A stretch of 64,000 nt of DNA from an uncultured virus (IMG/VR IMGVR_UViG_3300022700_000241) (Duplodnaviria > Heunggongvirae > Uroviricota > Caudoviricetes). Positions within the stretch are counted from its first letter, which is position 1. Each line of letters opens with the position of its first letter. The stretch lies in the IMG/VR virus record IMGVR_UViG_3300022700_000241, one strand, 5' to 3'. Positions 1 to 64,000 of this stretch are shown here, piece after piece. Position numbers and translations under genes: made by a program. The notes under the pieces were generated by a model. The model ran no database searches. It was not told the DNA's origin and worked only from the letters and a program-made list of their open reading frames with translations.

Positions 1-26
1 TCGGACGCGACCGTGTTCGGCGGCCC

Positions 27-407
27 TCAAATCTCATCCGGCCAGTCTTCGGCGAACTGGTGGTCTTCGGTGATACCTCTTATCCCGAGACGTTGGGCAA
101 CCTCATTCTGCACGCGCTGGGAGTACCAGCCGCGCGGCTTCTGGTCGGACCGGAACTCCGCGGCAACCTCCTCGAACGTCTCCAGCACGTCGGACACGGT
201 GATGTCGGAGTCCTCCAGGCGGCGATGCTGGAGTAGAAACCGGATGAATCTGGACGCTGCCCCGATGGCGTGCTGGAAGCCACGCCGGAAGGCCTTTTCC
301 TCTTCAACGAGATTTCCGTCTTCGTCGGTTTGGTTCTCTGGGAGTTGCGTCATGCTTCCTCGGATCTGGTTCGAGAGGCGGTTCGCAATCTCTTCTGGGA
401 TCGGCAT
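27..407 (-). CDS. hypothetical protein
   Basis: Acidic ORF co-oriented with neighbours; start moved to ATG at 407 (MPIPEE) to avoid overlap with the upstream gene. Confidence 0.65.
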   Translation of the reverse strand: MPIPEEIANRLSNQIRGSMTQLPENQTDEDGNLVEEEKAFRRGFQHAIGAASRFIRFLLQHRRLEDSDITVSDVLETFEEVAAEFRSDQKPRGWYSQRVQNEVAQRLGIRGITEDHQFAEDWPDEI

Positions 408-420
408 GGTCGACTGGAAT

Positions 421-855
421 CTATGGGTGTGTCGGCGCAACCTCCGTTCCGGTCTCGTCTACGATCTCCAGAGCGCGGACCAACGAGGACGCTTGGACCT
501 CCTCGCGCATCTTCTCGTCGCCCTGGATTGCGTCGTAGGTCGCCCAGCCTTCCTCATCGAGAATGCGCTTTTTGGCCACATCGTGACGGTCCTCCTCGAA
601 GCCGTCGAGCAGAGACCGAATCCGCCGGATGATTTGAACCTTACTCTCCTGGACCTGCACCTCCAGGGTCGGGTTCTCTACCTGCGACTCGTCAAACTCG
701 ACGCTGACCTTGGTGAACGGCTCGTCGAAGAATACGTCCGGGATTTCGACGCTCATCTCTACGCCACGTTGCCCGGACTTGAGAGACGGCTTCTGGACCT
801 TGTTCATCTTCTCAATGCCGTCCTCGGAGAAGACAAGGAAAAAGGAATCTTTCAT
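421..855 (-). CDS. hypothetical protein
   Basis: Acidic 144-aa ORF tightly packed in the minus-strand run. Confidence 0.7.
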   Translation of the reverse strand: MKDSFFLVFSEDGIEKMNKVQKPSLKSGQRGVEMSVEIPDVFFDEPFTKVSVEFDESQVENPTLEVQVQESKVQIIRRIRSLLDGFEEDRHDVAKKRILDEEGWATYDAIQGDEKMREEVQASSLVRALEIVDETGTEVAPTHP

Positions 856-873
856 GGTCTGGGTTGGTCTTGG

Positions 874-1509
874 TTATTCGGCTCGTGCATAGTCGTAGGC
901 GCTCGGGTCGGCATCCCGGCCCAGTATGAGCGCTTGGTTGTCGACCGGAATGAAGGCAGAGTGCCCCAGCCTGCCAATCCACCGGTAGATTTCCTCGGCG
1001 TGGTCCCCGAGTCGGTCGACTGGAGCGTTGGCAAGCCAGTTGAGTTGGGCTGCCGTGATGATGTCGTGGTGATCTCGGAGGATCACCTTCGCACGGCGTT
1101 GGGCGGACCCGCTTAGAGCGGATAAATCATGCTCGGCCTGGGCCTCTACCCATTTAGGCGCTCTCTGAGCGGCCCTCATTTTCTTCCGTAGCCCTTGACC
1201 GCCCGCATCGTACTCCTCCGACAACGGACCGGCCATAATCGAGGGACTGTAGGGCTGGGTGATGGTCCATCGCGTCGGATCGATGACTTGCGATCCGCGC
1301 TCGATCCATCCGTGAGGGATGATTGGCCGATTAGCAAACTGGGACTCCGGATGGACCGGGCCGTTGTACGTCCCATACCGCGGCGCGCCTTCCACAATCT
1401 CAAGGCGAAGCATCCCTGCGGCCACTGCGAAGCAGTTACCCGGCCAGTTGCGGACGGGAATGTCGATCTTTCTCGCTACGTTCTTCGGGTCGAGTCGGGA
1501 CGGGTGCAT
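874..1509 (-). CDS. hypothetical protein, possible transglutaminase/papain-like fold
   Basis: GNCF...HGW...IDPT pattern gives a candidate Cys-His-Asp triad. Confidence 0.5.
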   Translation of the reverse strand: MHPSRLDPKNVARKIDIPVRNWPGNCFAVAAGMLRLEIVEGAPRYGTYNGPVHPESQFANRPIIPHGWIERGSQVIDPTRWTITQPYSPSIMAGPLSEEYDAGGQGLRKKMRAAQRAPKWVEAQAEHDLSALSGSAQRRAKVILRDHHDIITAAQLNWLANAPVDRLGDHAEEIYRWIGRLGHSAFIPVDNQALILGRDADPSAYDYARAE

Positions 1510-1523
1510 CGGGCTGGCGTTGA

Positions 1524-1874
1524 CTACTGGATAGAAACGACCTCGAAATCGGTGGCCTCCAGATCGTCGGGGATTGAATCGGGGTGACAGTCGAACACGT
1601 AGTCGAACTCCGAGCCCCGGACCTTAGATCGAGCGTAAGAACGTAGCCTCTCCCCCTCTCGCGGGACCGGTTCTTTGGTCCCGAGAGGCACCTGGACGAG
1701 TGCCTTGAACGTGATCTCGACGATGGCTTCGCGTTCGTGCTTTTCTTGGCTCATCGGTCCTGTAGCTTTGGAAAAGAGAACAGCGCCCCAGGTCGGACTC
1801 GAACCGACAATGTGGGTGGGAATATCATCCCGAAGGTGAACCAGCGCTTCCCCGGTCATTGCCAACTCTACCAC
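1524..1874 (-). CDS. hypothetical protein (start uncertain)
   Basis: ORF fills the gap in the minus-strand run; acidic C-terminus. Confidence 0.5.
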   Translation of the reverse strand: MVELAMTGEALVHLRDDIPTHIVGSSPTWGAVLFSKATGPMSQEKHEREAIVEITFKALVQVPLGTKEPVPREGERLRSYARSKVRGSEFDYVFDCHPDSIPDDLEATDFEVVSIQ

Positions 1875-1925
1875 AGGACAGCATCCCGCGTATCACCAAT
1901 TCCGCCACTGGGGCCGGAGGTGCGT

Positions 1926-2351
1926 CTACCAGCACACCTTCACATCTGTTGCTTCCTTAATCCATCCCCGCGTTACGTACGGGGGCCAATCTTCTGGCCA
2001 GCCGTTCAGAGGCTCGTGGTCGGTTTCGGGGGACGGGCATTTCTCGGCCTCCGGCTCGTGATAGAGGACCACATAGTCCGGGGTGAAGCAGGCGTGGGTA
2101 ACCTGCTTCCCGTCGATGGTGGACTCGACGCCCTCAATGTTTTCTGTGTTTTGCAGGATGAGAGGGACTACCTCCGCGCTTTTGAAGCCGTGCTCCTGCT
2201 GGGCCTCCAGAAGTGCCTTCTGGGAGTAGCCGCTTTCCGAGATGAGGTCCTCGGCAATCGCCCAGTCGTGACGGAGGGCGATGATGTTCTGGATAGCCGA
2301 AAGGTATCCGTCGATGGGGTTGCCCTTGCGTAGTTCTGTGTCCTGGCTCAT
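1926..2351 (-). CDS. hypothetical protein
   Basis: Acidic ORF from ATG 2351 (MSQDTEL). Confidence 0.65.
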   Translation of the reverse strand: MSQDTELRKGNPIDGYLSAIQNIIALRHDWAIAEDLISESGYSQKALLEAQQEHGFKSAEVVPLILQNTENIEGVESTIDGKQVTHACFTPDYVVLYHEPEAEKCPSPETDHEPLNGWPEDWPPYVTRGWIKEATDVKVCW

Positions 2352-2398
2352 AGCAGTATCGGTCCTTGATTTGCGTTCAGCGGTCGTTCGAGGAGTGG

Positions 2399-2770
2399 TT
2401 ACTCCTTCATGTTGACCGGAAGGAAGCGAGGGTGCTCGTTGCCTTCCTCGTCTACTACGACGAGTTCGTGGATCTGGAGGAGCCCTCCAAGGGTCCAGTC
2501 GCAACCCTTCTCTTCATCCCACCTGCCAACGCACGAAAAAGCCACGGACCCGGATACGTCTTCATAGCTATCCCCAGCACCGGCATCGATGAGGTCCTGT
2601 GCGCTCTGGACAGTGCCGCACTGCGGGCAAACGAACTCCAGGTCCTTGCGGTCGTCTACGTCCTGCTCTTGGAGTACGGAGTGAAACTCTTCAACAGAGA
2701 GCGTGAGGACATCGGAGTCTTCGTCCTCAAGCTCTTCTCTCATCGTCGGCTCTTCGGTCTCTTGGCTCAT
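2399..2770 (-). CDS. VVA0879-like zinc-binding phage protein
   Basis: FVCPQCG...FSCVGRW...GCDWTLGGLL motifs recalled from this family; start at MSQETEE. Confidence 0.7.
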   Translation of the reverse strand: MSQETEEPTMREELEDEDSDVLTLSVEEFHSVLQEQDVDDRKDLEFVCPQCGTVQSAQDLIDAGAGDSYEDVSGSVAFSCVGRWDEEKGCDWTLGGLLQIHELVVVDEEGNEHPRFLPVNMKE

Positions 2771-2792
2771 GGTCCTGTATTGGTTTTTGAGG

Positions 2793-3062
2793 TTAATCGA
2801 GGTGCTCCGCCAACTCCGGAGACCTTTGCTGCAAGAATCGCTTGAGACCTTCGGGGGAAAGCTCGCGGTGGTCCTCGGCAACTTCACGCCACATCTCATC
2901 GACCTCCCGGATTACCTCTCCAGGAAGGGTCGAACCGGTGGCCTGCTCCATCCGGCTCTTTAGCTCTCGAAGGAATCCGCCCAGCAGGTCCGCCATCGCA
3001 GACTTCATCCCATCGTCGTTCTTGGTTCGCTCGTAGAAGTCGCTCCACTTTTCTGCGTCCAT
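2793..3062 (-). CDS. hypothetical protein
   Basis: Helical acidic ORF from MDAEKW. Confidence 0.6.
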   Translation of the reverse strand: MDAEKWSDFYERTKNDDGMKSAMADLLGGFLRELKSRMEQATGSTLPGEVIREVDEMWREVAEDHRELSPEGLKRFLQQRSPELAEHLD

Positions 3063-3075
3063 CTGCTCGATTGAG

Positions 3076-3306
3076 TTAAAGCACGTCCTGTGAAGGGGCG
3101 CTGCCCGTCTCGGGGTTCCAGTTCGGGTCGACGAGCGACAAGGCGTCTCGCTCAACACTCACGGTCCGAGTTTCGTCGCTCTCCCTCCCTCCCAGGATCA
3201 CAACGCGAGCGCCCTCTGGGTCCTCCCGAGGAAGCTCCTCCAATCGGACCCGCCCAAGATCGGGATGATTGTAGACCTCCCCGACCTCTAAAAAGCGGCT
3301 GTCCAT
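3076..3306 (-). CDS. hypothetical protein
   Basis: Small ORF from MDSRFL; start overlaps upstream stop. Confidence 0.5.
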   Translation of the reverse strand: MDSRFLEVGEVYNHPDLGRVRLEELPREDPEGARVVILGGRESDETRTVSVERDALSLVDPNWNPETGSAPSQDVL

Positions 3307-3602
3307 TACTCGGGCGTGCAACCGGTCCGTAGTTGTGCGAACAGTGAGATTGTGTTCAGCACATGGATGTACCCGAGCCCCCCGAATACCATGAGGCAAA
3401 TCGTCCAGGAGGGAATCGTCCCGGGGACGAAGAATCCGTGGTAGAGGTAGGGAAGGGTCAGGCACAGTGGAATGCCGAACCAAACAAGAAAGCGGAGGAG
3501 CGACTTTTTCATTGTAGGGGTCAGCATCCAGAAAGCTATCGGCTCTTGGGTTTTTCGTACATTAGCTTTTCGGAAGGGTTTCTTGACACTGTACCGGGGC
3601 AA
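3306..3602 (-). CDS. small membrane protein (start uncertain)
   Basis: Two hydrophobic segments (FLVWFGIPLCL; WTICLMVFGGLGYI). Confidence 0.45.
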   Translation of the reverse strand: MPRYSVKKPFRKANVRKTQEPIAFWMLTPTMKKSLLRFLVWFGIPLCLTLPYLYHGFFVPGTIPSWTICLMVFGGLGYIHVLNTISLFAQLRTGCTPE

Positions 3603-3672
3603 ATCCGGCGAGCGAAGGGCGATCTCTGGGCACCCCGGAAACTATAGTTATTCGGGTATCCTCACTTTCCCA

Positions 3673-4584
3673 TCAAGAGGCTCGAAGTGCCCTCAAAACC
3701 TCATCTCCAGTTGGGGGCTCATCTGCGTAGGGCGGCCAGATTGGAAGCCAGGAATACGTGTCCCCTTTGAGCAATCGGTTCAAAGCTGACTTGGTTATTG
3801 GTAGGGACTCGGCAATCTCTTCCTGGGTGAGATCCATTACCCAGTATTTGCGGCGAACCTGTATCACCTGTGGAGGTGTCAATCTGCCGAGGCTCAAAGA
3901 ACGACCCCTCCTTCCCTCCTCCAGTAATTCCGGATCTCCCCTCCGATTGTATTCATCGACATTCTCCTGGTGCGTGCCGATCCGGAGATGGTCTGGATTC
4001 ACGCAGCCAGGAATATCGCATTGGTGTAGAACAAGGAGGTCACCGGGGTATTTGTCCTCGTAAATCTGGAGACTCACGCGGTGAGCCCGGGCCTTTCTTC
4101 CCTTGTAAGTAAAGCATCCATATCCGCTCTCATCGGTCGTAGCAACCCATATCCAACATCCAGTTTTTTCTACAACCTCAAACTTCGCTTCAAAGCGTTC
4201 TTTGACCGACACACCATGCGTCCCCTCCATTCCCGACATGGCATTGAGGTCATTCTTAGAGAAGAGGTCGGAGACTGTCCCAGCATAGGTACCAAAAAGA
4301 GTACCGATCCGGCGCATACCTATCCCCTCCTCATAAAGCTGGAGCATCAAACCGAGGTGGTTTTGCAGGTACGAGTCCACCTCGATTCCTACCCTTCTAA
4401 GCTCCCTGGAGATAACCGAACTGGACACATCGTAGTCTTCGGTAATCTCCTTAATATGTTGGTGCTCTCCAGGTACTCCACGAGTGACCAGCACCCTTTC
4501 GGCCCACTCCGATATGAGGCTATCAGTTTTTTGGTTGCCCATAATGTTGAGGGCTATATTTTTTGAGGGGTCGTATTCAATCAC
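3673..4584 (-). CDS. HNH homing endonuclease
   Basis: CWIW...GYG...AHRVS...VLHQCDIPGCVNPDHLRIGTHQEN; HTH-like flanks; visibly AT-richer than surroundings. Confidence 0.9.
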   Translation of the reverse strand: MIEYDPSKNIALNIMGNQKTDSLISEWAERVLVTRGVPGEHQHIKEITEDYDVSSSVISRELRRVGIEVDSYLQNHLGLMLQLYEEGIGMRRIGTLFGTYAGTVSDLFSKNDLNAMSGMEGTHGVSVKERFEAKFEVVEKTGCWIWVATTDESGYGCFTYKGRKARAHRVSLQIYEDKYPGDLLVLHQCDIPGCVNPDHLRIGTHQENVDEYNRRGDPELLEEGRRGRSLSLGRLTPPQVIQVRRKYWVMDLTQEEIAESLPITKSALNRLLKGDTYSWLPIWPPYADEPPTGDEVLRALRAS

Positions 4585-4587
4585 GGG

Positions 4588-4884
4588 CTACAACCAGTCA
4601 GCAGCTTCGGCTGCATCATCAAGGTCGATGTCCAGGTTCCTGGCGAGATAGATTGGAAGCTCTTGCAACCCGACTGCGCCCCACCCGCCGTCGGGTTTGC
4701 TTCTTTCAAAGGCTCTCGTGCAGGACTTATGGACGGTGTATATGATGCCGGTCTCGGCAGACCCATCGTCAGCGTGCTTCCAAAGGTAGTTTGCCTTTTT
4801 GGCGTCCTCTATCCGTTCAGCGCAGTGGTCGCAAACGGCTACCACCTTAGCAACGCCCTCTTCAATCGCAATCCGAATAGGCAT
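4588..4884 (-). CDS. hypothetical zinc-binding protein
   Basis: CDHC...HKSC. Confidence 0.6.
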   Translation of the reverse strand: MPIRIAIEEGVAKVVAVCDHCAERIEDAKKANYLWKHADDGSAETGIIYTVHKSCTRAFERSKPDGGWGAVGLQELPIYLARNLDIDLDDAAEAADWL

Positions 4885-4938
4885 AGAATAATCGGTTGGC
4901 TTAGAGGGTAAAGAGAGTGGTGGGGGACTCGCGACTAC

Positions 4939-5154
4939 TTATTCCTCACTACTCGCTGGGGGCAAGCTATCGTGAGTCGACTGGAGCGCAACGCAGGCAT
5001 CCCCGATGCGCGGGTCCTGCGTGTCACTCATCTGGCCATAGGCTTCGGTCGCAGCCTCAAGGATCTCGGCGAGGGTCTCGTCATCAACTTTTAGCAGTAC
5101 GCCGAGGATTTCGATGTACTCGGCCTCGTTGAGTTCTTCTGCGTCGATTTCCAT
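4939..5154 (-). CDS. hypothetical protein
   Basis: Very acidic 71-aa ORF with A/C-rich leader. Confidence 0.55.
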   Translation of the reverse strand: MEIDAEELNEAEYIEILGVLLKVDDETLAEILEAATEAYGQMSDTQDPRIGDACVALQSTHDSLPPASSEE

Positions 5155-5219
5155 TGTGGTTGCGGTTGGTTTGAGAGAAAGAGCGTGACCCCGCCCTGGC
5201 TACTCGAAAAGATAAAGAC

Positions 5220-5939
5220 TTACAGGTCGCCGTCCGGGTCGTAGTCGCCCTCCCGCACCCTCCGAGCAATCTTCTGCACCTCCCCCTCCGAAAGGTGCCG
5301 CCCTTCGATCACACCGGCCAACGATGCGAAAACCTTGAGACCGGGTTTCCGGAGGGCGATCACGAACGGCGGGCGCCCGTCGGTCTCGAAGTGCAGGCAA
5401 TACGGCTCCTCTAAGCCCTCGGTTACCTGCCCAATCCAAAGCACGTCCCCTGTCGGCAGCATGTCGCTGTAGTCGGCAATCTTCTCGCACTCGTGCTCCG
5501 GCCTCGTGAAGCGCTCAAGCTCCGGGCTGTAGCTTTCCAGAGGATTCTCCAGGGCCTCGTGGTCGAGCACCTCCTGGAGCTTCGAGGCATCGAGAACGCC
5601 GTCTCGCCAGCAGAACGCGACGTTCTTCTGGTTTGTCCGGTTGATTTTGCTGTACCGCTTCTCGTACTCCTCAACCAGCGGAAGCTCCTGGTAGACCTCA
5701 TCGGCATGGTCAGCGCCCATGAGTTCGCGGCGACGAATGCAGACGCTCCGAATCGGGATTTCGGTGATATGCGCAACCTCCGGGTCCGTCAGCGCCCGCA
5801 CCTCTTCGCCGCCGACGGTCACCCCGGAGCGCCACACCTCGAAGTAGAGGCAGAGGAGGCGAGCCCGCTGCGTGTTGGACTTCGCGGTGCTGCGTATGGC
5901 GTTGAGTGCTTGGGCTCTGGTCTCGTCCGATAGGCTCAT
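5220..5939 (-). CDS. putative winged-helix DNA-binding protein
   Basis: LTDPEVAHITEIPIRSVCIRRREL resembles a wHTH recognition helix. Confidence 0.5.
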   Translation of the reverse strand: MSLSDETRAQALNAIRSTAKSNTQRARLLCLYFEVWRSGVTVGGEEVRALTDPEVAHITEIPIRSVCIRRRELMGADHADEVYQELPLVEEYEKRYSKINRTNQKNVAFCWRDGVLDASKLQEVLDHEALENPLESYSPELERFTRPEHECEKIADYSDMLPTGDVLWIGQVTEGLEEPYCLHFETDGRPPFVIALRKPGLKVFASLAGVIEGRHLSEGEVQKIARRVREGDYDPDGDL

Positions 5940-5951
5940 GGCAAGGTGGGT

Positions 5952-6248
5952 CTAATCACGAAGGGCATCGTCGAGGGAAGGAAGGTCTTCGATCCCTGCC
6001 CTCTCGAAGTCAACCGACTCGCGGAAGCGGCGCTCGCGGGCCATGTCTGTGCTTCCATTGGAGGGGTAGGTGAAAGAGACGAAGACCTCCAAGACTCCGG
6101 ATTCGGCGAGATACCAGCCCTCACCGGTCACGTACACATCGTGGTCCTGCTGGTCGGTCGGATAGATCACGTCTCCCTCTCTCGGTCGGAATGGCATCTC
6201 GATCTCCCATCCCTTATCGATGCCCTCAAGATAGAGGCGAACGGTCAT
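5952..6248 (-). CDS. hypothetical protein
   Basis: ORF from MTVRLYL. Confidence 0.55.
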   Translation of the reverse strand: MTVRLYLEGIDKGWEIEMPFRPREGDVIYPTDQQDHDVYVTGEGWYLAESGVLEVFVSFTYPSNGSTDMARERRFRESVDFERAGIEDLPSLDDALRD

Positions 6249-6259
6249 GGTCGGTCCTG

Positions 6260-7129
6260 TCAGTTGATCGGCTCGTTGACGCGGTAGTCTTTCTCCACCT
6301 CTCCGGCATCCTTCGTTCCGCGGAGGTGCTGCCCCCACCAGTACGTCCCCGTATGCTCCCCGAACAGCGGGTTTTCTTCGGTATAAGTCTTGAAGTGTCC
6401 CCGGCAAATGTGTTGTGCGCGTTCAAGCTCTGACTCCCCATTGCTGCTCTCATAGCGAGCCTGCTCAATCATCGGCTCGATCTCAAGTGTTTTGAACGTC
6501 TTACCGGGGTTCTTTCCGGCCTTGCGACGCTTTTTCTGAACAGCCGGAGGCACCGGGTCTTCCCCTATCTCTACGTTCGACGCATGACAGAGGGAAAGCC
6601 CGAAATGAATCGGGTCCATGAACATATGGAGGAACTTTGCAATCTCACTGGACGGCCTATCACCCAACCCAGCAAGCTCCTCTGCTCCGTCGTGAGTCTT
6701 CGTTAATAACTGGGATGTCGCTGCGAACCCGTCTTCATCCAAGAAGACAATGGTGGTGTGTGTCTTCAAAACTTCCCCGTTCCTTCCCTCCAGGTACAGG
6801 GTTTCCATGAAAGACCCCTCAATATCATCTGGGTCAAGGTCAAGCCCCGAACCAAAGGGAATCGGAGGATTCGCCTCTCCGAACTGGGATGTAATGTGAA
6901 CTCCAGCCCTTATTACTGACTTCCCCAATGAGCCTTGAGGCACATACTCGAACCAGCAGTTTGGCCACGGCGGGGCGATTCGGGCCACGTCTTCTGTGAG
7001 TGATACGGCGGAATCGGTGCTAACGAGCCACTTATCCACCGGTGTCACGTCTACCGCGGTAATTTCATTCCTTACGTCGCCCCACTCATCCCCAAAAATT
7101 TCCTGTGCCTGTCGTGTCAGCATTCGCAT
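6260..7129 (-). CDS. conserved phage protein (HxxRGH family), paralog of 25622-26515
   Basis: C-terminal RAQHICRGHFKTYTEENPLFG...WWGQHLRG...VEKDY; aligns over its length with the 25.6 kb ORF. Confidence 0.8.
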   Translation of the reverse strand: MRMLTRQAQEIFGDEWGDVRNEITAVDVTPVDKWLVSTDSAVSLTEDVARIAPPWPNCWFEYVPQGSLGKSVIRAGVHITSQFGEANPPIPFGSGLDLDPDDIEGSFMETLYLEGRNGEVLKTHTTIVFLDEDGFAATSQLLTKTHDGAEELAGLGDRPSSEIAKFLHMFMDPIHFGLSLCHASNVEIGEDPVPPAVQKKRRKAGKNPGKTFKTLEIEPMIEQARYESSNGESELERAQHICRGHFKTYTEENPLFGEHTGTYWWGQHLRGTKDAGEVEKDYRVNEPIN

Positions 7130-7590
7130 TGGCTCAATGTGGTCTGGTCCTGTAGGTCCTGTTGAATCCCCGCCCCTACGGTCCTAATGCACTTCCCATC
7201 GGTCGATACACTCTGGCCCGCGGGGATGCTTCCCTCGCTGGCCCGCGCAGTTGCATCGGGGGCGGCCCCGATCATTCCTGCACCGACGTTCCCGAGAGCG
7301 AGAGGGGACGGCAACCAAGGTGTCAGCGGTCGACGGGTCCCCAGCGTTTCCGACGACTCGAACAATCTTGCATCGGCTCATGGCTTTGAGATCGTCTTCG
7401 TGAGAGAGAATAGAGTGTCACCCAGCATCCGATGATGATGCCAAAGATCAGTGGGCCATTGAAAATCCCACGCACCCCCGCAGCGTCTATCACGAGAAAG
7501 AAGAGGCCAACCATGCTCGCCCCAATCGTCACAGACAGGCCAATAGAATAGAGGTCGTCGTCCAACTGCCAGGGCATTCTCCTGTAGGAT

Positions 7591-8769
7591 CTAATCAAAA
7601 GCCACTGATTCGGGACGACCTGCACGCTCCAGGTCGGGAATCTCTCGGTACTCCTGCCCGCGCAGCGTGTCGGTCCCGCGGTCCTTGCCCACGAAGTACA
7701 TCTTCGAGACCGAAACCGAGCCGCGGTCGATGGGCGCCTCCACGGTCGTGGCTTCCGCCTCGCGTGCCACCTCCGCCCTCGGCTCCGGGATGTTGGAGAT
7801 GGGCTTCCAGGCGCCCCACTGCTTGAAGAAGAACGGCACGGAGACGCGCTTGCAGTGGTCACGGATCGTGCAAAACCAGTCGGGGTGCGGAGCGCGGGCG
7901 TTTGGGCCGCTCTCTCCGCCCGCAATTACCCAGTCGAGCGCGCGCACCTCCCCATCGATCCCGGCGCCCGGGAAATACAGCCCGTCGTCCTTCGAGGTCG
8001 AAAGCGCGTTGAAGTGCCACTCCTCACCGGTGTTGGAATCGATAGTCTCGACGTTGGTGAGGTCGACCGGACCGATGATCGGCTCTACGCTTACGAAGCG
8101 GACGCAGCCCGGACACGAGAGGAGCGTAGGGATTCGCTCGTTCGCGGCGTCCTGGTCCTCGGCGCTCACCCCGAGCCATGCGTTTTCCGGTGGCCATGCC
8201 TTATCGTAGGTCCGGATCTCTCGGGTGCGCGTATCCGCCCAGCTTTCGTTGATCTGGTGCTCCGGCTCGATAAGCGCCTCCATGTGCTCGGACACGCGGA
8301 TCGGCGTGCCATTATCGGTGAGGTAGTCCCGCATTTCTCCAGGACGCTTCGTCAAGATGAGGAACCGGTGCGTCGGCGCCAGGGCAATGGCCGCGAACGT
8401 ACGGTGGATGATCTCCCGCGGGACCTCCTCGTGGAAAAGGTCGGTCATGGAGTTGACGAAGGCGCATCGCGGTTTCTGCCATCGGATCGGCTGGTCGGCA
8501 TTCCGAACCTCGAACCGAATTTCCGAGAGGTTCTGGTGCTTGTACTCGTGGCCGGTGCCGAACTTGCCCGCCATGCCCTCTACGTTGAGCTTCTCGGCGT
8601 AGCAGTTGCGGCACCCCTCCGACACATGCGTACAGAACCAGCCGCGGTCGCCAGTCTGCTTATCGACGGCCACGAGTGGATTCCACGTGACCCCTCGGTA
8701 TCCAGGGTGGTGTGTCCACTCGATGCCCGTGTCGTGGGTAGATTCGGTGTCGATGGTCGCTTTGCTCAT
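7591..8769 (-). CDS. phage Gp37/Gp68 (DUF5131) radical-SAM-like protein
   Basis: TGIEWT...WNP...CTHVSEGCRNCYAE...FVNSMTDLFH...LTKRP...WLGVSAEDQ...SVEP...WVIAGGESG...FFFKQWG. Confidence 0.92.
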   Translation of the reverse strand: MSKATIDTESTHDTGIEWTHHPGYRGVTWNPLVAVDKQTGDRGWFCTHVSEGCRNCYAEKLNVEGMAGKFGTGHEYKHQNLSEIRFEVRNADQPIRWQKPRCAFVNSMTDLFHEEVPREIIHRTFAAIALAPTHRFLILTKRPGEMRDYLTDNGTPIRVSEHMEALIEPEHQINESWADTRTREIRTYDKAWPPENAWLGVSAEDQDAANERIPTLLSCPGCVRFVSVEPIIGPVDLTNVETIDSNTGEEWHFNALSTSKDDGLYFPGAGIDGEVRALDWVIAGGESGPNARAPHPDWFCTIRDHCKRVSVPFFFKQWGAWKPISNIPEPRAEVAREAEATTVEAPIDRGSVSVSKMYFVGKDRGTDTLRGQEYREIPDLERAGRPESVAFD

Positions 8770-8781
8770 AGGCTCGGGGTC

Positions 8782-9687
8782 TCAATCGAAAAGGGTCAGT
8801 TCCTCTCGTTCAAGTAGGAAGATCATCCGGTCTATCATCTCCGGGTCGGGCGGCTCTATGACGCCTGGGGCAGTTGGGTAAAGGGGAAGGCTCCTCCAGG
8901 TCTCGCCGATTAGCATGTCGTGAACCGTTTGGAAGGCGTCGACCGGCCCTTCCTCCTGGAGGTCCTCGCATGTGAGGCCCTCGTTTTTCCAGTACCGCCG
9001 ACGATGACGCAGCACGAGGGCGGGAGTGTACTTCGGGTCTCCGTCCCACTTGTGCGAGCGCCCCTTCCGGGACATATCGTCCATGTTCTCTTTCGCGGTC
9101 CCGAGCCAGAGGTGGTCCGGGTTGACGCACTTGCGATTGTCGCAGGAGTGGAGGATCTGGAGCCCGAACGTCGGAATGCTGTAGTGCCGGTGGAAGCTGT
9201 GGTGGTGAGCCCGCGGGGCGTCGACGCCGGTGTTGACGCCGTACCCGTAGTAGGTATCTCCCTCCCACTCCCAGCACCCATCGTCGGGCATCGGGCCAAC
9301 CATTTGCCAGAACGGCGTGGTGTAGTCTACGCAACTGGAGCGCCAGGACACCTCAAGCCCCCGGCGCAGGAACTCCGCCCGCACCGAGAGCAGGTTCGTG
9401 AGGTACTGTTCGGCAATCTCCGGCGGCGTTCGGTCCGAGAGGTCCTCCATGTGCCTGCACCACTGGATCGAGGCTTCGAGATCGTTTTTCCCGGGGACCT
9501 GTCGCCCGCACGCCAGAAGCTCGGCGACTACATTATCGTATGGCACGCCCAGCGCCCGCGCGATCCCGACCGGGGGCGTCCCACTGGACCCCTCCCGCCC
9601 GTGAAAAGCATCGAGGATGATCTTGCGCCGGTGCTCAAGAGGTGTCGGTGCAAGAGACTCCGGAATCGCCTCGTCTGTAGGGATCAT
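8782..9687 (-). CDS. HNH homing endonuclease
   Basis: CWEWEG...YG...AHHHSF...LHSCDNRKCVNPDHLWLGTAKENM. Confidence 0.9.
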   Translation of the reverse strand: MIPTDEAIPESLAPTPLEHRRKIILDAFHGREGSSGTPPVGIARALGVPYDNVVAELLACGRQVPGKNDLEASIQWCRHMEDLSDRTPPEIAEQYLTNLLSVRAEFLRRGLEVSWRSSCVDYTTPFWQMVGPMPDDGCWEWEGDTYYGYGVNTGVDAPRAHHHSFHRHYSIPTFGLQILHSCDNRKCVNPDHLWLGTAKENMDDMSRKGRSHKWDGDPKYTPALVLRHRRRYWKNEGLTCEDLQEEGPVDAFQTVHDMLIGETWRSLPLYPTAPGVIEPPDPEMIDRMIFLLEREELTLFD

Positions 9688-9835
9688 GACGGTGCAGCAC
9701 GTGTCAGCGTTTATGTGCTCTTCTCTTAAAGGGCTTATAAGATATGGTTCCGAGGCGGTTGCAGATCAATGGCCCGGCGCATGTATTAAAGGGTGATGAC
9801 TGCCTCCGACACTCAAGCGAACCTCCCACAATCCC

Positions 9836-10498
9836 ATGAGCAGAAAAGCTCCCGTCACGCGACGCACGCCCCAGCGCCCCAGTGGCCTCGGTCGCCCCCA
9901 GTCCAACGGCCTTGCCCGCACCGGTCTCGGCGAACCCGCCGCCGGGAACGTCAAGCGGTGGAAGGCCCCGTTCCAGAAGTCCGGCTCGGTCAACATCTCG
10001 CAGGACCGCGTAGGGTTTTTGACCGACCCCGAAGGGCCGGGACGCACGAACTTCCAGGTCACACCCGGGGACGTTGTTCGGGCGCGGGTCACCGTGTCCA
10101 CGTCCGGCAACATCAAAACCCGCCTCATGCTGACTCCCTCGAAGGGGGACGGCCCGATTTACGAGAAAGGCGTCGTAACCCAGTGGGTACAGGGCCAAAA
10201 CATTCCGCTCCAGGCCGAACTGACGGTCCCGGACGGAATGAGTTGGATGAGCGTTGCTCTGGACCAACCCAACTGGACGCCCGGGGAAGTGCCTTCGGAC
10301 GCCGACTACCCCTTTGAATTTACCGAGGGGCAGCAGACGGGCACGATCTCGTGGAAGAACGCGAAGATCACGGTCAACCGACCGCTCGGCCAGGGCGGCG
10401 GTGGTGGAACGATGCTCGGCGGCTTCTCCACGACCGACGCCTTGATTGCCGGTGGGGCGCTGGTCGGCGCCACGGTGCTCTTCGTGAGCATCAATTAA
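9836..10498 (+). CDS. GLG-leader / C-terminal-anchor family protein (beta-rich domain)
   Basis: Basic leader with GLG/GLA/GLGE, beta-rich body, GGGGG linker, terminal hydrophobic helix ALIAGGALVGATVLFVSIN. Confidence 0.8.
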   Translation: MSRKAPVTRRTPQRPSGLGRPQSNGLARTGLGEPAAGNVKRWKAPFQKSGSVNISQDRVGFLTDPEGPGRTNFQVTPGDVVRARVTVSTSGNIKTRLMLTPSKGDGPIYEKGVVTQWVQGQNIPLQAELTVPDGMSWMSVALDQPNWTPGEVPSDADYPFEFTEGQQTGTISWKNAKITVNRPLGQGGGGGTMLGGFSTTDALIAGGALVGATVLFVSIN

Positions 10499-10502
10499 CC
10501 GG

Positions 10503-11012
10503 TCACAGGCGGCGAAGGCCTTGGGGAACGACGCGCTCGGCGCGCTCTCCTGCCGCGCGGGCGATCTCCATGTAGGTCTCCTCGGGGAGGCGATCTTTGG
10601 CCTCCTCGACGAAGAACTGCTTCCACGAGAGCGAGTCAATCTTCCGCAGGGCCTCCTCAAAAGAGCCCTCGGGGATGTTGCCCGGCTCGGCAGTCGGTTG
10701 GTCGGGGCTCGTGCCGCGGGACTGGAGCATCTGGATGTACTGGATGTTGCGCCCCATCGCTTTCTTCGCGTACTGGGCGCTGTTGAACCAGTCCTGGTCG
10801 GCGTACTCTCCGTCTTTGGCCGCCTTCTGCCGAGCCTCGTTAAGCTGGGCCTCGATGGAGTCAATGCGCTCCTGGAGGCGGATCTTCATCTCTTGGAGTT
10901 GTTCGGGGTTCATCTTGCGGAGCCGCCGCTTCTGCTCCTCTCTTTCCATGTCCCCAAACCGGTCGACGAACGCTTCGGTAATTCTCTGGTCGGTTTCCGC
11001 GTCGCTACTCAT
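10503..11012 (-). CDS. hypothetical coiled-coil protein
   Basis: Heptad-rich ORF, converges on the 9836 gene. Confidence 0.7.
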   Translation of the reverse strand: MSSDAETDQRITEAFVDRFGDMEREEQKRRLRKMNPEQLQEMKIRLQERIDSIEAQLNEARQKAAKDGEYADQDWFNSAQYAKKAMGRNIQYIQMLQSRGTSPDQPTAEPGNIPEGSFEEALRKIDSLSWKQFFVEEAKDRLPEETYMEIARAAGERAERVVPQGLRRL

Positions 11013-11481
11013 CGGCGATGGCTTTCATTTGTTCAGTGGCGATGTAGCAGGCGCATTCCGCCCCGTGCTCTTCCTGGAGGGTGAAGCAGGTCCCCTCCTG
11101 GAAGTCGTAAATGTCATAGATGCCGGAGCACTCCTCGTCAACGAAAGAGGAGACGGCAGGGCTTCCCTCATCCTTTAGCTTCCTTGCCCACCCCCGAGCG
11201 CTCCCAATCCAGCGGAGACCCTGCCGGAGGTACTCGGGGCACTCCGGGTCTTCGGTCCAACGGTCAAGGCGACGACCGGCAGCCCGCAGGCAGGCGCGCA
11301 GCTTCTCGATCTCGCCGGGCTCCCCATACCCATCGAGCTTCCCGTAGCTCCCGTACACCTTGTGCAGGAAGCGCTCGTAAAGGGGGGTGTGGGCGTGGCC
11401 CTCCCGAAGCGACTCATTGAGGGAGCCGATGCGTTCGGCTTGCACAGAAATGCGCCATTTCGAGAGTTCAAGGTCAGACAT
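11005..11481 (-). CDS. hypothetical protein
   Basis: ORF coupled to downstream gene; degenerate promoter upstream. Confidence 0.6.
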   Translation of the reverse strand: MSDLELSKWRISVQAERIGSLNESLREGHAHTPLYERFLHKVYGSYGKLDGYGEPGEIEKLRACLRAAGRRLDRWTEDPECPEYLRQGLRWIGSARGWARKLKDEGSPAVSSFVDEECSGIYDIYDFQEGTCFTLQEEHGAECACYIATEQMKAIADE

Positions 11482-11539
11482 TACTCGACTCGTGTTGTGA
11501 TGGGCCGCGGAGGTTGCGCCGCCCTCTTTTTGCTATCTG

Positions 11540-11569
11540 TTATAAGCCGTACAATAAAGGGGTGTTTCG
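11540..11569 (-). promoter_or_regulatory. degenerate copy of the GGAAC/GAAAC promoter
   Basis: Minus strand GAAAC-N17-CTTATAAC upstream of 11481. Confidence 0.5.
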
Positions 11570-11572
11570 ACG

Positions 11573-11863
11573 ATGGGATGGGAGAGTGACCTGCGGATCC
11601 TGCATGACTTTTACGACGGCTGGGCGGGGGTGGCCCACAACCTCCAGGTACAAGTCACCGCCGACTGGCTTCGCAAGTGCCTCCAGGAGGAGGACTCGAC
11701 GCCGAGTACGAAGATCCAGGAGGCGATCACGGCACATGCCAACGGCACCGACGGAACGCGGGCGCTCTCTCCAGGCTCGGACGACGAGTCTGGCAAAGGA
11801 CCTCCCCAACTCGATACGAGACTCGCGGACGATCTCAACATGACGCCACGGGATTCAATGTAG
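11573..11863 (+). CDS. hypothetical protein, possibly HTH-like
   Basis: 96-aa acidic ORF divergent from 11481. Confidence 0.45.
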   Translation: MGWESDLRILHDFYDGWAGVAHNLQVQVTADWLRKCLQEEDSTPSTKIQEAITAHANGTDGTRALSPGSDDESGKGPPQLDTRLADDLNMTPRDSM

Positions 11864-11945
11864 TAGTCGGGACCAGACCGCGCTCCGTCTCATTATAGAC
11901 CCGACGCTACCGATCACCGGACCTGCCACACGAGACTCCTCTGCC

Positions 11946-12836
11946 ATGTCCAGCCCAACACGGCGCCTCCAGAAGAAGAGAAGCGGCCTCGGCCAACTCC
12001 CGTGGGAGAACGGTGGTGGCCCGCCCCACGAGCCTGTTCTGGCCCAGGTGTGGAAGCACGCCAACTTCCAGGGCAACACGCTCAAGATGAGTGCCCCCGA
12101 GACGGGGAAGGCGACGTTCAACTACGACGACCTCTCCAACGAGGGCCTTCACGACCAAATCTCCTCGATACGGGTACAACCCGGCACGAAGGTCTCCCTG
12201 TTTAAGCACGTCGAGGGCGGGGAGCCCCAGCCCGCGAAATGGGACGTGATTGCCGAGGGTGGCATCAAGGAAATCGCCAACTTCAAAAACAGCCGCATCC
12301 CCAACGACGAAATCTCGGCCATCACCGTCGAGCGGCTCGCGCCCACAGACGGAGGCGGCGGAAACGGCAGCGGCGGGAACGGCGGAGGAGGGAACGGTGG
12401 CGGGAACGGCGGAGGAGGGAACGGCTCGTCGGGCGGCACGAGCGCCCCGACGGCTCCCTCACAGGGGCTCGTCGTTACCCGTGTAAGCTCAAGCGGGGTC
12501 GTGGTCCGAACTCCGGAAGCCTTCCAGGTTGGCGTAGAGTTTCCGTCCGGCTCGCAGGTCGCCCTCGCAACGCCGCAGGGCGGGGTTGCGCAGTTTACGA
12601 TCCAGACGGTCCAGCCCGCCGAAAGTGGGAAGACCCTCATTGTCACCAGTCCTCCGCCGGGGAGCGCGGCCCAGCAAGCGCTCCAGTCGAGCGCGCCGGT
12701 TCGGCTTTTTCCGATGTCGGGCCAAGGCGGCGGAGGCGGAGGAGGACAGTTCATCAAGGGCGTCCCGAACACCGCCCTTGCCATCGGCGGATTCGCGGTG
12801 GTCGGCAGTATGCTCTTCGTCGTCGCCAGCCAGTAG
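11946..12836 (+). CDS. GLG-leader / C-anchor family protein with beta/gamma-crystallin domain
   Basis: MSSPTRRLQKKRSGLGQ leader; WKHANFQG, HDQISSIRV, NDEISAI Greek-key motifs; GGN linker; FIKGVPNTALAIGGFAVVGSMLFVV anchor. Confidence 0.85.
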   Translation: MSSPTRRLQKKRSGLGQLPWENGGGPPHEPVLAQVWKHANFQGNTLKMSAPETGKATFNYDDLSNEGLHDQISSIRVQPGTKVSLFKHVEGGEPQPAKWDVIAEGGIKEIANFKNSRIPNDEISAITVERLAPTDGGGGNGSGGNGGGGNGGGNGGGGNGSSGGTSAPTAPSQGLVVTRVSSSGVVVRTPEAFQVGVEFPSGSQVALATPQGGVAQFTIQTVQPAESGKTLIVTSPPPGSAAQQALQSSAPVRLFPMSGQGGGGGGGQFIKGVPNTALAIGGFAVVGSMLFVVASQ

Positions 12837-12852
12837 GGATCGGCCACACGTC

Positions 12853-13551
12853 GTGAAAAGGTACGTGCAGTTCTCATTCCAGAGCGGCGCCCGAAAGAAC
12901 ACCTACGAGCGCGTCCGAAAGGCAACACGACTCGAACGCCTCCCCGGCATTCATCCGGTCTCGAACCTCTGGGCCGAGGCAGTCCGCGAGTACGTCAGCG
13001 GGGCAGGCCAACAGGTCGGAGGCGACTCGCGGTTCTTCAACAACATCGTGAAGAACGACTTCGGGAATATCGTCAACGAGGGAGGCACCGACAAGTGGGT
13101 AATCGTCCCCATGCTGTCGGAGGCAGACCTTCGACCAATACGGGAGGCAGTTCGAGAAAAGATGCCGTTCCTCCTGGCCGAAAACGACGTAACCCTCGAC
13201 GAGCCGATTCCCGAGCGGGGGATTGAGGACACGAAAACCCTCGCGGACTGGATGGTCGAGTTCTTCTCTTCGGGCATTGAGGTCGTTTCCGAGCGCCAGT
13301 CCCCGGTCAAAAATGGACAGAGGCTCACCGAGGAGCTTCCCATTAGCGGAGAGCCCTGGCGCGCGCTCATCGCAGAAGTGGGGCAGTGGGGCAAAAGCCC
13401 GAGGGGTCTCACCGAGAGAGCGGGGAGCGGAGGCGGCTTTGCTCCGCCGACTGGAGGTCAACGGAAAGCCGCGGGACTGGGAGCGAACACGTTTATCATC
13501 GGGAGCGCGGCCCTGGCCGCGTCCATAATCATCATCGGATCAAGCACGTAG
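12853..13551 (+). CDS. C-anchor family protein, paralog of 21754-22734
   Basis: GTG start 16 nt after upstream stop; DKWVIVP, LADW, EVGQWG shared with the 21754 protein; terminal TM helix. Confidence 0.75.
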   Translation: MKRYVQFSFQSGARKNTYERVRKATRLERLPGIHPVSNLWAEAVREYVSGAGQQVGGDSRFFNNIVKNDFGNIVNEGGTDKWVIVPMLSEADLRPIREAVREKMPFLLAENDVTLDEPIPERGIEDTKTLADWMVEFFSSGIEVVSERQSPVKNGQRLTEELPISGEPWRALIAEVGQWGKSPRGLTERAGSGGGFAPPTGGQRKAAGLGANTFIIGSAALAASIIIIGSST

Positions 13552-13555
13552 CGCC

Positions 13556-13780
13556 ATGCTAAACTCTCTTCTCGCACCGATCTTCAAGGGCCTCCGAGGG
13601 CTTCTCGTCATCATTCTCTGGGGTGGCATACTCATCTACATCGACCAGAGCTACCCCACGCTCCTGGACGGATGGTACTGGAGCATCGGTCTCTACGGAA
13701 TGTTCTTGGTCCTGGCCCTCACGTGGCTTTACTACGGAACCGGCCAGCACCTCAAGCCCGACCCCAACAGCGACGGGTGA
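13556..13780 (+). CDS. small two-TM membrane protein
   Basis: Two hydrophobic helices; ATG 4 nt after upstream stop. Confidence 0.7.
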   Translation: MLNSLLAPIFKGLRGLLVIILWGGILIYIDQSYPTLLDGWYWSIGLYGMFLVLALTWLYYGTGQHLKPDPNSDG

Positions 13781-13783
13781 GCC

Positions 13784-16393
13784 CTATTCGGGCACGTAGC
13801 TCCCGCTGGTCGTAAGGCGGATCTCATCAATCCGGATCCCGCCCTCACGCATCCGGAAGAGGAGCAACCCGGGGCCGGTCTCGGCCACCTCAATGGTCAT
13901 GGGGCCTTGCTCGGTGACGCCGAAGCTGGAGCCGCCGGTGTTTACCCAAACCCACTCGCCGGTCTGCGCCTCTGCTAAGTCGCCGTGTGCGTCGGAGTAG
14001 ATGTCGTTGTAGCTGTGCCACGTGTCGGTGGGGTCCCGGACGTGAAACGAATTGTCCGCTCCTGCGCCGCCGCTGTGAGCCACTCGGAGCCAAAGGTAAT
14101 GCGGCCCGGTCGCGCAGAAGTCAACCGGCACGTCGAACAGTGCCGCCCCTGTCGTTTGGGGGAACGGCTGACCCTCTGGGCTCTCGGGAAGGGCAAGCGC
14201 GTAGCCGTTCCCGGTGGCCGTCGAGGTATCACGGCGAACCCAATTGGTGTCGCCGTAGGCGTACTTGCGCGCCCGAGCGGCGTCAATCTCCACGAGGTTG
14301 CTCGGGTCTTCTAAGTTGCAGTTCTGGAGCGCCTCGTCTCCGTCGCTGTACGGGTACGTCGTCGTGACGCCGATGGTGAGGCTCCCAGTCTCGACCGTAT
14401 CGTCTGGGTAGTCCGGCTTCTCGACCGAAAGGGTATCGACGGAAAAGAACACGTCGTCGTTGTAGCCGCCCTCATCGCAAATCTCAATGTCGACCTGCTC
14501 GCACGGCTCGAACACCGGCCACATCGAATAGGCCACATCTTCCGACCGGTCGTAAATCTCGAAGGAGAAGTCCTCCCCTTCGTACATCCCCGGCTGTTCG
14601 GGAAGCCCCAGGGTCGAGTCGAGCTTGGCGGCGACCGCCAGAGTGAAGATGCCGCCGGACGAAACCGGGATGTGACCCACGCAATTCCCCCTCGGACTCA
14701 CCGCCGCAACCGTATCATCCTCGGCGAGGGGCTCGCCACTGGGAAAGCTGTAGTCATAGGGCGCGTTGACCGTCGCATTATCCACGTTCGTCGCGCAGTC
14801 TTCCGAGTAGACGAACGAGGGGTCTCCTCCGGTCACGGGCTCCTCTTCAACCACCTGCGACGAGTCCGAGACTGTCGCCCCCGCCGAGTCAATGGCCGTA
14901 ATGAGGATCTGGTAGGTGTCCCCGCTCCCGTCCTCGTCGGCGGACACGAAGCGAAACGGCTCGCCGGGGTTGTTCGAGGCGGATTGCCCGTCGCCCCACT
15001 GCTCGGCGGGAAAAGTCGCCTCATCCCGGGTCTGCCCGGTCGTGAGGTTGCGAAGCTCGAACTGGAGGGAGTCGAGGTTGCCATTCGGGTCAGAGGCGCC
15101 CCAGGTCACATCGAAATGCGCGTTGTCGCTCGGGTGCGCCGCCGTGTCGATAGACACCGAGTCAACGGCAGGGGCGAAGTTCTCCTCCTCAAACTCTTCG
15201 ACCACCTGCGCCGAGTCGGCATCGGTGAGGCCTTCGGTATCGTACACCGTTAGGCGGATCTCGTAGGTGTCCCCACTACCATCTTCTCCCTCGGCAGTAA
15301 AGCGGAACGGGTTGCCGGGGTTGTTCGAGGCTTCACTGCCATCGCCCCAGTTGAGGGGGTCGAAGCCGATGCTCTTTTTCCGCTCCCCCTGGCTCACATT
15401 CCAAAGCTCGAAGTGGAGACTGTCGAGGTTCGCGTTCTCGTCGCTTACGCCCCACCTCACGTCGAAATGAGCAGCGTTGTTTGGGCTGGAGGCTGTATCT
15501 ATCGAGATTGAATCGACCACCGGGGCGACGTTCTCCTCCACAAACTCCTCGGTCACCTGGGCGGAGTCGCTGGCCGAAAGCCCCGTCTCGTCGTAGGCCG
15601 TGAACTGGATCTGGTAGGTATCCCCGCTCCCGTCCTCCCCCGGAGCCACGAACCGAAAGGGGGAGCCCGGGTCGTTTGACGCTTCCGACCCGTCGCCCCA
15701 GGCCAGCGCGTCGTAGGTCGACTCGTCCACGACCGCTCCAGTCGTGAGATTGCGAAGCTCGAAGTGGAGGCTATCGAGGTCCCCGTCCGGGTCAGAAGCG
15801 CTCCAGTACACGTCGAACTCCGCGTCGACGGAGGGCGTGTCGGCAGTATCAATAGAGAGCCCCCCGACCGAGGGTGCGATTGGATCCTCATCGGTCGTGT
15901 CCTCCGGCGGGGGCATTGGGAGAGGCACCCCCTCCCCGAGGAGCCCGAGGTTGCGAAGACAGGTGACCTTCGATTGAAGCGTGGCGTATTCGGTCGAGTC
16001 CTCCATTGCCTGCCGGGGGAGGTCGCGAACGTCGTCGAGCACGTCGTCGACTGCAAACGGCTCGCTGACCGCAGGACACTTGGCCTCGTCGACTTTCTCA
16101 ACGGTCTCGTACCAGAAGCCGGTCGTGTCCCCGGGAGCGACGCGGCGCACGATGTCTTTGCCTGCGCAGGCGATTCCGTCTCCGTCCCTGTCGAGGCCAA
16201 ACGGATCTGCCGTGGAGTCCTGCACGAGCCACTGCACGGCAACGTACGTGCCTTGCGCCTCAAGGATGGAATCGAAGTCCGAGCAGTTCTTGTCGGCGAT
16301 GGTCGTGTCGATGTCGACGGTGATCTGCGCCGCCGCGACCATCGGAAGCAACATGCCAAGAACTACAAGAAATGCTACTCTCTTGGCCCACAT
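13784..16393 (-). CDS. large secreted acidic protein: signal peptide, Excalibur Ca-binding domain, three Ig-like repeats, C-terminal CBM-like domain
   Basis: MWAKR+hydrophobic+AAA-Q signal; DKNCSDF...DPFGLDRDGDGIAC; three ~117-aa repeats FDVxWxxSDxxxxLDSLxFELxN; terminal YLWLRV...DNSFHV...MREGGIRIDEIRLT. Confidence 0.85.
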   Translation of the reverse strand: MWAKRVAFLVVLGMLLPMVAAAQITVDIDTTIADKNCSDFDSILEAQGTYVAVQWLVQDSTADPFGLDRDGDGIACAGKDIVRRVAPGDTTGFWYETVEKVDEAKCPAVSEPFAVDDVLDDVRDLPRQAMEDSTEYATLQSKVTCLRNLGLLGEGVPLPMPPPEDTTDEDPIAPSVGGLSIDTADTPSVDAEFDVYWSASDPDGDLDSLHFELRNLTTGAVVDESTYDALAWGDGSEASNDPGSPFRFVAPGEDGSGDTYQIQFTAYDETGLSASDSAQVTEEFVEENVAPVVDSISIDTASSPNNAAHFDVRWGVSDENANLDSLHFELWNVSQGERKKSIGFDPLNWGDGSEASNNPGNPFRFTAEGEDGSGDTYEIRLTVYDTEGLTDADSAQVVEEFEEENFAPAVDSVSIDTAAHPSDNAHFDVTWGASDPNGNLDSLQFELRNLTTGQTRDEATFPAEQWGDGQSASNNPGEPFRFVSADEDGSGDTYQILITAIDSAGATVSDSSQVVEEEPVTGGDPSFVYSEDCATNVDNATVNAPYDYSFPSGEPLAEDDTVAAVSPRGNCVGHIPVSSGGIFTLAVAAKLDSTLGLPEQPGMYEGEDFSFEIYDRSEDVAYSMWPVFEPCEQVDIEICDEGGYNDDVFFSVDTLSVEKPDYPDDTVETGSLTIGVTTTYPYSDGDEALQNCNLEDPSNLVEIDAARARKYAYGDTNWVRRDTSTATGNGYALALPESPEGQPFPQTTGAALFDVPVDFCATGPHYLWLRVAHSGGAGADNSFHVRDPTDTWHSYNDIYSDAHGDLAEAQTGEWVWVNTGGSSFGVTEQGPMTIEVAETGPGLLLFRMREGGIRIDEIRLTTSGSYVPE

Positions 16394-16482
16394 ATCACGG
16401 TCGTCTCTATGAGTCAGAGGCGTGTAAATACATGAGCTTTAAGCATAAACAAAGGTTCTTGGTCCCCAGTCCTCACAAATAC

Positions 16483-16509
16483 AAAAACCCGAGGGAATTA
16501 GCCCTCGGG
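16483..16509 (-). terminator. intrinsic terminator
   Basis: CCCGAGGG/CCCTCGGG hairpin followed by a T tract on the minus strand, downstream of primase. Confidence 0.7.
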
Positions 16510-16582
16510 ACGGCACGTTCGCCCGGTGCGCCGCGGCCCGGCTGGCTTCCACGCCAGGGGCGCTCCTACCGGGGATGCCGCC

Positions 16583-17578
16583 CTACGTTGCAAACCCGAG
16601 GGCGCCAGACTGTGATTGTCCAGAAAAAAGCTGTCGGTCGTTCATCTCCAGGTGCCTTGAGGCCTCCAGGAGGATCATCTGCCGAAGAGGTTCGGTCGGG
16701 GCAGACTCCGCGGCGGCTACGATTTCTCGCTCTACGGTCGCTTCCGGCTCATAGTCGCCGCTTTCGGCAGCCCTCGTCAGGAGCTTCCCGAGCCCGATGT
16801 GCTGTTTCTCAAGCCACCATCGAAGACCGTCCAGGCCCTCCTCCCGGGCATACTCGTGGGGGTCGAGGCCATCGGGTAAAATCGCGGCACGGGGCACAAG
16901 GCCCGACGCAATCGCCCGCTTCATGCCCCGAATGGTGGAGGTGACCCCAGCCTCGTCAGGGTCGTAGGCAAAGACGACCTTCGAGGCTCGATTCGAGAGC
17001 ATCCCTACCTGCGTGCGCGTGAGGGCCGTCCCGCTGGACGCCACGACGTTGATGAGCCCCTCGGACTGGAGCGTAATCACGTCCGTGTACCCCTCGGTGA
17101 TAACGGCAGTACCGGTCTTCTCGATAGCTGAACCGGCCCGCCACATGCCGTAAAGATACCGGTCTTTGTCGTAGTGGTCGGTGGCCGGGGAGTTGATGTA
17201 CTTCGGCCCTTCCTCCTCATTGGAGAGAAGGCGCCCGGCAAACCCCAGGGGCTTTTCCTCCTCCGAGTAGAGAGGGAAGATGAGCCGATTCCGAAAGCGG
17301 TCGTAGTGGCCGGAGGATTGGCGCGGCTTGACCAGTCCCGCCTCGACGAGCGTGCTCGCGGAGAAGCCCCGCCTACGGGCCGCGATGAGAAGAGCGTCCC
17401 ACGAGTCCGGCGCCCAGCCCAGTCCATACTCGTCGGCGACTCCTCTCCCATAACCGCGCTCCCCGAGGTACTGGACGGCTTTTTGCCCAGCATCGGTTTC
17501 GGTTAAATGGTAGTGGAAGAACCTCTCGGCAAAAGAGAGGGACTCATCTGTCGTGTCCGCCCAGTTTGACTCGGCCAT
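16583..17578 (-). CDS. dnaG: bacterial-type DNA primase catalytic core (TOPRIM) lacking the N-terminal zinc-binding domain
   Basis: YLGERG, DRFRNRLIFP, GFAGR, PKYINSP, EGYTDV, SSGTAL, YDPDEAG, DPHEY; start at MAESNW just after upstream stop. Confidence 0.9.
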   Translation of the reverse strand: MAESNWADTTDESLSFAERFFHYHLTETDAGQKAVQYLGERGYGRGVADEYGLGWAPDSWDALLIAARRRGFSASTLVEAGLVKPRQSSGHYDRFRNRLIFPLYSEEEKPLGFAGRLLSNEEEGPKYINSPATDHYDKDRYLYGMWRAGSAIEKTGTAVITEGYTDVITLQSEGLINVVASSGTALTRTQVGMLSNRASKVVFAYDPDEAGVTSTIRGMKRAIASGLVPRAAILPDGLDPHEYAREEGLDGLRWWLEKQHIGLGKLLTRAAESGDYEPEATVEREIVAAAESAPTEPLRQMILLEASRHLEMNDRQLFSGQSQSGALGFAT

Positions 17579-17580
17579 CG

Positions 17581-18258
17581 TTATGCGTCCTGTGGATTGA
17601 AGTCCCCATCGTAGCGCTCCTCGAAGAGATCCTCCATGCCCTTCGCGGTTGAAAGTCCGATTCCGGCGGCCCCTCTGTGTTGGTGCTTCTCCAACGCTCG
17701 GGCAACTTGCTGGACCGTAGAACAATGAGACTGAACGACCCACCGGGCCGCCGGGACCCCGCGGGAGACCTTGCCGGAGCGCATCGCGTAGGCGGCGACC
17801 GAGGACGGGTCCTTCGGGCTCAGTGGCCCGACCACCGGCACGTCGTGAGGCGTGAACTGAACCGGCGCCTCGGCCCCGCAGATGGGGCAGGCGCGGACCA
17901 TCACAAGATCCTCGCAGAAGTCAAACCAGAACCGACCGTCTCCGGACTCGACGCAGAGAACGTGCGTGGCGTCCTTGTTGGAGAACACCACCGGCGTCTC
18001 TCGGTCCTCCCGGCGCTCCCACTTGCAGAAGTGCCGACGGTCTATCGAGCCGTGATGCACGTGCTGCTCGCTTTCGGTGGAGGCCTCCGCCGGGCTCAAG
18101 TGGGCGTGCGTCGGGCAAAACAGGGCCGTCCCGTCGACGGACGCCTTTCCCACCCAAGGGGTCCGGTCCAGTAGAAACTCGGCGGCTTCCTCCTGGTCGA
18201 GGCCGGGCACGATGATCGTGTCCTCACACTCGGTACAGGTAAAGACAAAGCGGTCCAT
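17581..18258 (-). CDS. multi-Cys putative zinc-binding protein
   Basis: CTEC, CPTH, CPIC motifs; stop 2 nt before primase start. Confidence 0.65.
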   Translation of the reverse strand: MDRFVFTCTECEDTIIVPGLDQEEAAEFLLDRTPWVGKASVDGTALFCPTHAHLSPAEASTESEQHVHHGSIDRRHFCKWERREDRETPVVFSNKDATHVLCVESGDGRFWFDFCEDLVMVRACPICGAEAPVQFTPHDVPVVGPLSPKDPSSVAAYAMRSGKVSRGVPAARWVVQSHCSTVQQVARALEKHQHRGAAGIGLSTAKGMEDLFEERYDGDFNPQDA

Positions 18259-18274
18259 GACAGGTGGGGCCGGT

Positions 18275-18502
18275 TCAGTCCGACCATGCTGCGTCGCAGA
18301 AATCGAGGTTGCGGATTACAGGGATCCGGCGCCGCTCGACGTAGGTGTTGTCCAGGGCGAGCCACTCCATTACGGTCTCGGGCACGTCGGGTGAAGTCGC
18401 CGAAATCATTGCGACGACCCCGGAGCACTTCCGGCAGTGGCATACGTAGCCGAAGTCCTCGGCGGAGGGCTCGTGTCCGGACCCATGATCGTCGTTAGCC
18501 AT
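18275..18502 (-). CDS. small Cys-rich protein
   Basis: CHCRKC...FC. Confidence 0.55.
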   Translation of the reverse strand: MANDDHGSGHEPSAEDFGYVCHCRKCSGVVAMISATSPDVPETVMEWLALDNTYVERRRIPVIRNLDFCDAAWSD

Positions 18503-18845
18503 CGGCAGTTCCGTTTTCTATTCCAGAAAAACGAGTCGAGTAGGTGAGGTGGGTAAGCAAAAGGCCCTCTGGGACCTCGCCGTTTTGGATCCGCTGCATG
18601 TCCGCCTCGGGAATGGGCCACTGAACGGAACCGTAGCCCAGGTCACCGAGAATCTCGGAAGCCGCCTCGCGGAGGTCGTCCATCGAGCCCGGCTGCTTGG
18701 TCAACCGCCGATTGACCTCTCGAATTTCCTCTTCGGTGATCTCCCCAACCGCCTCCTCCGGCAGCTTCCCGTAGGTGCAGAGCCCGTCGTCGTTGAGTAG
18801 GACGGCGGCGTTGGGATCGTCGACGGTCGTTTGCTTTGCGTTCAT
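18495..18845 (-). CDS. hypothetical protein
   Basis: Acidic ORF in operon. Confidence 0.6.
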   Translation of the reverse strand: MNAKQTTVDDPNAAVLLNDDGLCTYGKLPEEAVGEITEEEIREVNRRLTKQPGSMDDLREAASEILGDLGYGSVQWPIPEADMQRIQNGEVPEGLLLTHLTYSTRFSGIENGTADG

Positions 18846-18875
18846 AGCGCTGGTGGCGAAGAGCCATTGGTGGTG

Positions 18876-19352
18876 TTACGGTGATTTGATTTGAGGACGC
18901 TCCTCCAGCGTCACGAGCGCTACGCCGACGTGCCCGTCCCCGCCAAGGGTGAGCACCGGGATCTCCTCGCCCATCTCGTAGCTCATGAGGAGCTTGCGAA
19001 GCCGCTTGTAGAGCGAGACCGACTGGTGTTTAATGTGCTCCTTTACTTCGGACCGCCCGTTCCAGACGGCCCACACGATCTCGCCCTCATCATCCCGACC
19101 GACGTGAAGCATCTGCGGGGTCCCGCTGTCGTTGAACTGCTCCCGGTCGATGGTGAACGCAGGGGACTCGTCCCAATCGTCCCGAAGCGCGTCCGCGGTG
19201 TAGGCAATGAGCCGCATGGCGTCCGTCTCAAACTCGTGGGACTCGACGCCGGAATCCGACTCGCCGTTCGGGGAGCGCTCCCCGACGTTGCGGTTTGGGA
19301 TTGGCGTTGCGTTTTCGGGAGTCTCTTCGGGGGAGGGGTCAGTCTCGCTCAT
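18876..19352 (-). CDS. hypothetical protein
   Basis: First gene after a degenerate promoter. Confidence 0.65.
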   Translation of the reverse strand: MSETDPSPEETPENATPIPNRNVGERSPNGESDSGVESHEFETDAMRLIAYTADALRDDWDESPAFTIDREQFNDSGTPQMLHVGRDDEGEIVWAVWNGRSEVKEHIKHQSVSLYKRLRKLLMSYEMGEEIPVLTLGGDGHVGVALVTLEERPQIKSP

Positions 19353-19389
19353 TGCAAGCAGTCAATTATTCGGCTCTATGTTGGGCTTA

Positions 19390-19420
19390 GTTGTAAGTGC
19401 TTTAAGAGGCCGATGTTTCC
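19390..19420 (-). promoter_or_regulatory. degenerate copy of the GGAAC/GAAAC promoter
   Basis: Minus strand GAAAC-atcggcctcTTAAAGca-CTTACAAC (N17). Confidence 0.6.
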
Positions 19421-19493
19421 GCGTACTCGAACCTTCCCCCGCCAATCCCATAAGCGTGTGTGAACCGACCTCTCACGTGCCTACGCCGATGCC

Positions 19494-20288
19494 ATGCGCC
19501 GCTCTACGCACCTCCTCAAGCAGAACGCCAAGATCAAGCCCACCTCCGAAGTGCCCGACGGGATGAGCCAGTCCTTTGGCTTTGGCCCCAGCTTTGGCGG
19601 TGGGGGTGGGTTCAACTTCGGGTCCGGAGGCGGCTTCAACTTTGGCTCCGGGGGTGGCTTCAACTTTGGCTCTGGGGGCGGGGGCTTCAACTTCGGGTCC
19701 GGCGGGGGCGGGTTTAACTTCGGGCAGGGCGGCGGCTTCAACTTTGGCCAGAACAACTTCGGCTTCAACCAGGGCTTCGACTTCCAGCAGCAACAGCAGC
19801 AGTTCGGGTTTAACCCCGGAGGGCTGTTCGACCAGTCCGGCCAGTTCTCCTTCAACCCGAGCTTCCAGGTCGAGTCGCTCAACCAGAGCGCCTTTGGCGC
19901 GCAGTCCCCGTTTGGGGCCGGTGCCCCGCTCGCCTCCAGTGATAGCCCCAACCAGGGGGACGTGCCCGAATTTGGCGACTGGAAGGAGTTTGTGGCCTTC
20001 CTTTTTCGGAACGGCCCAGCCTGGGTGAAGGCGTTTAAGGAGGGCCGCATCTCCCCCCGCGGCGGCGCCTCGCGAAACGCTCCGTCGAGCAACCGGCGGG
20101 AGATCATCCAGCGCTACATGGCCCAACGCTCCCAGCAAATGAACCAGGGCGGCATCGGGGGTGGCGTCGGCGGATTCCTCACGTCAACAACCGGAATGCT
20201 CGTGATCGGCGGCGTGCTGTTTGGGGGAATCCTGCTTGCCGCTACGGCAGGCGGAAGCCAACGGCGCGTGGTTCGTCGCCGACGCTAA
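19494..20288 (+). CDS. FxFG-repeat low-complexity membrane-anchored protein (GLG-leader family)
   Basis: Basic leader ending GMSQ; six GFNFG units; Q/N/F-rich region; TM helix then RRVVRRRR. Confidence 0.85.
   Translation: MRRSTHLLKQNAKIKPTSEVPDGMSQSFGFGPSFGGGGGFNFGSGGGFNFGSGGGFNFGSGGGGFNFGSGGGGFNFGQGGGFNFGQNNFGFNQGFDFQQQQQQFGFNPGGLFDQSGQFSFNPSFQVESLNQSAFGAQSPFGAGAPLASSDSPNQGDVPEFGDWKEFVAFLFRNGPAWVKAFKEGRISPRGGASRNAPSSNRREIIQRYMAQRSQQMNQGGIGGGVGGFLTSTTGMLVIGGVLFGGILLAATAGGSQRRVVRRRR
19608..19749 (+). repeat. tandem coding repeat (GFNFGSGG) x6
   Basis: Units such as GGCTTCAACTTTGGCTCCGGGGGT with synonymous variation between copies. Confidence 0.9.
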
Positions 20289-20312
20289 TCAACCAACCAC
20301 ACTGCTGGCCCC

Positions 20313-21731
20313 ATGAAGCCGACTGCACGACTCGACCGTATCTCAACGCCAAGCCGATCCCCAACCGCTACAGGGCTCGGCCAGTCAACCTACGAGCTTT
20401 GGCACTACCACGACACGAAGGCGGCCAACGATGAGGCAATCTCAAGCACCGAGATTACCAACGCCTCCAACTACGTCCAGGCGAACACACAGTACCTCAA
20501 TGCCGTCGCCGAAAATGTCGTCGAGGTCGTGAACAACAACGGCGGCAACGCGCACCTCGAAGAGCGAGCCGTCGACCCCGGGAACCCTCCCTTTCTGCCG
20601 TACAAGGTGGCCGTCGTCGAATCTCCTGCCCCACGCTCGGACGTGGACTCTCTCATCTCCCAGATGATCGAGCAGGCGAAGCAAAAGGAGTACGACGTGC
20701 TCAACCAGAACGCGATGGAGGTTTTCTTCGAGAAGATCAAGAGCACGAAGACACAGCCTGTTGCGGAGGGCACCTGGGAGAATATGTATAACCCGAGGCC
20801 CCCATACGTCTACCCCAGCCCCACGCCGGTCGTCCAGTGGAAACAGGTGTCCGGGGAGCCCTCCGGCGAAAATGGAGGGGGCGACCCGAATGAGGATGGG
20901 GGCGGCTCTATGCCGAGCGTCGGCACCTTCGTGGTTCAGTCCGTGGAGGGCGGGCGGCTTATCGCCCGGGAGCAGTCTCCTCCCTCACAGCAGTTCAAGG
21001 ATCTTGGCGGCACAGTCCGGGTGACCGTTCTTCCGGATGACATCCAGATCGACCCGATTGACGACCCCATCGACGACCCGGTTTTTGACCCGCCAGACGA
21101 CGGGAACGGGGACGACGACGGCCCCGACGGGCCAACACCGATCCTGCAAGGCCTCTCTCAAGTGAGGTCTCGAAAGCCAACGATGCGGCTGCCCTCTCGG
21201 AGAAAATCGCAATCGCGCCCGCAGCGACGTGCCACTTCGGGGATAAGTGCAGGACTCGGACAGGGGAGCGTCAGCACGCACATGCTGACCGTGCCCGGCG
21301 GGTCAAACAACCTACGCTACCGGCCCGACGGACGGGTCGAGGTGAAGATCGTAGAGCCGATCCCTCAACCGGTCAAAGACGCCACCCGGCAAGGCGGTAC
21401 GGTTACGATGGTGGTCGAATCGGTCGGCTCCTCAAACGGCGGGGACAACGGTGATAATGGCGACAACGGTGATAATGGGGGCAACGGGAACGGGGATAAC
21501 GGCGGGGATGGCAATGGCGGAAACGGAGGGAATGGGGGCGGAAATGGCGGAAACGGAGGCGGCGGAAATGGAGGGGGCGGTGGAAACGGAGACGGCGGCA
21601 CTGGAACGGTCGTCGGCGGTCGCCAACCGACGGGCCAGCAGGCCGGAATCGTTCCGGGCGTCTCCAACGCCACGCTCGTGATCGGGGCCGCCGGGGTCCT
21701 CTCGCTAACAGTTATTGCAGCCTCAAGCTGA
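20313..21731 (+). CDS. GLG-leader / C-anchor family protein, multidomain, with internal second leader
   Basis: MKPTARL...TGLGQ leader; internal GLSQ and GLGQ; NGD/GGN linker; IVPGVSNATLVIGAAGVLSLTVIAASS anchor. Confidence 0.85.
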   Translation: MKPTARLDRISTPSRSPTATGLGQSTYELWHYHDTKAANDEAISSTEITNASNYVQANTQYLNAVAENVVEVVNNNGGNAHLEERAVDPGNPPFLPYKVAVVESPAPRSDVDSLISQMIEQAKQKEYDVLNQNAMEVFFEKIKSTKTQPVAEGTWENMYNPRPPYVYPSPTPVVQWKQVSGEPSGENGGGDPNEDGGGSMPSVGTFVVQSVEGGRLIAREQSPPSQQFKDLGGTVRVTVLPDDIQIDPIDDPIDDPVFDPPDDGNGDDDGPDGPTPILQGLSQVRSRKPTMRLPSRRKSQSRPQRRATSGISAGLGQGSVSTHMLTVPGGSNNLRYRPDGRVEVKIVEPIPQPVKDATRQGGTVTMVVESVGSSNGGDNGDNGDNGDNGGNGNGDNGGDGNGGNGGNGGGNGGNGGGGNGGGGGNGDGGTGTVVGGRQPTGQQAGIVPGVSNATLVIGAAGVLSLTVIAASS

Positions 21732-21753
21732 ACCGCATCAACCTAACGATCTC

Positions 21754-22734
21754 ATGACCCCCACGGCCAGAATACAAGGCCCAAAGTCCACCGCCTCGGG
21801 GCTTGGGTTGGGAGCCCTTTCCGAGTCAACAAAGCAGTGGATCCACTGGGACTTCACGAAGGTCAACCAGGACGAGTACGACAAAATGAAGGACATGACC
21901 GTCCCAGAGGGCGCGGTCTCCAGCACCCTTCCCCCATCGGACAAGATCACAGGCGTCGTCGCCGACGCGACCGCAGAGTTCATGCGCCAGAACCAGATAA
22001 GCCATACCATCAAGAGCCGCCAGCTTCAATGGTCCGCATTGGGGAAAACCGCCACGGTCAATGACAAGTGGGTGCAGGTCCCACAGATGAACCAGAGCGT
22101 TTTCGATACGATCTTGGAGGCGGTGAAGCCCAAGGTGAAAGAGGCCATCTTGAACCAGACGGAGATCGGCACAATCGACTTCGGGGACCACACCGATATA
22201 GTCGGGCTTGAAACCCCGCTACAGGATCTCGCAGACTTCTACTGGGAGTGGTGGCTTGAGGGGATTAACAGGAGCGGCACAAAGCTCCCAGCGAAAGCCA
22301 GCGGCTTTGACCGCGGGATCCAGCGGTATCTCATGATTGAGGTAGACAACTGGGGCGAATCTGGAGGAGGGGGCGGGGGTGGAGGTAGCGCAAACCTCGT
22401 TCGCGTTCGCATCAAGGCGGCAAGCCGCGGTGCGGTTGAGGCCCTAAAGTTGCAGTACATCCGGTCCGCTGGAGGGCAAACAGTCCGGTCAGAGGGACCC
22501 TTGACAATCATCGCAGACGTGCCTGCCGGTTCGGTTTCTTCGTTTCAAGACTTTAGCGGGGTCCGTTCCGTTACGCCACTGAACCAGGGCGGCGGCGGAA
22601 GTGGTGGGGGAGGTGGAGGCTGGGGAGGTGGAGGGTCCCGAGAGGCTGGAATCATTCGGGGCGTCTCGAACAGTACACTTGTAATCGGGGCCGCAGGCCT
22701 CCTCTCAATTACGCTCGTTGCTGCCTCTTCCTAA
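21754..22734 (+). CDS. GLG-leader / C-anchor family protein
   Basis: MTPTARI...SGLGLG leader; two poly-G linkers; IIRGVSNSTLVIGAAGLLSITLVAASS anchor. Confidence 0.85.
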   Translation: MTPTARIQGPKSTASGLGLGALSESTKQWIHWDFTKVNQDEYDKMKDMTVPEGAVSSTLPPSDKITGVVADATAEFMRQNQISHTIKSRQLQWSALGKTATVNDKWVQVPQMNQSVFDTILEAVKPKVKEAILNQTEIGTIDFGDHTDIVGLETPLQDLADFYWEWWLEGINRSGTKLPAKASGFDRGIQRYLMIEVDNWGESGGGGGGGGSANLVRVRIKAASRGAVEALKLQYIRSAGGQTVRSEGPLTIIADVPAGSVSSFQDFSGVRSVTPLNQGGGGSGGGGGGWGGGGSREAGIIRGVSNSTLVIGAAGLLSITLVAASS

Positions 22735-22746
22735 ACCTCGACTCCG

Positions 22747-23340
22747 ATGAAGCCGACAAGAAAGATTTCCGGCCATTCAACGTCTCGTGACGCCAACGGG
22801 CTCTCGCAGGCAAACACCTCGAAATACCCAGTGATGGAGATTTCTCCATCTGGGGGCGGGGCAAAGCTCACGCTCGAAACCTTCGAGTTCGTAGACCCGC
22901 TGTTCTCGGAATGGAGCCCCTCTAACGGGGGCCAGATTTCGATTGCCGTCGAGGGGCAACAGCCCGTCGTCCTTCCTGTCGAGGCGTCATCTGGGGCGAT
23001 CACAGGCCCCCTTGGAAACGGGATGACGGAGGTGATCGTCACGAAGCCAGTACCGCAGGGAATCCAATCTGCCGTAGGGGCACAGAACGTGATCGTAATG
23101 CCTGGGAAGGTCCAGGGAGCCGTTCCCCCATCGGAGTTCGGCACCTCCAACGGAGGGAGCGGTGGTGGAGGGAATGGAGGCGGAAATGGCGGGAGTGGTG
23201 GCGGCGGTGGCGGGGGCTTCCCTCCCGGCGGCTCCACCGGCGTTCAACGGTCAGAGATCATCCCCGGCGTCTCCAATACTGCCCTCGTCATTGCCGCCGG
23301 TACGCTTACGACCGCCACAATTTTGGCCGCAGCAAATTAG
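22747..23340 (+). CDS. GLG-leader / C-anchor family protein
   Basis: MKPTRKI...NGLSQ leader; poly-G linker; IIPGVSNTALVIAAGTLTTATILAAAN anchor. Confidence 0.85.
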   Translation: MKPTRKISGHSTSRDANGLSQANTSKYPVMEISPSGGGAKLTLETFEFVDPLFSEWSPSNGGQISIAVEGQQPVVLPVEASSGAITGPLGNGMTEVIVTKPVPQGIQSAVGAQNVIVMPGKVQGAVPPSEFGTSNGGSGGGGNGGGNGGSGGGGGGGFPPGGSTGVQRSEIIPGVSNTALVIAAGTLTTATILAAAN

Positions 23341-23741
23341 GGGTCGTATCCGCCAGAGCGCTCAAAGGAGAGGCTGTAGCGCTTGTCGCTGTCCTCCGTC
23401 GGTCCGACCGATCCGGTTACCGACCCGTTGTCGTTCACCTCGTAGAGGAATTTGCGCGCCTGCTGGATGGACTTCGGCGGACCCTCTCTGCGTAGCGCCC
23501 GCTCTCGCTGTTTGCCAGAAAGCTCGTCCCACCCCTTGATTTCTCGGCTTCCGAAGTCCGGGACCTTCGAGTCGTGACGGACGATCCAGAATCGCTCGTC
23601 GGTCCCGGCGCCAATTAGGTGCAGGCCTTTCCCGGGCATCCATAGGCTCCGCTCATACGCGCGGCCCAACCAGAACGAAAGAATGGCCCCGGCCACGAAA
23701 ACGACCGAGAACAGAAGGAAGGTTTGAGAGATCAGTTCCAT
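23337..23741 (-). CDS. hypothetical protein with N-terminal TM helix
   Basis: FLLFSVVFVAGAILSFWLG; stop overlaps the convergent plus-strand stop. Confidence 0.65.
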   Translation of the reverse strand: MELISQTFLLFSVVFVAGAILSFWLGRAYERSLWMPGKGLHLIGAGTDERFWIVRHDSKVPDFGSREIKGWDELSGKQRERALRREGPPKSIQQARKFLYEVNDNGSVTGSVGPTEDSDKRYSLSFERSGGYDP

Positions 23742-23851
23742 TTCGGTTTGGTCCTTTGATGATATAGCCCGCTGGTGGTACGGGCGCTTTTCTTACAGGT
23801 GCCCACTCCAAAAGAGTAGGCAAGAAACTTGCCATCGGGTTACCGCCCTCT

Positions 23852-24460
23852 TCATTCCGCCTTCGCGCTGGTGTTCTTCGGAAGAGAATCCCAGTCGTGA
23901 TCTTGCGGGTCGATGGACAGGTCCCGGTGTAGATCGGCAGGAGCCCCCCGAAACTTCTCGGCGTGAAGAAACTGGAGTCCGGCGTTTTTCGCGCAGCCGA
24001 AGTCCGCCTCCGAATCGCCGACGAAGATCGAGCGGTCCCAGTCCACGCGGAGGCTGTGATTCTCCCAGAGGCGTCGGTGCAGCACCGCGAGCCCGCCGTA
24101 TGCAGGTTTCCGGCAAAGCGACCGTGCGGAATAGGGGCCTACGCTCCCTCCCTCCATTAGAAAAACGGCGTACCACTCGTGAAAGGGCCAGCGGGTGCCG
24201 CGCTCTTCTCCAATCTGCCTCATGCGGTGGACCTCCCGGAGCATGTCATCGGGCGTTTTGTGACCGAAGGCGACGCCGCCTTGGTTCGTGAGCCCCAGGA
24301 TAACGTGCCCGTGGTTCCGGTGGTGCCAGAGCTTCTCGAACACGCCGTCGTAGAGCCGAACATGCTCGGGGTGGTTGATGAACTCTTTGCCCTCGGGAGG
24401 GTGGCGAATGGTGCCGTCGAAATCCGCGACTATCGCGGGAAAAAACAGGCCGTCACTCAT
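23852..24460 (-). CDS. HAD-IIIA family phosphatase (polynucleotide 3'-phosphatase/GmhB-like)
   Basis: DFDGTI, LTNQGGV, CRKP, FVGDSEAD...AKNAG. Confidence 0.9.
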   Translation of the reverse strand: MSDGLFFPAIVADFDGTIRHPPEGKEFINHPEHVRLYDGVFEKLWHHRNHGHVILGLTNQGGVAFGHKTPDDMLREVHRMRQIGEERGTRWPFHEWYAVFLMEGGSVGPYSARSLCRKPAYGGLAVLHRRLWENHSLRVDWDRSIFVGDSEADFGCAKNAGLQFLHAEKFRGAPADLHRDLSIDPQDHDWDSLPKNTSAKAE

Positions 24461-24944
24461 CGCTTTGGTTGGGGTTGTCCGGGTCAAACTCGTGTGGAAA
24501 CGTACCCATCGGGCGGGTCACTTCTTCCTCTTGAACTCTGTCGACATGCTTCGGGGTAGAGCCCATGTCCAGGAGGGTCAAGTCCTCCGGGTCTCGTCCG
24601 CCTGCAATGCCCTCCCGCAGGTTTTTCGCCCGCTCGTCGAGACTCTCCGCCTGCTTGCGCCGCGTTTCGGCTTTGTCGTGAAGGTGCTCTGCGTAGGCCA
24701 TCCAGGCATCGCTCTCGGTCTCATATAGAAAGTCGTCCGGGTCCTGGGGGCCGAAGGTGGTCGTGGCATTCGTGTCTGTATCCGGCTCACCGCCGTAGAA
24801 GTTCGACACCTTGAGCGGATCGGTTTCCACGACCATGACTGGCCGGGGGCGGACCGTCGAAAGGTACGGAGAGCGCCAGTTGCTTTCGTCATCTCCGCCG
24901 ATGCACCAGAGCAAGTCTCCCTCCTCCAGGTCTGTCTCATTCAT
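24453..24944 (-). CDS. hypothetical protein
   Basis: Acidic ORF overlapping the phosphatase start. Confidence 0.65.
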   Translation of the reverse strand: MNETDLEEGDLLWCIGGDDESNWRSPYLSTVRPRPVMVVETDPLKVSNFYGGEPDTDTNATTTFGPQDPDDFLYETESDAWMAYAEHLHDKAETRRKQAESLDERAKNLREGIAGGRDPEDLTLLDMGSTPKHVDRVQEEEVTRPMGTFPHEFDPDNPNQSDE

Positions 24945-25000
24945 GGCTTAAATTGTGTTATAGTCGAACCAGGGCGCAAAAATTGTGATAAACCTCAATT

Positions 25001-25543
25001 CTACTTCATCCCGTCGAGCTTTCCCCGGGGCCTCCACCGGCACCTCGCGAGCACGGTGCTCGCCCCCTCGGTCTCGTCCATCACGTGTACCGCGCCGTGC
25101 TCGATGAGAAGCCAGGAAAAGTGGGTAGGGGCCGGGAGCGTTCGGTCGGCGCCGTTGTGCTCAAATCCCGCATATCGGGATAGGACCTCTTTTGTCGAAC
25201 ACTCCCCGAATACCTGGACCTCGATGTCGTCGTAGGTGATGCCGACGTTGAGGTCAACCCTTCCCGGCACGAGGACCTTCGTGTCTATCGCGTTCGGCCC
25301 GGTGGGGGTGATCTGCGAGCCCCGGAGCGCCTTTACCTCCAGAGCAAGCTCGTAGGGCTCGTGCCTCCCATTCTCCGGCCCCTTCGCGAAAATGAGCAGC
25401 CCGTCAAACAGGCCACCCTCTACGCGAGAGCGGGCGGTCGGCACAATCCGGAGGCGGAGGTTTCTCGGGCGAATGGGGCCGTCGTACTCGTAGCCCTCTT
25501 CGTGGAGGTTCTCTTGAGCGTTATAGCTTGCCTGTGAGGACAT
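25001..25543 (-). CDS. hypothetical protein
   Basis: 180-aa ORF in minus-strand run. Confidence 0.6.
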   Translation of the reverse strand: MSSQASYNAQENLHEEGYEYDGPIRPRNLRLRIVPTARSRVEGGLFDGLLIFAKGPENGRHEPYELALEVKALRGSQITPTGPNAIDTKVLVPGRVDLNVGITYDDIEVQVFGECSTKEVLSRYAGFEHNGADRTLPAPTHFSWLLIEHGAVHVMDETEGASTVLARCRWRPRGKLDGMK

Positions 25544-25621
25544 GGCGGTCTTATCGGTAGGATAGGGCGTGTAAGGTAAAAGCGCGTGAGAGGGCGCGCG
25601 GGAGGCGGGTCAGCGGGGCAA

Positions 25622-26515
25622 TTAGTCACCGTTTGGGGACTGAACCGAATACTCCTTCTCCACGGTCCCGGCCTCCTCGGTACCCCGTTCGTGCGGTGGG
25701 CACCACACGTTGCCGGTGGTGTGCCCGAAAAGCGGGGCGTCCTCGGTGTACGTTTTGAAGTGGCCACGAACCTTATGTCGCGCCCGCTCGATGTTTGACT
25801 CCCCTTCACTGGACTCTTGGCGGACCTCTTCGCGAAAGGGTTCGATGTCTAAGCACTTGAAAGTCTGACCCGGATTTTGGCCCTTCGCCTTACGGTTCTC
25901 GCGGACGGCTTCCGCCTTGCTGTCCTCCCAGATGGTGACGTTCGGGGCGTGAGCAAGCGCAAAGCCGAAGAGTACCGGCACGAGCCGTCGGCAAAGGTGC
26001 CGTCGAGCCCTGCTTTCGCTACCTGCCGTATGGATAAAGGAGTCGGTCGGCATCGGGAAGAATTGAGCTTCCCGGTCGGAAACCAGTCGCCCATCTTCGT
26101 CAAGGAAGAGTAGGTTGGCGCCATCGTAGGTCCAGTCGTGACGCCCGTGGTCGGAAAAACACAGCACGGAGACGATGTTCTCGGCTTCCGGATTATCGAA
26201 GAGCCTCTCTACGAATCGGTCTTCGATTTCGCTTCGGAAGTGAGCAATTTCCTTCGGACCGGCAGATTCGAGAGTTTGCCCGTGCCGACCGACTGGGCCG
26301 TCAGGCACAGTCACGTACTCAACCCAACAGAAAAACCACGGGAGCCGAACGCGACCGAAATCCTCTCGAAGGTCTCCCGGAAAGTCATCGTGCTCCCAGA
26401 GCCACTTGTTGCAGGGCGTCACATCGACGGGCGTGACCTTCTCCCGAAACTCGTCCCACGGATCCACAAATAGCTCATCACAAATCTCATCTCCGTGTCT
26501 GGTAAGCATTCGCAT
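25622..26515 (-). CDS. conserved phage protein (HxxRGH family), paralog of 6260-7129
   Basis: Starts MRMLTR like its paralog; RARHKVRGHFKTYTEDAPLFG...WCPPHERG...VEKEY. Confidence 0.8.
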   Translation of the reverse strand: MRMLTRHGDEICDELFVDPWDEFREKVTPVDVTPCNKWLWEHDDFPGDLREDFGRVRLPWFFCWVEYVTVPDGPVGRHGQTLESAGPKEIAHFRSEIEDRFVERLFDNPEAENIVSVLCFSDHGRHDWTYDGANLLFLDEDGRLVSDREAQFFPMPTDSFIHTAGSESRARRHLCRRLVPVLFGFALAHAPNVTIWEDSKAEAVRENRKAKGQNPGQTFKCLDIEPFREEVRQESSEGESNIERARHKVRGHFKTYTEDAPLFGHTTGNVWCPPHERGTEEAGTVEKEYSVQSPNGD

Positions 26516-26526
26516 GGCAATAGAGG

Positions 26527-26811
26527 TTAGGTTCGTAGGGGCGGCTCGTAGTCGCTCCAGTCGACGGCACCTCTCTCGGAGCGCCAGTCGCAATCCTCGC
26601 ACTGGACGTAGTTGCCATCGCCCATTCGGACACGACCCCCACACTCCGGGCACCGGTCCAACGCCGGACGATACTCCTCTTTTTCGGGGCCGGTCCACCC
26701 GCTTCGCATCCGAAACGACTTCCACCGGAGGTTTCCGTTTGAGTCGTCGAGATATTCGATTCCGGTCAGCGGCGGAAGCTCGTGGCGCCTACTCAAGGGG
26801 AATCGGGGCAT
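26527..26811 (-). CDS. zinc-ribbon protein
   Basis: CPECGG...CEDC. Confidence 0.6.
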   Translation of the reverse strand: MPRFPLSRRHELPPLTGIEYLDDSNGNLRWKSFRMRSGWTGPEKEEYRPALDRCPECGGRVRMGDGNYVQCEDCDWRSERGAVDWSDYEPPLRT

Positions 26812-26813
26812 GA

Positions 26814-27272
26814 CTACGCGGCTTGCTTTTGGCTCTCAATGGTGGCCATTTCCGAGGCGCTCTTGCGGCGCTCGAACGCCGTTTGGATGTGCGTCGCGCG
26901 GTCCATCCCGGTTCGGCTTTCCCGGTAGTCGATTGCGGCAAAGTCGTTGACGAAAACCGGAAGCGGGTCCTTCGCCCGAATTGGAGCAAGGGCGAACGTG
27001 ATGCGCGTCCACGTCCAGGCGTCGGGGTCGCTGTCGCCCACGTCGATTTCGTAATAGTGCCCCGTCGCTCGGTCGAGGAGCGTCGCCTTGTGTCCCTTCT
27101 GTCGAACCTTCGGGTGGTCGGCCACGACACGCTCAATTCGCGAGGCAAGCATAGACGGGTCCTGGGGCTTCTCCCCCTTCATGTCCGCCGCAATCTTGCA
27201 CGTCGGAAGCTCCAGTTTGAGGTGGAAGCGCTCCTCGGAGGTCTTCGATTCTCGGTCCTGTGGGGAAAGCAT
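26814..27272 (-). CDS. hypothetical protein
   Basis: ORF tightly packed in operon. Confidence 0.6.
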   Translation of the reverse strand: MLSPQDRESKTSEERFHLKLELPTCKIAADMKGEKPQDPSMLASRIERVVADHPKVRQKGHKATLLDRATGHYYEIDVGDSDPDAWTWTRITFALAPIRAKDPLPVFVNDFAAIDYRESRTGMDRATHIQTAFERRKSASEMATIESQKQAA

Positions 27273-27297
27273 TGGGCTCGGTTGGTTGGTCCAGTTT

Positions 27298-27927
27298 CTA
27301 TCGGTCTAAGTGACCCTCGCGGAGCAGGTAGGAAAACGCCTCCTGGATCTTCCCCTTGCGGGACCCGGCAATGCCGAGGCGGAAGAGCGCGCCCATGATC
27401 GGCGGGCTCATGCCCGTCGCCCCCGTGGAGTGGAGCGTCTCGATGGCATCGGCGAGCCCTGGGGTTCGGTCCAGTTCCTTCTCCAGTCGCTCCTCGAACG
27501 AGAGGCGGTCGTGGAATCCGTAGTCCTCCTCCACGTCCCCACCGGCGCAGGTCCCGTCAACGCTTTCGCGGGCGCCCATCTGCGTGTCTTTCCCAACCTC
27601 GTAGTCGGTCAGGATGTCGTTGTACCACTCTTCCGGCCACTCGATTGCAAAGTCTCGGAGCCGACGCTTGATGGAGTCGGGCGTTTCCGCGCCGGACGCC
27701 GACGACTCGCTGGACGGGCCGTACCCTGCGGCATCGAGGTTCGAGTAGAGGGTTTCTACGTCCCGACCGTCGCGGCCATCGAGCCGGTAGATCACGAGAA
27801 AGAGGCGCTCCATTGGAGGGTCCCACCCGGCCACGACGCGGACGGGCGTTCCCTCCTCGGCGGGCGATTCCTCCATGCGAGACATCGAATCGGGACCGGT
27901 GTAGGCTTCAAAGCGGCGCTTGCTCAT
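27298..27927 (-). CDS. hypothetical protein (GWDxP...LYSNL type of mobile-element protein)
   Basis: VVAGWDPPMERLFLVI...LYSNLD. Confidence 0.6.
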   Translation of the reverse strand: MSKRRFEAYTGPDSMSRMEESPAEEGTPVRVVAGWDPPMERLFLVIYRLDGRDGRDVETLYSNLDAAGYGPSSESSASGAETPDSIKRRLRDFAIEWPEEWYNDILTDYEVGKDTQMGARESVDGTCAGGDVEEDYGFHDRLSFEERLEKELDRTPGLADAIETLHSTGATGMSPPIMGALFRLGIAGSRKGKIQEAFSYLLREGHLDR

Positions 27928-28334
27928 ACTGTGGGGTAGGGGGTTTGATTGACGTTCTCGTGAGCGTCCTCAATTTCTGCCCACTCCCAGGACTCGGAGA
28001 AAAGCAGAAAGAGGTGAACGATCTGCTCGGTAAGCACCCTTCGGTGCTCCCACAGATCGGAGTTGGACTCGAAAGGGTGCTCGTCCGGGAAGAGCGGGTC
28101 GTCATCTGCGGGCCGCTGGCCCGGGGACTCGATCTCCGCCTCGATCCGGTCGAGCATGTCGGAAAGGGTCGTGAACCCGCCGCCATCCCCAAGGATCTCA
28201 ACGCGGCGGTCCCACTGCTCTTTCGAGTCGTCAATCTGCTCTTCGGAACGGTCGGTCGCGCGGAGCACCTGTTCGTAAGCCTCCGCAAGATGGTATTTGA
28301 CGAATGAGTCGGGAAGGTAGTCGGAAGTAGCCAT
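27924..28334 (-). CDS. hypothetical protein
   Basis: Acidic ORF, 4-nt overlap with next gene. Confidence 0.65.
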   Translation of the reverse strand: MATSDYLPDSFVKYHLAEAYEQVLRATDRSEEQIDDSKEQWDRRVEILGDGGGFTTLSDMLDRIEAEIESPGQRPADDDPLFPDEHPFESNSDLWEHRRVLTEQIVHLFLLFSESWEWAEIEDAHENVNQTPYPTV

Positions 28335-28353
28335 CGGTTGTCCTGTCGGTTGG

Positions 28354-28569
28354 TTAGGGGTTTACGATTGGGCCTTCGCCCGGGCGCCCGACGCCGGGGT
28401 CCCGCCCGTGCTCCTGGGCGAGCCGAGACGCGGTGTTGTGATCGTCCTTGAGGCGCTGGCCGGTGCCGCTGTGCGGAGCGCCGCACGACGGGCAGTTGTT
28501 GACGAGGTTGTCGTAGAGCGGGATTTCTTCCCCGCAGTCCGAGCATTCTGTGGTTGGAGTCCCTGGCAT
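28354..28569 (-). CDS. zinc-ribbon protein
   Basis: CSDCG...CPSCGA...GQRL. Confidence 0.65.
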   Translation of the reverse strand: MPGTPTTECSDCGEEIPLYDNLVNNCPSCGAPHSGTGQRLKDDHNTASRLAQEHGRDPGVGRPGEGPIVNP

Positions 28570-28576
28570 AGGATTG

Positions 28577-28810
28577 TCAGTTGACGTTTCGAGTGAGTTC
28601 GACGGTCCCGCCTTTAGCCTCCATCACGAGGCCGTCGTCTGACTCATACCGTCCGCCTGCGAGGCGGGCCGCAAGGCGAAAGCAGAGGTTGGCGTAGGCG
28701 CTGTTCCCCTCCTTCATCGAGCCGACGCCCTCCCCGACGAGCCATTCGGCAACGAGCGCCGTGTGTTCGTCGGACAGGCTGTTCTGTAGGCGCTGTAGAT
28801 CAGTGCTCAT
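28577..28810 (-). CDS. hypothetical protein
   Basis: Small coupled ORF. Confidence 0.55.
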   Translation of the reverse strand: MSTDLQRLQNSLSDEHTALVAEWLVGEGVGSMKEGNSAYANLCFRLAARLAGGRYESDDGLVMEAKGGTVELTRNVN

Positions 28811-29481
28811 CGGCCTTTCTCGCTGGAGTATTCGCTGGGCAGATGCGGGTCCATCTCCTCCAAGTCACGGATGAGGCGCGTCGTCCGAAGTGAGTCTTCC
28901 CGGGAAATCCAGTCAGGCCGCCCCGGAAACTCTGGAAAGAACATAACCCCCTCACCTTCCGGGGTGAAGGCTTCGGGCACACGGCGAATTACGTCCCCCG
29001 ACGGAAGAGAAAACGTGTCCTCTGCGAGGTACTTCGAGCGGAGATCCTCATCCATGAAACGAACCTCTCGGCGCGTCGCGTGGCGGGAGACGAACCCCCA
29101 GAACATCTCCGAGGCGTGAACCAGCGCCGCCTCGTAAAGGGTGTCCTGCATCTTCGTCTCGTAGGGCACCCCCTCCACCTCTTCGGTGTCGGTAATCGAC
29201 ACGTCGTAGCAGCGAGCGAGATACTTTTCGTGCCACTCCTGGCCGTACCGGTGCAATTCATCCTGGAGGATGGCCATGATCTCTTCCGGGCTATTGTAGT
29301 TGGGAGAGATGCCATCGCTTATCATCGAGTTGAGCATCATCCCCTGGACCGTCAGCGCGAGGTCGTAGATGTCGATCTCGTAGCCGCTGCTCGTCCGGTG
29401 CGTGACGTGCGGGTCGCTGGATTTTTGATCCGGGCGAATGGGGGCTTCCTCTGGAATGCGATACTCGGTCGGATCTGGCAT
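28807..29481 (-). CDS. hypothetical protein
   Basis: Acidic 224-aa ORF. Confidence 0.7.
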   Translation of the reverse strand: MPDPTEYRIPEEAPIRPDQKSSDPHVTHRTSSGYEIDIYDLALTVQGMMLNSMISDGISPNYNSPEEIMAILQDELHRYGQEWHEKYLARCYDVSITDTEEVEGVPYETKMQDTLYEAALVHASEMFWGFVSRHATRREVRFMDEDLRSKYLAEDTFSLPSGDVIRRVPEAFTPEGEGVMFFPEFPGRPDWISREDSLRTTRLIRDLEEMDPHLPSEYSSEKGR

Positions 29482-29517
29482 GAGTCAGTCTTTGCTTAGG
29501 AGAGGAGGGAAGTCGAT

Positions 29518-29958
29518 CTACGACAAGGCGTGGGAGAACTCATTCCCGTTTATCTCATCGAGAATCTGGTCCCTCTGCTCTTCATTGTCGTAGGTTTCCG
29601 CATCGGAGGGAGAAATCCACGTTTGGCCGTACCTCGTATCTACGAGCACCCGATGCTCTCCGGTGTACCGGAGCGCTTTGCGGGCAAGCTCTGGGGGCAC
29701 CCCGTCTTCTGGGCCGTACGCTCGGGCGAGAAGATCCGAGATGAGCTTCCGCGGAGTCTCTCGGTCCTCATTGTGCCATCCGTCCTGCACGAACTTTACG
29801 GCGGAGGTCACGTCGGCAGTCTCTTCCTCTCCAGCAACGCAGATGATGGCGGCAACGTCGGCCCCGCCTTCGGACCCAACTTTCATTGAGCAAAGCGCTG
29901 CATTCATGTCCGCCATCTCCGCGAAGACCTCTTCGATTGTTTTGTCTAAGTAGGACAT
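29518..29958 (-). CDS. hypothetical protein
   Basis: Start at MSYLDK, immediately downstream of the tRNA-like gene. Confidence 0.65.
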   Translation of the reverse strand: MSYLDKTIEEVFAEMADMNAALCSMKVGSEGGADVAAIICVAGEEETADVTSAVKFVQDGWHNEDRETPRKLISDLLARAYGPEDGVPPELARKALRYTGEHRVLVDTRYGQTWISPSDAETYDNEEQRDQILDEINGNEFSHALS

Positions 29959-29993
29959 ATCCTTGTGGTCGTGGTAGAAGGAATGAACTGTAG

Positions 29994-30119
29994 TGGCCGG
30001 GGGAGGACTCGAACCTCCAGCGGCTTGCCCGTTGCCCCGAGTTACTGGGGGAGAAGCTACGCCGCCCTGCCAAGTTGCGCTTTGGGGTCGGCAGGCATTA
30101 CCGATTCTGCCACCCGGCC
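29994..30119 (-). ncRNA. 126-nt tRNA-like RNA with expanded anticodon loop and very long variable arm
   Basis: Acceptor GGCCGGG/CCCGGCC+A; D arm GCAG-AATCGGTAA-TGC; T arm GGAGG-TTCGAGT-CCTCC; no canonical 7-nt anticodon loop; no encoded CCA. Confidence 0.8.
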
Positions 30120-30196
30120 ATGTGGTCGTTAACTGGGCCTTCCCCGGCACGACTAACACCGGCGTAGAGGAGGTTGGCAGGCCCACGCCGCTCTCC

Positions 30197-30901
30197 TCAT
30201 TGCGAGTCGCCAAGCGACTCGAACTCTTCGTAGGACAATTCTCGTCCCAGCATAATCTCGCAAAGGTCCTTTCGCGCCCGGTCGTAGCTATGGGTCACCG
30301 CCGGGGGAAACCCGTCCCCGGGCTCCCACTCGTCGGACGCCCACGAGTCTCCGCCCACCTCGACGATCCACCCGCCCCCGTCCGGCTCAAAGAGGACCGA
30401 CCACCCGCCGATGCCCATCCAGGTGACGTGGCCGAACCCGTATTGCTCACGAAGGCGCGGTTGCTCCATCTCTCTACAGGAAACGAAGGAGCCGGACTCT
30501 TCTCGCCACTCGCTCCACCGGTGCCAGTACCCCACCGAGTTCCCGCCGTAGTACCAGCGCGTTCGGCCAATATCGTCGCGCCTGGGGAGACCGTCGAGAT
30601 AGTCATTCTCTTTGTAGAGACGCACCTTCACCTCGGTCGGAGCAAAGATCGAGTACGTTGGCGGGGAAAACGGCCCGCCCCAACCCGACTCTTTCACGAC
30701 GCTAATCTCACGGACCGGAACGAATGCCTCGACGTACTGGGCGGGGTTCTCTCGACCAAGTGCGAGGCAGACATGACCCGAATCGGTCGGGTAGAGCGCG
30801 CCGTGTGCATCGATCTTCTTGTGACTCGGCGGCACGCCCCCGGCGGGGATGGCCGCCTCGTCGAGAAGCTGGTAACGGTCGCGGTCGTCAACGTGGCTCA
30901 T
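30197..30901 (-). CDS. hypothetical protein
   Basis: Trp-rich acidic 234-aa ORF. Confidence 0.65.
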   Translation of the reverse strand: MSHVDDRDRYQLLDEAAIPAGGVPPSHKKIDAHGALYPTDSGHVCLALGRENPAQYVEAFVPVREISVVKESGWGGPFSPPTYSIFAPTEVKVRLYKENDYLDGLPRRDDIGRTRWYYGGNSVGYWHRWSEWREESGSFVSCREMEQPRLREQYGFGHVTWMGIGGWSVLFEPDGGGWIVEVGGDSWASDEWEPGDGFPPAVTHSYDRARKDLCEIMLGRELSYEEFESLGDSQ

Positions 30902-30955
30902 GGCTCGTCAAAGTTTCGGTCGGACAATCGAAAGTTTCGGTCGCGGCATCCCGTT

Positions 30956-31369
30956 CTATCGCATCCCGCGCCCCATCGCCATGCGGCGCTCCTGGCGCTG
31001 GATCTCGCGGCTGCGGCGGGCGCTCTCTTTGGCGCGGCGCCGCTCAGCGACGATCTCCTCCTGCTCCGCGTTTCTGGGAGTGAGGCTCGGCACCACGCGC
31101 CGCCCACCGCACTCGTTGCAGGGCTGGTCGTAGGCCCCGGAGAAGTATTGCTCCCGAAACCCCGGGTCCATCTCCGAGGGACTGAGCCCTTGCCGGTCGA
31201 TGTTCGGGTTCACGTGCGTGCCGGTGCCCTCGCACGTCGGGCACACCTCAAACTCAAAGGCAACCTCGCCGATAGGGCCGTCCGGCCCCATGACGGTCGC
31301 AACCATCCGGTCAGTGTCGAGCGAGAGGTCCTGGTGTTTGTATTTGGCTTCGTCTCGGCGGTCAGCCAT
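30956..31369 (-). CDS. DnaJ-type zinc-finger phage protein
   Basis: CPTCEGTG...YDQPCNECGG. Confidence 0.75.
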   Translation of the reverse strand: MADRRDEAKYKHQDLSLDTDRMVATVMGPDGPIGEVAFEFEVCPTCEGTGTHVNPNIDRQGLSPSEMDPGFREQYFSGAYDQPCNECGGRRVVPSLTPRNAEQEEIVAERRRAKESARRSREIQRQERRMAMGRGMR

Positions 31370-31397
31370 TGGCTCTGTGGATTGGTCCGTGATTTTG

Positions 31398-31434
31398 TCG
31401 TGCGGTTATACATGGTTTAATACATGCCTGTTCC
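31398..31434 (-). promoter_or_regulatory. repeated promoter (variant)
   Basis: Minus strand GGAAC-aggcatgtaTTAAAcca-TGTATAAC. Confidence 0.7.
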
Positions 31435-31442
31435 GGGGCTAT

Positions 31443-31470
31443 AAAACCCCCAGCCCGCCAAGGCTGGGGG
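31443..31470 (-). terminator. intrinsic terminator
   Basis: CCCCCAGCC/GGCTGGGGG hairpin with T tract on minus strand. Confidence 0.75.
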
Positions 31471-31488
31471 CTCTTGCCCGGGAAGAAG

Positions 31489-32193
31489 CTACAGGGTCAG
31501 CGGAGGCTTGAGTGCTTTCTTGGACTTGATCTCCTCCATGTCTGCCCAGCCGGGCTCCTCGTCTATGATTTTCCGCAGGGCACCTTGCGAGAGATGGTCC
31601 GCATGGCACTTCCGTCGCGGGTGCCACTTCACGTTCTCCTCGCGAAAGCCCTCCTTGAGCGAGTCGCCTGCGTCCTCGCCGAGGCGCCAGTAGATTGCCT
31701 CCAGGTATCGGCTGGCGTAAAGGCGACCGTGCCATGCGTGGGGGACCGGCACAGTGAGATGAATGAGTTCGTGGATGATGGTGCGCTGGTGCCGGGAGAA
31801 CCTCGGAAAGTTGAGATTTCCACTCACGCTGCTACCCCGAGCATTGGCGCGGCGCGCGCCGTTGCCGGGACGGAGCTTGATCCGTCCGGTGCCGTACCGC
31901 CGCTGCCACCATGCCTTCGAGATGATGTCGTAGACCTCACGCGCGACCTCTTCCATGCTGTCATACAACTGCCCGTCGGTCACGTAGCGCTGGGCGTCGT
32001 ATAGCTTCTGGCGCTGGGAGTCCGTTTCGGTCTTGTCCCGGGTTAGCTGGTTGCCCTCAAGAAAGCGGGGCTGGTCGACGAGCCGGTGCCGAGGATGGGA
32101 ATCGTAATCTGCGTCCCACCCGCGGTCGACATTCACGCGCCACTTTCCGTTTCCGATTTTCTCGATGCCGTCTTCAACGATGGCTGTAGCCAT
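31489..32193 (-). CDS. SprT-like / TIGR04338-like HExxH metallohydrolase
   Basis: DSQRQKLYDAQ...IIHELIH...WHGRLYASRYL. Confidence 0.75.
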   Translation of the reverse strand: MATAIVEDGIEKIGNGKWRVNVDRGWDADYDSHPRHRLVDQPRFLEGNQLTRDKTETDSQRQKLYDAQRYVTDGQLYDSMEEVAREVYDIISKAWWQRRYGTGRIKLRPGNGARRANARGSSVSGNLNFPRFSRHQRTIIHELIHLTVPVPHAWHGRLYASRYLEAIYWRLGEDAGDSLKEGFREENVKWHPRRKCHADHLSQGALRKIIDEEPGWADMEEIKSKKALKPPLTL

Positions 32194-32220
32194 TGGATTA
32201 AGGGGTTTTTCCTTGGTATC

Positions 32221-32258
32221 GATGCACTTATTAAACGTGCTTTAATGTCATGTGTTCC
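32221..32258 (-). promoter_or_regulatory. repeated promoter
   Basis: Minus strand GGAAC-acatgacaTTAAAGca-CGTTTAATAAGTGCATC. Confidence 0.85.
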
Positions 32259-32333
32259 GACACCTTGTCACGTGCAATGATGTGCAATCGGCGTGCAAAG
32301 GCCCGTGGTGCCCGAATCGGCCCCACATACAGA

Positions 32334-32370
32334 AAGCCCCCTCCCTGGAGGCCGGTAGCAGGGAGGGGGC
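32334..32370 (-). terminator. intrinsic terminator
   Basis: GCCCCCTCCCTG/CAGGGAGGGGGC hairpin with short T tract, downstream of the subtilase gene. Confidence 0.65.
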
Positions 32371-32435
32371 GCGTGGCGGCGGCTTGCCGCCTTGAGGCGG
32401 CAGGGCGCCTCATGGGCAGAATGTAGCCTGTGTCG

Positions 32436-34070
32436 TTAGGCGTCCGCGGCGTTGTCGATGATCGTTTGCGCCTGCTTCTGCGAGAGCCCGATGGCCTCGG
32501 CAAGCTCCTCGGCGCTTGCGCTGGCCACGTCCGAGGCCGACTGGTACCCGGCCTCCCGAAGCGATTCTGAGCGCGCTGGGCCGACGCCGGTGATGGCTTC
32601 GAGGTCGACGGCTTCGGGCGCGGGATCCTCCTCTTGGGCGGACTCCTCGCCGCCCTTGTCGGCATCCCCATCGTCGATTTCCACGCTGGGAAACTCATCG
32701 ATGAGTGCCTCCGAGAGCGTTTTGTCAGCACCGACCCGCCGCACGTCACCGATCCACTGCCCGTAGTCCGCGGCGGGCTCGATCACCTCGAAGTAGAGGG
32801 GCGAGGGCTCTCCGTCCTCCCCGAAGAGGTAGTCTTCGGTAAATGCCTTGTGCTTGAGGCCCTCCTCTCGCTCTTCGGACCCGTCCTCGACGAAGAAAAT
32901 CTCTGCGGTATCGACGCCGACGACCTGCATTCGGACGTGTTGTTCGGCCATAAAGCCAAGGTCGACGATGAGGTCCACGGTGTCCCCATCAATGACATCT
33001 TCCGCTCTTGCGAGATACGTGTTGAATGTCGCCTCCTCAAGGGTTGGTGGGGACGGATTCTCGTCTTCGGTTCCCGGCTCCTCTCGTGGAGGTTCATCGT
33101 CTGGAGGCGGCCCATCACTGTCGGGTGGTTCCTCCTCATCGCCGGGGGGCTCCTCGCTGTCTGGGGGCTCTTCTTCCTCCGGTGGGCCAACAAACAGGTC
33201 CCCCGGGAGCTTGAGGATCCCCGCCCCGTCGCGCGGGGTCCCATCGATGTCATCGGCCCCGTCGATGAGGCGCTGGTCCCAATCGGACCGCTCGGCGGCC
33301 AGGGCCGTCGCGTAGGCCGCGCTGGCCAAGGGAGCGGCAAACGAGGTGCCGCTTCCCTTTACGAAGTCGGCATCGACCACCCCGCCCATCTTTGTGCCCG
33401 GTGCCCGAGCCATTTTGACGTTCACCCCAACCGTGGCGATGTCCGGGTTGCCCTGGTCCGGGTCGAAGCTCGAAAATCGAGCCGGAGCGCCCTCTTCCGT
33501 GAGCGCCCCCGCAGAGAACGCGAGTCCGCTCGTAGCGGGGGATCCCCCATCGGTCCCAGTATTGCCCGCGGCAACCACGTCATTGACTCCCGCCTGGACG
33601 AGCCGCTCGTGAAGCTGGTTGATTTGCATCACGTTGCGCCGCGCGCCCCAGGACATATTTACGATGTCGATGTCCCCGGCATTTTTGATGAGCCACTCGT
33701 AGGCGCGGCGAATGACAGAGAAGCCCGTGCGCGTCTCCGACCCGAAAATGCGAACGTCGAGAAGCTCGACGTTGGGCGCCATCCGGGAAATGAGGCTGGC
33801 GACGCCTGTGCCGTGACCAACCTTATCCCCCCGACCGCTTCCGCCAGAGGCATCGTAGTTGCCGATCACTTCCGTTCCCTCAAACCACGGGTGCTGGGCC
33901 ACGGCGTCGGGATGTATGCCCGAATCCATGACCGCGACGGTCACCGGGTCAGTGTCCGGCCAATCGTCGGGCCAGTTGTGAAGGGCGGCGATTTCTTCCG
34001 GGAGCGCAAGGTCCTCCTCGCTCGCAGAAATGAGGTCGGGGTCGGTACGGTCGCGAAGGTCAACGTCCAT
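32436..34070 (-). CDS. S8 subtilase fused to degenerate thermonuclease (SNase) domain and C-terminal helix-hairpin-helix domain
   Basis: VAVMDSGI, GHGTGVAS, AAGN, GSGTSFAAP; Pro/Glu linker; VIDGDT...GVDTAE; DLEAITGVGPARSESLREAGY...LAEAIGLSQKQAQTII. Confidence 0.9.
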   Translation of the reverse strand: MDVDLRDRTDPDLISASEEDLALPEEIAALHNWPDDWPDTDPVTVAVMDSGIHPDAVAQHPWFEGTEVIGNYDASGGSGRGDKVGHGTGVASLISRMAPNVELLDVRIFGSETRTGFSVIRRAYEWLIKNAGDIDIVNMSWGARRNVMQINQLHERLVQAGVNDVVAAGNTGTDGGSPATSGLAFSAGALTEEGAPARFSSFDPDQGNPDIATVGVNVKMARAPGTKMGGVVDADFVKGSGTSFAAPLASAAYATALAAERSDWDQRLIDGADDIDGTPRDGAGILKLPGDLFVGPPEEEEPPDSEEPPGDEEEPPDSDGPPPDDEPPREEPGTEDENPSPPTLEEATFNTYLARAEDVIDGDTVDLIVDLGFMAEQHVRMQVVGVDTAEIFFVEDGSEEREEGLKHKAFTEDYLFGEDGEPSPLYFEVIEPAADYGQWIGDVRRVGADKTLSEALIDEFPSVEIDDGDADKGGEESAQEEDPAPEAVDLEAITGVGPARSESLREAGYQSASDVASASAEELAEAIGLSQKQAQTIIDNAADA

Positions 34071-34123
34071 GTCGGCGGAGGGCAGTCTATGATCGTGAGG
34101 TTATCGGATGCGAGGCGGTGAGA

Positions 34124-34498
34124 TTAGTAGTCGGCCTCCACGTCCGGAAACTCGTCGATAAGGGCCTCCGAGAGGCTTTGCTCCGCCCCCACACGCCGCA
34201 CGTCCCCAACCCACCGGTTGTAGTCTCCGCGCTCGTAGGTGCGAAGAATAAGAGGGTACTCCCTCTCGGACTCGACGTTGAGGTAGTCTTCGGTAAAGGC
34301 CTTGTGGCGCTGGCCCTCCTCAAGCTCATTCTCATCGTCTTTGGGGCCGAAGATTTCTGCGGTATCGACCCCCGCAAGACGCACCTCAATCGCCAGGGTC
34401 ACCCCAAATCCAAGGTCGACCACGAGGTCGAAGGTGTCCCCGTCGGTCACGTATTCGAGCCGAGCGCGGTAGACGTACAGGTCTGGGTTCTGGTCCAT
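34124..34498 (-). CDS. thermonuclease (SNase-like) family protein
   Basis: YVYRA...VTDGDT...DLGF...VRLAGVDTAE...DYNRWVG with all catalytic positions present. Confidence 0.88.
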   Translation of the reverse strand: MDQNPDLYVYRARLEYVTDGDTFDLVVDLGFGVTLAIEVRLAGVDTAEIFGPKDDENELEEGQRHKAFTEDYLNVESEREYPLILRTYERGDYNRWVGDVRRVGAEQSLSEALIDEFPDVEADY

Positions 34499-34512
34499 GA
34501 GTTTGAGGTTGG

Positions 34513-36045
34513 TTACGGAATGGCAGTCTCGAAGGTGTAGATAAGCTCGAAGACCTCCCCGTCTTGGATGGTCGTCGTGCCCGGGGTGTGGCGAGCGATC
34601 ATGTGTACGTCCTCCGGGTAATTCTGGTCGTCTCCACCGCCTACGTACAGGCCCGTCTCCTCGATGTCGATGGGGCCGCCGCTTTCGTTTTTGAACCTGC
34701 GGCTAATGTCGAAGGAGTACACGTCCCCCGCCCGGTCTTTCGTGATCGGCTCGACGTGAGAGCCCCCAACCACGAGTTCTCCACTTCGGCGCCCGTGATC
34801 GACCCTTGACTGGAGGGCCTCCAGGGAGTTGTCCGTCGCAAGCGGATCGGTCCCTACCTGCGGGCCAAGCAGGTCGTTGTAGGTGTTGTCATTCGGGTGT
34901 TTGCCGTGGCCTCCCGCCCCAACAGTATAAAAGTCACGGTTTGGGCTCCGGCTTACGCTGGTTCCCCCAATCCGCGAGACCTCGAAAGACGTGTTGGCGA
35001 GGTGCCTGTAGAGGAGGCCCATGAACATTTGCATAAGCCCCCCACCGTTGTTGGAGCACTCAATCTCGTACTGGACGGTAATCGTCGAATTGCTGGGAAC
35101 GGTGATCTGCTTCACGTCCCGGGCGAACGCGACGATCTGGTTGTTCTCCGACTTGTCAAAGTCCTCCCGGAAGCCAGAAGACCACCAGATTTCATTGACG
35201 GTGATGTCGGACGCTTCGTTGTTTGTAAAATCCCTCGACAAAAGCATCGAGGAGCCATTGGGCGAGTTGGCCGGTTGGCTAAGGCTATTCCCCGCCGTCG
35301 AGAACCTGTGGTTTGAAGGGGTGCCGATGGGCCGGTCGATTGTATTTGGCGTCGGATCGTTGCCAAGGATTAACCTGGACCCGGTAAGCGCGCTATTTGC
35401 ATCAAAGGGGTCCCCTACCGGCTCATATCCATTGGAATCGTCGCTTTGCATGGCGATGACCCCGATCTGCTCGATGGCGCTCACGCTCGTTCCAGTGAGG
35501 TCCAGCGCTGTAACCGAGGTGGGACGCCCCGTCCGGTCGTACCCGTCGACCGTGTAAAGCTCAATGAAGTTGCTACCCTCTCCTTGTGGAACAAAAAACA
35601 CCCCAGATAGCTCGGGTGCTTCCGTCTCAATTGCGAGTAGGTTCCCGCTGCCAAAGCTCCCGAGGTTCTGTGCCACCGAGTTTAGGCTTTGCCAAAAGAT
35701 GTCAATTTGGTTGTCGAAATCGTTGCCATCGGAGGTTTGAATGCGTGCGGGGACTACTGACGTGTCGGCGTTCACCGTCACGTTATTTGATGGGCTCTGG
35801 ATATTCGGCGCACCAGCAGGACCATCGAATACAGGTTCCCAGACAGGCCGGAAGCGGTCGTTGTTAAGGTCCGAGTCGTTTGGGAACTCGTTGTAGGACA
35901 TCATCCCGTACAGGATGAGTGGGAACGCCCCGAGGATGCTATCGGCAGGCTCGTCGACAATTACCTCGTCTTCGAGCATCACTTTCTGCCGCAAGGCAAT
36001 ATCGGCAGGGTTTCCAATCTCGATGGTTGGGTTGAGTCGCTTCAT
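34513..36045 (-). CDS. putative virion structural protein
   Basis: Beta-rich, S/T/N/G-rich; two related modules ending SRDFTN...ITVNEI and SRRFKN...IDIEETGL. Confidence 0.6.
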   Translation of the reverse strand: MKRLNPTIEIGNPADIALRQKVMLEDEVIVDEPADSILGAFPLILYGMMSYNEFPNDSDLNNDRFRPVWEPVFDGPAGAPNIQSPSNNVTVNADTSVVPARIQTSDGNDFDNQIDIFWQSLNSVAQNLGSFGSGNLLAIETEAPELSGVFFVPQGEGSNFIELYTVDGYDRTGRPTSVTALDLTGTSVSAIEQIGVIAMQSDDSNGYEPVGDPFDANSALTGSRLILGNDPTPNTIDRPIGTPSNHRFSTAGNSLSQPANSPNGSSMLLSRDFTNNEASDITVNEIWWSSGFREDFDKSENNQIVAFARDVKQITVPSNSTITVQYEIECSNNGGGLMQMFMGLLYRHLANTSFEVSRIGGTSVSRSPNRDFYTVGAGGHGKHPNDNTYNDLLGPQVGTDPLATDNSLEALQSRVDHGRRSGELVVGGSHVEPITKDRAGDVYSFDISRRFKNESGGPIDIEETGLYVGGGDDQNYPEDVHMIARHTPGTTTIQDGEVFELIYTFETAIP

Positions 36046-36060
36046 GGGGCGGGTTGGCCT

Positions 36061-36954
36061 TTACGCCGTGCTTGTGCTTGTGGTCAAAACCGAATCGTCG
36101 ATGGTCTGGGTAATCGTCGTGCTTACCGTGCCGATCTCGACAAGGGATACGTTTGAAATGCCGAAGTTTGTGTCTTCGGCATCGGGCGTATCCTTCGACG
36201 CCGTGCTGTCCCCCACGCTACCGATGGTTTCGGAGAGTGTCGTGTCAATTCCACCGAGGAGTGTAATCGACGCGCTCATGTTGAAGTTCGCGTCCCGGAA
36301 TGTGATCTGGTCACCGGTCACGAAGTAATAGACATCGGACGTAATCGTCGGCACCGAGTCGTCGTAGTCCGCGTCGGCGGTCACCCGAAAGGCGTATAGC
36401 GAGGAGGGGTTGACCGGAAAGAAAAACTCGTGGAACCGCGTTTGGGAGGAGACGCCTTGCTGGGACTGCTGGAAGGTCGGGTCGTCTTCGTTGGCGGGGT
36501 TGCCTACGTACTCGATGTCGAGAGTTGCCTCCATCGTCGTTGTAACGATAACCCGAGCGGTGCCCCCTCGCTCGATCCGATCTCCCTGGGCATCGGTGCG
36601 GCCTTTGTCCTCCTGGCCCATGATGCCCTTGAAGTCGAAGCTGGTGGCGAGTGAGCCGATCCCGACATTTACGCGGCGGCTTTTCTGGTTGCCCGCATCG
36701 TCCTGCGTTTCAATCCGGAAGGTGTAGGTCGTGTAGGTCTCCAGACCCGTAGCATCAAGCTGGAGCGTCACGGTGAGGTCCGATCCGCTGGTGGACTGCG
36801 TGAAGCCGAGCCAGGAGGGGTTCTCCGTTTTAACCTCCTGGCCGTCCTTTGCGATTAGCTTCACCGAGCTAATCGTTGGGTTCGAGCCGGAGAAGTTGAA
36901 CGTCTCGTCGAAGGTAAGCTCCCCCTGGACATTTTTTGTGACGGCTCGTCCCAT
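36061..36954 (-). CDS. putative virion structural protein with FN3/Ig-like domains
   Basis: Thr/Ser-rich; GLETYTTYTFRI and NPSSLYAFRVTA FN3-like strands; start at MGRAVT. Confidence 0.6.
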   Translation of the reverse strand: MGRAVTKNVQGELTFDETFNFSGSNPTISSVKLIAKDGQEVKTENPSWLGFTQSTSGSDLTVTLQLDATGLETYTTYTFRIETQDDAGNQKSRRVNVGIGSLATSFDFKGIMGQEDKGRTDAQGDRIERGGTARVIVTTTMEATLDIEYVGNPANEDDPTFQQSQQGVSSQTRFHEFFFPVNPSSLYAFRVTADADYDDSVPTITSDVYYFVTGDQITFRDANFNMSASITLLGGIDTTLSETIGSVGDSTASKDTPDAEDTNFGISNVSLVEIGTVSTTITQTIDDSVLTTSTSTA

Positions 36955-37030
36955 CGGAATGCGAGGGTTGAGAGATTGAAGGGTAGAGGCTCTAAGTCCT
37001 TCGGAAACGGATTGGTCCCCAAGGTAACGT

Positions 37031-40000
37031 CTACACGAAGGTGAGGTCAAGGGTGACCTCGCCCATGCCGGTGTTATCTCCCGACACGTTCGTTTGGTTC
37101 ACCCCATCGTTGTAGGAGTCTCCTCCGTCGGAGGCGCTGTTACATGGGCCGTCACCACCCTTATACCCACCGCCGCCTCCGAAGTCGTCTTGAGCGTTGA
37201 TTCCGGAAGAGTCGCTTTCCGAACCGGCGCCGCCACCAAACCCACCGGTCCCACCGCCCTGGTCGCCCGCCGATCCCTGGGCGCCGTTCACAAATGCCTG
37301 CGCCGCCTCCTGGAGTTGGTCAATGGATGCGTTCCCGCGGAAGCCCGCCGCCGGACAGCACCCTCCGCCCGCGCCATCGTCGGTCGCAAGCGTGGCGTTT
37401 CCTTCACCCCCTTGGTAGTAGCCGCCGCCTCCGCCACCGGCGGCAGAGATAAGCTCGGTGTACGTGTCGCTCCCGGTGTCGTAGAGCGCGACGTGGGAGG
37501 CGCCCCCACCACCGCCGACTCCATCCCCGTCGGTGCCTTTCTGTCCCACGGCGATGCGGAGCACATCCCCCTCGTTCAGGTCAAACTCCCCCTCTATGCG
37601 GGCGCCCTGCCCGCCGGGCTCGCCGTTCTGGTTCGAGTCGCGACCGCCCTGCCCGCCCTTTGCGATGATGCGGTAGGTTCCGGTTTCTGGAACCTCAAAC
37701 TCCTGTATCCCGTCGCCGATGATCGTCACATCGAAGTCCGGATAGGTGCTCTCCCACGAGTAACTGGTCGAACTGGGACCGAGCTTCCCGGTGGCTCCCT
37801 GGTTGTCGAAGGTGATCGAGGAAGGAAGCGGGGGCTTCGTGGCAAAGTCGTACTCGGCAGACTGGGTTTGGACGTTACCGTCGATGACGGCCTGGGCCTT
37901 GTAGTAGTAGGTCGTGTCCTGGGAGAGCCCACTGTCGGTAAACGAGTTGAGTCGGCTTGAGGGATCGTTGATCGTCTCGATGGTCTGGTACGGCCCGCCC
38001 TGCTGGCTGGCCCGGAGGATCTCGATCTTGTCCACGAGGCTGGGGTCCTCGTACCGCACCTCCCCCTGGATCTCCGTCTCCAGACTCGCGGTCTGGAAAA
38101 GCTCCCACGAGTTGCGGTCCCCGAGGGTGACGACGGACGCGGGGTTGCGCTCGTTCTTGTGGGCGAAGTCGACCTCCTCATTTGAGAGCGCGCGAAACGC
38201 AAATCGGGACGCCCCGAGACGGCCCTCATGGTAGTTCGTCGGCCCCTTATCGCCGCCAGCTTGACCCGCCTCCGACCCGACCCCGAAAAAGCCGTAGCGC
38301 GTGTTGCCCGTGCCGATTTCGGGTCCGTAGCTCTCGGTGTCCTCTACGTCCCCGTCTACGAGCAGGCGCGCGGTGCCTTGGTCGTAGACGAATGTGCCTT
38401 TGTGCCAGTTGCCATCCGAATAGGGGGAGGAGGCATTGAGGTTGTCCCGGGTCCCGCCGCCTGCGTAGAAACTCGTCCCGAAGTTGCCACCATCTTGGGA
38501 CCCGCCGATTTCCATCCGGAAATACTCATTCCGGTCGAAGGAAAGCTGGATTCCATCGCTGGTTGTCCGGAACCAGACCTCCGCCGTTAGCTCCGGGTAG
38601 GACTGGTTCAACTCAAGCTGTAGAATCTCCAGGATGTCGTTGCTCCCGTCCAGGTCGTAGGCCCGCCCGAAGATCCCGTCGACCAGATCAGCGTTATCCA
38701 TGTTTCCCCCGAACACCCCGTCGTTCCCGTTACCGGTCGCGTCGACCACCGCGTCCTCTTGCCCGGGGTCCTCGGTCATGAGCCAAACGGCCTCGAAGTC
38801 GCTAAAGACCTCGTTTCGCCCGAACTGTTCGTCTGGGGCGGGCGGGTCGGCGGACTCGACTCGGATGTAGAGGTCCGTGTCGCTGGTGTCGACGGTGGGC
38901 TTGACGTAGAACGTGCCCGTCTCGTTTTGGGTATCGACCTCTGCCAAGTATCCGGGAATGCGGTTGCCCTGCCGGTCGTAGACCGCGATTGTGCGGTCGG
39001 TCTCGTAGGCGTCCCAAAACCCCTGGGGCGCCGAGCCGAGAGGGACGTACACCGGCGTCTCGCCAAAGGAAACCGACTGGCCGCTCACGTCGAGACTCGC
39101 GAGAAATACGTTCGCAATCCCGGTGGCCTCCGACTCTACGGTAATCCCAGACTGCGTTGAGCGGGCCTTGTAGAAGTACTCCTTTCCTTCGTCGAGCCCG
39201 GTGTCGAGGTAGGTCTGCGTGTCGGCAGGATCGGTAAACTCGTGGATCTTCGAGTACGTCCCGTTCTGCGAGGTCGCCCGAAGCAACTCGATGGTCTGGT
39301 GAAGGTCCCCGTCGGGGGTTTGGACCTCGACCGAGATTGAGGTGGCGGTGGCCGCCTCTTTTGAGATTGTGAGGGGGCTTACCTCCAGGGTGGCCGGGCG
39401 AGAGAAGTTGTACGCAGTATCCAGGGCAAGGACCTGGAAGACGTGGACCTTGCTTGTGTCGAGGTCGCTAATGTTGAAGGCGTCGCCCGCGTCTTCCGAC
39501 TCAACGCTACCATCGACCACAACCCAGTGGGCCTTGATGTCCCCAAGCTCGGCGCTCCCGATGGCGCGGCCCACGCCACTCCCCGCAAAGATGCGGGCCG
39601 AAAGAATCGTCGCGCTCCCCACCGCAGTGCCTTGCCCGCTCCCGGAAAAAGCCCGTCGCTCTCGCAACACGCCCTGCCCGGTGGCAAGCCCCTCCCCGTC
39701 GCCACGAATATCGGATTTTCGTAGTAGTGACCCGCTCCCTAAAGCCCGAGCCGTACCTCTTCCATCGAGGGGCACATTGTTGGCAATAGTGGCTGTGCCA
39801 GTTGCCGTCCCCTCCCCGCTACCGGAAAGTGGTATGCGGAAAATCTCACCGCTGCCAGAAGCTACGCCTTGGCCACTCCCGGAAAGACTTCTGCGACTGG
39901 AAAGCGTCCCGACGCCGGAGGCAGTTGCCGTACCAAAACCCTTGAATGCGACTTGACCTACCTGGACTGTATCGAGCCACTGCGTATCTGCGTCAACTGT

Positions 40001-40507
40001 TCTAATGCTGTCATTGCTATACCCCCTCCACAGCAACTCATTGAAGGTGCCTGGGTTATTGACAAGCGGCCTGCCCGTTGAGGATACCGATTTGTTGTCT
40101 GACTGCCTCGTGAATGTAATGTCAAATGTGCCACTTGCCCAGTCAATTGTTACCTCGACTAAAACCCAGACCTCATAAGTGTCATCGCCACTATCAATTT
40201 CGGAAAATCCATTACCATCTTGTAATGTCCATTGCGGGTTGTTCGTCCCCGCACTAAGAACTATTGTACCAGACTGCGCAACTCGCAAAACATGGCCAAA
40301 ACTATCGCTTGTCTCTCGATAATACCACGATAGAGTTTCATAGGAGTCTTGGGTAAAAGAACGAGCACCAAGGTTTTGGTTCTCGTCGGTATTCGTGGGG
40401 TGAAGCGCGCCCCCGCCCTCGAAAAATACATTCTGGTCGCTTTCAAGAGGTGAATCCTCCTCTTGCCAAGCTCCAATACCAGTATCAAAGGTGTCCTTGA
40501 ATCCCAT
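37031..40507 (-). CDS. large tail-fibre/adhesin-like protein (GxGxGxA repeats, FN3, DUF2341-like, LamG, glycine-rich ALK/LTK-like domain)
   Basis: DTGLDEGKEYFYKAR and DSGLSQDTTYYYKAQ (FN3); VVDATGNGNDG...FDRNEY...DGNWHK (LamG); GIQEFEVPETGTYRIIAKGGQGG...LRIAVGQKG. Confidence 0.8.
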   Translation of the reverse strand: MGFKDTFDTGIGAWQEEDSPLESDQNVFFEGGGALHPTNTDENQNLGARSFTQDSYETLSWYYRETSDSFGHVLRVAQSGTIVLSAGTNNPQWTLQDGNGFSEIDSGDDTYEVWVLVEVTIDWASGTFDITFTRQSDNKSVSSTGRPLVNNPGTFNELLWRGYSNDSIRTVDADTQWLDTVQVGQVAFKGFGTATASGVGTLSSRRSLSGSGQGVASGSGEIFRIPLSGSGEGTATGTATIANNVPLDGRGTARALGSGSLLRKSDIRGDGEGLATGQGVLRERRAFSGSGQGTAVGSATILSARIFAGSGVGRAIGSAELGDIKAHWVVVDGSVESEDAGDAFNISDLDTSKVHVFQVLALDTAYNFSRPATLEVSPLTISKEAATATSISVEVQTPDGDLHQTIELLRATSQNGTYSKIHEFTDPADTQTYLDTGLDEGKEYFYKARSTQSGITVESEATGIANVFLASLDVSGQSVSFGETPVYVPLGSAPQGFWDAYETDRTIAVYDRQGNRIPGYLAEVDTQNETGTFYVKPTVDTSDTDLYIRVESADPPAPDEQFGRNEVFSDFEAVWLMTEDPGQEDAVVDATGNGNDGVFGGNMDNADLVDGIFGRAYDLDGSNDILEILQLELNQSYPELTAEVWFRTTSDGIQLSFDRNEYFRMEIGGSQDGGNFGTSFYAGGGTRDNLNASSPYSDGNWHKGTFVYDQGTARLLVDGDVEDTESYGPEIGTGNTRYGFFGVGSEAGQAGGDKGPTNYHEGRLGASRFAFRALSNEEVDFAHKNERNPASVVTLGDRNSWELFQTASLETEIQGEVRYEDPSLVDKIEILRASQQGGPYQTIETINDPSSRLNSFTDSGLSQDTTYYYKAQAVIDGNVQTQSAEYDFATKPPLPSSITFDNQGATGKLGPSSTSYSWESTYPDFDVTIIGDGIQEFEVPETGTYRIIAKGGQGGRDSNQNGEPGGQGARIEGEFDLNEGDVLRIAVGQKGTDGDGVGGGGGASHVALYDTGSDTYTELISAAGGGGGGYYQGGEGNATLATDDGAGGGCCPAAGFRGNASIDQLQEAAQAFVNGAQGSAGDQGGGTGGFGGGAGSESDSSGINAQDDFGGGGGYKGGDGPCNSASDGGDSYNDGVNQTNVSGDNTGMGEVTLDLTFV

Positions 40508-40519
40508 AAGTAAGTGGTC

Positions 40520-41356
40520 TTACAGGAAGCCAACGCGCTCCATGACCTCCCCGTGGTCGTCAACAATTTCCCCGGCAAGCTCATCGGTAAGCTCCTCTTC
40601 CCACCCCCCAACTTTCCCTTTTCGGAAGAACTGCTCCTGGTGCCGGGATTGCTCCGGGAAGCCGTGCTCCTCTTCGGCCTCCTGCATGTTCTCAAACGAG
40701 GTGCCCTCGACGGCCATTTCAAGGCGGTCCTGCTCAACATCTTCGATGCCGAGAAACTCCAGGATCTTGGCGAACTCCCCCATCGGATCCTCCTGGAGGT
40801 CTCGATAGCGAACGGTGTGGACAGGGACCGTCTCGTTGTCGAGCCACGAGGAGACGTGATCCGACCAGGACCCGAGAAAGTGATGGAGCTTGCCCGGGCC
40901 GCCGCCGATGTTTGCGGTCCCGTAATCCATGAACTCAACCGCCTCCTGGTAGCTCATCCCGAAGTGGTCGGCCACCGAACAGCACACGTCGCGAGGGTCC
41001 CGGATTGGGTTCACGACACGACGGGTCCACTGGTCATTCCACAGGTGGATGTCGTTTACCTCCATTGAGGCGTGGTGGCTCTTCACGAGCGTGTGACTGT
41101 CGACCTGCAAGGAAAGGGCGAACATCGCCGCAGGCCGGAAGCACACCTCAAGCTCCGGGCCGACCTGTGTGATCGGCACCGGGGACACAATCTGGTATTG
41201 CTGAACCGAGATGTCGTCCCACTCCACAAAGTCCTGCGGGTTGGCGTCTCGGCCCATCGCGTACGCCCCGCATGTGAGACGAATCCAGGTATTCCCAGAT
41301 TTGGGGTAGGAGGCGACAAAGGAAAGTTGCGGTTCTCCCGGCGATTGAAAAGCCAT
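40520..41356 (-). CDS. PAPS-dependent sulfotransferase (Sulfotransfer_1 type)
   Basis: VASYPKSGNTWIR (5'-PSB), IRDPRDVCCS (3'-PB), VRYRDL, FFRKGKVGGW. Confidence 0.92.
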   Translation of the reverse strand: MAFQSPGEPQLSFVASYPKSGNTWIRLTCGAYAMGRDANPQDFVEWDDISVQQYQIVSPVPITQVGPELEVCFRPAAMFALSLQVDSHTLVKSHHASMEVNDIHLWNDQWTRRVVNPIRDPRDVCCSVADHFGMSYQEAVEFMDYGTANIGGGPGKLHHFLGSWSDHVSSWLDNETVPVHTVRYRDLQEDPMGEFAKILEFLGIEDVEQDRLEMAVEGTSFENMQEAEEEHGFPEQSRHQEQFFRKGKVGGWEEELTDELAGEIVDDHGEVMERVGFL

Positions 41357-41367
41357 AGCGCTGGGGT

Positions 41368-41790
41368 TTAGTCAAACGTGAACTGAACGCCACCGGCGCC
41401 GAACTTCGGCTCATCGCCGCTTACAATGGAGCGGGGGTTGTCGACCGACGTGTGCATAAGCATGTTCTGGGTTGCCGCACCCGTCGTGTCGTCGATGAGG
41501 AAGAAATGGCTAATCGAGCCGGGCGTGGTGGTGGCCGTCGGGAAGAGCACCGTCTGTGCGTTCTCGATGCCCGTTCCGGTTCCGGCACTCGTCCACGTCG
41601 GGGTAGCCCCGCCGGTCGTGTTGATGATCTGGCGGGAGTACCACGCCCCAGTGGGCTCCCCGTTTAGAGAGCCAGTCTCACCGGGGTCCTGCGTCGAAAT
41701 GCCCAGGTAGGTGTCCTCCAATGGAAGCTGCGTGCCGTTCTTGAAGTGGTCACGGAGACCCTGTTGGAGGAAGTTGTTGAACGCAGACAT
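41368..41790 (-). CDS. phage tail-fibre-associated protein (Gp80-like)
   Basis: YLGISTQDPGE...YSRQ...NAQTVLFPTAT...ISHFFLID...SGDEPKF. Confidence 0.75.
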   Translation of the reverse strand: MSAFNNFLQQGLRDHFKNGTQLPLEDTYLGISTQDPGETGSLNGEPTGAWYSRQIINTTGGATPTWTSAGTGTGIENAQTVLFPTATTTPGSISHFFLIDDTTGAATQNMLMHTSVDNPRSIVSGDEPKFGAGGVQFTFD

Positions 41791-41819
41791 ACAGGTTCAG
41801 GGAGGTCTGTCGAGGGAGG

Positions 41820-42059
41820 CTATTTGATCGATTCCGTCCAGGAGAGACTGGCATCGCCGCCCGTCATAGAGACCTGGAAGTTTGTCGGCGTATCCGGGTG
41901 GTTTGGGAAGGTTTCGGTGTAGGCGTCTCCGATGTACGGGTCCGATGAAGCGAACGCCTGCTCTTCCTCGTGCGAATCGTAAATGAGGACAATCCGGTCG
42001 ACTCCACCCAAAAACCAGTCGGGTTGAGGGACTCGAACTCCTACTGGAAGCTCGCGCAT
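41820..42059 (-). CDS. small structural-module protein
   Basis: PDTPTNFQV...LSWT FN3-start-like; in structural operon. Confidence 0.55.
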   Translation of the reverse strand: MRELPVGVRVPQPDWFLGGVDRIVLIYDSHEEEQAFASSDPYIGDAYTETFPNHPDTPTNFQVSMTGGDASLSWTESIK

Positions 42060-42091
42060 AGAGAGACGAGGCTTTTATTCTTCGGGATGGG

Positions 42092-42406
42092 TTAGCCCTT
42101 GTAGAGCCAGATGTCACTTTGGGCAACCTGGGTACCACTCGCAAGGATTTTCTGGATCTCAATCGGATAGATCCGATTCGCAACGAGCGCCAGAGTGACC
42201 TCACTTCCGGCCCCAGTTTGAAGCTCAACCTCCCCGTCGGAGAGGACTTCAATCGCGTCGTAGTTTTCGCTGTATCCTACGTCGAAGTCCGGCCCCACCC
42301 ACACGTCCGAGTAGCTTGTCTGACCAATCAGTTCTTCGTCGGCCCGACGACTACTTACAGCCGGGTGTTGAGGGTTGGCCCGTTCGGGGAGCGGTTCATC
42401 GGCCAT
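42092..42406 (-). CDS. small beta-rich structural-module protein
   Basis: DGEVEL...IYPIEIQKILASGT...DIWLY; start at MADEPL. Confidence 0.6.
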   Translation of the reverse strand: MADEPLPERANPQHPAVSSRRADEELIGQTSYSDVWVGPDFDVGYSENYDAIEVLSDGEVELQTGAGSEVTLALVANRIYPIEIQKILASGTQVAQSDIWLYKG

Positions 42407-42501
42407 CGGTTTAGCGGAGACTGTCCGGAAAGCGGCGCAATTGACGTACAGTCGCCGAATTGGAAGGTTCGGCAGATGCAAGCCAGTCCCCCGCTCGACG
42501 A

Positions 42502-42545
42502 CAAAGCCCCCGGGACCTCTCACCCAAAGGAGGCCCGGGGGCTTG
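42502..42545. terminator. strong hairpin, probable terminator
   Basis: AAGCCCCCGGG...CCCGGGGGCTT inverted repeat downstream of 42574. Confidence 0.6.
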
Positions 42546-42573
42546 CGCTTTTGGCCGCTGCTCTCCGTACAGC

Positions 42574-43707
42574 CTAAGCAACGCCGGGACCGGATTCAAG
42601 AACGACGTGCGTGATCCGTTCGTCGGTCTCAACCTCGATGAGCACCGTCTGGAGGCCCTGGCGCTCTTGTAGCTTCGGACGTACGTTGTCGGCGATGTGG
42701 TCGGCAAGGTCCTCCCCAACCTCCTCGGCAACCTGCGGGAGGCCTTGCGGGCCGATGTCGTACCCGCTCGACACGAAGCAGGCCAGCGTGCCGTCATGCG
42801 GGGCAGATCCAGGCTTGTTGAGGCGCAGCCGAATGTAGAAGCTCTCTACCTGCTCGATCCTCATCTGGTCGAGAAGCTCGTGAACCGGAGAGGCGCCATC
42901 GAGCAAAAACTTCCGCACCGCTTCGGGGAGCGACTCCAAGTCTGCGTCCCGGAGCGATTCGGCTCCGATACTGTCGGCCTTCACCCGGACCGATTCCCCG
43001 ACTGTATCGAAGTTCGGCTCGATAAGCCTGCTGTACTCCTCCGCGGAAAGCTCCTCGCCCATGAAGGCCCCGCCGTATCCCTCCCCCTCCAGTTCGGAGG
43101 CGTCGGGTCGCCGGGGCGAGTACCCTTGTTGCCGATCTCCGTGGGAGCCCTGCCCGGCCTCGTCCATGAGCTTCTCCGTGTCAATCGGCGGGAAAAGCGG
43201 CTGGGACCGGCGCCCGCCGAAGCAGTTCTCACAGACGGACAGGTGGTACATCCACTGGTGGAGGAGTTTGTGCTGGTACTCCAAAAACGAGCGCAGCACA
43301 GAAAAGTCCGCGGGCATCTCTTCGGAGGTCCATCCCTGCGCGGTGGCCTCCTCCTCGGTGTCTTCGAGGAGGTACTTGAGGTCGGCCATTTGCTCCATGT
43401 GGGTGAACGTCCATGCCGGGCTCGTAAGGTCGGCTTCCTTGAAGTAAACGCCGACCCCAGAGGCGTAGCTACGAAGCGCACGCGCGACGCGGCTGTCCAT
43501 CACGTCCGGCCCAGCGTCCACCTCGTACCGCTTTGCGATAAAAGCGGCGAGGCGCTCTTTCTGCCCCTCGAACCGCTCCATCTCGTAGTGCTCCTCGTAG
43601 GAGATGTCCTCATCGAGCCAATCCTCGATGCTTCGGACAACCCGGTCGTCGAACACTGCGTCAACTACGTCGAGAGCCGCGTCCTTTGTCTTGGGAAAGT
43701 AGCTCAT
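42574..43707 (-). CDS. hypothetical protein
   Basis: Acidic ORF from MSYFPK, 4-nt overlap with upstream stop. Confidence 0.7.
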   Translation of the reverse strand: MSYFPKTKDAALDVVDAVFDDRVVRSIEDWLDEDISYEEHYEMERFEGQKERLAAFIAKRYEVDAGPDVMDSRVARALRSYASGVGVYFKEADLTSPAWTFTHMEQMADLKYLLEDTEEEATAQGWTSEEMPADFSVLRSFLEYQHKLLHQWMYHLSVCENCFGGRRSQPLFPPIDTEKLMDEAGQGSHGDRQQGYSPRRPDASELEGEGYGGAFMGEELSAEEYSRLIEPNFDTVGESVRVKADSIGAESLRDADLESLPEAVRKFLLDGASPVHELLDQMRIEQVESFYIRLRLNKPGSAPHDGTLACFVSSGYDIGPQGLPQVAEEVGEDLADHIADNVRPKLQERQGLQTVLIEVETDERITHVVLESGPGVA

Positions 43708-44525
43708 TTTTGGGTGTCTTCTGGAAAGAGATTGTGGTCTGCGAGTGAGAAAGATTGTCGGGTGTTTGCGAGGATGCGTTGCACTGCCGGGTCCCCGCTC
43801 CCGACGGGGGTGCGCCGGACCCGAAGGCCGCCCTGGCTCTGCCCCATGATGAACTCCCAAAAGAGCCCCAGGATAGTCGACTCCCGGTGCGCCTCGGGCG
43901 GGAAAGGCTCCCCGGCAAGCCAAAACAGCGTGTTCGTGAGCATAAGGGAGAGCCCGTCGGGGATGTCGAACCGGGTTCGGTTGTGGGACATCGTGTCGAG
44001 CGGGTGGCCGTCGTCGTGCCGTTCGAGGGCCGCGGCCCAGTCGCAAGCCATCTCCCCCAGGTCCAAAAGCGTCATGCCCTCGATGCCCTCCTCGTAGAAC
44101 TCCGGGTGGTGAGAGTTGGCCGCATAGTGGTGATCGAGCGCTGGCCCGAGGAACTCAAGCGCGTCCTCATACTCGTCGGACCCGTAGGTCAGTCCGGAGA
44201 GCTTCGCGTCAATGCGTGCAAAGATCGGGCGCTCCGGCCACTCACGTTTCGAGTTGTCGTGGTTCCGTGCCCGGTCCTCAATAAGCAGTTGGATCCAGTC
44301 GGCGGTACGCTCGGACACGGGGTGATTCCCCTCTGCCTCCCGCAGGGGGTGGCGGATTTGGCCGTTGAGTAGGCGGAGCTTCCGTGCGACGTTCTCGATA
44401 TGGCGCGCGGTGCGCTCGTCGTGGCCAGCAAGCTCCTCGTCGGTTGGCATCCGGTCCAAATGAGACTCCACGTCGACGCTCGGAAGATCCGACGCGGAGG
44501 GGAGTTCCCAAGGCCATCGAGTCAT
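43704..44525 (-). CDS. DUF5662-like HD-type protein
   Basis: HDNSK...YGSDEY...LDHHYAANSHHPE...MTLLDLGEMACDWAAA. Confidence 0.75.
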   Translation of the reverse strand: MTRWPWELPSASDLPSVDVESHLDRMPTDEELAGHDERTARHIENVARKLRLLNGQIRHPLREAEGNHPVSERTADWIQLLIEDRARNHDNSKREWPERPIFARIDAKLSGLTYGSDEYEDALEFLGPALDHHYAANSHHPEFYEEGIEGMTLLDLGEMACDWAAALERHDDGHPLDTMSHNRTRFDIPDGLSLMLTNTLFWLAGEPFPPEAHRESTILGLFWEFIMGQSQGGLRVRRTPVGSGDPAVQRILANTRQSFSLADHNLFPEDTQK

Positions 44526-44590
44526 AGAGGAGGGAAGGTAATCCTTGAGAGGCTATTTCGAGGGCTGAACCCATTTCATGTGATCGCGGC

Positions 44591-45001
44591 CTATGTGATT
44601 GCGGTCTCTCCGTCGGCTTTGATGAGAGGGCAATCCTCCGGCTCGAAGAATACCCCCTGGACGAGGCCGAGCTTGAGTGGGGTGAACTGGAGGCGGTCGA
44701 TCTGCACGATCCCAGCCTCCCGCGAGAGCCGAGACAGGTTCTCTCCGGGGCTCTTTTGGTCGGTTCGCCACTCCTCGCGAAGCTCCCGAAACCGGCGGCT
44801 TACGTTGGAGGGGCGGGGCGTGAGGTCTGCCCTTTCGTTGATCCACTGCGTCCAGTTGATCTCAATCTGGGCGCCGGTCACCTCAAGCTCCTGGCCGGGC
44901 TCTCGTCGAAAGCGCTCGACGAGAAGCACGATGATCCAATCCCGAACGGCAGAGAGTTTCGGGGAGTCAAGTCGGAACGGGCTCTCCTTCGAGTCAAACA
45001 T
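44591..45001 (-). CDS. hypothetical protein
   Basis: ORF in minus-strand run; possible wHTH (PSNVSRRFRELRE). Confidence 0.5.
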   Translation of the reverse strand: MFDSKESPFRLDSPKLSAVRDWIIVLLVERFRREPGQELEVTGAQIEINWTQWINERADLTPRPSNVSRRFRELREEWRTDQKSPGENLSRLSREAGIVQIDRLQFTPLKLGLVQGVFFEPEDCPLIKADGETAIT

Positions 45002-45010
45002 GACATCGGC

Positions 45011-45493
45011 TCAGTTTGGCGGGTCAAAGTACGTTTTCTTCGTCTCGGGAATCCCGAACCGAGAAGGGAGCGGCTGGGCCGCCCGCAGCGGATCGACGCC
45101 CTTCTCTCGGCGGTGCCACTGGCAATACCGCTCGATCCGCAACTTCTCGTGATACATGCACAACAGCGCGTCCATCAACGTCTCCTCATCGGTCTCGTCG
45201 AGCACCTCGGCGACCATGTTGAGTCGCCCAACCCGCTCTCGGAGCGAATCGATGATGGCCGGGATGTCGTCACGTAACTCCTCCTCGGGCGTGAAATCGA
45301 CACGCTGTTGGAGGTCGATGATCTCGTTTTCGGTCTCCCCGGCAACCGTTGCAAGCTCGTCCATTCCGGGGTCGTCGGTCTCCGCCTCGTCTTCGGCCTT
45401 CCCCAGGGGCCAGTCGTCAAGAAAGTTGGCCACGAGGTTGCACCGGTTGGCGAGGATTCGATGCGCATTGCGAAGGCGTTTTACGTAGTGCAT
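45011..45493 (-). CDS. hypothetical protein
   Basis: Helical acidic ORF. Confidence 0.65.
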   Translation of the reverse strand: MHYVKRLRNAHRILANRCNLVANFLDDWPLGKAEDEAETDDPGMDELATVAGETENEIIDLQQRVDFTPEEELRDDIPAIIDSLRERVGRLNMVAEVLDETDEETLMDALLCMYHEKLRIERYCQWHRREKGVDPLRAAQPLPSRFGIPETKKTYFDPPN

Positions 45494-45498
45494 CGGCT

Positions 45499-45813
45499 CT
45501 ACCAGTCGTTGAGATATTCGCGGAGAAAGTAGTAGAACCCGGCAGCTATCGCGGCGGTGAATGCTCGCACGTCCGATTCGGTCGCCTTCCGGTCCAGGAG
45601 TTCAAGGCGCTTCTCCCCCTCCGAGGCAAGCCGCTTCTGCACCGAGTCGAACTTCGAGCGCGGCTGGTATATTCGGCGCTTGAGAGTCGACTTGTAGTGG
45701 TTGAAGTACCACCAGTGAGCGGACAATTGCCCGAATACGTACCCACCCCAAACGAGGACCAGTGTGTAAACGACCGTCTCCCACCCTTGGAGCAAGTATT
45801 CAAGTAGCGACAT
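45499..45813 (-). CDS. small membrane protein
   Basis: Hydrophobic N- and C-terminal segments. Confidence 0.55.
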   Translation of the reverse strand: MSLLEYLLQGWETVVYTLVLVWGGYVFGQLSAHWWYFNHYKSTLKRRIYQPRSKFDSVQKRLASEGEKRLELLDRKATESDVRAFTAAIAAGFYYFLREYLNDW

Positions 45814-46019
45814 CGGAATGCGCGGCTCTGGTCAACAAAAAGCCGGTGGAAGGGCCGCCAGGATTGAGCCTTTCGGCTGCATCCAAGGAGAACCAGACTG
45901 GGAGAAGCAGTTGCTTCTATCCCAGCCGAAAACTCCTTGCCTAAGCGGCCCGCACCGACGTGTATAACCTTCGATTGTAATTCGGTCGTCTTAAAGGAGC
46001 TACAACACCGAAGGTTTCC

Positions 46020-46436
46020 TTACTCGTGGCCTTTTACGTTCACGCCCGGCACGTCCCCGAGCGTCGTGTACTGGCCGTAGGTTTCGTGGTCGTGGATGCG
46101 GTGGTTCTCCCACCACGAATACTTCTCCATCCCCGGGTGCGGGGCCGGGAGGTTGTGCGGGTCGAGGATCACGTCCCCGCAGAGCCCAAACGCTTCGTAG
46201 GGATCTCCCCAGATCGGGTCTAAGTCTCCCTCAATTACCTCGATGCGCTCCCGCATCTTATGGATACGGTCATGCTTTACCAGTGTCCGTGTTCGCCGAC
46301 CGGGCTTCGACTTGTACGGCTTCCCGTGAGTGAGCAAGCGTAGGGGTTTTTGCTTCGGCCACGGCATGAACACCGCGAGGGGTCTCCCTCGGCTGACTGC
46401 CTTGTAGATCGGCTTCGTAATAACGAGTGGAGGCAT
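46020..46436 (-). CDS. hypothetical protein
   Basis: ORF coupled to upstream gene. Confidence 0.55.
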   Translation of the reverse strand: MPPLVITKPIYKAVSRGRPLAVFMPWPKQKPLRLLTHGKPYKSKPGRRTRTLVKHDRIHKMRERIEVIEGDLDPIWGDPYEAFGLCGDVILDPHNLPAPHPGMEKYSWWENHRIHDHETYGQYTTLGDVPGVNVKGHE

Positions 46437-46439
46437 GGC

Positions 46440-46799
46440 TTAACGCTTCTCGGTGAGCATGTTGATGAGATGGTCTCGGGTCGCGGTCGAGTTCCCGTAC
46501 TCAATCTGCGACACCATGAACGTCTCGGCGATGGCCTCCTGGAGCTTGTCGACGGAAGGGCCGTGGTAGACCTGCTTTCCCGCCGAGTGATAGGGCGTGG
46601 AGGGGTGGTAGTGGTCTTGCATCACCTCAAGGGTGAATGTGCGCTGGGCCTCGTCTTCGTCGACCATGTGTTCGGGAAGGTCCCGGACCGTGAGCTTGCC
46701 CCGGATCGGGGCCGGGCGGTAAGAGTCCCCCATCCCTTTGAGGATCCAGTACGGTGTGTCGGTGCCGCTTTCGTATCCTTTGCGGGCTACTTTAGGCAT
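46440..46799 (-). CDS. hypothetical protein
   Basis: ORF in operon. Confidence 0.6.
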   Translation of the reverse strand: MPKVARKGYESGTDTPYWILKGMGDSYRPAPIRGKLTVRDLPEHMVDEDEAQRTFTLEVMQDHYHPSTPYHSAGKQVYHGPSVDKLQEAIAETFMVSQIEYGNSTATRDHLINMLTEKR

Positions 46800-46808
46800 C
46801 GGTCGTGG

Positions 46809-47129
46809 CTACTTTGACACAAAGTCGCGGGCTCGTTCGAGGGCGCCGGAGAGGGTTTCAATCCCGTCCTCAACCATTGTCCCATCCCCAGAGTGAGTGA
46901 CGGCCCAGTCTCCGGGGCGCCCGATCACGCCAAAATTCCCCCACGGCCATATCCCAAACGTCGGGGGCCTGCTCTTCGGGTTGCGGCGCTGAACTATCGG
47001 CCACTTTCGGCCCTGCCTGTCAACATGCGTGGGGTCTCGTCCAAGGATACTCGCTGCCCGGTTGCTAAGCTGCATTTCCCGGTCGGACGCATCCTCAAGT
47101 TTTGTCGCTCGCTCGGTCTTCATTGGCAT
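46809..47129 (-). CDS. hypothetical protein
   Basis: ORF downstream of structured repeat copy 1. Confidence 0.55.
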   Translation of the reverse strand: MPMKTERATKLEDASDREMQLSNRAASILGRDPTHVDRQGRKWPIVQRRNPKSRPPTFGIWPWGNFGVIGRPGDWAVTHSGDGTMVEDGIETLSGALERARDFVSK

Positions 47130-47157
47130 CGGGTCCTATTCGTGATACATCAACGTA

Positions 47158-47280
47158 TCGGGTGTCGCCCGACTGGGCCGCCGGTCCCTACCCCGGGACA
47201 GCAGAGAAAGGGCAGAGAGGGCGGCCCAGGCGGGCGCCCCGGCCTGTCGGGTTCGACATGGGCCGAGGCGACCACCCGCG
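47158..47280 (-). repeat. structured intergenic repeat, copy 1 (three-way junction)
   Basis: Minus: CGGGTG...CCTCGGCC/GGCCGGGG...CGCCCG-C-CTGGGCCGCC/GGCGGCCCAG-T-CGGGCG...CACCCG. Confidence 0.75.
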
Positions 47281-47283
47281 GGC

Positions 47284-47571
47284 TCATGAAGTCATTTGTC
47301 GCCGGGCGTGGTCGGAGCACGCATTCTCGTATTCGCGGAGGCGCTGGCGAAACTGGAAAACAGTATCGCGGAGTTGCTCCAGCGTCGATTGATACCGCTG
47401 AGCGATTTCCTTGTCCCCGTCGGAGTCTGTCGGCGGGAAGGTCGCGTGGATCTGGGCGGCCTCGAAAAGCTCATCCTCTTCGGGGATTGCCTCGAAGGCC
47501 TCTTCCAGTTCTTGCCGCGCCTCTCGAACGGCCTCTGCCTCTTCCTGCGTGGCGTCCTTGAACGATGGCAT
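47284..47571 (-). CDS. hypothetical coiled-coil protein
   Basis: Acidic helical ORF with A/C-rich leader. Confidence 0.65.
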   Translation of the reverse strand: MPSFKDATQEEAEAVREARQELEEAFEAIPEEDELFEAAQIHATFPPTDSDGDKEIAQRYQSTLEQLRDTVFQFRQRLREYENACSDHARRQMTS

Positions 47572-47616
47572 AGTCGGTCTGGGGTTTTGTGTTGGAGGAG
47601 AAGGGAGGGCGCAGGG

Positions 47617-48366
47617 TCAATCCTCCGCGAGCCCAAGCCGAAGCTCCGAGAGACCACTCTTGATTTCTCGGACGGTAATTCTTCCGATGCCCTCAATCGC
47701 TCGGAGAGCCGATTCCGAAAGCTCCGTCAGGTCTCCTACCTCAAAGATGCCGGAGTCTCGGAGATTGCCTGCGACATCATTTTTTACGTCAACGTAGAGA
47801 CGAGCAAAATGACGTATCTCCATCGCTTTGCCGTTCACATACTCACGAAGAGAGTCAACCTCGTTGAACTCTCGTTTGAGCCTTGGTTCTGGCGTTATGA
47901 AATCCTTCGACCAGAGAGTGTACTGGAGCGCTCGATCCTCGGCTTGATCCCAAATCCCGTACTGGTCTCCGACAATATCACAAAAATGAGCCGCCAGATT
48001 CATAACCTCCCAGCGGGTTGCAGTTTCTCCGTGGTCGTCGAGGATCTCCGAGATGTCTTCTTTCGCATCGTCGTAGAAGAAGGTGTGGTAGTGGGAGTCC
48101 AGTTTCACGTCTGCGATTGCCCTGGACACTGCCTCATACATCAAGGCCCGAGGCGTGACACGCTCCACCCACTCTGGGGGAGAGGAGAGGAAGTCAATCG
48201 CGGAGTCAACACACTTCTTTGCGGTGTGAATCGGAAAATCGTTTTCGATGATTGCCGCCTCATGGTTGATGAGGCGGGCGGCATCGAGCCCCAGTTTTAT
48301 GTCATCCGTCTTATTCATGGCCGGTCCTATTTGCTTGATGAAGGATTGACGGGTGTATCCGGACAT
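47617..48366 (-). CDS. protein with C-terminal RNA polymerase alpha-CTD-like domain
   Basis: NLRDSGIFEVGDL...SESALRAIEGIGRITVREIKSGL...LGL matches the alpha-CTD pattern; start at MSGYTR. Confidence 0.75.
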   Translation of the reverse strand: MSGYTRQSFIKQIGPAMNKTDDIKLGLDAARLINHEAAIIENDFPIHTAKKCVDSAIDFLSSPPEWVERVTPRALMYEAVSRAIADVKLDSHYHTFFYDDAKEDISEILDDHGETATRWEVMNLAAHFCDIVGDQYGIWDQAEDRALQYTLWSKDFITPEPRLKREFNEVDSLREYVNGKAMEIRHFARLYVDVKNDVAGNLRDSGIFEVGDLTELSESALRAIEGIGRITVREIKSGLSELRLGLAED

Positions 48367-48468
48367 TGCGCCCGACCGGGCCGCCGGTCCCCTGGTGAGC
48401 ACGCTGGAATGAATCCAGGAAAGGGCGGCCCGATCCGGCGCCCCGGGCCGCGTGGCCCGAGACACCCG
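48360..48468 (-). repeat. structured intergenic repeat, copy 2
   Basis: Plus strand GCCCGACCGGGCCGCC...GGGCGGCCCGATCCGGCGCCCCGGGCCGC..GGCCCGAGAC. Confidence 0.8.
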
Positions 48469-48475
48469 CGACTCG

Positions 48476-48769
48476 TCACCCGTCTTCACTAATCGCCTTT
48501 TCGATCTTCGCCTCGTATTGCTCAAAGAGGAATACGGGCAGTTCTTCTCCGGCCCAAAGAGCGCGGCGCTCTCCGTCGAGTTCAACGGTTCCTACATCCT
48601 CGTCAACCTCAACGGTGTGAAGGCGACGATCCTGTACGTCATCCCCGTACTCATCTGGACGTTTACCCGTCTCGTAGCTGACTCGGACCGGGATGTCGTC
48701 CCCCTCGTGGTATCCCGAGAGCGTTAGGGTCACCTCGTGACTTCTGGACTGCTTGAGTTGTGTGGCCAT
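48476..48769 (-). CDS. hypothetical protein
   Basis: Acidic ORF from MATQLK, flanked by two structured repeats. Confidence 0.65.
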   Translation of the reverse strand: MATQLKQSRSHEVTLTLSGYHEGDDIPVRVSYETGKRPDEYGDDVQDRRLHTVEVDEDVGTVELDGERRALWAGEELPVFLFEQYEAKIEKAISEDG

Positions 48770-48805
48770 TTTCTCGGTGTGGTTTTGTGTGCGAAACAGC
48801 GGTTG

Positions 48806-48914
48806 CGGGCACGCGCCCGACCGGGCCGCCTGCCCCACCGCTCGCCGGGCTGGCGTGCGAACGTGTGTGGGCGGCCCGATCCGGCGCCCCGGGCCGCAAG
48901 GCCCGAGACGCCCG
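48806..48914 (-). repeat. structured intergenic repeat, copy 3
   Basis: Same stems as copy 2 with a different central loop. Confidence 0.8.
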
Positions 48915-48925
48915 ACGGATCGGCT

Positions 48926-49846
48926 CTACGCAGGCTGCATCTCTCGGCTCTCCCCGTAACGGTCCGCGGGATGCTCTCCGTGGACACGCAGGCACGTGAG
49001 CCAGTCGATGTCGATGGCCTCGCCGTCCAAGTCGATGTCGATGGTGTTGGTGTCGAAGGTGTGGCAGTTGAACGACAACTTCGACCGGCTACCGTCGTCC
49101 TTGTGATCTACCCACACGTTCCACCCGGACGGGCTCTCCCAAATGCGACGCGCCTTCGTGAGGTAGTCTTCAAGCTCCCCGCGGCAGAAATTCCGGGCAT
49201 TGTCCAGTGAATAGTCATCGGTGTAGATGCCGTCGATGAACCACTGTTCAACCTGCCCGGCGAGGATGGCCCGCATCGCGCGCCGCACGTTCCAGGACTT
49301 CGGAATCTTGGAGAGTGGGGTGATCTGGTCGAGGTGCAGCGCAGAGAATGTGCGCACGCCCTTCGACTCTTCGGTGTAGACCTTGAAGCGGACGCCACCG
49401 ATTTCCTCTTCCCAGTACGTTGAGTATCGGTCCTCGGTGAACCGCCCACTTTCGAGGCGCTCCTGGAGGTAGTTGAAGGCCTCGGTCACCGATCCCTTAT
49501 CGAGAACGAAGCCTTCCGGCTGCGCCTGCGGGTCGCGGGTCGGTCCGTGCTCGTCGGGGGTTTTGATCCGAAACTTGCGGCACGACTTCCCGCGCATGAA
49601 AGCGTTGGACAGGTCGTGCAGCACGCCGACGTTGTGGTTGAAGCTCGCGCCGATCTCCGACTGGACGCAAACGAACTCGTCGATGTTGGCCCAGTCGCCC
49701 CAGTCCTCCGCGGTCGCAGACCAAAGCTGCGTCCGGATCCCGGAGTTTGCGCCAACGCGGGCATGTGTCGGGTGAAGGCCTTCGGCTTCCTCGTCGAAGC
49801 CGCTTGGAATCGAGGGGTCGTCGGAATAGTCGGTTCGTAGGCTCAT
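48926..49846 (-). CDS. hypothetical protein
   Basis: First gene after promoter copy; YTDDY motif. Confidence 0.7.
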   Translation of the reverse strand: MSLRTDYSDDPSIPSGFDEEAEGLHPTHARVGANSGIRTQLWSATAEDWGDWANIDEFVCVQSEIGASFNHNVGVLHDLSNAFMRGKSCRKFRIKTPDEHGPTRDPQAQPEGFVLDKGSVTEAFNYLQERLESGRFTEDRYSTYWEEEIGGVRFKVYTEESKGVRTFSALHLDQITPLSKIPKSWNVRRAMRAILAGQVEQWFIDGIYTDDYSLDNARNFCRGELEDYLTKARRIWESPSGWNVWVDHKDDGSRSKLSFNCHTFDTNTIDIDLDGEAIDIDWLTCLRVHGEHPADRYGESREMQPA

Positions 49847-49876
49847 TTTCTCTCGTGGGTTTTTTTGCTTGGTATC

Positions 49877-49914
49877 GATGCATGTATTAAACGGCCTTTA
49901 ATGGTAGGTGTTCC
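49877..49914 (-). promoter_or_regulatory. repeated promoter
   Basis: Minus GGAAC-acctaccaTTAAAGgc-CGTTTAATACATGCATC. Confidence 0.85.
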
Positions 49915-49923
49915 CGGCCTCTC

Positions 49924-50559
49924 CTAAAAAAGGGTCCCTTGCTCGGGCGGCGGGCTGGAGGGTGTTTCATCCTCTTCTTGGGCGGGGCTCTCTCCGGTTT
50001 GCTCGCCGGTGCCGTGTTCTGCCTCTCCGCCCTCCCTCTGCTCCCCATTCATTTCCTCTTCGGGGTCTTTGCCTTCCGAGCCCTCAAGAGCCGAGAGGTC
50101 ACGGTCTACCGAGTCGGTCTCCTCGCCGTAAAGATCCAGGGCTCGGTCCGCTCGGCGCACAACAAACCCCATCGCTCGGCCAAAAAACCGGTCTGGAAGG
50201 TCGCCTGGGCCTTGGAAGAGGATTTCGTCCTCCTCACCCACAGAGAAGCTCGCAGCCTTTAGCCCGGCGGCGAACCACTCTCGCGCTTCATCCGATGGGA
50301 ACGCGAGCGCCCGGTCTCTCGCCCGCTTTTCAAGCACCTCCAGCACCGTGTAGCCCATTTCGTAATACCGGTCGGTGTAGTTGGCGGCCCCGTCTGTCCA
50401 AATGTGAAGCCACTGGCGTATCACCGACCAGTACCAGTCCCGGAGCCCACGCGACCATCCGTGATCGGTCGGGTCGTCTGGTGCGTGGTCCGGGAGGGGG
50501 CGTAGGTCGGGCTTCTCGGGGCGTCGGCTCGTGTCGACTTGGGAGAGATCATCTACCAT
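49924..50559 (-). CDS. hypothetical protein
   Basis: Acidic ORF with disordered tail. Confidence 0.65.
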   Translation of the reverse strand: MVDDLSQVDTSRRPEKPDLRPLPDHAPDDPTDHGWSRGLRDWYWSVIRQWLHIWTDGAANYTDRYYEMGYTVLEVLEKRARDRALAFPSDEAREWFAAGLKAASFSVGEEDEILFQGPGDLPDRFFGRAMGFVVRRADRALDLYGEETDSVDRDLSALEGSEGKDPEEEMNGEQREGGEAEHGTGEQTGESPAQEEDETPSSPPPEQGTLF

Positions 50560-51383
50560 GATGTCGTGTCGCCGGTGTCAAAGAACTCGAATAGGTCTTC
50601 TTTCAACTGGTAGTTTCCCGACTCGTCGAGGGCGGTGGAGAGCCGTCCGATGAGACGAACAAGCTCACCGTGTCCCTCCCGGAGCATCGAGAAGACGATC
50701 ATTGCAACCTCCGGATCGAGCCTCTTTGCGGTAAGGGTGACGCCACGCCCCCGCTCACTCGGTTCGATCTTGCTAAGACGGGCACCGTCGGCAAGATCCA
50801 CGCGGGCAAGCTCCTGGTGGTTTTTCGCCCACTTCTTGCGCTTCTCGGGGACTTTAGGGTGGGCCTTCGCTCGTTCGACGATCTCCTCCTCAACCGACTC
50901 GATGCGGTTTTGGACGCGGTTTTTCGTCTCCTGTATTTTGCGCTTGGACTTCCGGTTGTCATCGTACTCCTGGAGCATCTCTCGATACTTGCGCCGGTAG
51001 GTGCCCGCCTCAATCGGGAAGCTCCGAAACGCCCGATGGGCATCTTCTCCAAGGCCTCCGTGCGGAGAGTTCGAGACCGAAAGGCGAAGCTCCGAGAGAT
51101 TGCGCCCGTGTCGCTTCTGGTTGAAGTTCAACGTGATCGGCCCGCGGAAAGGCACGCCGTAGACCTCTTCGTGAAGGCGCTTTTCGGCAACGGCGCTCAC
51201 TGTGCGGCTGCCGGATACTTTCTCTCGCTCATCCGGGCTCATTCTGCGAGCATTCCCGTAGATCGTTTGCACGTCGACCTCTTTGTCCGCGCCGGGGATC
51301 TCCTCTGGATTCCACGGGCGGTCGGCGAGCCGGTCGTAGAAGGATTCCGGTGCGTGTTCGGGGTAGCTGCTATCTTGGCTCAT
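50553..51383 (-). CDS. hypothetical protein
   Basis: 276-aa ORF with central coiled coil. Confidence 0.7.
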   Translation of the reverse strand: MSQDSSYPEHAPESFYDRLADRPWNPEEIPGADKEVDVQTIYGNARRMSPDEREKVSGSRTVSAVAEKRLHEEVYGVPFRGPITLNFNQKRHGRNLSELRLSVSNSPHGGLGEDAHRAFRSFPIEAGTYRRKYREMLQEYDDNRKSKRKIQETKNRVQNRIESVEEEIVERAKAHPKVPEKRKKWAKNHQELARVDLADGARLSKIEPSERGRGVTLTAKRLDPEVAMIVFSMLREGHGELVRLIGRLSTALDESGNYQLKEDLFEFFDTGDTTSW

Positions 51384-51535
51384 GGTCTCTGGTTTGAGTT
51401 TGGGGTGATGCGAGTCCTCGCGCGGCTGGCGCGACCCTCCCGGATGCGGGCAAAAACCACCCGCATCCGGGGTTTACCTACGGGGAGGGTTTCGGCCCCC
51501 ACCACGGGGCCATCGTCAGGCGCCGGGCCACCTGT

Positions 51536-52522
51536 CTATTCGGGCAGGTCCTTCATAACCTCCTCCGCAGAGACGTTGCTTTTTGCCGGAGGGAGGCCAC
51601 TTCCGATGTTGAGGTAGTTTTCCCAGACGCGCTTGCACGTCTGGACTGCCGCAAGGGGCATTTCAAGCTCCTCGGCAATCTCCTCGTCGGTGTAGGACTC
51701 AAAGAACTCCTCGGCCCGGTCGTGGGCGTTTTCGCGAACCTCGTCGTAGAGAGCATCGAGGCGCTCTTTGAAATTGGTCTCCTCCTTGGCCTCCGAGGTG
51801 AAATGCTTCGCCCAGTTGGACGCGACGTTGGTGGCCACGTGGATGTGCTTTTTGACTTGCACCCGGCGACGAGCAAGCTGGAAGGCCCGGGCAAAGGCCG
51901 CGTTCATTGGCATGAAGGTCTTCTTGTGCAGCCGCGACTGAACGCCCCGTAGCTCGGTCTTCGAGGGGATCATCGAGGGGCGCTCGACCTCCGCCCGAAT
52001 TTCGGTTTTGATGTAGAAGTCGTGGAAGTCATTCTCCGCGGAGGGGTCCGGCATCCGAGAGTAGGAGATGTCGACCCTAAGCAAGAGGGCTTCAAGTTCG
52101 TCGAAGGGCCGAATCGGCTCCCCTGTCAGCGGATTTCCCTCATCGGAGATGTCGAACCAGTCGGGGATCTCACCGGGGTAGTCCAGCTTCTCTCCGTCCT
52201 CACCGAGAGTGACTTCGCTCGGGTCGGCAATCCCGGCCATCTTGAGGCGTGCAATCGCCTGTGCCGTGGTGCCGATCCAGCCCAGCATGTACGGAAACTT
52301 CGACCAGATACCCCTGGCCCACCGGCCCTCCTTCTTGGCGTACTCCGGAAGGGCGCGGTCATCAATCATGACGGGGAAGTTGAGGATGAGCGATCCCCAA
52401 TACTCTTGTCCGTGCCGGTTATCGTTCTCGGTGTAGTTTTCGTTTTTGGCCGTCCGGTTGATCGACACGAAGGTCTGATCGTCCGGTCGAGAATCGTTGG
52501 TTTGGGTCGTGGTCTGACTCAT
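51536..52522 (-). CDS. hypothetical protein
   Basis: Start at MSQTTTQ after A/C-rich leader. Confidence 0.7.
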   Translation of the reverse strand: MSQTTTQTNDSRPDDQTFVSINRTAKNENYTENDNRHGQEYWGSLILNFPVMIDDRALPEYAKKEGRWARGIWSKFPYMLGWIGTTAQAIARLKMAGIADPSEVTLGEDGEKLDYPGEIPDWFDISDEGNPLTGEPIRPFDELEALLLRVDISYSRMPDPSAENDFHDFYIKTEIRAEVERPSMIPSKTELRGVQSRLHKKTFMPMNAAFARAFQLARRRVQVKKHIHVATNVASNWAKHFTSEAKEETNFKERLDALYDEVRENAHDRAEEFFESYTDEEIAEELEMPLAAVQTCKRVWENYLNIGSGLPPAKSNVSAEEVMKDLPE

Positions 52523-52566
52523 GGGAATAGGGTTGGTTTTTGAGGTTGAAGGATGCAGCACGAGAA

Positions 52567-53043
52567 CTACCGGAGCGTGTGAATGACGAAGCCAGTTTCG
52601 TGATCTTGGTTTTTGCCTCGGGTCACATTCACGACCATGTTCGGCCCACCGTCGAACTGTAGATGGTAGATCGGGCCGACGTATCCAGGGCTGCCGCTCA
52701 CGAAGTCCTCCGTCTTGTGAATGGAGAACGGAAGGGACTGGTAGGCCAAGTCCTCGGGACTAATCGGCGGGCTCTCTTTCGGTTTGCGAACAAGGGTTGG
52801 ATACGAAGACTCGACGCCAACGGGAAGCACGTTGCGCGCGCCGAACGCGAGAGAGACCTTGGCCGCCTCGGTCGTGATGATGTCGTCATTCTTCTGGACC
52901 GACTGAACCAAGTCCCGAAAGTCAGTCCGCTCGGTAACGACCTCATAAATTGCTTCGAGGTGGCGGTCGGAGATGAAGTCCGCAGGATCGTATTCTATGG
53001 GTGACCGGGCGTTGTCTCGGGAGTATTCCGTGTCAGATTCCAT
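52567..53043 (-). CDS. hypothetical protein
   Basis: First gene after promoter copy. Confidence 0.7.
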   Translation of the reverse strand: MESDTEYSRDNARSPIEYDPADFISDRHLEAIYEVVTERTDFRDLVQSVQKNDDIITTEAAKVSLAFGARNVLPVGVESSYPTLVRKPKESPPISPEDLAYQSLPFSIHKTEDFVSGSPGYVGPIYHLQFDGGPNMVVNVTRGKNQDHETGFVIHTLR

Positions 53044-53071
53044 CGTTTTAGGATCTGGTTTTGAGGGTTGC

Positions 53072-53180
53072 GATGCACTAATTAAACGTCCTTTAACCGG
53101 ACATTGTTTCGGGCGCGTCGGCTCCTCTGGTCAAACAAAAAAAGCCCCTCCTCCCGGGCGCGAGCCGCGGGTGGAGGGGC
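53072..53180 (-). promoter_or_regulatory. terminator + repeated promoter cassette
   Basis: GCCCCTCC hairpin + T tract, then GAAAC-N17-CGTTTAATTAGTGCATC. Confidence 0.85.
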
Positions 53181-53199
53181 CTCCGGTGGGGTCCCGAGG

Positions 53200-53883
53200 T
53201 TAGAGGTGGTCCGACATCGTAGCGGAGGGTTGAAGGTGTTCAAGGATCGACCGCTTTTCGTCATGGGGGTGAGGGAGCACCTCCACATAGGGGTCACTTT
53301 CCTCCAGGTCCCAGGTCGAAGAGGTCTCGGGGTCGCTGGGGTCCGGGGCCGTCACGAACGAAAGCATGTGCCCCTTCGACCGGATGTATTCAAGCACCTC
53401 CCAGGCAACTCGGTTGTAGTGGTCCCAGGGGATTGCCGAATCGAACGCTGTGTGCGGGAATGTGACGTGGTTCTCGTCGGCCTCCGACACCTTCGTTTCG
53501 AGCACCCGCTTGCAGATGATGTGGTGGCTATCCATTCCGCGAGCGCTGTCCCAGGTCCGGATCTGCGTGATCTCGAAGTCGCCGGTCCGCTTCTTCTCGC
53601 GGTAGGCGTGAATCCGAAAGCGTTGGCCTACGTGCAGAATCGGGCGGGTCCGGCTCTCTCCTCGAACCCGGAGAAAGACCGGCCACGCAATTTCGCCGTG
53701 CTGGGCTGCGTACGTCCGCTGTACCGGAAGCACGTATCCGTTCGTGCGCTCAAGGGCGGTGCGGATCTCCTCCTCGCTGGGCGTGCCGTCGTACCGGCGC
53801 TCTACCCAGTCGATTACGTCGGTCGGATCTATCGCTTCGTTTAGGGGGTCGAGGTGGTGGTGAGACTGGTCCTTTCGGCTCAT
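53200..53883 (-). CDS. hypothetical protein
   Basis: 227-aa ORF ending before terminator. Confidence 0.65.
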   Translation of the reverse strand: MSRKDQSHHHLDPLNEAIDPTDVIDWVERRYDGTPSEEEIRTALERTNGYVLPVQRTYAAQHGEIAWPVFLRVRGESRTRPILHVGQRFRIHAYREKKRTGDFEITQIRTWDSARGMDSHHIICKRVLETKVSEADENHVTFPHTAFDSAIPWDHYNRVAWEVLEYIRSKGHMLSFVTAPDPSDPETSSTWDLEESDPYVEVLPHPHDEKRSILEHLQPSATMSDHL

Positions 53884-53931
53884 GGGTTTCGGTCCGTTGT
53901 GAATGGTGTGACGGGTGTGAATGAGCCGCCG

Positions 53932-54858
53932 TTACTGCGGAAGCGCGGCGGGCTTGCTATCGTCGGAGGGTTCGGGGGCAGACTTGTGAACCTCAATCTT
54001 GTCGGAGTCCTGGTAGCCCTCTCGGGTGGCCTGCATGTCCGAGGAGGTCGGTCCGGTGAAGCTGTCTGCGACCTCCCCGTCGTGCATGTCCTTCGCCTTC
54101 TCGTACTTCTCCTCCCGCTCCTCGACGGGGACGAGGGCTTTCTCTGCGTCGCCGCCCGACACGTCCTCGGCCATCTCCCAAAGGCGCGACGTAACGCCCT
54201 TCGCGAGACCGGTGCGGTAGCCGTTCGTCGCCGAGCGGCCTGTCGAGTGCTGCTCAAGTTTCTGCTCCTGGAGCATAATCTTCTCCTCCAACGAGTGTAG
54301 CTCCGAGATCCACTCGCTGCGCTCCCCGTAGTCGAGACCGTCGCCCTCCAGGATCTTGTTTACCTCCTCCTTCTCTCGGCGGAGATCGTGGAGCTTCTCT
54401 TCGATCTCGCTCTGCTTTTCCTTGCGGGCCTCCTTCCACCGCTCGACAAGCTCTTGGATCTGGCCTTCGATAGACCCGACCATATACCGCGCCAGCTTCA
54501 CGTCGCGCTTGTGGCCGAACACCTGCCACTCCTGGTGACGGCCCGATCCCGTGCGCGTCATGAGCGCGTAGCAGCCGAGGTAGCGGGTCGTCTTGAAAAT
54601 GATCTGCTTCTGCCATCCGGGTGTTCGCTTGTACCGGCTCTGGATCGTCACCTCCACGAAGTCCGACCGCTCAAGCTCTCCGCGGGAGATCGAATGCTTC
54701 TCCATCATCTTCCGAGCCATGCGCTCTGCGGTCTCTGCCTCCGCGTCCGAAGAGGTGGACTCGGCCTTCTGGAGCAGCTTCGATATTTTGCGGAGGATCT
54801 TGCGCTCCTCCTTCTCGCGCTGGTCGGCCCGGTCGTCGAGATCCTGCTTGCCAAACAT
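53932..54858 (-). CDS. DUF2786 domain protein
   Basis: ILRKISKLLQKAES...AEAETAERMARKMMEKHSI; FG..RDV..A.Y; GY..G; ALV. Confidence 0.85.
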   Translation of the reverse strand: MFGKQDLDDRADQREKEERKILRKISKLLQKAESTSSDAEAETAERMARKMMEKHSISRGELERSDFVEVTIQSRYKRTPGWQKQIIFKTTRYLGCYALMTRTGSGRHQEWQVFGHKRDVKLARYMVGSIEGQIQELVERWKEARKEKQSEIEEKLHDLRREKEEVNKILEGDGLDYGERSEWISELHSLEEKIMLQEQKLEQHSTGRSATNGYRTGLAKGVTSRLWEMAEDVSGGDAEKALVPVEEREEKYEKAKDMHDGEVADSFTGPTSSDMQATREGYQDSDKIEVHKSAPEPSDDSKPAALPQ

Positions 54859-54889
54859 GGGGTTGAGTCGTGGTTTTTGAGTTGCTATC

Positions 54890-54978
54890 GATGCACTTAT
54901 TAAACCGCGTTTAATGACGTGTTGTTCCGGGTCACACCAACATGCAAACGCCCCGCCCCCAGACGGGGAGGCGGGGCG
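54890..54978 (-). promoter_or_regulatory. terminator + repeated promoter cassette
   Basis: CGCCCCGCC hairpin, then GGAAC-N17-GGTTTAATAAGTGCATC. Confidence 0.85.
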
Positions 54979-55042
54979 CGTGCCGGTCTGTCCCCGGGGT
55001 CAACCCATCTTCGGGGACCGGTGGGGGCACTACCGTAGGGCT

Positions 55043-55327
55043 CTATTGAGGATGGTCCGGGAAGGCTGCCGCTTCGGGGTCCCGGTCCGGGGCCTTTTCG
55101 ACTTTCGAGGACACCTCGGACAGAAAGTCCTCAAAGGGGCGGTCCGGATCCGCCACGCAGATGACGCCGCGGTAGAAGAGGGCAACCCTTTTCCCGAGTT
55201 GGTCGGCGGTGTGCTGCGCGTCGCTGGCCGCCTGGGCAAATAGCTCTCGCTCGTCGACGACCAGGAGGCGGTCATGGGGCGGGGCCTCCTGTCGGATGTC
55301 GAGTATCGAATCAGTGAGCGTGGGCAT
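55043..55327 (-). CDS. hypothetical protein
   Basis: ORF from MPTLTD. Confidence 0.55.
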   Translation of the reverse strand: MPTLTDSILDIRQEAPPHDRLLVVDERELFAQAASDAQHTADQLGKRVALFYRGVICVADPDRPFEDFLSEVSSKVEKAPDRDPEAAAFPDHPQ

Positions 55328-55422
55328 GGTCCTGGGGCGGGTTCGTTCGGCGTTTGCGAAGAAGCATGATGATTGCCGCAAGGGCAACCGATAGGGAGAG
55401 AATCGAGATCGGTCCCATGACG

Positions 55423-55776
55423 TTAGGCGTCGGATCGTTGTTTGAGTTCATCGCGAAGGCGCTCAAGCTCCTCGCGCTTGAGGTTCCGCATAACCGTCTT
55501 GAGGATGGCAGACTCCGGGAGGTCTCCCCCTCCGGCTCCGCTTACGAGAAGGGCCGTTTGGAGGTGCCGCCCCGCGTTGCAGAAGCCGCGGAGAATCATC
55601 GAGAGCAAAGCCATAATCTCGCCCATCTCGGTGGCGGTCACGTCGTTTTCGCGGAGAAACTGACCATCCACCGGGGAGCGCTCGTCCTCGGCCCGGTCGG
55701 CGGCGGCGTTGAGAAGCTCGATGGCGCGGTCGTCGACGAGGTTGTCGGCGGCGCCGGAAGTGTCTTTTGCAGGCAT
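55423..55776 (-). CDS. hypothetical protein
   Basis: ORF from MPAKDT. Confidence 0.6.
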   Translation of the reverse strand: MPAKDTSGAADNLVDDRAIELLNAAADRAEDERSPVDGQFLRENDVTATEMGEIMALLSMILRGFCNAGRHLQTALLVSGAGGGDLPESAILKTVMRNLKREELERLRDELKQRSDA

Positions 55777-55825
55777 AGAAATAGAGGGAGTTTCTGTTGG
55801 GAGGATTGAGGGTGTAGGGATTGAA

Positions 55826-56419
55826 TTACCGAAGGCGAACAAGGCGCATGTCAACAGCCGGAGAGAACTGCTGGCCCGGGTTGTCGGGCCACTCGGCCTC
55901 GTCGGCCTCTCGCATTTCGTAGGGGCCGGTCTCCGCGTGGCAAAGCCAGTCGGAAAGCTCCTCGCCGGTGAAGCTCGCCTCGTCTTCGCCCCACTGCGAG
56001 ACGCGGAGCCCTACGCGAAGGAAAAGCTGCTCATCTTTGTCAGTGAAGCGGGGGACAGAGAGTGTTCGCGCAGGCTCCCCCGCCTTCATTCTCGCAAACT
56101 GGAGCGCGGCAAACAGCGTCGGGTAACCGGAGACGTAGCAGTTTTTCACGTGCTCGTCGAAGTCACCGCGGTGATCCCCGAAGGGGTCGATGATCGTACC
56201 TGTCGCCTCTTCCATTCGCTCGACGACGCGCTCGTAGTAGGCTTGCGTCGCGGGGGTCAGTCCCGGGAATCCGGAAATTGCGCCGGACCCGAAGCCCTCG
56301 TCCTCGGTCCACCGGCCTTCCGGCTCGGGGCCGTCGACGAAGTTCTCTCGCCAGTCGCGGGCGCGGTCCTGTTCAAGGCGGCGGTCGATGTCGATGTCGT
56401 TCGATTGGCTCGTAGACAT
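55826..56419 (-). CDS. hypothetical protein
   Basis: ORF from MSTSQS preceded by CCAAAACCACGAT leader. Confidence 0.65.
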   Translation of the reverse strand: MSTSQSNDIDIDRRLEQDRARDWRENFVDGPEPEGRWTEDEGFGSGAISGFPGLTPATQAYYERVVERMEEATGTIIDPFGDHRGDFDEHVKNCYVSGYPTLFAALQFARMKAGEPARTLSVPRFTDKDEQLFLRVGLRVSQWGEDEASFTGEELSDWLCHAETGPYEMREADEAEWPDNPGQQFSPAVDMRLVRLR

Positions 56420-56462
56420 ATCGTGGTTTTGGTCGGTGATACAACAGAGTGAGAGGGTAGCC

Positions 56463-57137
56463 CTACGCCATCGCTTCGTCGGCGCGCTCGTCTTCGAGGT
56501 AGGGCGGAATGTAGAGCAGCGCACCCTCCTCTCGGAGCATTTCGGCAAGCTGGAGGGTCGTCTTCGGCCCTGCGTGGCGAAACTCATCCCGGAAGACCGG
56601 CTCTTTGACCATCTCGGCCAGCGTCCGAATCGTCGCCGCGGTGCTGGCGGTGTCCTTGACGAGTTCACGGAGCTTAACGGTCGCCCCCTCGCGGGAATCG
56701 ATCCACTCGACCGGCTCCATCTGTCCACGGTCCCGCTCCGAGTGGCCGAGAAGGACAAAGCGGGCCTCGCTTGCCGGGACCGACTCTTTGCGAGCCTCCA
56801 GCAGAAGCGGCGGAACTCCGATCTGCCAATCCTCCAGATCCTCGGATTTGGAAGGACCGTTGTTCATCATGAGGCCCCCGGATAAAACGTCGGAGTGGTA
56901 GTAACGGTCAAACTCCACAGCACGCTCGAAGAGGGTCTCTACCAGCTTCTCCCCGGCTTTGGGGAAACCGTCGACCGACTCCACCGCGTCGGTTTCGAGC
57001 ACGGGGAATCCGTACATGAACGTGAAGAGAGCCGCGAGATAGGCGCGCTGGTGCTCCGCCGCCTCCGCGTGCTCAAAAATGCGGGCCACGTCGGACTTTT
57101 CGGCCTCGATGACTTCGTAGGAAGGGTCCAAGCTCAT
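56463..57137 (-). CDS. hypothetical protein
   Basis: First gene after promoter copy. Confidence 0.7.
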   Translation of the reverse strand: MSLDPSYEVIEAEKSDVARIFEHAEAAEHQRAYLAALFTFMYGFPVLETDAVESVDGFPKAGEKLVETLFERAVEFDRYYHSDVLSGGLMMNNGPSKSEDLEDWQIGVPPLLLEARKESVPASEARFVLLGHSERDRGQMEPVEWIDSREGATVKLRELVKDTASTAATIRTLAEMVKEPVFRDEFRHAGPKTTLQLAEMLREEGALLYIPPYLEDERADEAMA

Positions 57138-57167
57138 TGTCTCAAGGGTGTTGGTTTGTAGGAGTGT

Positions 57168-57266
57168 GATGCACTTATTAAACGCGCTTTAACCTGTGCT
57201 GTTCCCGGTCCGCCTGTCCAACAAAAAAAGCCCGCCCCGAGCCGGTCAGTGCCGGTGGGGCGGGCC
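57168..57266 (-). promoter_or_regulatory. terminator + repeated promoter cassette
   Basis: GCCCGCCCC hairpin + T7, then GGAAC-N16-CGTTTAATAAGTGCATC. Confidence 0.85.
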
Positions 57267-57296
57267 AGTGCGGAGGGGAACCACGAGAAACCTCCG

Positions 57297-57620
57297 CTAC
57301 AGTCCGATATTCCCAGTGTCGTAGGCAAATTCGAGTAGGGTTTTTACCTTTTCTGCGGGGTCGTTCGTATCGACCCGAACCCGAACGAAGGCCACCGAGT
57401 TGGTCGCGGTATCCTCCGGGGTCTCACGAAGCCGAATGATTGTCGTGTCGCGGCTTCTTTTGGCGAACTTGATGAAGGCGAAGGCGCGCTTGAAGCTCGG
57501 GAACGAGACGTTGAACTCCGCGCGGCTTCCCCGGCACACGTAGACGGTTGCCTCAATGGAGTCGTCATCGCGAATTTCATCGAGGGTGTTGAGTCGCTTT
57601 TTGCTGGTTTTAGTAGCCAT
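57297..57620 (-). CDS. hypothetical protein
   Basis: 107-aa ORF. Confidence 0.6.
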   Translation of the reverse strand: MATKTSKKRLNTLDEIRDDDSIEATVYVCRGSRAEFNVSFPSFKRAFAFIKFAKRSRDTTIIRLRETPEDTATNSVAFVRVRVDTNDPAEKVKTLLEFAYDTGNIGL

Positions 57621-57692
57621 AGCAAAGGAGTGATTGTGTCCCCGGGCGCGTCCCGGGGGCCGGTGAAAGGCTTGCTCTCGGTTGGCCTGGAG

Positions 57693-58436
57693 TTAAGCGT
57701 AGGCGCCGGTCCGCTCCGGGCGCGTCCAGATTTCGTAGCTCGTCCGGAACGGGTTGTGTTGACCGCCGGTCGAGAAGATCACGACCTCGAAGCCCTCCTC
57801 CGAAAGCTCCTCGCGCTTCGCCTCGGGGTTTGTCGACGATTCGGTCGAGTGCATCGACTCGGCGTACTCGCCCTCCAGTTCAAAGCCGCGGTCACGAAGC
57901 GTCTCGCGGTCGTCGATGAGGAAGGCATGTGTCGTCGCGTCCGAGTGGATCAAGGCCTCGATGTAGGGCTCCGGGTCCTCCTGGACGGAGGGGCGGGTGA
58001 ACTCGTGGTTGTCGACCATGTGGTAATCGCCCGGCTTGTAGATCATGCCGCCGCGGCGGCTCATGTCGTCGATGTACCGATAGTCCGAGTCCCAACCGGT
58101 CTCCAGGTCCACGTTCTCCGGGAGGTGCTCATCCATGAGCCCTTCGAGGTGCGAGTCGTAGTCTCCGCCGATTATCATCTTGTGGTCCTCGCCCCAGACC
58201 TCCCCAAGGTGGCCGCCGTCGAGAAGAAGCAAGACTGCGCTCACCGGCGAGTGCTCCACGGACTCCACGTCAGTTGAGATGCAGCGCCCTCGGTGAAACT
58301 CGCCCTTCCACGCCAGGGCCTCGCCGCTGGTGGTCGACTTGAGAATCCCCGCGTTCGGCTCGTCGTGCGCCTCGGCAAGCTGGTGGGCCTCGTCGAGAAG
58401 GTCGGTGTCGGTGTTTTTGCTGCGTCGAATTTCCAT
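57693..58436 (-). CDS. hypothetical protein
   Basis: Start at MEIRRS, downstream of promoter. Confidence 0.7.
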   Translation of the reverse strand: MEIRRSKNTDTDLLDEAHQLAEAHDEPNAGILKSTTSGEALAWKGEFHRGRCISTDVESVEHSPVSAVLLLLDGGHLGEVWGEDHKMIIGGDYDSHLEGLMDEHLPENVDLETGWDSDYRYIDDMSRRGGMIYKPGDYHMVDNHEFTRPSVQEDPEPYIEALIHSDATTHAFLIDDRETLRDRGFELEGEYAESMHSTESSTNPEAKREELSEEGFEVVIFSTGGQHNPFRTSYEIWTRPERTGAYA

Positions 58437-58465
58437 CGTATTGGGAGTGGTTTTTGGTTGGTATC

Positions 58466-58553
58466 GATGCATGTATTATACGCCCTTTAATCGGAGTTTG
58501 TTCCGGGCCTCCGATCCAACAAAAATGCCCCCCTCCCTTTCGGGAAAGGGGGC
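58466..58553 (-). promoter_or_regulatory. terminator + repeated promoter cassette
   Basis: GCCCCC/TCCC hairpin + T tract, then GGAAC-N17-CGTATAATACATGCATC. Confidence 0.85.
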
Positions 58554-58573
58554 GGATCCGCGGGCCGTTGTCG

Positions 58574-59071
58574 TTAGGCAGGCTGCGTGCGACTGTCAAA
58601 CGAGTCGCTGTATGAGAAGCTCGGCTCCTCGGCCACGCGCCGCTCGTAATCCCCCCAGAACTCCGCGGTAGGCTCCTGGAAATAATTGCCGTGAGCGGCG
58701 CCGCCGGTCTGGAGGTTCAGCGCCCAGGTGACGTACTTGTCGTTGAAGGAGCAGGCGACGATCCCGATGAAGCCCTCGGTGTGCGTTGCGTCCAGGACCC
58801 GGGCGCCGTTCACAAGTTCATCGCCAGGGTCCGGCATGAGGCGCTTGTAGAGCGCATTTATCGCGCGGCGGACCTCCGGGTCCGTCCTGTCGGCTGGGGC
58901 AAACTCTCCCTCGTTGGGGCAGACGGATCCGTCTCCGTAGACAGGGCCTTCGAGCACCTCCGCGGCGTCGGTAATCACGAGAGCGTTTCCGCCTTCACGG
59001 ATAATTGCAGCTACAGGTACGATCAATTCAATTTCCGAGTCGGATCGAACAGGCTTGATGTCGTGAAGCAT
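58574..59071 (-). CDS. hypothetical protein
   Basis: Single-gene cassette; YVTW...HGNYF motif; start at MLHDIK. Confidence 0.7.
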   Translation of the reverse strand: MLHDIKPVRSDSEIELIVPVAAIIREGGNALVITDAAEVLEGPVYGDGSVCPNEGEFAPADRTDPEVRRAINALYKRLMPDPGDELVNGARVLDATHTEGFIGIVACSFNDKYVTWALNLQTGGAAHGNYFQEPTAEFWGDYERRVAEEPSFSYSDSFDSRTQPA

Positions 59072-59082
59072 AGCGCTTTCTA

Positions 59083-59197
59083 TCGTGGTTTTTGGTTGGT
59101 TATGATGCACTTATTGTACGCGCTTTAATCGGGGCTTGTTCCGGGCGCCTGTCATCCCCAGAAATACCAAAACCCCACCCCGGATGCGGGGTGGGGC
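59083..59197 (-). repeat. terminator-promoter-leader cassette, near-identical to 60972-61086
   Basis: 115 bp with 5 mismatches by manual alignment; GGAAC-N17-CGTACAATAAGTGCATC. Confidence 0.9.
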
Positions 59198-59230
59198 TGG
59201 CAGGCACTCCCAGAAATTGAAGCCTCGGTC

Positions 59231-59686
59231 TTAGAACGGGAGTTCGGGGTCCGCGCCTCCATCGTCGTCGGTGCCGGATTCCGCCTCGACCTCCCCTTCG
59301 GGGTCATCGTTGCTGGAGTTCTCACCGGCGAAGAATCCTGCAAGCTCCAGGTCCGGCCCGGGGGAGCCGCCCCGGTTCTTCAAGACGTGCAGCACCCCTT
59401 GCCCTTGCTCCAGGTCACCGATCTGCTCTTCACGTCGGCGGTGGAGAAAGATTTCGTGGCCCACTTTCCGTTCGGCTTCGGAGGCTCGGTGTTCTGGGTG
59501 CTCCTGTCCGTCGTAGTGAACGGAGCACTTCTCCCACACGTCGCAAGAGGAGAGAATCCAACCGCTGCCGTTGCAGGCGCAGTCGTCGGGATCGGGGCGC
59601 TCGGCCCCGCGGGTCGAGTGCTCGTGGATCCGCTGGAAGTGATTGTTGTGCCGGTCGCGGCGTCGCTTATCTCGGCGTCGTCGCAT
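59231..59686 (-). CDS. hypothetical Cys/His protein
   Basis: CACNGSGWILSSCDVWEKCSVH...HPE; ends ELPF. Confidence 0.65.
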   Translation of the reverse strand: MRRRRDKRRRDRHNNHFQRIHEHSTRGAERPDPDDCACNGSGWILSSCDVWEKCSVHYDGQEHPEHRASEAERKVGHEIFLHRRREEQIGDLEQGQGVLHVLKNRGGSPGPDLELAGFFAGENSSNDDPEGEVEAESGTDDDGGADPELPF

Positions 59687-59721
59687 AGCGATAGGATCGG
59701 TTCGTGAGAGGAAGCGAGAAG

Positions 59722-60321
59722 TTACGCGGCCATCGACACATCCTCGCGGTCTCGCCAAGGGCCATCGGGCAAGTCGGGGTGCCGGTAGATGAACTCGCCA
59801 GCATCGATGTCGACGTTCATCGGGGGCTGCCCGTCGGTCCACCGGGCCACCTGAACGCCGCCAATCTCGTCCAGGTCGATGATGTGCCCACCGCTCGTGC
59901 CCGGAGGGACGAGGATCGGCGCGTGAACCGGCCCGAGCGTGCGGCCCAGGCGCCCCTCTGCCCGGATGCCGCCGGTCTGATCGGGTAGGCTACGGAAGAG
60001 GCGCACGACGGGGTAGTTGGCGCTGTAGGACGCCTGTGCCCAATCGTGAACCCATGCGCAGAGCGGTGTGAACAGTCCCATCGAGAAGGCCGTCGGCTTC
60101 GCCCGGGCCATCTCCTCGGCGGTCTCCGCCACATCGGTCGTCACCAGGAGCTTATCGGGCATGTCCTCCATTTCGAGGCGCGCGGTGCAGTGGTACAGGA
60201 AGTGTTCTTCCACGTCGAACCCCGAAGGGTCGATGTGGCGCCCTCGCGGGACTTGTTTGAGTTCGGAGATGTCCGCGGGGTCGAGCGTTTTGCTGTCGGA
60301 AGTTGTGCGTGAGGTAGCCAT
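59722..60321 (-). CDS. hypothetical protein
   Basis: Start at MATSRT. Confidence 0.65.
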   Translation of the reverse strand: MATSRTTSDSKTLDPADISELKQVPRGRHIDPSGFDVEEHFLYHCTARLEMEDMPDKLLVTTDVAETAEEMARAKPTAFSMGLFTPLCAWVHDWAQASYSANYPVVRLFRSLPDQTGGIRAEGRLGRTLGPVHAPILVPPGTSGGHIIDLDEIGGVQVARWTDGQPPMNVDIDAGEFIYRHPDLPDGPWRDREDVSMAA

Positions 60322-60407
60322 AGGAGCGAATGGTTTTGGATTCGATGCAGTCGGAGATGTAGAGGCGGGGCGCCCAGGTCCGGCGCCCCACCGATTCGAG
60401 CGGCGAC

Positions 60408-60965
60408 TTATCGGCGGTAGAACGTCACCGTGAACGAGTTCTTGCACTCAAGCTCAAAGTAGTTCGATGAGAAAAGCCGGTCCAGATGAAAGGCGCTCTG
60501 CGGACCGGAGTATCTCCCCGATGCCGCGGATCCGATGACGCGACCGGCGCAAAAGTCCAGTGCCCACTCAAACGGGCCGCCCTCCCACATGACTTCGGAG
60601 CGGTTTTCGTAGTGATCGACCGTGGGCTCGTCGGGAGACAATCCCATGTAGTCGAGGTACTCGGCCAGAGCCTCGGCGGCCTCCTCGGGAGACTTCGCGT
60701 AGGCAACCTCCTCGCGGAGATTCGATTTCTTTGCTTCGTTGTCGATCTGCACCGAGTCGTAATCGTCCTCGGAGTGGGAAACCGCAAACCCCAGGGCGCG
60801 GCGCTTGTGGCCTTCCCCCTTGAACCGCTCGGTGTGGTCGGTCGCCCAGTCGTCCCCGCTCATCCCGTCGGTCTCGCAGGACATGAGCGACACTTCGCTG
60901 TAGTGCTCGTAGTGTGTGACGATTGCAGAGTCGGAAAGGTCGGTGCCTTTGGTTTTGGTAGCCAT
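60408..60965 (-). CDS. hypothetical protein
   Basis: First gene after promoter; VMWEGGPFEWA motif. Confidence 0.7.
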   Translation of the reverse strand: MATKTKGTDLSDSAIVTHYEHYSEVSLMSCETDGMSGDDWATDHTERFKGEGHKRRALGFAVSHSEDDYDSVQIDNEAKKSNLREEVAYAKSPEEAAEALAEYLDYMGLSPDEPTVDHYENRSEVMWEGGPFEWALDFCAGRVIGSAASGRYSGPQSAFHLDRLFSSNYFELECKNSFTVTFYRR

Positions 60966-60971
60966 ATCAAG

Positions 60972-61086
60972 TCGTGGTTTTTGGTCGGTTATGATGCACT
61001 TATTGTACGCGCTTTAATCGGCTCTTGTTCCGGGCGCCGGTCATCCCCAAAAATACCAAAACCCCACCCCGGATGCGGGGTGGGGC
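60972..61086 (-). repeat. terminator-promoter-leader cassette, near-identical to 59083-59197
   Basis: See partner copy. Confidence 0.9.
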
Positions 61087-61109
61087 GTAAGGGGTGAGTG
61101 GTAGCGGCC

Positions 61110-61907
61110 CTAAACTTCCACGCTTCGCTTGTGAAAGAGCCGCGGGTCCCCCAGAGAGGCGAGCGTTTCCATGTCGGCGAGCACCCACACGTCCGCGCCG
61201 TGCATGTAGAACATCTCCGGGAGCACGGTGTCCCCAGAGTTCACGTAGTCGTACAGGACCGGCCCGCTTCGCCCGTCGCGAACCGTCTCGACGCCGTGGT
61301 AGCCGATAGCATCGGAAAGGGCCATGAGCGTCGCGCGGTACCGGTCGGGAGCGTGGTAGAAGTGATCGGCCTCGATGGTCTCCTCTCCCTCCCAGACCTT
61401 CACCACGTGGCGCAGGTCCTCCAGATCCGGGTCATAGTCCTCGAAGTAGCCGAGAAGATGCCGCGCGTCGAGGGTATCGCCGAGCACTTCGATTCCGTCG
61501 GTCTCGCGGAGGCTCTCCAGGGCGTCCTCGGCGGTGAGGCTCTCCCTGTACTGGGCAATCTCCTCCTCCATGCGCTCTTCGACTCCCTCTTCAATCCCCT
61601 CGGACACGCCCTCCTCATAGGCGCGGGTGACTTCCCCGTACTCCCAGTCCTCAAGGTCCAGGCGATTGATCTCGTAGATCGGATGCCCGCTGTACTGGCG
61701 CCCGTTGTTCTCCGCAAGGTGGGCCTCCTCAAAAATCGCGTCGCGGAGGGGGCGCTGATCGCCGGACTCCTTCCAGCGGTCGGTTAGCTCGTTCTTTTCG
61801 ATCTCGCAATTCTTGACCGCTTCGCGGCCCTTGCGCCGCCCGTCAGTTTTGGCGTCTTCCTTGAGTTCGTCGAGGGTGCGGTCGTCAGTTGACTTCGCGT
61901 TGGTCAT
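61110..61907 (-). CDS. hypothetical protein
   Basis: Single-gene cassette; HGVE...YVNSGDT motif. Confidence 0.7.
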   Translation of the reverse strand: MTNAKSTDDRTLDELKEDAKTDGRRKGREAVKNCEIEKNELTDRWKESGDQRPLRDAIFEEAHLAENNGRQYSGHPIYEINRLDLEDWEYGEVTRAYEEGVSEGIEEGVEERMEEEIAQYRESLTAEDALESLRETDGIEVLGDTLDARHLLGYFEDYDPDLEDLRHVVKVWEGEETIEADHFYHAPDRYRATLMALSDAIGYHGVETVRDGRSGPVLYDYVNSGDTVLPEMFYMHGADVWVLADMETLASLGDPRLFHKRSVEV

Positions 61908-61937
61908 GGTTTTGAGTCGTGGTTTTTGGTTTCTATC

Positions 61938-62024
61938 GATGCAGTTATTATATGGGCTTTAATACGTTGTTGTTCCGCGGCCTCTCCCAACAAAAAACGG
62001 GCCAGGGCACGCGGCCCTGACCCG
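61938..62024 (-). promoter_or_regulatory. terminator + repeated promoter cassette
   Basis: CGGG-CAGGGC hairpin + T6, then GGAAC-N17-CATATAATAACTGCATC. Confidence 0.85.
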
Positions 62025-62050
62025 AAACCACTCCCGAAAGTCCTTCCGAG

Positions 62051-62527
62051 TCAATCGTCGTCCCCGTCCATTTGGACGTGGTAGGTCCTCGCAAGGTCGA
62101 GGTGCTTTTCTGCCTCGTCGAGGTCCGCGCGAAGATCCTCCCAGAGCCTCTTTAGGTGGATCCGATCTCCAGCGTCAATCGATTCCGGAGCGCTTCCGCG
62201 GGCCATACGGAACGCCCGTCGAAGCGAGCGGCGCATGTCCTCCAGGAGCTTCTCGTCGTCGGCCCGCCCGATGTACTCGGCCACCATCGCGGGCTTGCTG
62301 TAGGCTTGCCCCTCGAAGTGCTCCTCGCACAGGTCGAGAAGGTGACCTGCTCCTTCGATCTCTACGGCAAGCTCCTTCATCTCCTCAACGGGATGCCCGT
62401 TGACGGGGCGGTATTTTTCAAGCTCCTCGGGGGTCATGACGCGCCCGCCGTCGTTGCCGTTGTCCCAGAAGTTCGGGACGAAGATTACCGCAGATTGCTC
62501 TTGGGTCGGCTCTTCTTGCGTACTCAT
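62051..62527 (-). CDS. hypothetical protein
   Basis: Acidic ORF with A/C-rich leader. Confidence 0.7.
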   Translation of the reverse strand: MSTQEEPTQEQSAVIFVPNFWDNGNDGGRVMTPEELEKYRPVNGHPVEEMKELAVEIEGAGHLLDLCEEHFEGQAYSKPAMVAEYIGRADDEKLLEDMRRSLRRAFRMARGSAPESIDAGDRIHLKRLWEDLRADLDEAEKHLDLARTYHVQMDGDDD

Positions 62528-62578
62528 GTCGAATTGGGGTTTTGGTTTTGGGGTGATGCGTAGTGTGCCCTCTCGGGG

Positions 62579-63367
62579 TTATCGCCAATCGGAAACCTCC
62601 GACGGTACGAGTTCAACGTCGAAGTCGATGGCCAGGGCCAGGACCGACGCAAACTCGCAGGGATTCGGGGACGGGACTGGACTCTCTCGCCGGTGTTCGG
62701 CCCAGACCGACCGGATCTTCTCCTGTAGCTCCAGCTTCGAGTCGGAGAGGTACATGATGCCCCCGTGGCGCCATCCCCAGTCCGCGTCGGGAATATAATC
62801 GCCGTGCTGCATAGGCGGGGCCTCGAAAAACGATTCTCCGCCGCCCATCGAGCACCACTCGCCGAGTCGCCCGGCCCACTCTACGCTTTGACCATCCAAC
62901 TCCAGGATTCCCTTCGAGGCGAGAGACCGGATTTCCTCCTCGTAGTTCTCGTTGAAATACGGGGCCTCGTGAACGCCGTCCACGGGGCCAATCGTCCGAG
63001 AGAGGTTCGCCGCGAGATATTCCGCCTCGCGTGTCGTGAAATTCTCACCGGTTGACTGCGCGTCGGCAAGGCGGAGGAGCGACTGTTCGCTCTGCGGGTC
63101 GAATAGTGCCCACTGGTCGCGGAGGTTCTCCCGCGCGTCTACCTGGAGCCCATCGGCAAAGTGTCCGAGCGTGCGCCGAACTTCCTCCGGGGTGGCCTCA
63201 ATGTCGAACTCCTGGAAAAAGGCAAGCTGCACGTCGGCGGTCGTAAACCAGCCGTGGACGATCTCGTCGGGCTCCCCCTCAATGAGACCGATGAAGGCCT
63301 CCATGAGTCGGGCGTCGCGGTCCGAGTCGAGATCAAGCGTGTCTGGGTTTTCTGTTTGGGTAGCCAT
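62579..63367 (-). CDS. hypothetical protein
   Basis: Start at MATQTE, downstream of promoter. Confidence 0.7.
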   Translation of the reverse strand: MATQTENPDTLDLDSDRDARLMEAFIGLIEGEPDEIVHGWFTTADVQLAFFQEFDIEATPEEVRRTLGHFADGLQVDARENLRDQWALFDPQSEQSLLRLADAQSTGENFTTREAEYLAANLSRTIGPVDGVHEAPYFNENYEEEIRSLASKGILELDGQSVEWAGRLGEWCSMGGGESFFEAPPMQHGDYIPDADWGWRHGGIMYLSDSKLELQEKIRSVWAEHRRESPVPSPNPCEFASVLALAIDFDVELVPSEVSDWR

Positions 63368-63393
63368 GTCAAGCGTGGTTTTTGTTTGATTGT

Positions 63394-63495
63394 GATGCAT
63401 GTATTGTACGCGCTTTAATTCGAGTTGGTTCCCAGTGGCTACACAAACACAAAACCCCCGCAATCGGGGCGGCTACCCGAGTGCGGGGGCGTTTT
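63394..63495 (-). promoter_or_regulatory. terminator + repeated promoter cassette
   Basis: CCCCCGCA-TCGGG hairpin + T tract, then GGAAC-N17-CGTACAATACATGCATC. Confidence 0.85.
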
Positions 63496-63516
63496 GATAC
63501 CGGCGTTTTGCGTCGC

Positions 63517-63999
63517 TTACCACTGCTCGGAAATCGCCGGGAGAAACTCCCCGTCCCCGGCCACCGGAGATCGAACCCACATCACGTACACGTCTCGGTC
63601 GTAAATCAGTGCTTTGGCCTCTGCGTCGACGCTCTGGATCGTCGTGTTGAAGAATCCACCAGATGCCGAGTAGGCCGCGTACTCTGCCTGCCAACCTCCG
63701 GCTTTCGTCGCCTGCGCAACAGGCGTTCCACTTGAGTTTGGCGCCTCCGCAGGAACGACCGTTTGAATCGCCGATGTGAGACTATCTCGGTAGTTGTCGT
63801 ACCCCCAATCTCCGTCTGGTATCGGGTCTCCGTTGCCGTCCAGAACCTTCGACCGGTCGTGGCCACGAATCATGATCTCACAGGTCCCGTCGCCGTCGAA
63901 GCTAAGGATCTTCGAGTCCCGAAACATCGCGCTCACCGGCGCGCGGGCCGGGTCAACGCGGAAGGCATAAAGCGGCTCCCAGTCACCAGATCCCCCATA
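63517..63999 (-). CDS. hypothetical protein, 5'-truncated by window edge
   Basis: Frame has no stop up to the end of the window. Confidence 0.6.
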   Translation of the reverse strand, partial: YGGSGDWEPLYAFRVDPARAPVSAMFRDSKILSFDGDGTCEIMIRGHDRSKVLDGNGDPIPDGDWGYDNYRDSLTSAIQTVVPAEAPNSSGTPVAQATKAGGWQAEYAAYSASGGFFNTTIQSVDAEAKALIYDRDVYVMWVRSPVAGDGEFLPAISEQW

Positions 64000-64000
64000 A

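What the first reader, a model, noticed from the sequence alone, without database searches (positions are those of the whole stretch)
9836..23340. Dispersed family of proteins with a basic PT(A/R)R...G[LM][GS]Q leader and a conserved C-terminal membrane anchor: candidate targeting and maturation system
Seen: seven plus-strand genes (9836, 11946, 12853, 19494, 20313, 21754, 22747) lie in three islands against the minus-strand background. Six begin with a 13-30 aa basic leader, unusual in this acidic proteome, most with PT(A/R)(R/K)(L/I) and ending GLGE, GLGQ, GMSQ, GLGQ, GLGLG, GLSQ. All end with a Gly-rich linker and one hydrophobic helix, four with [IF][IV]xGV[SP]N[TAS][AT]L[VA]I. The cargo between these ends differs (crystallin, FG repeats, beta domains). 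Known: Gly-directed maturation cleavage exists in adenovirus, poxvirus I7 and ASFV pS273R systems. The leader has no hydrophobic core, so it is not a Sec, Tat or prepilin signal. Inference: a virus-specific system in which a cleavable leader and tail anchor route interchangeable cargo domains to a viral or virus-induced membrane.
Basis: partly seen in the sequence, partly recalled or inferred. Interest (0 to 1): 0.88.

Follow-up and report, generated by a model that had tools for sequence, protein, structure and literature searches.

The report
Phage family of tail-anchored modular proteins
A large uncultured phage carries seven related genes for membrane-anchored proteins that share a short basic start peptide and a flexible glycine tether, a family not yet described whose purpose is still unknown.

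Summary
Seven plus-strand genes in three islands of an otherwise minus-strand, phage-like window end in a Gly-rich linker plus one hydrophobic helix. Most start with a basic peptide that lacks a hydrophobic core and carries two short boxes: [KTS]PTx[RK][LI] at residues 3-8 and G[LM][GSA] at about 14-30. Both ends are conserved in about 20 relatives found among billions of proteins, all on large unnamed contigs. The spacer, the linkers and the middle domains vary and are shuffled between members. No Pfam, NCBIfam, PHROG or PADLOC model matches. The anchor is not a described sorting signal and was not found in cellular genomes. The window looks like a tailed phage (fibre and virion proteins, DnaG primase), so a viral membrane is unlikely, and no adenain-like protease is present. 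The best reading is a lineage-specific family of C-tail-anchored host-membrane proteins whose N-terminal peptide is a shared recognition handle, possibly a removable propeptide. Cleavage, topology and function remain untested. A T4-like capsid-targeting role is the main rival. Interest is moderate to high.

The parts
9836..10498 (+). P0001, 220 aa. Basic leader MSRKAPVTRRTPQRPSGLGR...GLGE with a degenerate box1 and three G-L boxes; unknown domain; G5 linker; C-terminal helix.
   Evidence: A near-identical relative P0026 exists. No solved-structure relative by sequence.
11946..12836 (+). P0002, 296 aa. Leader MSSPTRRL...GLGQ; beta-gamma-crystallin-like domain; Gly/Asn linker; second small domain; G7 linker; FIKGVPN plus C-terminal helix.
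   Evidence: (spherulin 3a, E 9.1e-5).
12853..13551 (+). P0003, 232 aa, GTG start. Atypical member: KATRLERL at residues 23-30, no box2, Gly-rich linker and C-terminal helix. Its middle part is weakly similar to the P0006 N-domain.
   Evidence: (BLAST E 0.002).
19494..20288 (+). P0004, 264 aa. Leader MRRSTHLL...PDGMSQ; GGGFNFG (FG) repeats and a Q-run; conserved helical segment; Gly-rich linker; TM followed by QRRVVRRRR.
   Evidence: (leader boxes, TM and basic tail conserved in two homologues).
20313..21731 (+). P0005, 472 aa. Leader MKPTARLDR...TGLGQ; alpha/beta N-domain; small beta domains; acidic Pro/Asp linker; Gly/Asn linker of about 55 residues; IVPGVSN plus C-terminal helix.
   Evidence: folded parts 28-179, 203-242, 319-372; leader, linkers and internal leader below pLDDT 50.
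21150..21263 (+). Internal second leader inside P0005 (residues 280-317): GLSQVRSR-KPTMRL-(basic spacer)-AGLGQ.
   Evidence: It is conserved in the distant orthologue P0020 (RGMRGPSQKPTMRL...SAGLGQ; BLAST 37% identity over 165 residues). It is modelled as disordered.
21754..22734 (+). P0006, 326 aa. Leader MTPTARI...SGLGLG; unknown N-domain; G8 linker; small 'stalk' domain; Gly-rich linker; IIRGVSN plus C-terminal helix.
   Evidence: The structure model is unusable (mean pLDDT 38).
22747..23340 (+). P0007, 197 aa. Leader MKPTRKI...NGLSQ; one small domain; Gly/Asn linker; IIPGVSN plus C-terminal helix.
   Evidence: (orthologue P0015: MKPTRKI...TGMGQ).
11573..11863 (+). 96-aa acidic + strand ORF at the head of island 2. 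Not a family member: no leader, no anchor.
13556..13780 (+). 74-aa + strand ORF with two hydrophobic stretches by eye (holin-like size and shape; one passed the 19-mer threshold). It closes island 2. No family match.
9688..9835 (.). Divergent intergenic region ahead of island 1, holding TTATAAG and TTAAAGGG words. Possible promoter, not shown.
11482..11572 (.). Divergent intergenic region ahead of island 2 (TTATAAG ... ATAAAGGGG).
19353..19493 (.). Divergent intergenic region ahead of island 3 (TTGTAAG ... TTTAAGAGG).
32436..34070 (-). S8 subtilase with D/H/S motifs present and no signal peptide, fused to a nuclease-like part and HHH. It is only a speculative candidate for a leader-processing enzyme.
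   Evidence: The link to the family is inference only.

Best explanation
The locus encodes a lineage-specific family of modular, C-tail-anchored membrane proteins of a large uncultured tailed phage (contig of at least 136 kb).

Each member is built in this order:
1. A disordered basic N-terminal peptide of about 17-30 residues with two short conserved boxes. Box1 is [KTS]-P-T-x-[RK]-[LI], right after the start Met. Box2 is G-[LM]-[GSA], at the border to the first folded domain.
2. One to three small globular domains, which differ between members and have been shuffled.
3. A Gly/Asn/Ser tether encoded by short tandem DNA repeats.
4. A juxtamembrane [IV][IV]xG[VIA][SP]N motif and a 19-22 residue Gly/Ala-rich helix that ends the protein.

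The genes sit in three opposite-strand islands and are therefore probably expressed as a class of their own.

Most likely mechanism (inferred, not shown): the C-terminal helix inserts post-translationally into the host inner membrane, as in bacterial tail-anchored proteins. The domains then hang on flexible tethers at the cytoplasmic face. The N-terminal peptide is not needed for insertion. It serves as a common handle read by one partner, most plausibly a propeptide docked through box1 and cut at box2 by a phage protease.
For: Shown:
- The seven ORFs and their shared ends.
- No hydrophobic core in the leaders.
- Selection acts on the peptide, not the DNA. For P0005 and P0006, 22 of 29 anchor residues are identical but only 10 codons are; box1 codons differ between paralogues; the upstream and 5' DNA does not align.
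- Conservation in relatives. In the 26 family sequences tabulated, box1 is present in 20 (17 with strict P-T), box2 in 22, and G[VIA][SP]N in 20 by my reading of the tails. The misses are 2 N-terminally truncated gene calls, P0001/P0026, P0003, P0019 and, for the anchor motif, the P0004 group. The spacer varies in length and sequence.
- The internal leader is kept in P0005 and P0020, each time with a further G[LM] 7-8 residues before it.
- Domain shuffling: the P0005 N-domain is joined to the P0006 stalk in P0012, and to the P0007-type stalk in P0011 and P0016. P0017 is a minimal form of leader, stalk and anchor.
- Leader, linkers and internal leader are modelled as disordered, and the C-terminus as a helix.
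- Linkers are tandem-repeat encoded and vary between strains.
- The family is very narrow: 9 real hits among 1.84 billion representatives, and 9 in the 5.8-billion word-index search.
- There is no known family match.

From the literature: in E. coli a C-terminal TMD suffices for Sec-independent membrane insertion (PMC6794478, abstract and passages).
Against: - There are no expression, proteomic or localisation data. Cleavage is pure inference.
- Box2 degenerates to GLA/GLS in the P0006 clade, and P1' is not fixed.
- P0004 and its homologues, and P0019, carry a conserved Arg-rich tail after the helix. By the positive-inside rule this argues for the opposite (N-out) topology.
- The beta-gamma-crystallin domain of P0002 belongs to a class that, as I recall, is mostly extracytoplasmic and Ca-binding.
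- The family is much less acidic (D+E 4.5-12%) than the other window proteins (mean 17.4%, median pI 4.8). That is odd for cytoplasm-facing domains in an acidic proteome.
- No maturation protease was identified apart from an S8 subtilase with no shown link.
Confidence: 0.5

Rival explanations
1. Capsid-targeted ejection proteins. The N-terminal peptide acts like the T4 capsid targeting sequence: box1 docks the protein to the scaffold or capsid interior and box2 is the prohead-protease site. The proteins are packaged, ejected with the DNA, and their C-terminal helix then enters the host membrane from outside.
For: - The form matches: a short conserved peptide at the extreme N-terminus, then a conserved site, on unrelated 'cargo'.
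- T4 CTS is 10 residues, removed by gp21, and works on foreign proteins (PMC9026906, passages).
- Giant-phage head proteins come as paralogue families with propeptides. SPN3US gp47 is a processed ejection protein with a predicted TM helix (PMC5694885, passages).
- The low acidity of the family and the internal leader flanked by G[LM] on both sides suit polyprotein processing.
- Insertion from outside would suit the Arg-rich tails of P0004 and P0019.
- Opposite-strand islands could be late genes (inference).
Against: - No capsid, portal, scaffold or prohead protease gene is recognisable in the window. The rest of the contig is not visible.
- Box2 does not resemble the known x-x-E cleavage motifs quoted.
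- Seven strongly hydrophobic helices inside a membrane-less capsid would be unusual.
- The long Gly tethers next to a TM are better explained by membrane display.
Confidence: 0.2
2. Exported, type-I-like envelope proteins. The domains lie outside the cytoplasm, the C-terminal motif-TM-(basic tail) is a stop-transfer or sortase-type sorting signal, and the leader is an unconventional export signal.
For: - The layout domain, low-complexity linker, short motif, TM and (in P0004 and P0019) a basic cluster resembles C-terminal sorting signals.
- The crystallin-like and small beta domains look like surface modules (weak).
Against: - No member has a hydrophobic signal core.
- The Tat minimal motif RRx-phi-phi plus h-region (PMC10924467, passages) is absent.
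- No CTERM sorting model matches at E up to 10.
- Most members lack the basic tail.
- No multi-pass sortase-like enzyme is in the window.
- The anchor was not found in cellular genomes: only chance hits in the genome-contig collection, and 1 marginal hit in 401 Bacteroidota genomes.
Confidence: 0.1
3. Same tail-anchored proteins, but the leader is a degradation or unfoldase tag (for example for ClpXP or FtsH) that limits their lifetime, not a propeptide.
For: - Box1 (x-T-A-R-L/I at the free N-terminus) resembles the E. coli ClpX N-terminal recognition class 'polar-T/phi-phi-basic-phi' of lambda O and Dps. This wording is recalled from Flynn et al. 2003; only the citation was seen.
- The leader is disordered.
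Against: - The resemblance was not tested here.
- An internal conserved copy and a conserved box2 are not explained by an N-degron.
- P0003 carries the box 22 residues in.
Confidence: 0.1
4. One reading: a cleavable leader plus tail anchor route cargo to a viral or virus-induced membrane, with Gly-directed maturation as in adenovirus, poxvirus or ASFV.
For: The two conserved ends on shuffled cargo are real and virus-specific.
Against: - The window has tailed-phage markers: Gp80 fibre protein at E 1e-22, a Bcep22-like virion protein, and a tail-fibre PHROG.
- Tailed phages have no lipid membrane (established knowledge).
- No clan CE protease is among the window proteins.
- No double-jelly-roll or packaging-ATPase signal is seen in the window.
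Confidence: 0.07

Closest known systems
Bacterial tail-anchored membrane proteins (TAMPs such as E. coli DjlC, Flk, SciP/TssL)
   Same: A single hydrophobic helix at the extreme C-terminus, no N-terminal signal peptide, and a flexible linker before the TMD. The TMD alone can drive Sec-independent insertion (PMC6794478; PMC3426401 listing only).
   Different: Known TAMPs are single host genes. They have no shared N-terminal motif, no paralogue family with shuffled domains, and no conserved juxtamembrane GVSN motif. This family is phage-encoded and present in seven copies.
T4 capsid targeting sequence (CTS) proteins and giant-phage head propeptides (IPI-III, Alt; SPN3US gp47, gp53/54)
   Same: A short conserved N-terminal peptide followed by a processing site on otherwise unrelated or paralogous proteins. 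Genes are scattered in the genome. One example (gp47) has a TM helix.
   Different: The cleavage motifs there end in Glu (L/I-x-E, A/S/G-x-E), whereas box2 here is G-[LM]-[GSA]. No head genes or prohead protease are visible here. All members here carry a C-terminal TM and Gly tether.
C-terminal sorting signals (PEP-CTERM/exosortase, PGF-CTERM/archaeosortase, GlyGly-CTERM/rhombosortase, LPXTG/sortase)
   Same: A low-complexity linker, a short signature motif, a TM helix and, in P0004 and P0019, a basic cluster at the very C-terminus of proteins with varied domains.
   Different: No NCBIfam model matches. Most members lack the basic cluster, none has an N-terminal Sec signal, no cognate enzyme is seen, and the motif is not found in cellular genomes.
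Tat-dependent tail-anchored proteins
   Same: An N-terminal basic signal combined with a C-terminal TM (PMC10924467).
   Different: They need RR-x-phi-phi and a hydrophobic h-region. The leaders here have neither.
Encapsulin targeting peptides (GSLxIGSLK)
   Same: A short Gly/Ser/Leu-rich terminal peptide on a flexible linker loads varied cargo into an HK97-fold shell (PMC10960027, passages). Box2 has a loosely similar composition.
   Different: They are usually C-terminal, the consensus differs, and there is no shell gene here. This is an analogy only.

Membership tests
Tail-anchored membrane proteins | One TM helix within about 30 residues of the C-terminus and no other hydrophobic segment | tested here: met
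   All seven: the only hydrophobic 19-mer ends 1-12 residues before the stop.
Tail-anchored membrane proteins | No N-terminal signal peptide | tested here: met
   The maximum 12-residue hydropathy in the first 35 residues is 0.89 or less, against 2.7 for the window's signal peptide.
Tail-anchored membrane proteins | Post-translational insertion with the N-terminal part in the cytoplasm | not testable with these tools
   Charge distribution is ambiguous. K/R precede the helix in most members, but Arg-rich tails follow it in P0004 and P0019.
Sec signal peptide | Hydrophobic h-region after a basic n-region | tested here: not met
Tat signal / Tat-dependent tail-anchored proteins | R-R-x-phi-phi motif followed by an h-region and an AxA-type site | tested here: not met
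   RR occurs only in the P0001, P0002 and P0004 groups, and is never followed by two hydrophobic residues or an h-region. Definition from PMC10924467.
Type IV prepilin leader | Short basic leader ending in Gly, directly followed by a hydrophobic helix of about 20 residues | tested here: not met
   Residues after box2 are polar, for example GLGQSTYELWHY. The definition is recalled.
Sortase-type C-terminal sorting signals (PEP-, PGF-, GlyGly-CTERM, LPXTG and others in NCBIfam) | Match to a curated sorting-signal model | tested here: not met
   No CTERM model matched any of the seven proteins at E up to 10.
Sortase-type C-terminal sorting signals | Tripartite motif, TM and basic cluster, together with an N-terminal Sec signal and a cognate multi-pass enzyme | tested here: not met
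   The basic cluster occurs only in the P0004 group and P0019. There is no Sec signal and no multi-pass protein in the window. The rest of the contig and the host are not visible.
T4-type CTS / prohead-protease propeptides | Cleavage motif of the known proteases (L/I-x-E; A/S/G-x-E) | tested here: not met
   Box2 is G-[LM]-[GSA], followed mostly by Q. Only P0001 has GLGE. Motifs as quoted.
T4-type CTS / prohead-protease propeptides | Presence in virions with the N-terminus removed | not testable with these tools
   No proteomic data. No RNA or protein resource was found.
Clan CE Gly-directed viral maturation systems (adenain, poxvirus I7, ASFV pS273R) | A clan CE cysteine protease encoded by the virus | tested here: inconclusive
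   None among 75 window proteins scanned with Pfam. About half of the contig of at least 136 kb is outside the window.
Beta-gamma-crystallin (P0002 N-domain only) | Sequence similarity to a solved beta-gamma-crystallin domain | tested here: met
   A profile of 4 orthologues hits spherulin 3a at E 9.1e-5 and 2e-4 over profile positions 26-90. No Pfam Crystall hit at E up to 1, so the match is weak.

The most novel reading that the evidence does not exclude
A phage-private, two-signal protein handling system. A non-hydrophobic N-terminal bipartite peptide (box1 for docking, box2 as the cut site for a phage protease such as the signal-less S8 subtilase) and a Gly-tethered C-terminal anchor act together. 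They deliver and mature interchangeable domains, including an FG-repeat protein and a crystallin, at a membrane or into the capsid. This would be a new kind of targeting and maturation code in tailed phages, with polyprotein members (P0005, P0020) cut into a free part and an anchored part.
Probability: 0.2. Interest if true: 0.8.

Novelty: new variant of a known kind. Interest (0 to 1): 0.55.

Why it matters
Paralogue families are rare in phage genomes. This one joins two conserved terminal signals to shuffled domains, and that layout usually marks a dedicated sorting or loading route.

If the leader is a targeting or processing code, three things follow. It would give a handle for finding the partner (a protease, capsid or insertase). 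It would give a portable tag for loading proteins onto membranes or into capsids of halophile phages. It would also give a first function for a block of dark-matter genes in an uncultured lineage of large phages.

The tail-anchored FG-repeat protein is an unusual thing to find in a phage.

If the proteins are simply tail-anchored host-membrane proteins, they are still the largest set of such proteins I know of in one phage. That statement rests on recall and on two literature searches that found nothing similar.

Tried and rejected
- **Nucleotide-level motif.** The seven upstream and 5' regions do not align (44% mean column identity, 4 invariant columns), so the leader is not a DNA or RNA signal.
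- **Promoter and terminator scan.** 2 promoter-like sites against 2.1 expected, and 19 terminator-like sites against 13.6 ± 4.1. Nothing usable.
- **tRNA and Rfam.** 0 hits.
- **Related genomes.** The search for related loci in viral contigs found no relative with P0006, A1, A5, A6 or the primase. The metagenome-contig scan with P0008 found none.
- **Anchor DNA pattern.** 0 matches in viral contigs, 1 in metagenome contigs and 3 in genome contigs. All four were read and are chance matches inside unrelated frames. The pattern is strict, so absence is weak evidence.
- **Cultured phages.** megablast of 9000-24000 against the phages collection gave no match.
- **ESM Atlas.** No feature hit. The structure rows come from models of pLDDT 0.40 and 0.46 with TM below 0.5.
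- **PADLOC.** 0 hits for 11 proteins.
- **Earlier findings of this scan.** Nothing.
- **Structures.** The P0006 model is unusable (mean pLDDT 38.3). For the P0005 model (mean pLDDT 51.5), Foldseek found 0 matches at E of 0.001 or better in PDB and BFVD. VIA wide gave a best Z of 8.9 (rmsd 3.3, 85 aligned) to small beta-barrel domains, including EF-Tu domain 2 and some phage tail proteins. The tool states that this is at its background level.
- **Stalk domains.** hhalign of the three stalk types gave probability below 6%, so common ancestry is not shown.
- **Solved structures by sequence.** P0001 and P0003 had 0 hits. P0007, A1 and A6 matched only artificial Gly linkers, apart from one weak hit for A1 to a succinyltransferase (E 0.0022).
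- **Sequencing runs.** No RNA holder was listed.
- **Whole genome.** None is held.
- **Host.** It is only guessed as Bacteroidota-like, from two observations. Primase hits include Porphyromonas, Flavobacterium and Cellulophaga phages, all below 60% identity. Shine-Dalgarno words are depleted: 9 of 78 genes against 23% at random positions. DUF5131 hits point elsewhere, to Mycobacterium and Gordonia phages.

Full report
**What the window is.** Pfam and PHROG scans of the predicted proteins show these phage genes:
- a bacterial-type DnaG primase (16583-17743, DNAG_N E 6e-33 plus Toprim)
- two HNH endonucleases
- a DUF5131 protein
- a DUF2786/DUF7168 protein
- a polynucleotide-kinase-phosphatase-like protein
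- an S8 subtilase fused to a nuclease-like part and HHH
- a 1158-aa LamG/Gly-rich protein
- a homologue of podophage GP4 fibre protein Gp80 (41368-41790, E 1e-22)
- a tail-fibre PHROG

Most other proteins are orphans. The Gp80-like protein finds virion or head proteins of Burkholderia phages DC1 and Bcep22. The exact P0006 protein is recorded on 4 contigs, the longest 135,993 bp. No whole genome is held. The window therefore looks like part of a large tailed phage. Its proteome is acidic: 70 minus-strand proteins have median pI 4.8 and mean D+E 17.4%. Shine-Dalgarno words are depleted upstream of starts, in 9 of 78 genes against 23% at random positions. The primase's best named phage hits are Bacteroidota phages at below 60% identity. 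A halophilic Bacteroidota-like host is a guess, not a result.

**The observation.** A codon-usage gene model puts about 70 genes on the minus strand. The plus strand holds only nine:
- P0001 (9836-10498)
- a 96-aa acidic ORF (11573-11863)
- P0002 (11946-12836)
- P0003 (12853-13551)
- a 74-aa ORF with two hydrophobic stretches (13556-13780)
- P0004 to P0007 (19494-23340)

Each island starts at a divergent intergenic region and ends within 4 bases of a convergent minus-strand gene. The seven proteins are the only ORFs in the window that combine a hydrophobic C-terminal window with at least 20% Gly in the preceding 50 residues. Only 10 of about 79 proteins have any hydrophobic 19-mer, and 8 of these 10 are plus-strand genes. 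A regex joining both leader boxes hits only family members among 655 six-frame segments, and 0 of 70 minus-strand proteins. The leaders have no hydrophobic core. The small corrections are listed under the observation check.

**Is it selected, and at what level?** The DNA upstream of and into the genes does not align. Box1 is written with different codons in each paralogue. Identical anchor residues are often encoded by different codons: 22 identical residues but only 10 identical codons between P0005 and P0006. The conservation is therefore on the peptides.

**Relatives.** Four searches found them:
- P0006 has two orthologues at 62-65% identity.
- A profile of the anchors found 9 proteins in the 5.8-billion word-index collection.
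- An exhaustive HMMER search of 1.84 billion representatives found 10 proteins at E of 0.001 or better. Nine are real and one (P0021) is a chance repeat protein without a TM.
- P0004 has two homologues.

Cluster look-ups added a few more. All are unnamed, from JGI, Logan or ENA assemblies, several on contigs of 58-130 kb.

In these relatives the extreme N-terminus is invariant within each orthologue group: MKPTARLDR, M[KT]PTAR[IL], MKPTRKI, MSSPTRRL, MRRSTHL[LI]. The spacer changes in length and sequence. A G-[LM]-[GSA] box stays at the border to the first conserved domain, for example TGLGQSTYELWHY. The juxtamembrane motif and helix are kept. In the P0006 clade box2 is only GL[AS]A.

P0005 and its distant orthologue P0020 both keep an internal second leader, KPTMRLPSRR...AGLGQ, with another G[LM] 7-8 residues before it.

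BLAST of the cores, with leaders and anchors removed, shows domain shuffling. The P0005 N-domain occurs with the P0006-type stalk (P0012), with the P0007-type stalk (P0011, P0016), or with the internal leader plus stalk (P0005, P0020). P0017 is a minimal form of leader, stalk, linker and anchor. P0019 joins an acidic Asp/Phe-repeat region to the same anchor followed by KRRR. The three stalk types are not demonstrably homologous. The Gly-rich linkers are encoded by 15-27 nt tandem repeats and differ in length between strains: P0010 lacks one 9-residue unit of P0002.

**What the parts look like.**
- No Pfam, NCBIfam, PHROG or PADLOC family matches.
- The P0002 N-domain matches spherulin 3a, a beta-gamma-crystallin (E 9e-5).
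- P0004 carries six GGGFNFG-type repeats, a Gln run and a conserved helical segment, and its TM is followed by a conserved Arg-rich tail.
- The AlphaFold model of P0005 (7 sequences, mean pLDDT 51.5) has three moderately confident folded parts: 28-179, 203-242 and 319-372.
- The same model leaves the leader, the acidic linker with the internal leader, and the Gly/Asn linker disordered, and makes residues 452-471 a helix.
- Fold searches gave nothing above background.
- The P0006 model is unusable.

**Known signals tested and excluded.**
- Sec, Tat and prepilin leaders fail on the missing hydrophobic region and, for Tat, the RR-x-phi-phi motif (definition in PMC10924467).
- No NCBIfam C-terminal sorting model matches at E up to 10.
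- A strict DNA pattern for the anchor found only chance matches in the genome contigs and metagenome collections.
- The anchor profile found 1 marginal hit (E 0.005 per genome) in 401 Bacteroidota genomes, which is at chance level.
- No clan CE protease, capsid, portal, terminase or prohead protease is recognisable in the window. About half of the contig is unseen.

**How it most likely works.**

*Shown:* a private family with two conserved terminal peptides, flexible tethers and shuffled domains, encoded as opposite-strand islands.

*Inferred:* the C-terminal helix anchors the proteins in the host inner membrane by the tail-anchor route. In E. coli this route needs only the TMD and not SecYEG (PMC6794478). 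The leader must then serve another purpose. Several features fit a propeptide with a docking box and a cut site:
- its place at the free N-terminus
- its bipartite form, with a variable spacer
- box2 lying at the domain border
- the internal copy being bracketed by G[LM] boxes

The window encodes a signal-less S8 subtilase with intact D/H/S motifs. Subtilases prefer Leu, Met or Phe at P1 (recalled), which would suit G-[LM]|x.

*Against an N-in topology:*
- the Arg-rich tails of P0004 and P0019
- the crystallin-type domain
- the family's low acidity

**Rivals.** The main rival is a T4-like capsid targeting sequence on ejection proteins (PMC9026906 and PMC5694885, passages read). It explains the leader at least as well, and it explains the low acidity and the Arg tails better. 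It lacks any visible head genes here, and it must accommodate seven hydrophobic helices in a capsid. An unconventional export route, or a degron role for box1 (a recalled resemblance to ClpX N-terminal signals), are weaker options.

**Novelty.** Two literature searches found no description of such a family. That covers only the open-access library that was searched. I rate it a new variant of a known kind: terminal-signal-defined modular proteins, or tail-anchored proteins. There is roughly a one-in-five chance that it is a new targeting and maturation code.

Noticed in passing
window 13784-16393 (-): An 869-aa protein with a classical signal peptide and three repeats of about 110 residues (DS.SIDTA...HFDV.W..SD..G.LDSL.FEL.N; weak PKD-like hit). 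It is the only clearly secreted protein in the window, and it abuts island 2.
   Followed up: partly
window 32436-34070 (-) and 34124-34498 (-): An S8 subtilase with an intact triad and no signal peptide, fused through an acidic Pro/Glu linker to a nuclease-like part (phrog_452) and HHH. A stand-alone paralogue of the nuclease-like part lies next to it.
   Followed up: partly
window 9688-9835, 11482-11572, 19353-19493: The word TT[AG]TAAG occurs 6 times on both strands of the whole window, and 4 of these lie in the three divergent regions ahead of the + strand islands. T[AT]AA[AG][AG]GG words lie nearby. This may be a shared promoter element.
   Followed up: partly
whole window: Shine-Dalgarno words are depleted upstream of starts (9 of 78 genes against 23% at random). 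Positions -17 to -14 are A-rich and -2 is C-rich. This pattern of translation initiation is typical of Bacteroidota.
   Followed up: partly
window 12355-12425, 19602-19748, 21444-21599, 23159-23214: The Gly-rich linkers and the FG repeats are encoded by tandem DNA repeats of 15-27 nt. A related strain (P0010) lacks one exact 27-nt unit of P0002, so linker length varies by slippage.
   Followed up: yes
protein P0019 (not in the window): A 278-aa protein from another contig joins MSGRLGQ and an acidic Asp/Phe repeat region to the same LIPGVSN anchor, followed by KRRR. It has no box1.
   Followed up: partly
window 8782-9687 (-) and 3673-4584 (-); 6260-7129 (-) and 25622-26725 (-): There are further paralogue pairs in the window: two HNH_3 endonucleases and two phrog_20769 proteins.
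   Followed up: no
window 40520-41356 (-): A sulfotransferase gene (Sulfotransfer_1, E 5e-28) sits between the 1158-aa LamG/Gly-rich fibre-like protein and the Gp80-like fibre protein.
   Followed up: no
window 23337-23741 (-): A 134-aa protein with an N-terminal TM helix is convergent with P0007, and the two gene ends overlap by 4 bases. All three islands end this tightly against a minus-strand gene, leaving no room for a terminator.
   Followed up: no

Follow-up and report, generated by a model that had tools for sequence, protein, structure and literature searches.

FG nucleoporins of the GLFG and FxFG types (Nup98, Nsp1) combine an anchoring part with a disordered region of low charge, in which Phe-Gly is repeated between Gly, Ser, Asn and Gln spacers. 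Abductin, glycine-loop and elastomeric proteins are uncharged, consist of short Gly-rich repeats with a single Phe, and are probably disordered and elastic or cohesive. To our knowledge, cohesive disordered domains of aromatic residues and glycine come mainly from eukaryotes (nuclear pores, prion-like domains and elastomers). A full-text literature search gave, among the matches listed, no paper on FG-type repeats in a phage protein. The gene described here lies at 19494–20288 of a 64-kb window, the whole stretch of DNA that was analysed, and its product is called the FG protein. The first-pass annotation had described an open reading frame with six GFNFG units, a small helical domain, a membrane helix and an Arg tail, and this description was correct. 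A phage family that is probably tied to the membrane and under selection on its aromatic spacing would be a small, tractable system for such domains in prokaryotic infection.

The gene reads from ATG to TAA and encodes 264 aa, as seen in both the ORF list and the sequence. Judged from its sequence, the gene is real, because its GC content by codon position (0.60/0.51/0.82) is typical of the genes of the window, it is the longest frame at the locus, it fits a plus-strand operon (24 nt upstream of the next plus-strand gene), and the comparison of module order across 15 family sequences showed one common order. That the plus frame is a by-product of a GC-rich repeat, or that the antisense frame 19481–20107 is the true gene, is hardly credible. 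The antisense frame has a GC content by position of 0.50/0.58/0.85 and shares its wobble positions with the plus frame, so third-position GC and the three synonymous differences in DNA run X1, which contains a small share (0.18) of the sequence as short low-depth contigs, do not separate the strands. Against it, the plus frame is the longer of the two and in keeping with the plus-strand operon, relatives down to 36% identity conserve its leader, hairpin, membrane helix and tail, and the antisense frame would yield a KLKPPP/Cys-run sequence that lacks all of these. None of the sequencing runs listed as containing this DNA is of RNA type. TTWAAGRGG, considered as a common promoter motif of the plus-strand blocks, occurred once, where 0.92 matches were expected. 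The features of the locus are collected in Table 1.

Table 1. Coordinates of the FG-protein gene, its modules and the tagged or anchored paralogs in the window
Feature	Position	Strand	Basis or remark
FG-protein gene	19494..20288	+	264 codons and stop; heads a four-gene plus-strand block
Basic N-terminal tag, residues 1–26 (MRRSTHLL, variable spacer, DGMSQ)	19494..19571	+	family conservation
Aromatic/glycine low-complexity region, residues 27–135	19572..19898	+	composition, motif counts, shuffles, family comparison, pLDDT ~40
Degenerate 24-bp tandem array coding the GFNFG units	19602..19748	+	Tandem Repeats Finder: 5.9 copies, 73% matches
Ser/Pro-rich segment and predicted helical hairpin, residues 136–192, conserved	19899..20069	+	alignment A2; AlphaFold2
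Putative basic amphipathic helix, residues 198–216	20085..20141	+	AlphaFold2 secondary structure, low confidence
Predicted membrane helix with GGxxxGG, residues 228–254	20175..20255	+	hydropathy, alignment A3, AlphaFold2
Arg-rich C-terminal tail	20256..20285	+	6 Arg among the last 12 residues
472-aa downstream gene	20313..21731	+	N-terminal tag; second internal tag copy from 21162; Gly/Asn/Asp stalks; C-terminal anchor
326-aa downstream gene	21754..22734	+	tag MTPTARI...GLGLG; Gly stalk; C-terminal anchor
197-aa downstream gene	22747..23340	+	tag MKPTRKI...GLSQ; Gly stalk; C-terminal anchor
220-aa tag-and-anchor paralog	9836..10498	+	second plus-strand block; GC by position 0.61/0.53/0.81
296-aa tag-and-anchor paralog	11946..12836	+	beta-gamma-crystallin-like segment
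232-aa anchor-bearing paralog	12853..13551	+	tag-like RKATRL at residues 22–27, away from the N-terminus

The window belongs to a 135,993-bp contig and, judged by its genes, probably comes from a tailed phage with a genome of 136 kb or more. It encodes a DnaG primase (phrog_6444, 2.4e-66), a DUF5131/phrog_2045 protein, two HNH endonucleases and a Gp80 fibre/virion protein (Pfam 1.1e-22) that matched 19 of 19 tailed-phage records; these matches bear out the viral origin given earlier. A 490-aa protein of the window had no match in phage records. Among phages, the primase came closest, at about 30% identity, to those of Bacteroidota and Helicobacter. The FG gene block adjoins the replication genes, where no structural or lysis module was recognised.

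Residues 27–135 of the FG protein (109 aa, where the earlier estimate of the low-charge stretch was about 95) contain G37, F26, Q13, N12, S11 and P3. Only three residues are charged (D96, D113 and E127), and Lys, Arg and Cys are absent. The region holds six exact GFNFG units and one GFDFQ, with 15 FG dipeptides and 7 FxFG motifs. When six-frame ORFs of at least 80 aa were searched over the whole window for 60-aa stretches combining 6 or more aromatics and 12 or more Gly with no more than 4 charges, the FG protein was the sole match (1 of 1 frame), with 16 aromatics. Its aromatics are evenly spread, mostly 2–7 residues apart. In 5000 shuffles, the aromatic-x-aromatic pattern exceeded what composition gives (11 observed against 5.8 ± 1.8, p = 0.005), and the FG dipeptide did not (11 observed against 8.8 ± 2.1, p = 0.20).

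When 1.84 billion representatives were searched exhaustively, 6 relatives of the FG protein were found; with cluster members, the family comprises 15 sequences, all metagenomic. By these searches the family is small, undescribed and has no assigned function. Its signature consists of the tag M[RQK][RK][SA]T[HN]L...G[LM][GS], the aromatic/Gly region, the hairpin W..F..L..GPAWV.AF..G, the GGxxxGG helix and a basic tail. Neither the FG protein nor the three downstream proteins matched Pfam (E<=0.1 and E<=10), PHROGs or NCBIfam (E<=10), and a PDB profile search with the FG protein gave one chance-level match (E 0.53). The best ESM Atlas scores were 0.83–0.85, below the level at which the tool gives more than a lead, to clusters that are mostly Uroviricota. 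Phage records contained no DNA or protein match to the four-gene block or the FG protein. Viral contigs searched with the FG protein, alignment A3, P0016 and the primase gave no relatives with DNA context, and neither metagenome contigs nor genome contigs (the latter with A3 as query) gave any. The 20313 product found two low-complexity matches in viral contigs (L001 and L002), which were left out of the analysis.

All seven full-length representatives have a region of 60–110 residues with 17–26% aromatics and 0–3 Lys/Arg, and in five of them it has no adjacent aromatics. Between the window protein and P0002, 23 of 25 positions retain an aromatic residue, and 24 of 42 spacer residues are identical; for P0006 the counts are 18 of 25 and 14 of 42. 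Loss of the Phe pattern in homologs had been named beforehand as evidence against the proposal; the relatives conserve the aromatics. Since distant relatives, down to 36–42% identity, retain an aromatic/Gly/Ser/Asn region nearly free of basic residues, and since aromatics are conserved above spacers, the comparison supports selection on the peptide of the region, including its aromatic spacing. The repeat codons vary (GGC 20, GGG 12, GGT 3, GGA 2; TTC 17, TTT 9), as first noted, and the selection that this was taken to imply agrees with the relatives and their aromatic positions. The region is therefore not newly arisen by slippage, though some slippage may occur, as P0002 and P0013, of one 90% cluster, differ by one repeat unit. 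Of the FG spacing in homologs, the aromatic positions are conserved; the repeat number, the Q-richness and the FxFG motif are not. The Q/N-rich part is likewise not conserved: Q makes up 1–3% of the region in 4 of 7 members. FG or FxFG exceeds composition in some members only. In P0010 the region is down to 60 residues, and P0018 (182 aa) and P0009 (94 aa) have a short one or none, so it may be dispensable to the family core.

FG/FxFG repeats in a low-charge region predicted to be disordered, as in FG nucleoporins, are present in the FG protein (3 charges in 109 residues; pLDDT ~40). The sparse aromatics with long polar spacers of those proteins are absent, with 17–26% aromatics (about 1 in 4–5 residues) in 7 of 7 members, and the aromatic density of FG nucleoporins is several times below the ~25% (1 in 4) of the FG protein. 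The region is also 60–110 residues long rather than hundreds, the anchor is the protein's own putative membrane helix, and there is no sequence homology (Pfam E<=10; PDB profile). From sequence comparison, the resemblance to nuclear-pore FG domains is only compositional, so the likeness seen at first stands for composition and not for homology or aromatic density. A selective barrier of the nuclear-pore kind, in which oligomerised helices form or line a membrane opening and a Phe-Gly mesh admits certain cargo only, is very doubtful. The 15 FG and 7 FxFG motifs within an uncharged, predicted disordered stretch, the conserved aromatic pattern and an anchor with conserved GGxxxGG would suit it. 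The lack of nucleoporin homology and the dense aromatics speak against it, as does the FG motif, which in 5 of 7 members is no commoner than composition predicts. The pore, sieve or condensate proposed at first found no support here, and no transport-receptor-like or compartment-building gene was recognised in the 64 kb.

AlphaFold2, run with 8 sequences, gave the FG protein a mean pLDDT of 46. Residues 1–143 had a pLDDT of about 40, which is weak evidence that they are disordered. A helical hairpin was predicted at 163–182 (helices 163–173 and 175–182; pLDDT ~79), and its segment contains W163, G174, P175, A180, F181 and G184, invariant in the 8 sequences of alignment A2. Further helices were predicted at 198–216 and 232–252. 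The latter, together with a Kyte-Doolittle hydropathy of 2.11 for residues 234–252, supports the membrane helix reported earlier as a strong, C-terminal one. Anchor hydropathy was 1.66–2.36 in 14 of 14 family members, and G239, G240, G244 and G245 are invariant (alignment A3). We infer from these features that the FG protein is a single-pass membrane protein with a C-terminal anchor.

A conserved [FW][LI]xSxxG stands just before the helix, and 12 of 14 members carry 2–6 Lys/Arg in a post-helix tail of 12–30 residues. This order of short motif, hydrophobic helix and basic cluster resembles C-terminal sorting signals (LPXTG, PEP-CTERM, PGF-CTERM). It occurs in 12 of 14 family members, and no NCBIfam sorting-domain model matched (E<=10). 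Unlike substrates of sortase, exosortase or archaeosortase, the FG protein has no N-terminal Sec signal peptide, and its paralogs lack the basic cluster after the anchor. In the same 12 of 14 members, the Lys/Arg-rich tail would place the C-terminus in the cytoplasm and the N-terminal region outside, yet no signal peptide or hydrophobic N-terminal segment was found in the FG protein or its six paralogs, so the evidence on topology is contradictory. An 869-aa protein of the same phage carries an ordinary signal peptide.

As described in the available part of PMC10924467, Tat-dependent tail-anchored proteins likewise join an N-terminal targeting sequence to a C-terminal anchor with a basic C-terminal side. 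Within the FG family, however, RR is confined to the window protein and the sequences closest to it, with QK, QR, KR or KT elsewhere. A hydrophobic h-region after RR is also missing. The assignment was rejected because RR is not conserved and the hydropathy of residues 1–60 is at most 0. A unimolecular spanin, which has an N-terminal lipoprotein signal with a lipobox Cys and a C-terminal membrane helix, was rejected as well, as the FG protein has neither Cys nor signal peptide.

The tag M[RQK][RK][SA]T[HN]L and DG[ML][GS] motifs are conserved across the FG family, and this arrangement of two motifs recurs in six other proteins of the window and in their orthologs. Besides the FG gene, six further ORFs in the window bear the tag and/or the anchor, and the tag consensus of this set is MKPTAR[IL]...G[LM][GS]Q with a C-terminal membrane anchor. 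That the FG gene belongs to a set with a common N-terminal tag and C-terminal anchor had been overlooked by the first-pass annotation. Across orthologs of the set, motif A (MKPTAR[IL] or MKPTRKI) is conserved, as is motif B, while the spacer between the two differs; P0023 and P0024, orthologs of the 21754..22734 product, conserve MKPTAR[IL] and the anchor. P0012, an ortholog of the 22747 product, and P0001, an FG-protein ortholog, lie on one 127,878-bp contig. A model of the 22747 product from 2 sequences had a pLDDT of 33.6, too low for use. The last two residues of motif B are L/M and G/S, and an S8 subtilase is among the proteins of the phage. Further small membrane ORFs occur close by, at 13556–13780 and 23337–23741. 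That one phage has tag and anchor on at least seven proteins suggests a recognition or sorting step not yet described.

The lambda O tag TNTAKILNFGR is a ClpX N-motif-1 degron according to the available part of PMC12723719. Motif A (PTAR[IL], PTRKI or PTRRL at residues 3–8) has the same N-terminal order of Thr, small, basic and aliphatic residues as the degron described there. The likeness covers five residues and may be due to chance; the FG protein has STHLL, and motif B has no counterpart.

Several T4 internal proteins have a common short N-terminal tag, and the tag on several different proteins here recalls this arrangement. The FG protein could be an ejection protein carried in the virion. 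Its tag would then serve for capsid targeting or cleavage, its uncharged, unfolded region would allow passage through the tail, and at infection the membrane potential would draw the hydrophobic helix and its Arg tail into the host membrane from the outside. An Arg tail (C-terminus inside) and an absent signal peptide would both fit this course; the podophage-type virion protein Gp80 is present, and the ending of motif B together with the subtilase would suit a cleavage, itself putative. We consider it improbable all the same, as the genes lie beside the primase, on the opposite strand to the fibre genes and outside the structural module, and the 64-kb window showed no gene for a capsid protein, portal or prohead protease.

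Holins typically combine one helix bearing Gly-packing motifs with a highly basic C-terminus, and the FG protein shows both features. With the small membrane ORFs nearby, they could indicate an envelope-control protein (holin, antiholin or superinfection exclusion) in which the low-complexity region is a regulatory or plugging appendage. This seems quite unlikely. At 264 aa, about 230 of them outside the membrane, the protein would be atypical, there is no PHROG match to lysis families, and neither block nor window yielded an endolysin or spanin domain. The holin class itself was rejected on size, on the missing PHROG lysis family and on the lack of a lysin domain in the block, the helix and basic tail notwithstanding.

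Like abductin-type proteins, the FG protein has Gly-rich repeats with a single Phe and no charge. Those are extracellular structural proteins of animals, whereas the FG region would form the free end of a membrane protein encoded by a phage; it also differs in containing Asn and Gln and in having a conserved tag in front. An elastic or entropic tether would follow this likeness: the tag would bind a partner, the helix would fix the other end, and the region would act as an abductin-like spring or spacer of up to ~35 nm, in the role that Gly stalks and beta domains would have in the paralogs. Tag and anchor are the conserved ends common to all members of the set, with a variable middle, the region is 60–110 residues long, and the repeat number varies between close relatives. 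A plain spacer would need neither aromatics conserved above the spacers nor 17–26% aromatics in every member, and the paralogs tether by plain Gly/Asn/Asp stalks. We regard the tether as unlikely.

We tentatively favour, at somewhat less than an even chance, a membrane-tethered disordered domain of aromatic residues and glycine that self-associates and works with the tagged paralogs at the membrane. The helix with its GGxxxGG packing motif would hold the FG protein in the membrane and probably drive oligomerisation. The aromatic/glycine region may be a multivalent cohesive domain that adheres to its own copies and so forms a dense protein layer attached to the membrane. Partners of this layer would be the tagged and anchored paralogs of the same presumed transcript, which bear putative beta-rich domains on Gly-rich stalks. 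Because the N-terminal tag is common to the set, one recognition step (targeting, processing or turnover) may serve all its members.

As a long shot, the phage may build or remodel a membrane-bounded structure inside the infected cell, in which the FG protein, oligomerised by way of its Gly-zipper helix, fills an opening or coats a surface with a cohesive Phe-Gly mesh; the tag would mark at least seven membrane proteins for a new, phage-specific sorting route. If true, this would be an analogue, in a prokaryotic virus and reached by convergence, of the permeability barrier in nuclear pores.

The halophily assumed by the first-pass annotation was considered from the low pI of the proteins, which is suggestive and not decisive: the median pI of 35 products of the window was 5.0, and some of the proteins are very acidic.

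The FG protein opens with a basic N-terminus of 26 residues, followed by a low-complexity region (residues 27–135) containing 37 Gly, 26 Phe, 13 Gln, 12 Asn and 11 Ser. The only charges in this region were D96, D113 and E127, and Lys, Arg and Cys were absent. It held six exact GFNFG units, 15 FG and 7 FxFG, and the Gly and Phe codons were mixed within the array encoding the units. Among window open frames of at least 80 aa (six frames), only the FG frame combined 6 or more aromatics and 12 or more Gly with no more than 4 charges within 60 residues; its stretch had 16 aromatics. Aromatic-x-aromatic pairs were enriched in the region (11 versus 5.8 ± 1.8, p = 0.005, 5000 shuffles), and the FG dipeptide was not above composition (11 versus 8.8 ± 2.1, p = 0.20, 5000 shuffles). 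The AlphaFold2 model, built from eight sequences, showed no confident structure for residues 1–143 (pLDDT about 40), a two-helix hairpin at residues 163–182 (pLDDT about 79), and further helices at 198–216 and 232–252. The hydropathy of residues 234–252 was 2.11, and six Arg were found among the last 12 residues. The description in the first-pass annotation was therefore correct except for the length of the nearly uncharged stretch, which is 109 residues.

Coordinates of the features in the window
Feature	Coordinates	Strand	Details
FG gene	19494-20288	+	ORF, 264 residues; opens the first + strand block
Other ORFs of the first + strand block	20313-21731, 21754-22734, 22747-23340	+	ORFs
Degenerate 24-bp array	19602-19748	+	encodes GFNFG units; 73% matches
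Second, internal tag copy	21162-21250	+	RSRKPTMRL...AGLGQ, within 20313-21731 (472 aa)
Second + strand block	9836-10498, 11946-12836	+	tag and anchor
Second-block member	12853-13551	+	anchor and internal tag-like RKATRL
DUF5131 protein	7591-8769	-	392 aa; match spans 365 residues versus a 243-position profile
HNH endonuclease genes	8782-9687, 3673-4584		the first adjoins the DUF5131 gene
Very acidic protein	13784-16393	-	869 aa; three internal ~110-residue repeats
DnaG primase	16583-17743		profile match
S8 subtilase fusion	32436-34070	-	unusual combination: subtilase, acidic Pro/Glu linker, nuclease-like part (phrog_452), C-terminal helix-hairpin-helix
Eukaryote-type sulfotransferase domain	40520-41356	-	Sulfotransfer_1, 4.7e-28
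20-base element ATCGATGCACTTATTAAACG	32218, 49874, 53069, 54887, 57165, 58463, 61935		+ strand coordinates; at most 3 mismatches

The GC content of the FG gene by codon position was 0.60/0.51/0.82, resembling other window genes. An antisense frame (19481-20107) gave 0.50/0.58/0.85; because it uses the same wobble positions, GC3 cannot separate the strands here. Low-depth contigs of the DNA sequencing run X1 showed three differences in the gene, each a silent third-position change when read in the + frame; these likewise do not discriminate. The gene was assigned to the + strand because this frame is the longest, the next + strand gene lies 24 nt further on, and the frame's own features, its tag, hairpin, membrane helix and tail, persist in relatives down to 36% identity. 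Beside these features, a spurious, non-genic frame is hardly credible.

A word-indexed search found two relatives of the FG protein. When the C-terminal 162 residues served as query in an exhaustive HMMER search, six relatives emerged among 1.84 billion representatives (E 8.8e-85 to 1.4e-4), and a cluster look-up gave seven further members. The family comprises 15 sequences including the window protein, all metagenomic and unnamed or "hypothetical protein". Searches of IMG/VR, JGI metagenome contigs, 50,697 phage records and 185,579 species genomes gave no relatives, and the protein had no match in Pfam, PHROGs, NCBIfam or PDB. Seven full-length representatives share one module order: tag, aromatic/Gly/Ser/Asn region, hairpin, Gly linker, helix and basic tail. 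Their tag follows M[RQK][RK][SA]T[HN]L ... G[LM][GS] and their hairpin W..F..L..GPAWV.AF..G, and GGxxxGG is invariant in the membrane helix.

In all seven representatives the aromatic/glycine region spans 60–110 residues, with 17–26% aromatics, 0–3 Lys + Arg and 3–7 Asp + Glu; adjacent aromatics were absent in five. Gly (17–39%), Ser (6–32%) and Gln (1–13%) varied widely, so the family as a whole does not share the Q/N-rich character claimed earlier. Aromatic-Gly dipeptides were above composition in only two of the seven (P0006, p<0.0002; P0010, p=0.012), as were aromatic-x-aromatic pairs (window protein and P0001). Relative to the window protein, aromatic positions and spacer residues were kept at 23/25 and 24/42 in P0002, 22/25 and 29/42 in P0001, and 18/25 and 14/42 in P0006. 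Aromatic positions are kept better than spacers in each pair. Selection thus targets aromatic density, aromatic spacing and absence of basic charge, and a fixed FxFG motif is not under selection. The conserved FG spacing sought in homologs was thus borne out for aromatic density and spacing, not for FxFG itself. Selection rather than recent slippage had also been proposed, and the retention of aromatics over spacers agrees; the close relatives P0002 and P0013, however, differ by whole repeat units, so slippage or recombination acts on the array. The region was little or missing in P0018 (182 aa) and P0009 (94 aa, on a 1,001-bp contig).

FG nucleoporins, abductin and glycine loops have aromatic/glycine cohesive or elastic domains, and by analogy the FG protein region may work like them. 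Homology was tested and was absent; the region belongs to none of these groups. The aromatic density of FG nucleoporins is far below that of the phage region. The nucleoporin likeness noted earlier is a weak analogy, and a nucleoporin-like barrier is very improbable. An elastic tether, for which the elastic domains offer a parallel, is unlikely.

The topology evidence for the FG protein is contradictory. In 12 of 14 family members the tail past the helix has 12–30 residues with 2–6 Lys/Arg, and the 15 residues ahead of the helix hold 0–2. By the positive-inside rule, the Lys/Arg-rich flank of a membrane helix is cytoplasmic. The tail would then be cytoplasmic and the Phe-Gly region outside the cytoplasm, which conflicts with the missing signal peptide: neither the FG protein nor its tag-and-anchor paralogs had a hydrophobic N-terminal segment. 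A standard signal peptide is present on the 869-aa acidic protein of the same phage. No NCBIfam sorting-signal model matched the FG protein. The Tat route is unlikely: the family does not conserve the RR pair, which also lacks an h-region after it. An ejected virion protein, inserting from outside, is a quite unlikely alternative.

The most informative finding on the FG gene is the set of window proteins sharing an N-terminal tag (MKPTAR[IL] ... G[LM][GS]Q; motif A, a variable spacer and motif B), a Gly-rich stalk and a C-terminal membrane anchor. The three products downstream of the FG gene begin MKPTARL..GLGQ (20313), MTPTARI..GLGLG (21754) and MKPTRKI..GLSQ (22747), and all three have at their C-terminus a Gly-rich stalk, then GVSN, then a hydrophobic helix reaching the last one or two residues. 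In the second + strand block the products of 9836-10498 and 11946-12836 have the same two ends, and that of 12853-13551 has the anchor. Motif A was exact in orthologs (MKPTAR[IL] in P0023 and P0024, MKPTRKI in P0012), motif B and the anchor were also kept, and the 8–15 residues separating the motifs changed freely. A 127,878-bp relative has an ortholog of the FG gene as well as one of the 22747 gene. The paralogs lack a tail beyond the helix and a clear charge bias, and so resemble tail-anchored proteins. The internal tag copy in the 472-aa protein points to two tagged modules that have been fused. The middles of these proteins are beta-rich and mutually unrelated, and their genes lie on the strand opposite most others. 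Residues 34–88 of the 11946-12836 product are beta-gamma-crystallin-like, matching spherulin 3a (PDB 1ag4/1hdf, E 1.6e-4), a segment undetected by Pfam. The - strand ORF 9704-10864 is longer than the overlapping 9836-10498 (+), with flat GC (0.64/0.64/0.61 versus 0.61/0.53/0.81) and pI 11.7, and is probably its shadow. The small ORFs 13556-13780 (+) and 23337-23741 (-) flank the two blocks; each encodes a single hydrophobic helix at the N-terminus, and they are possible further membrane partners.

We tentatively propose, at somewhat under even confidence, that the FG protein is fixed in the membrane, probably as an oligomer. Its aromatic/glycine region would act as a cohesive multivalent domain, the protein and its tagged paralogs would build a dense layer at the membrane, and the tag would serve one recognition step common to them. 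A lysis or exclusion protein is improbable. T4 internal proteins have a capsid-targeting role, and the tag might by analogy target the capsid. Another possibility is that the phage subtilase cleaves the tag after the L/M in motif B. Motif A resembles N-motif-1 of lambda O, a ClpX degron whose sequence is given in the methods of PMC12723719, and may be a ClpX-type degron. Among the papers listed for FG-type repeats none concerned phage proteins; with no library match either, neither the family nor the tag-and-anchor set seems to have been described. The FG protein is real, conserved and odd, with a testable set of partners.

The window genes are mostly unidentified and on the - strand; a PNK-phosphatase-like gene is among the recognisable ones. 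The DUF5131 protein probably carries an insertion, given its match span. The sulfotransferase gene sits between a fibre-like 1158-aa LamG gene and the Gp80-like gene. The Gp80 "podophage fibre I" protein (Pfam 1.1e-22) gave 19 tblastn record matches, all tailed phages. Together with the recognisable phage genes and the 135,993-bp contig on which the window's proteins are recorded, this indicates that the source is probably a large, tailed phage. The nearest phage matches of the primase were ~30% identical, mostly phages of Bacteroidota and Helicobacter. For 35 window products the median pI was 5.0, which does not decide the earlier assumption of a halophile. The 869-aa protein had only a weak PKD-like match in Pfam, and its DRDGDGIAC motif is Excalibur-like. 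The 20-base element occurred 7 times versus 0 expected in shuffles, in constant orientation directly upstream of - strand genes and often with GGTTTTTGG ahead. The element probably represents a promoter and 5′ leader specific to this phage.
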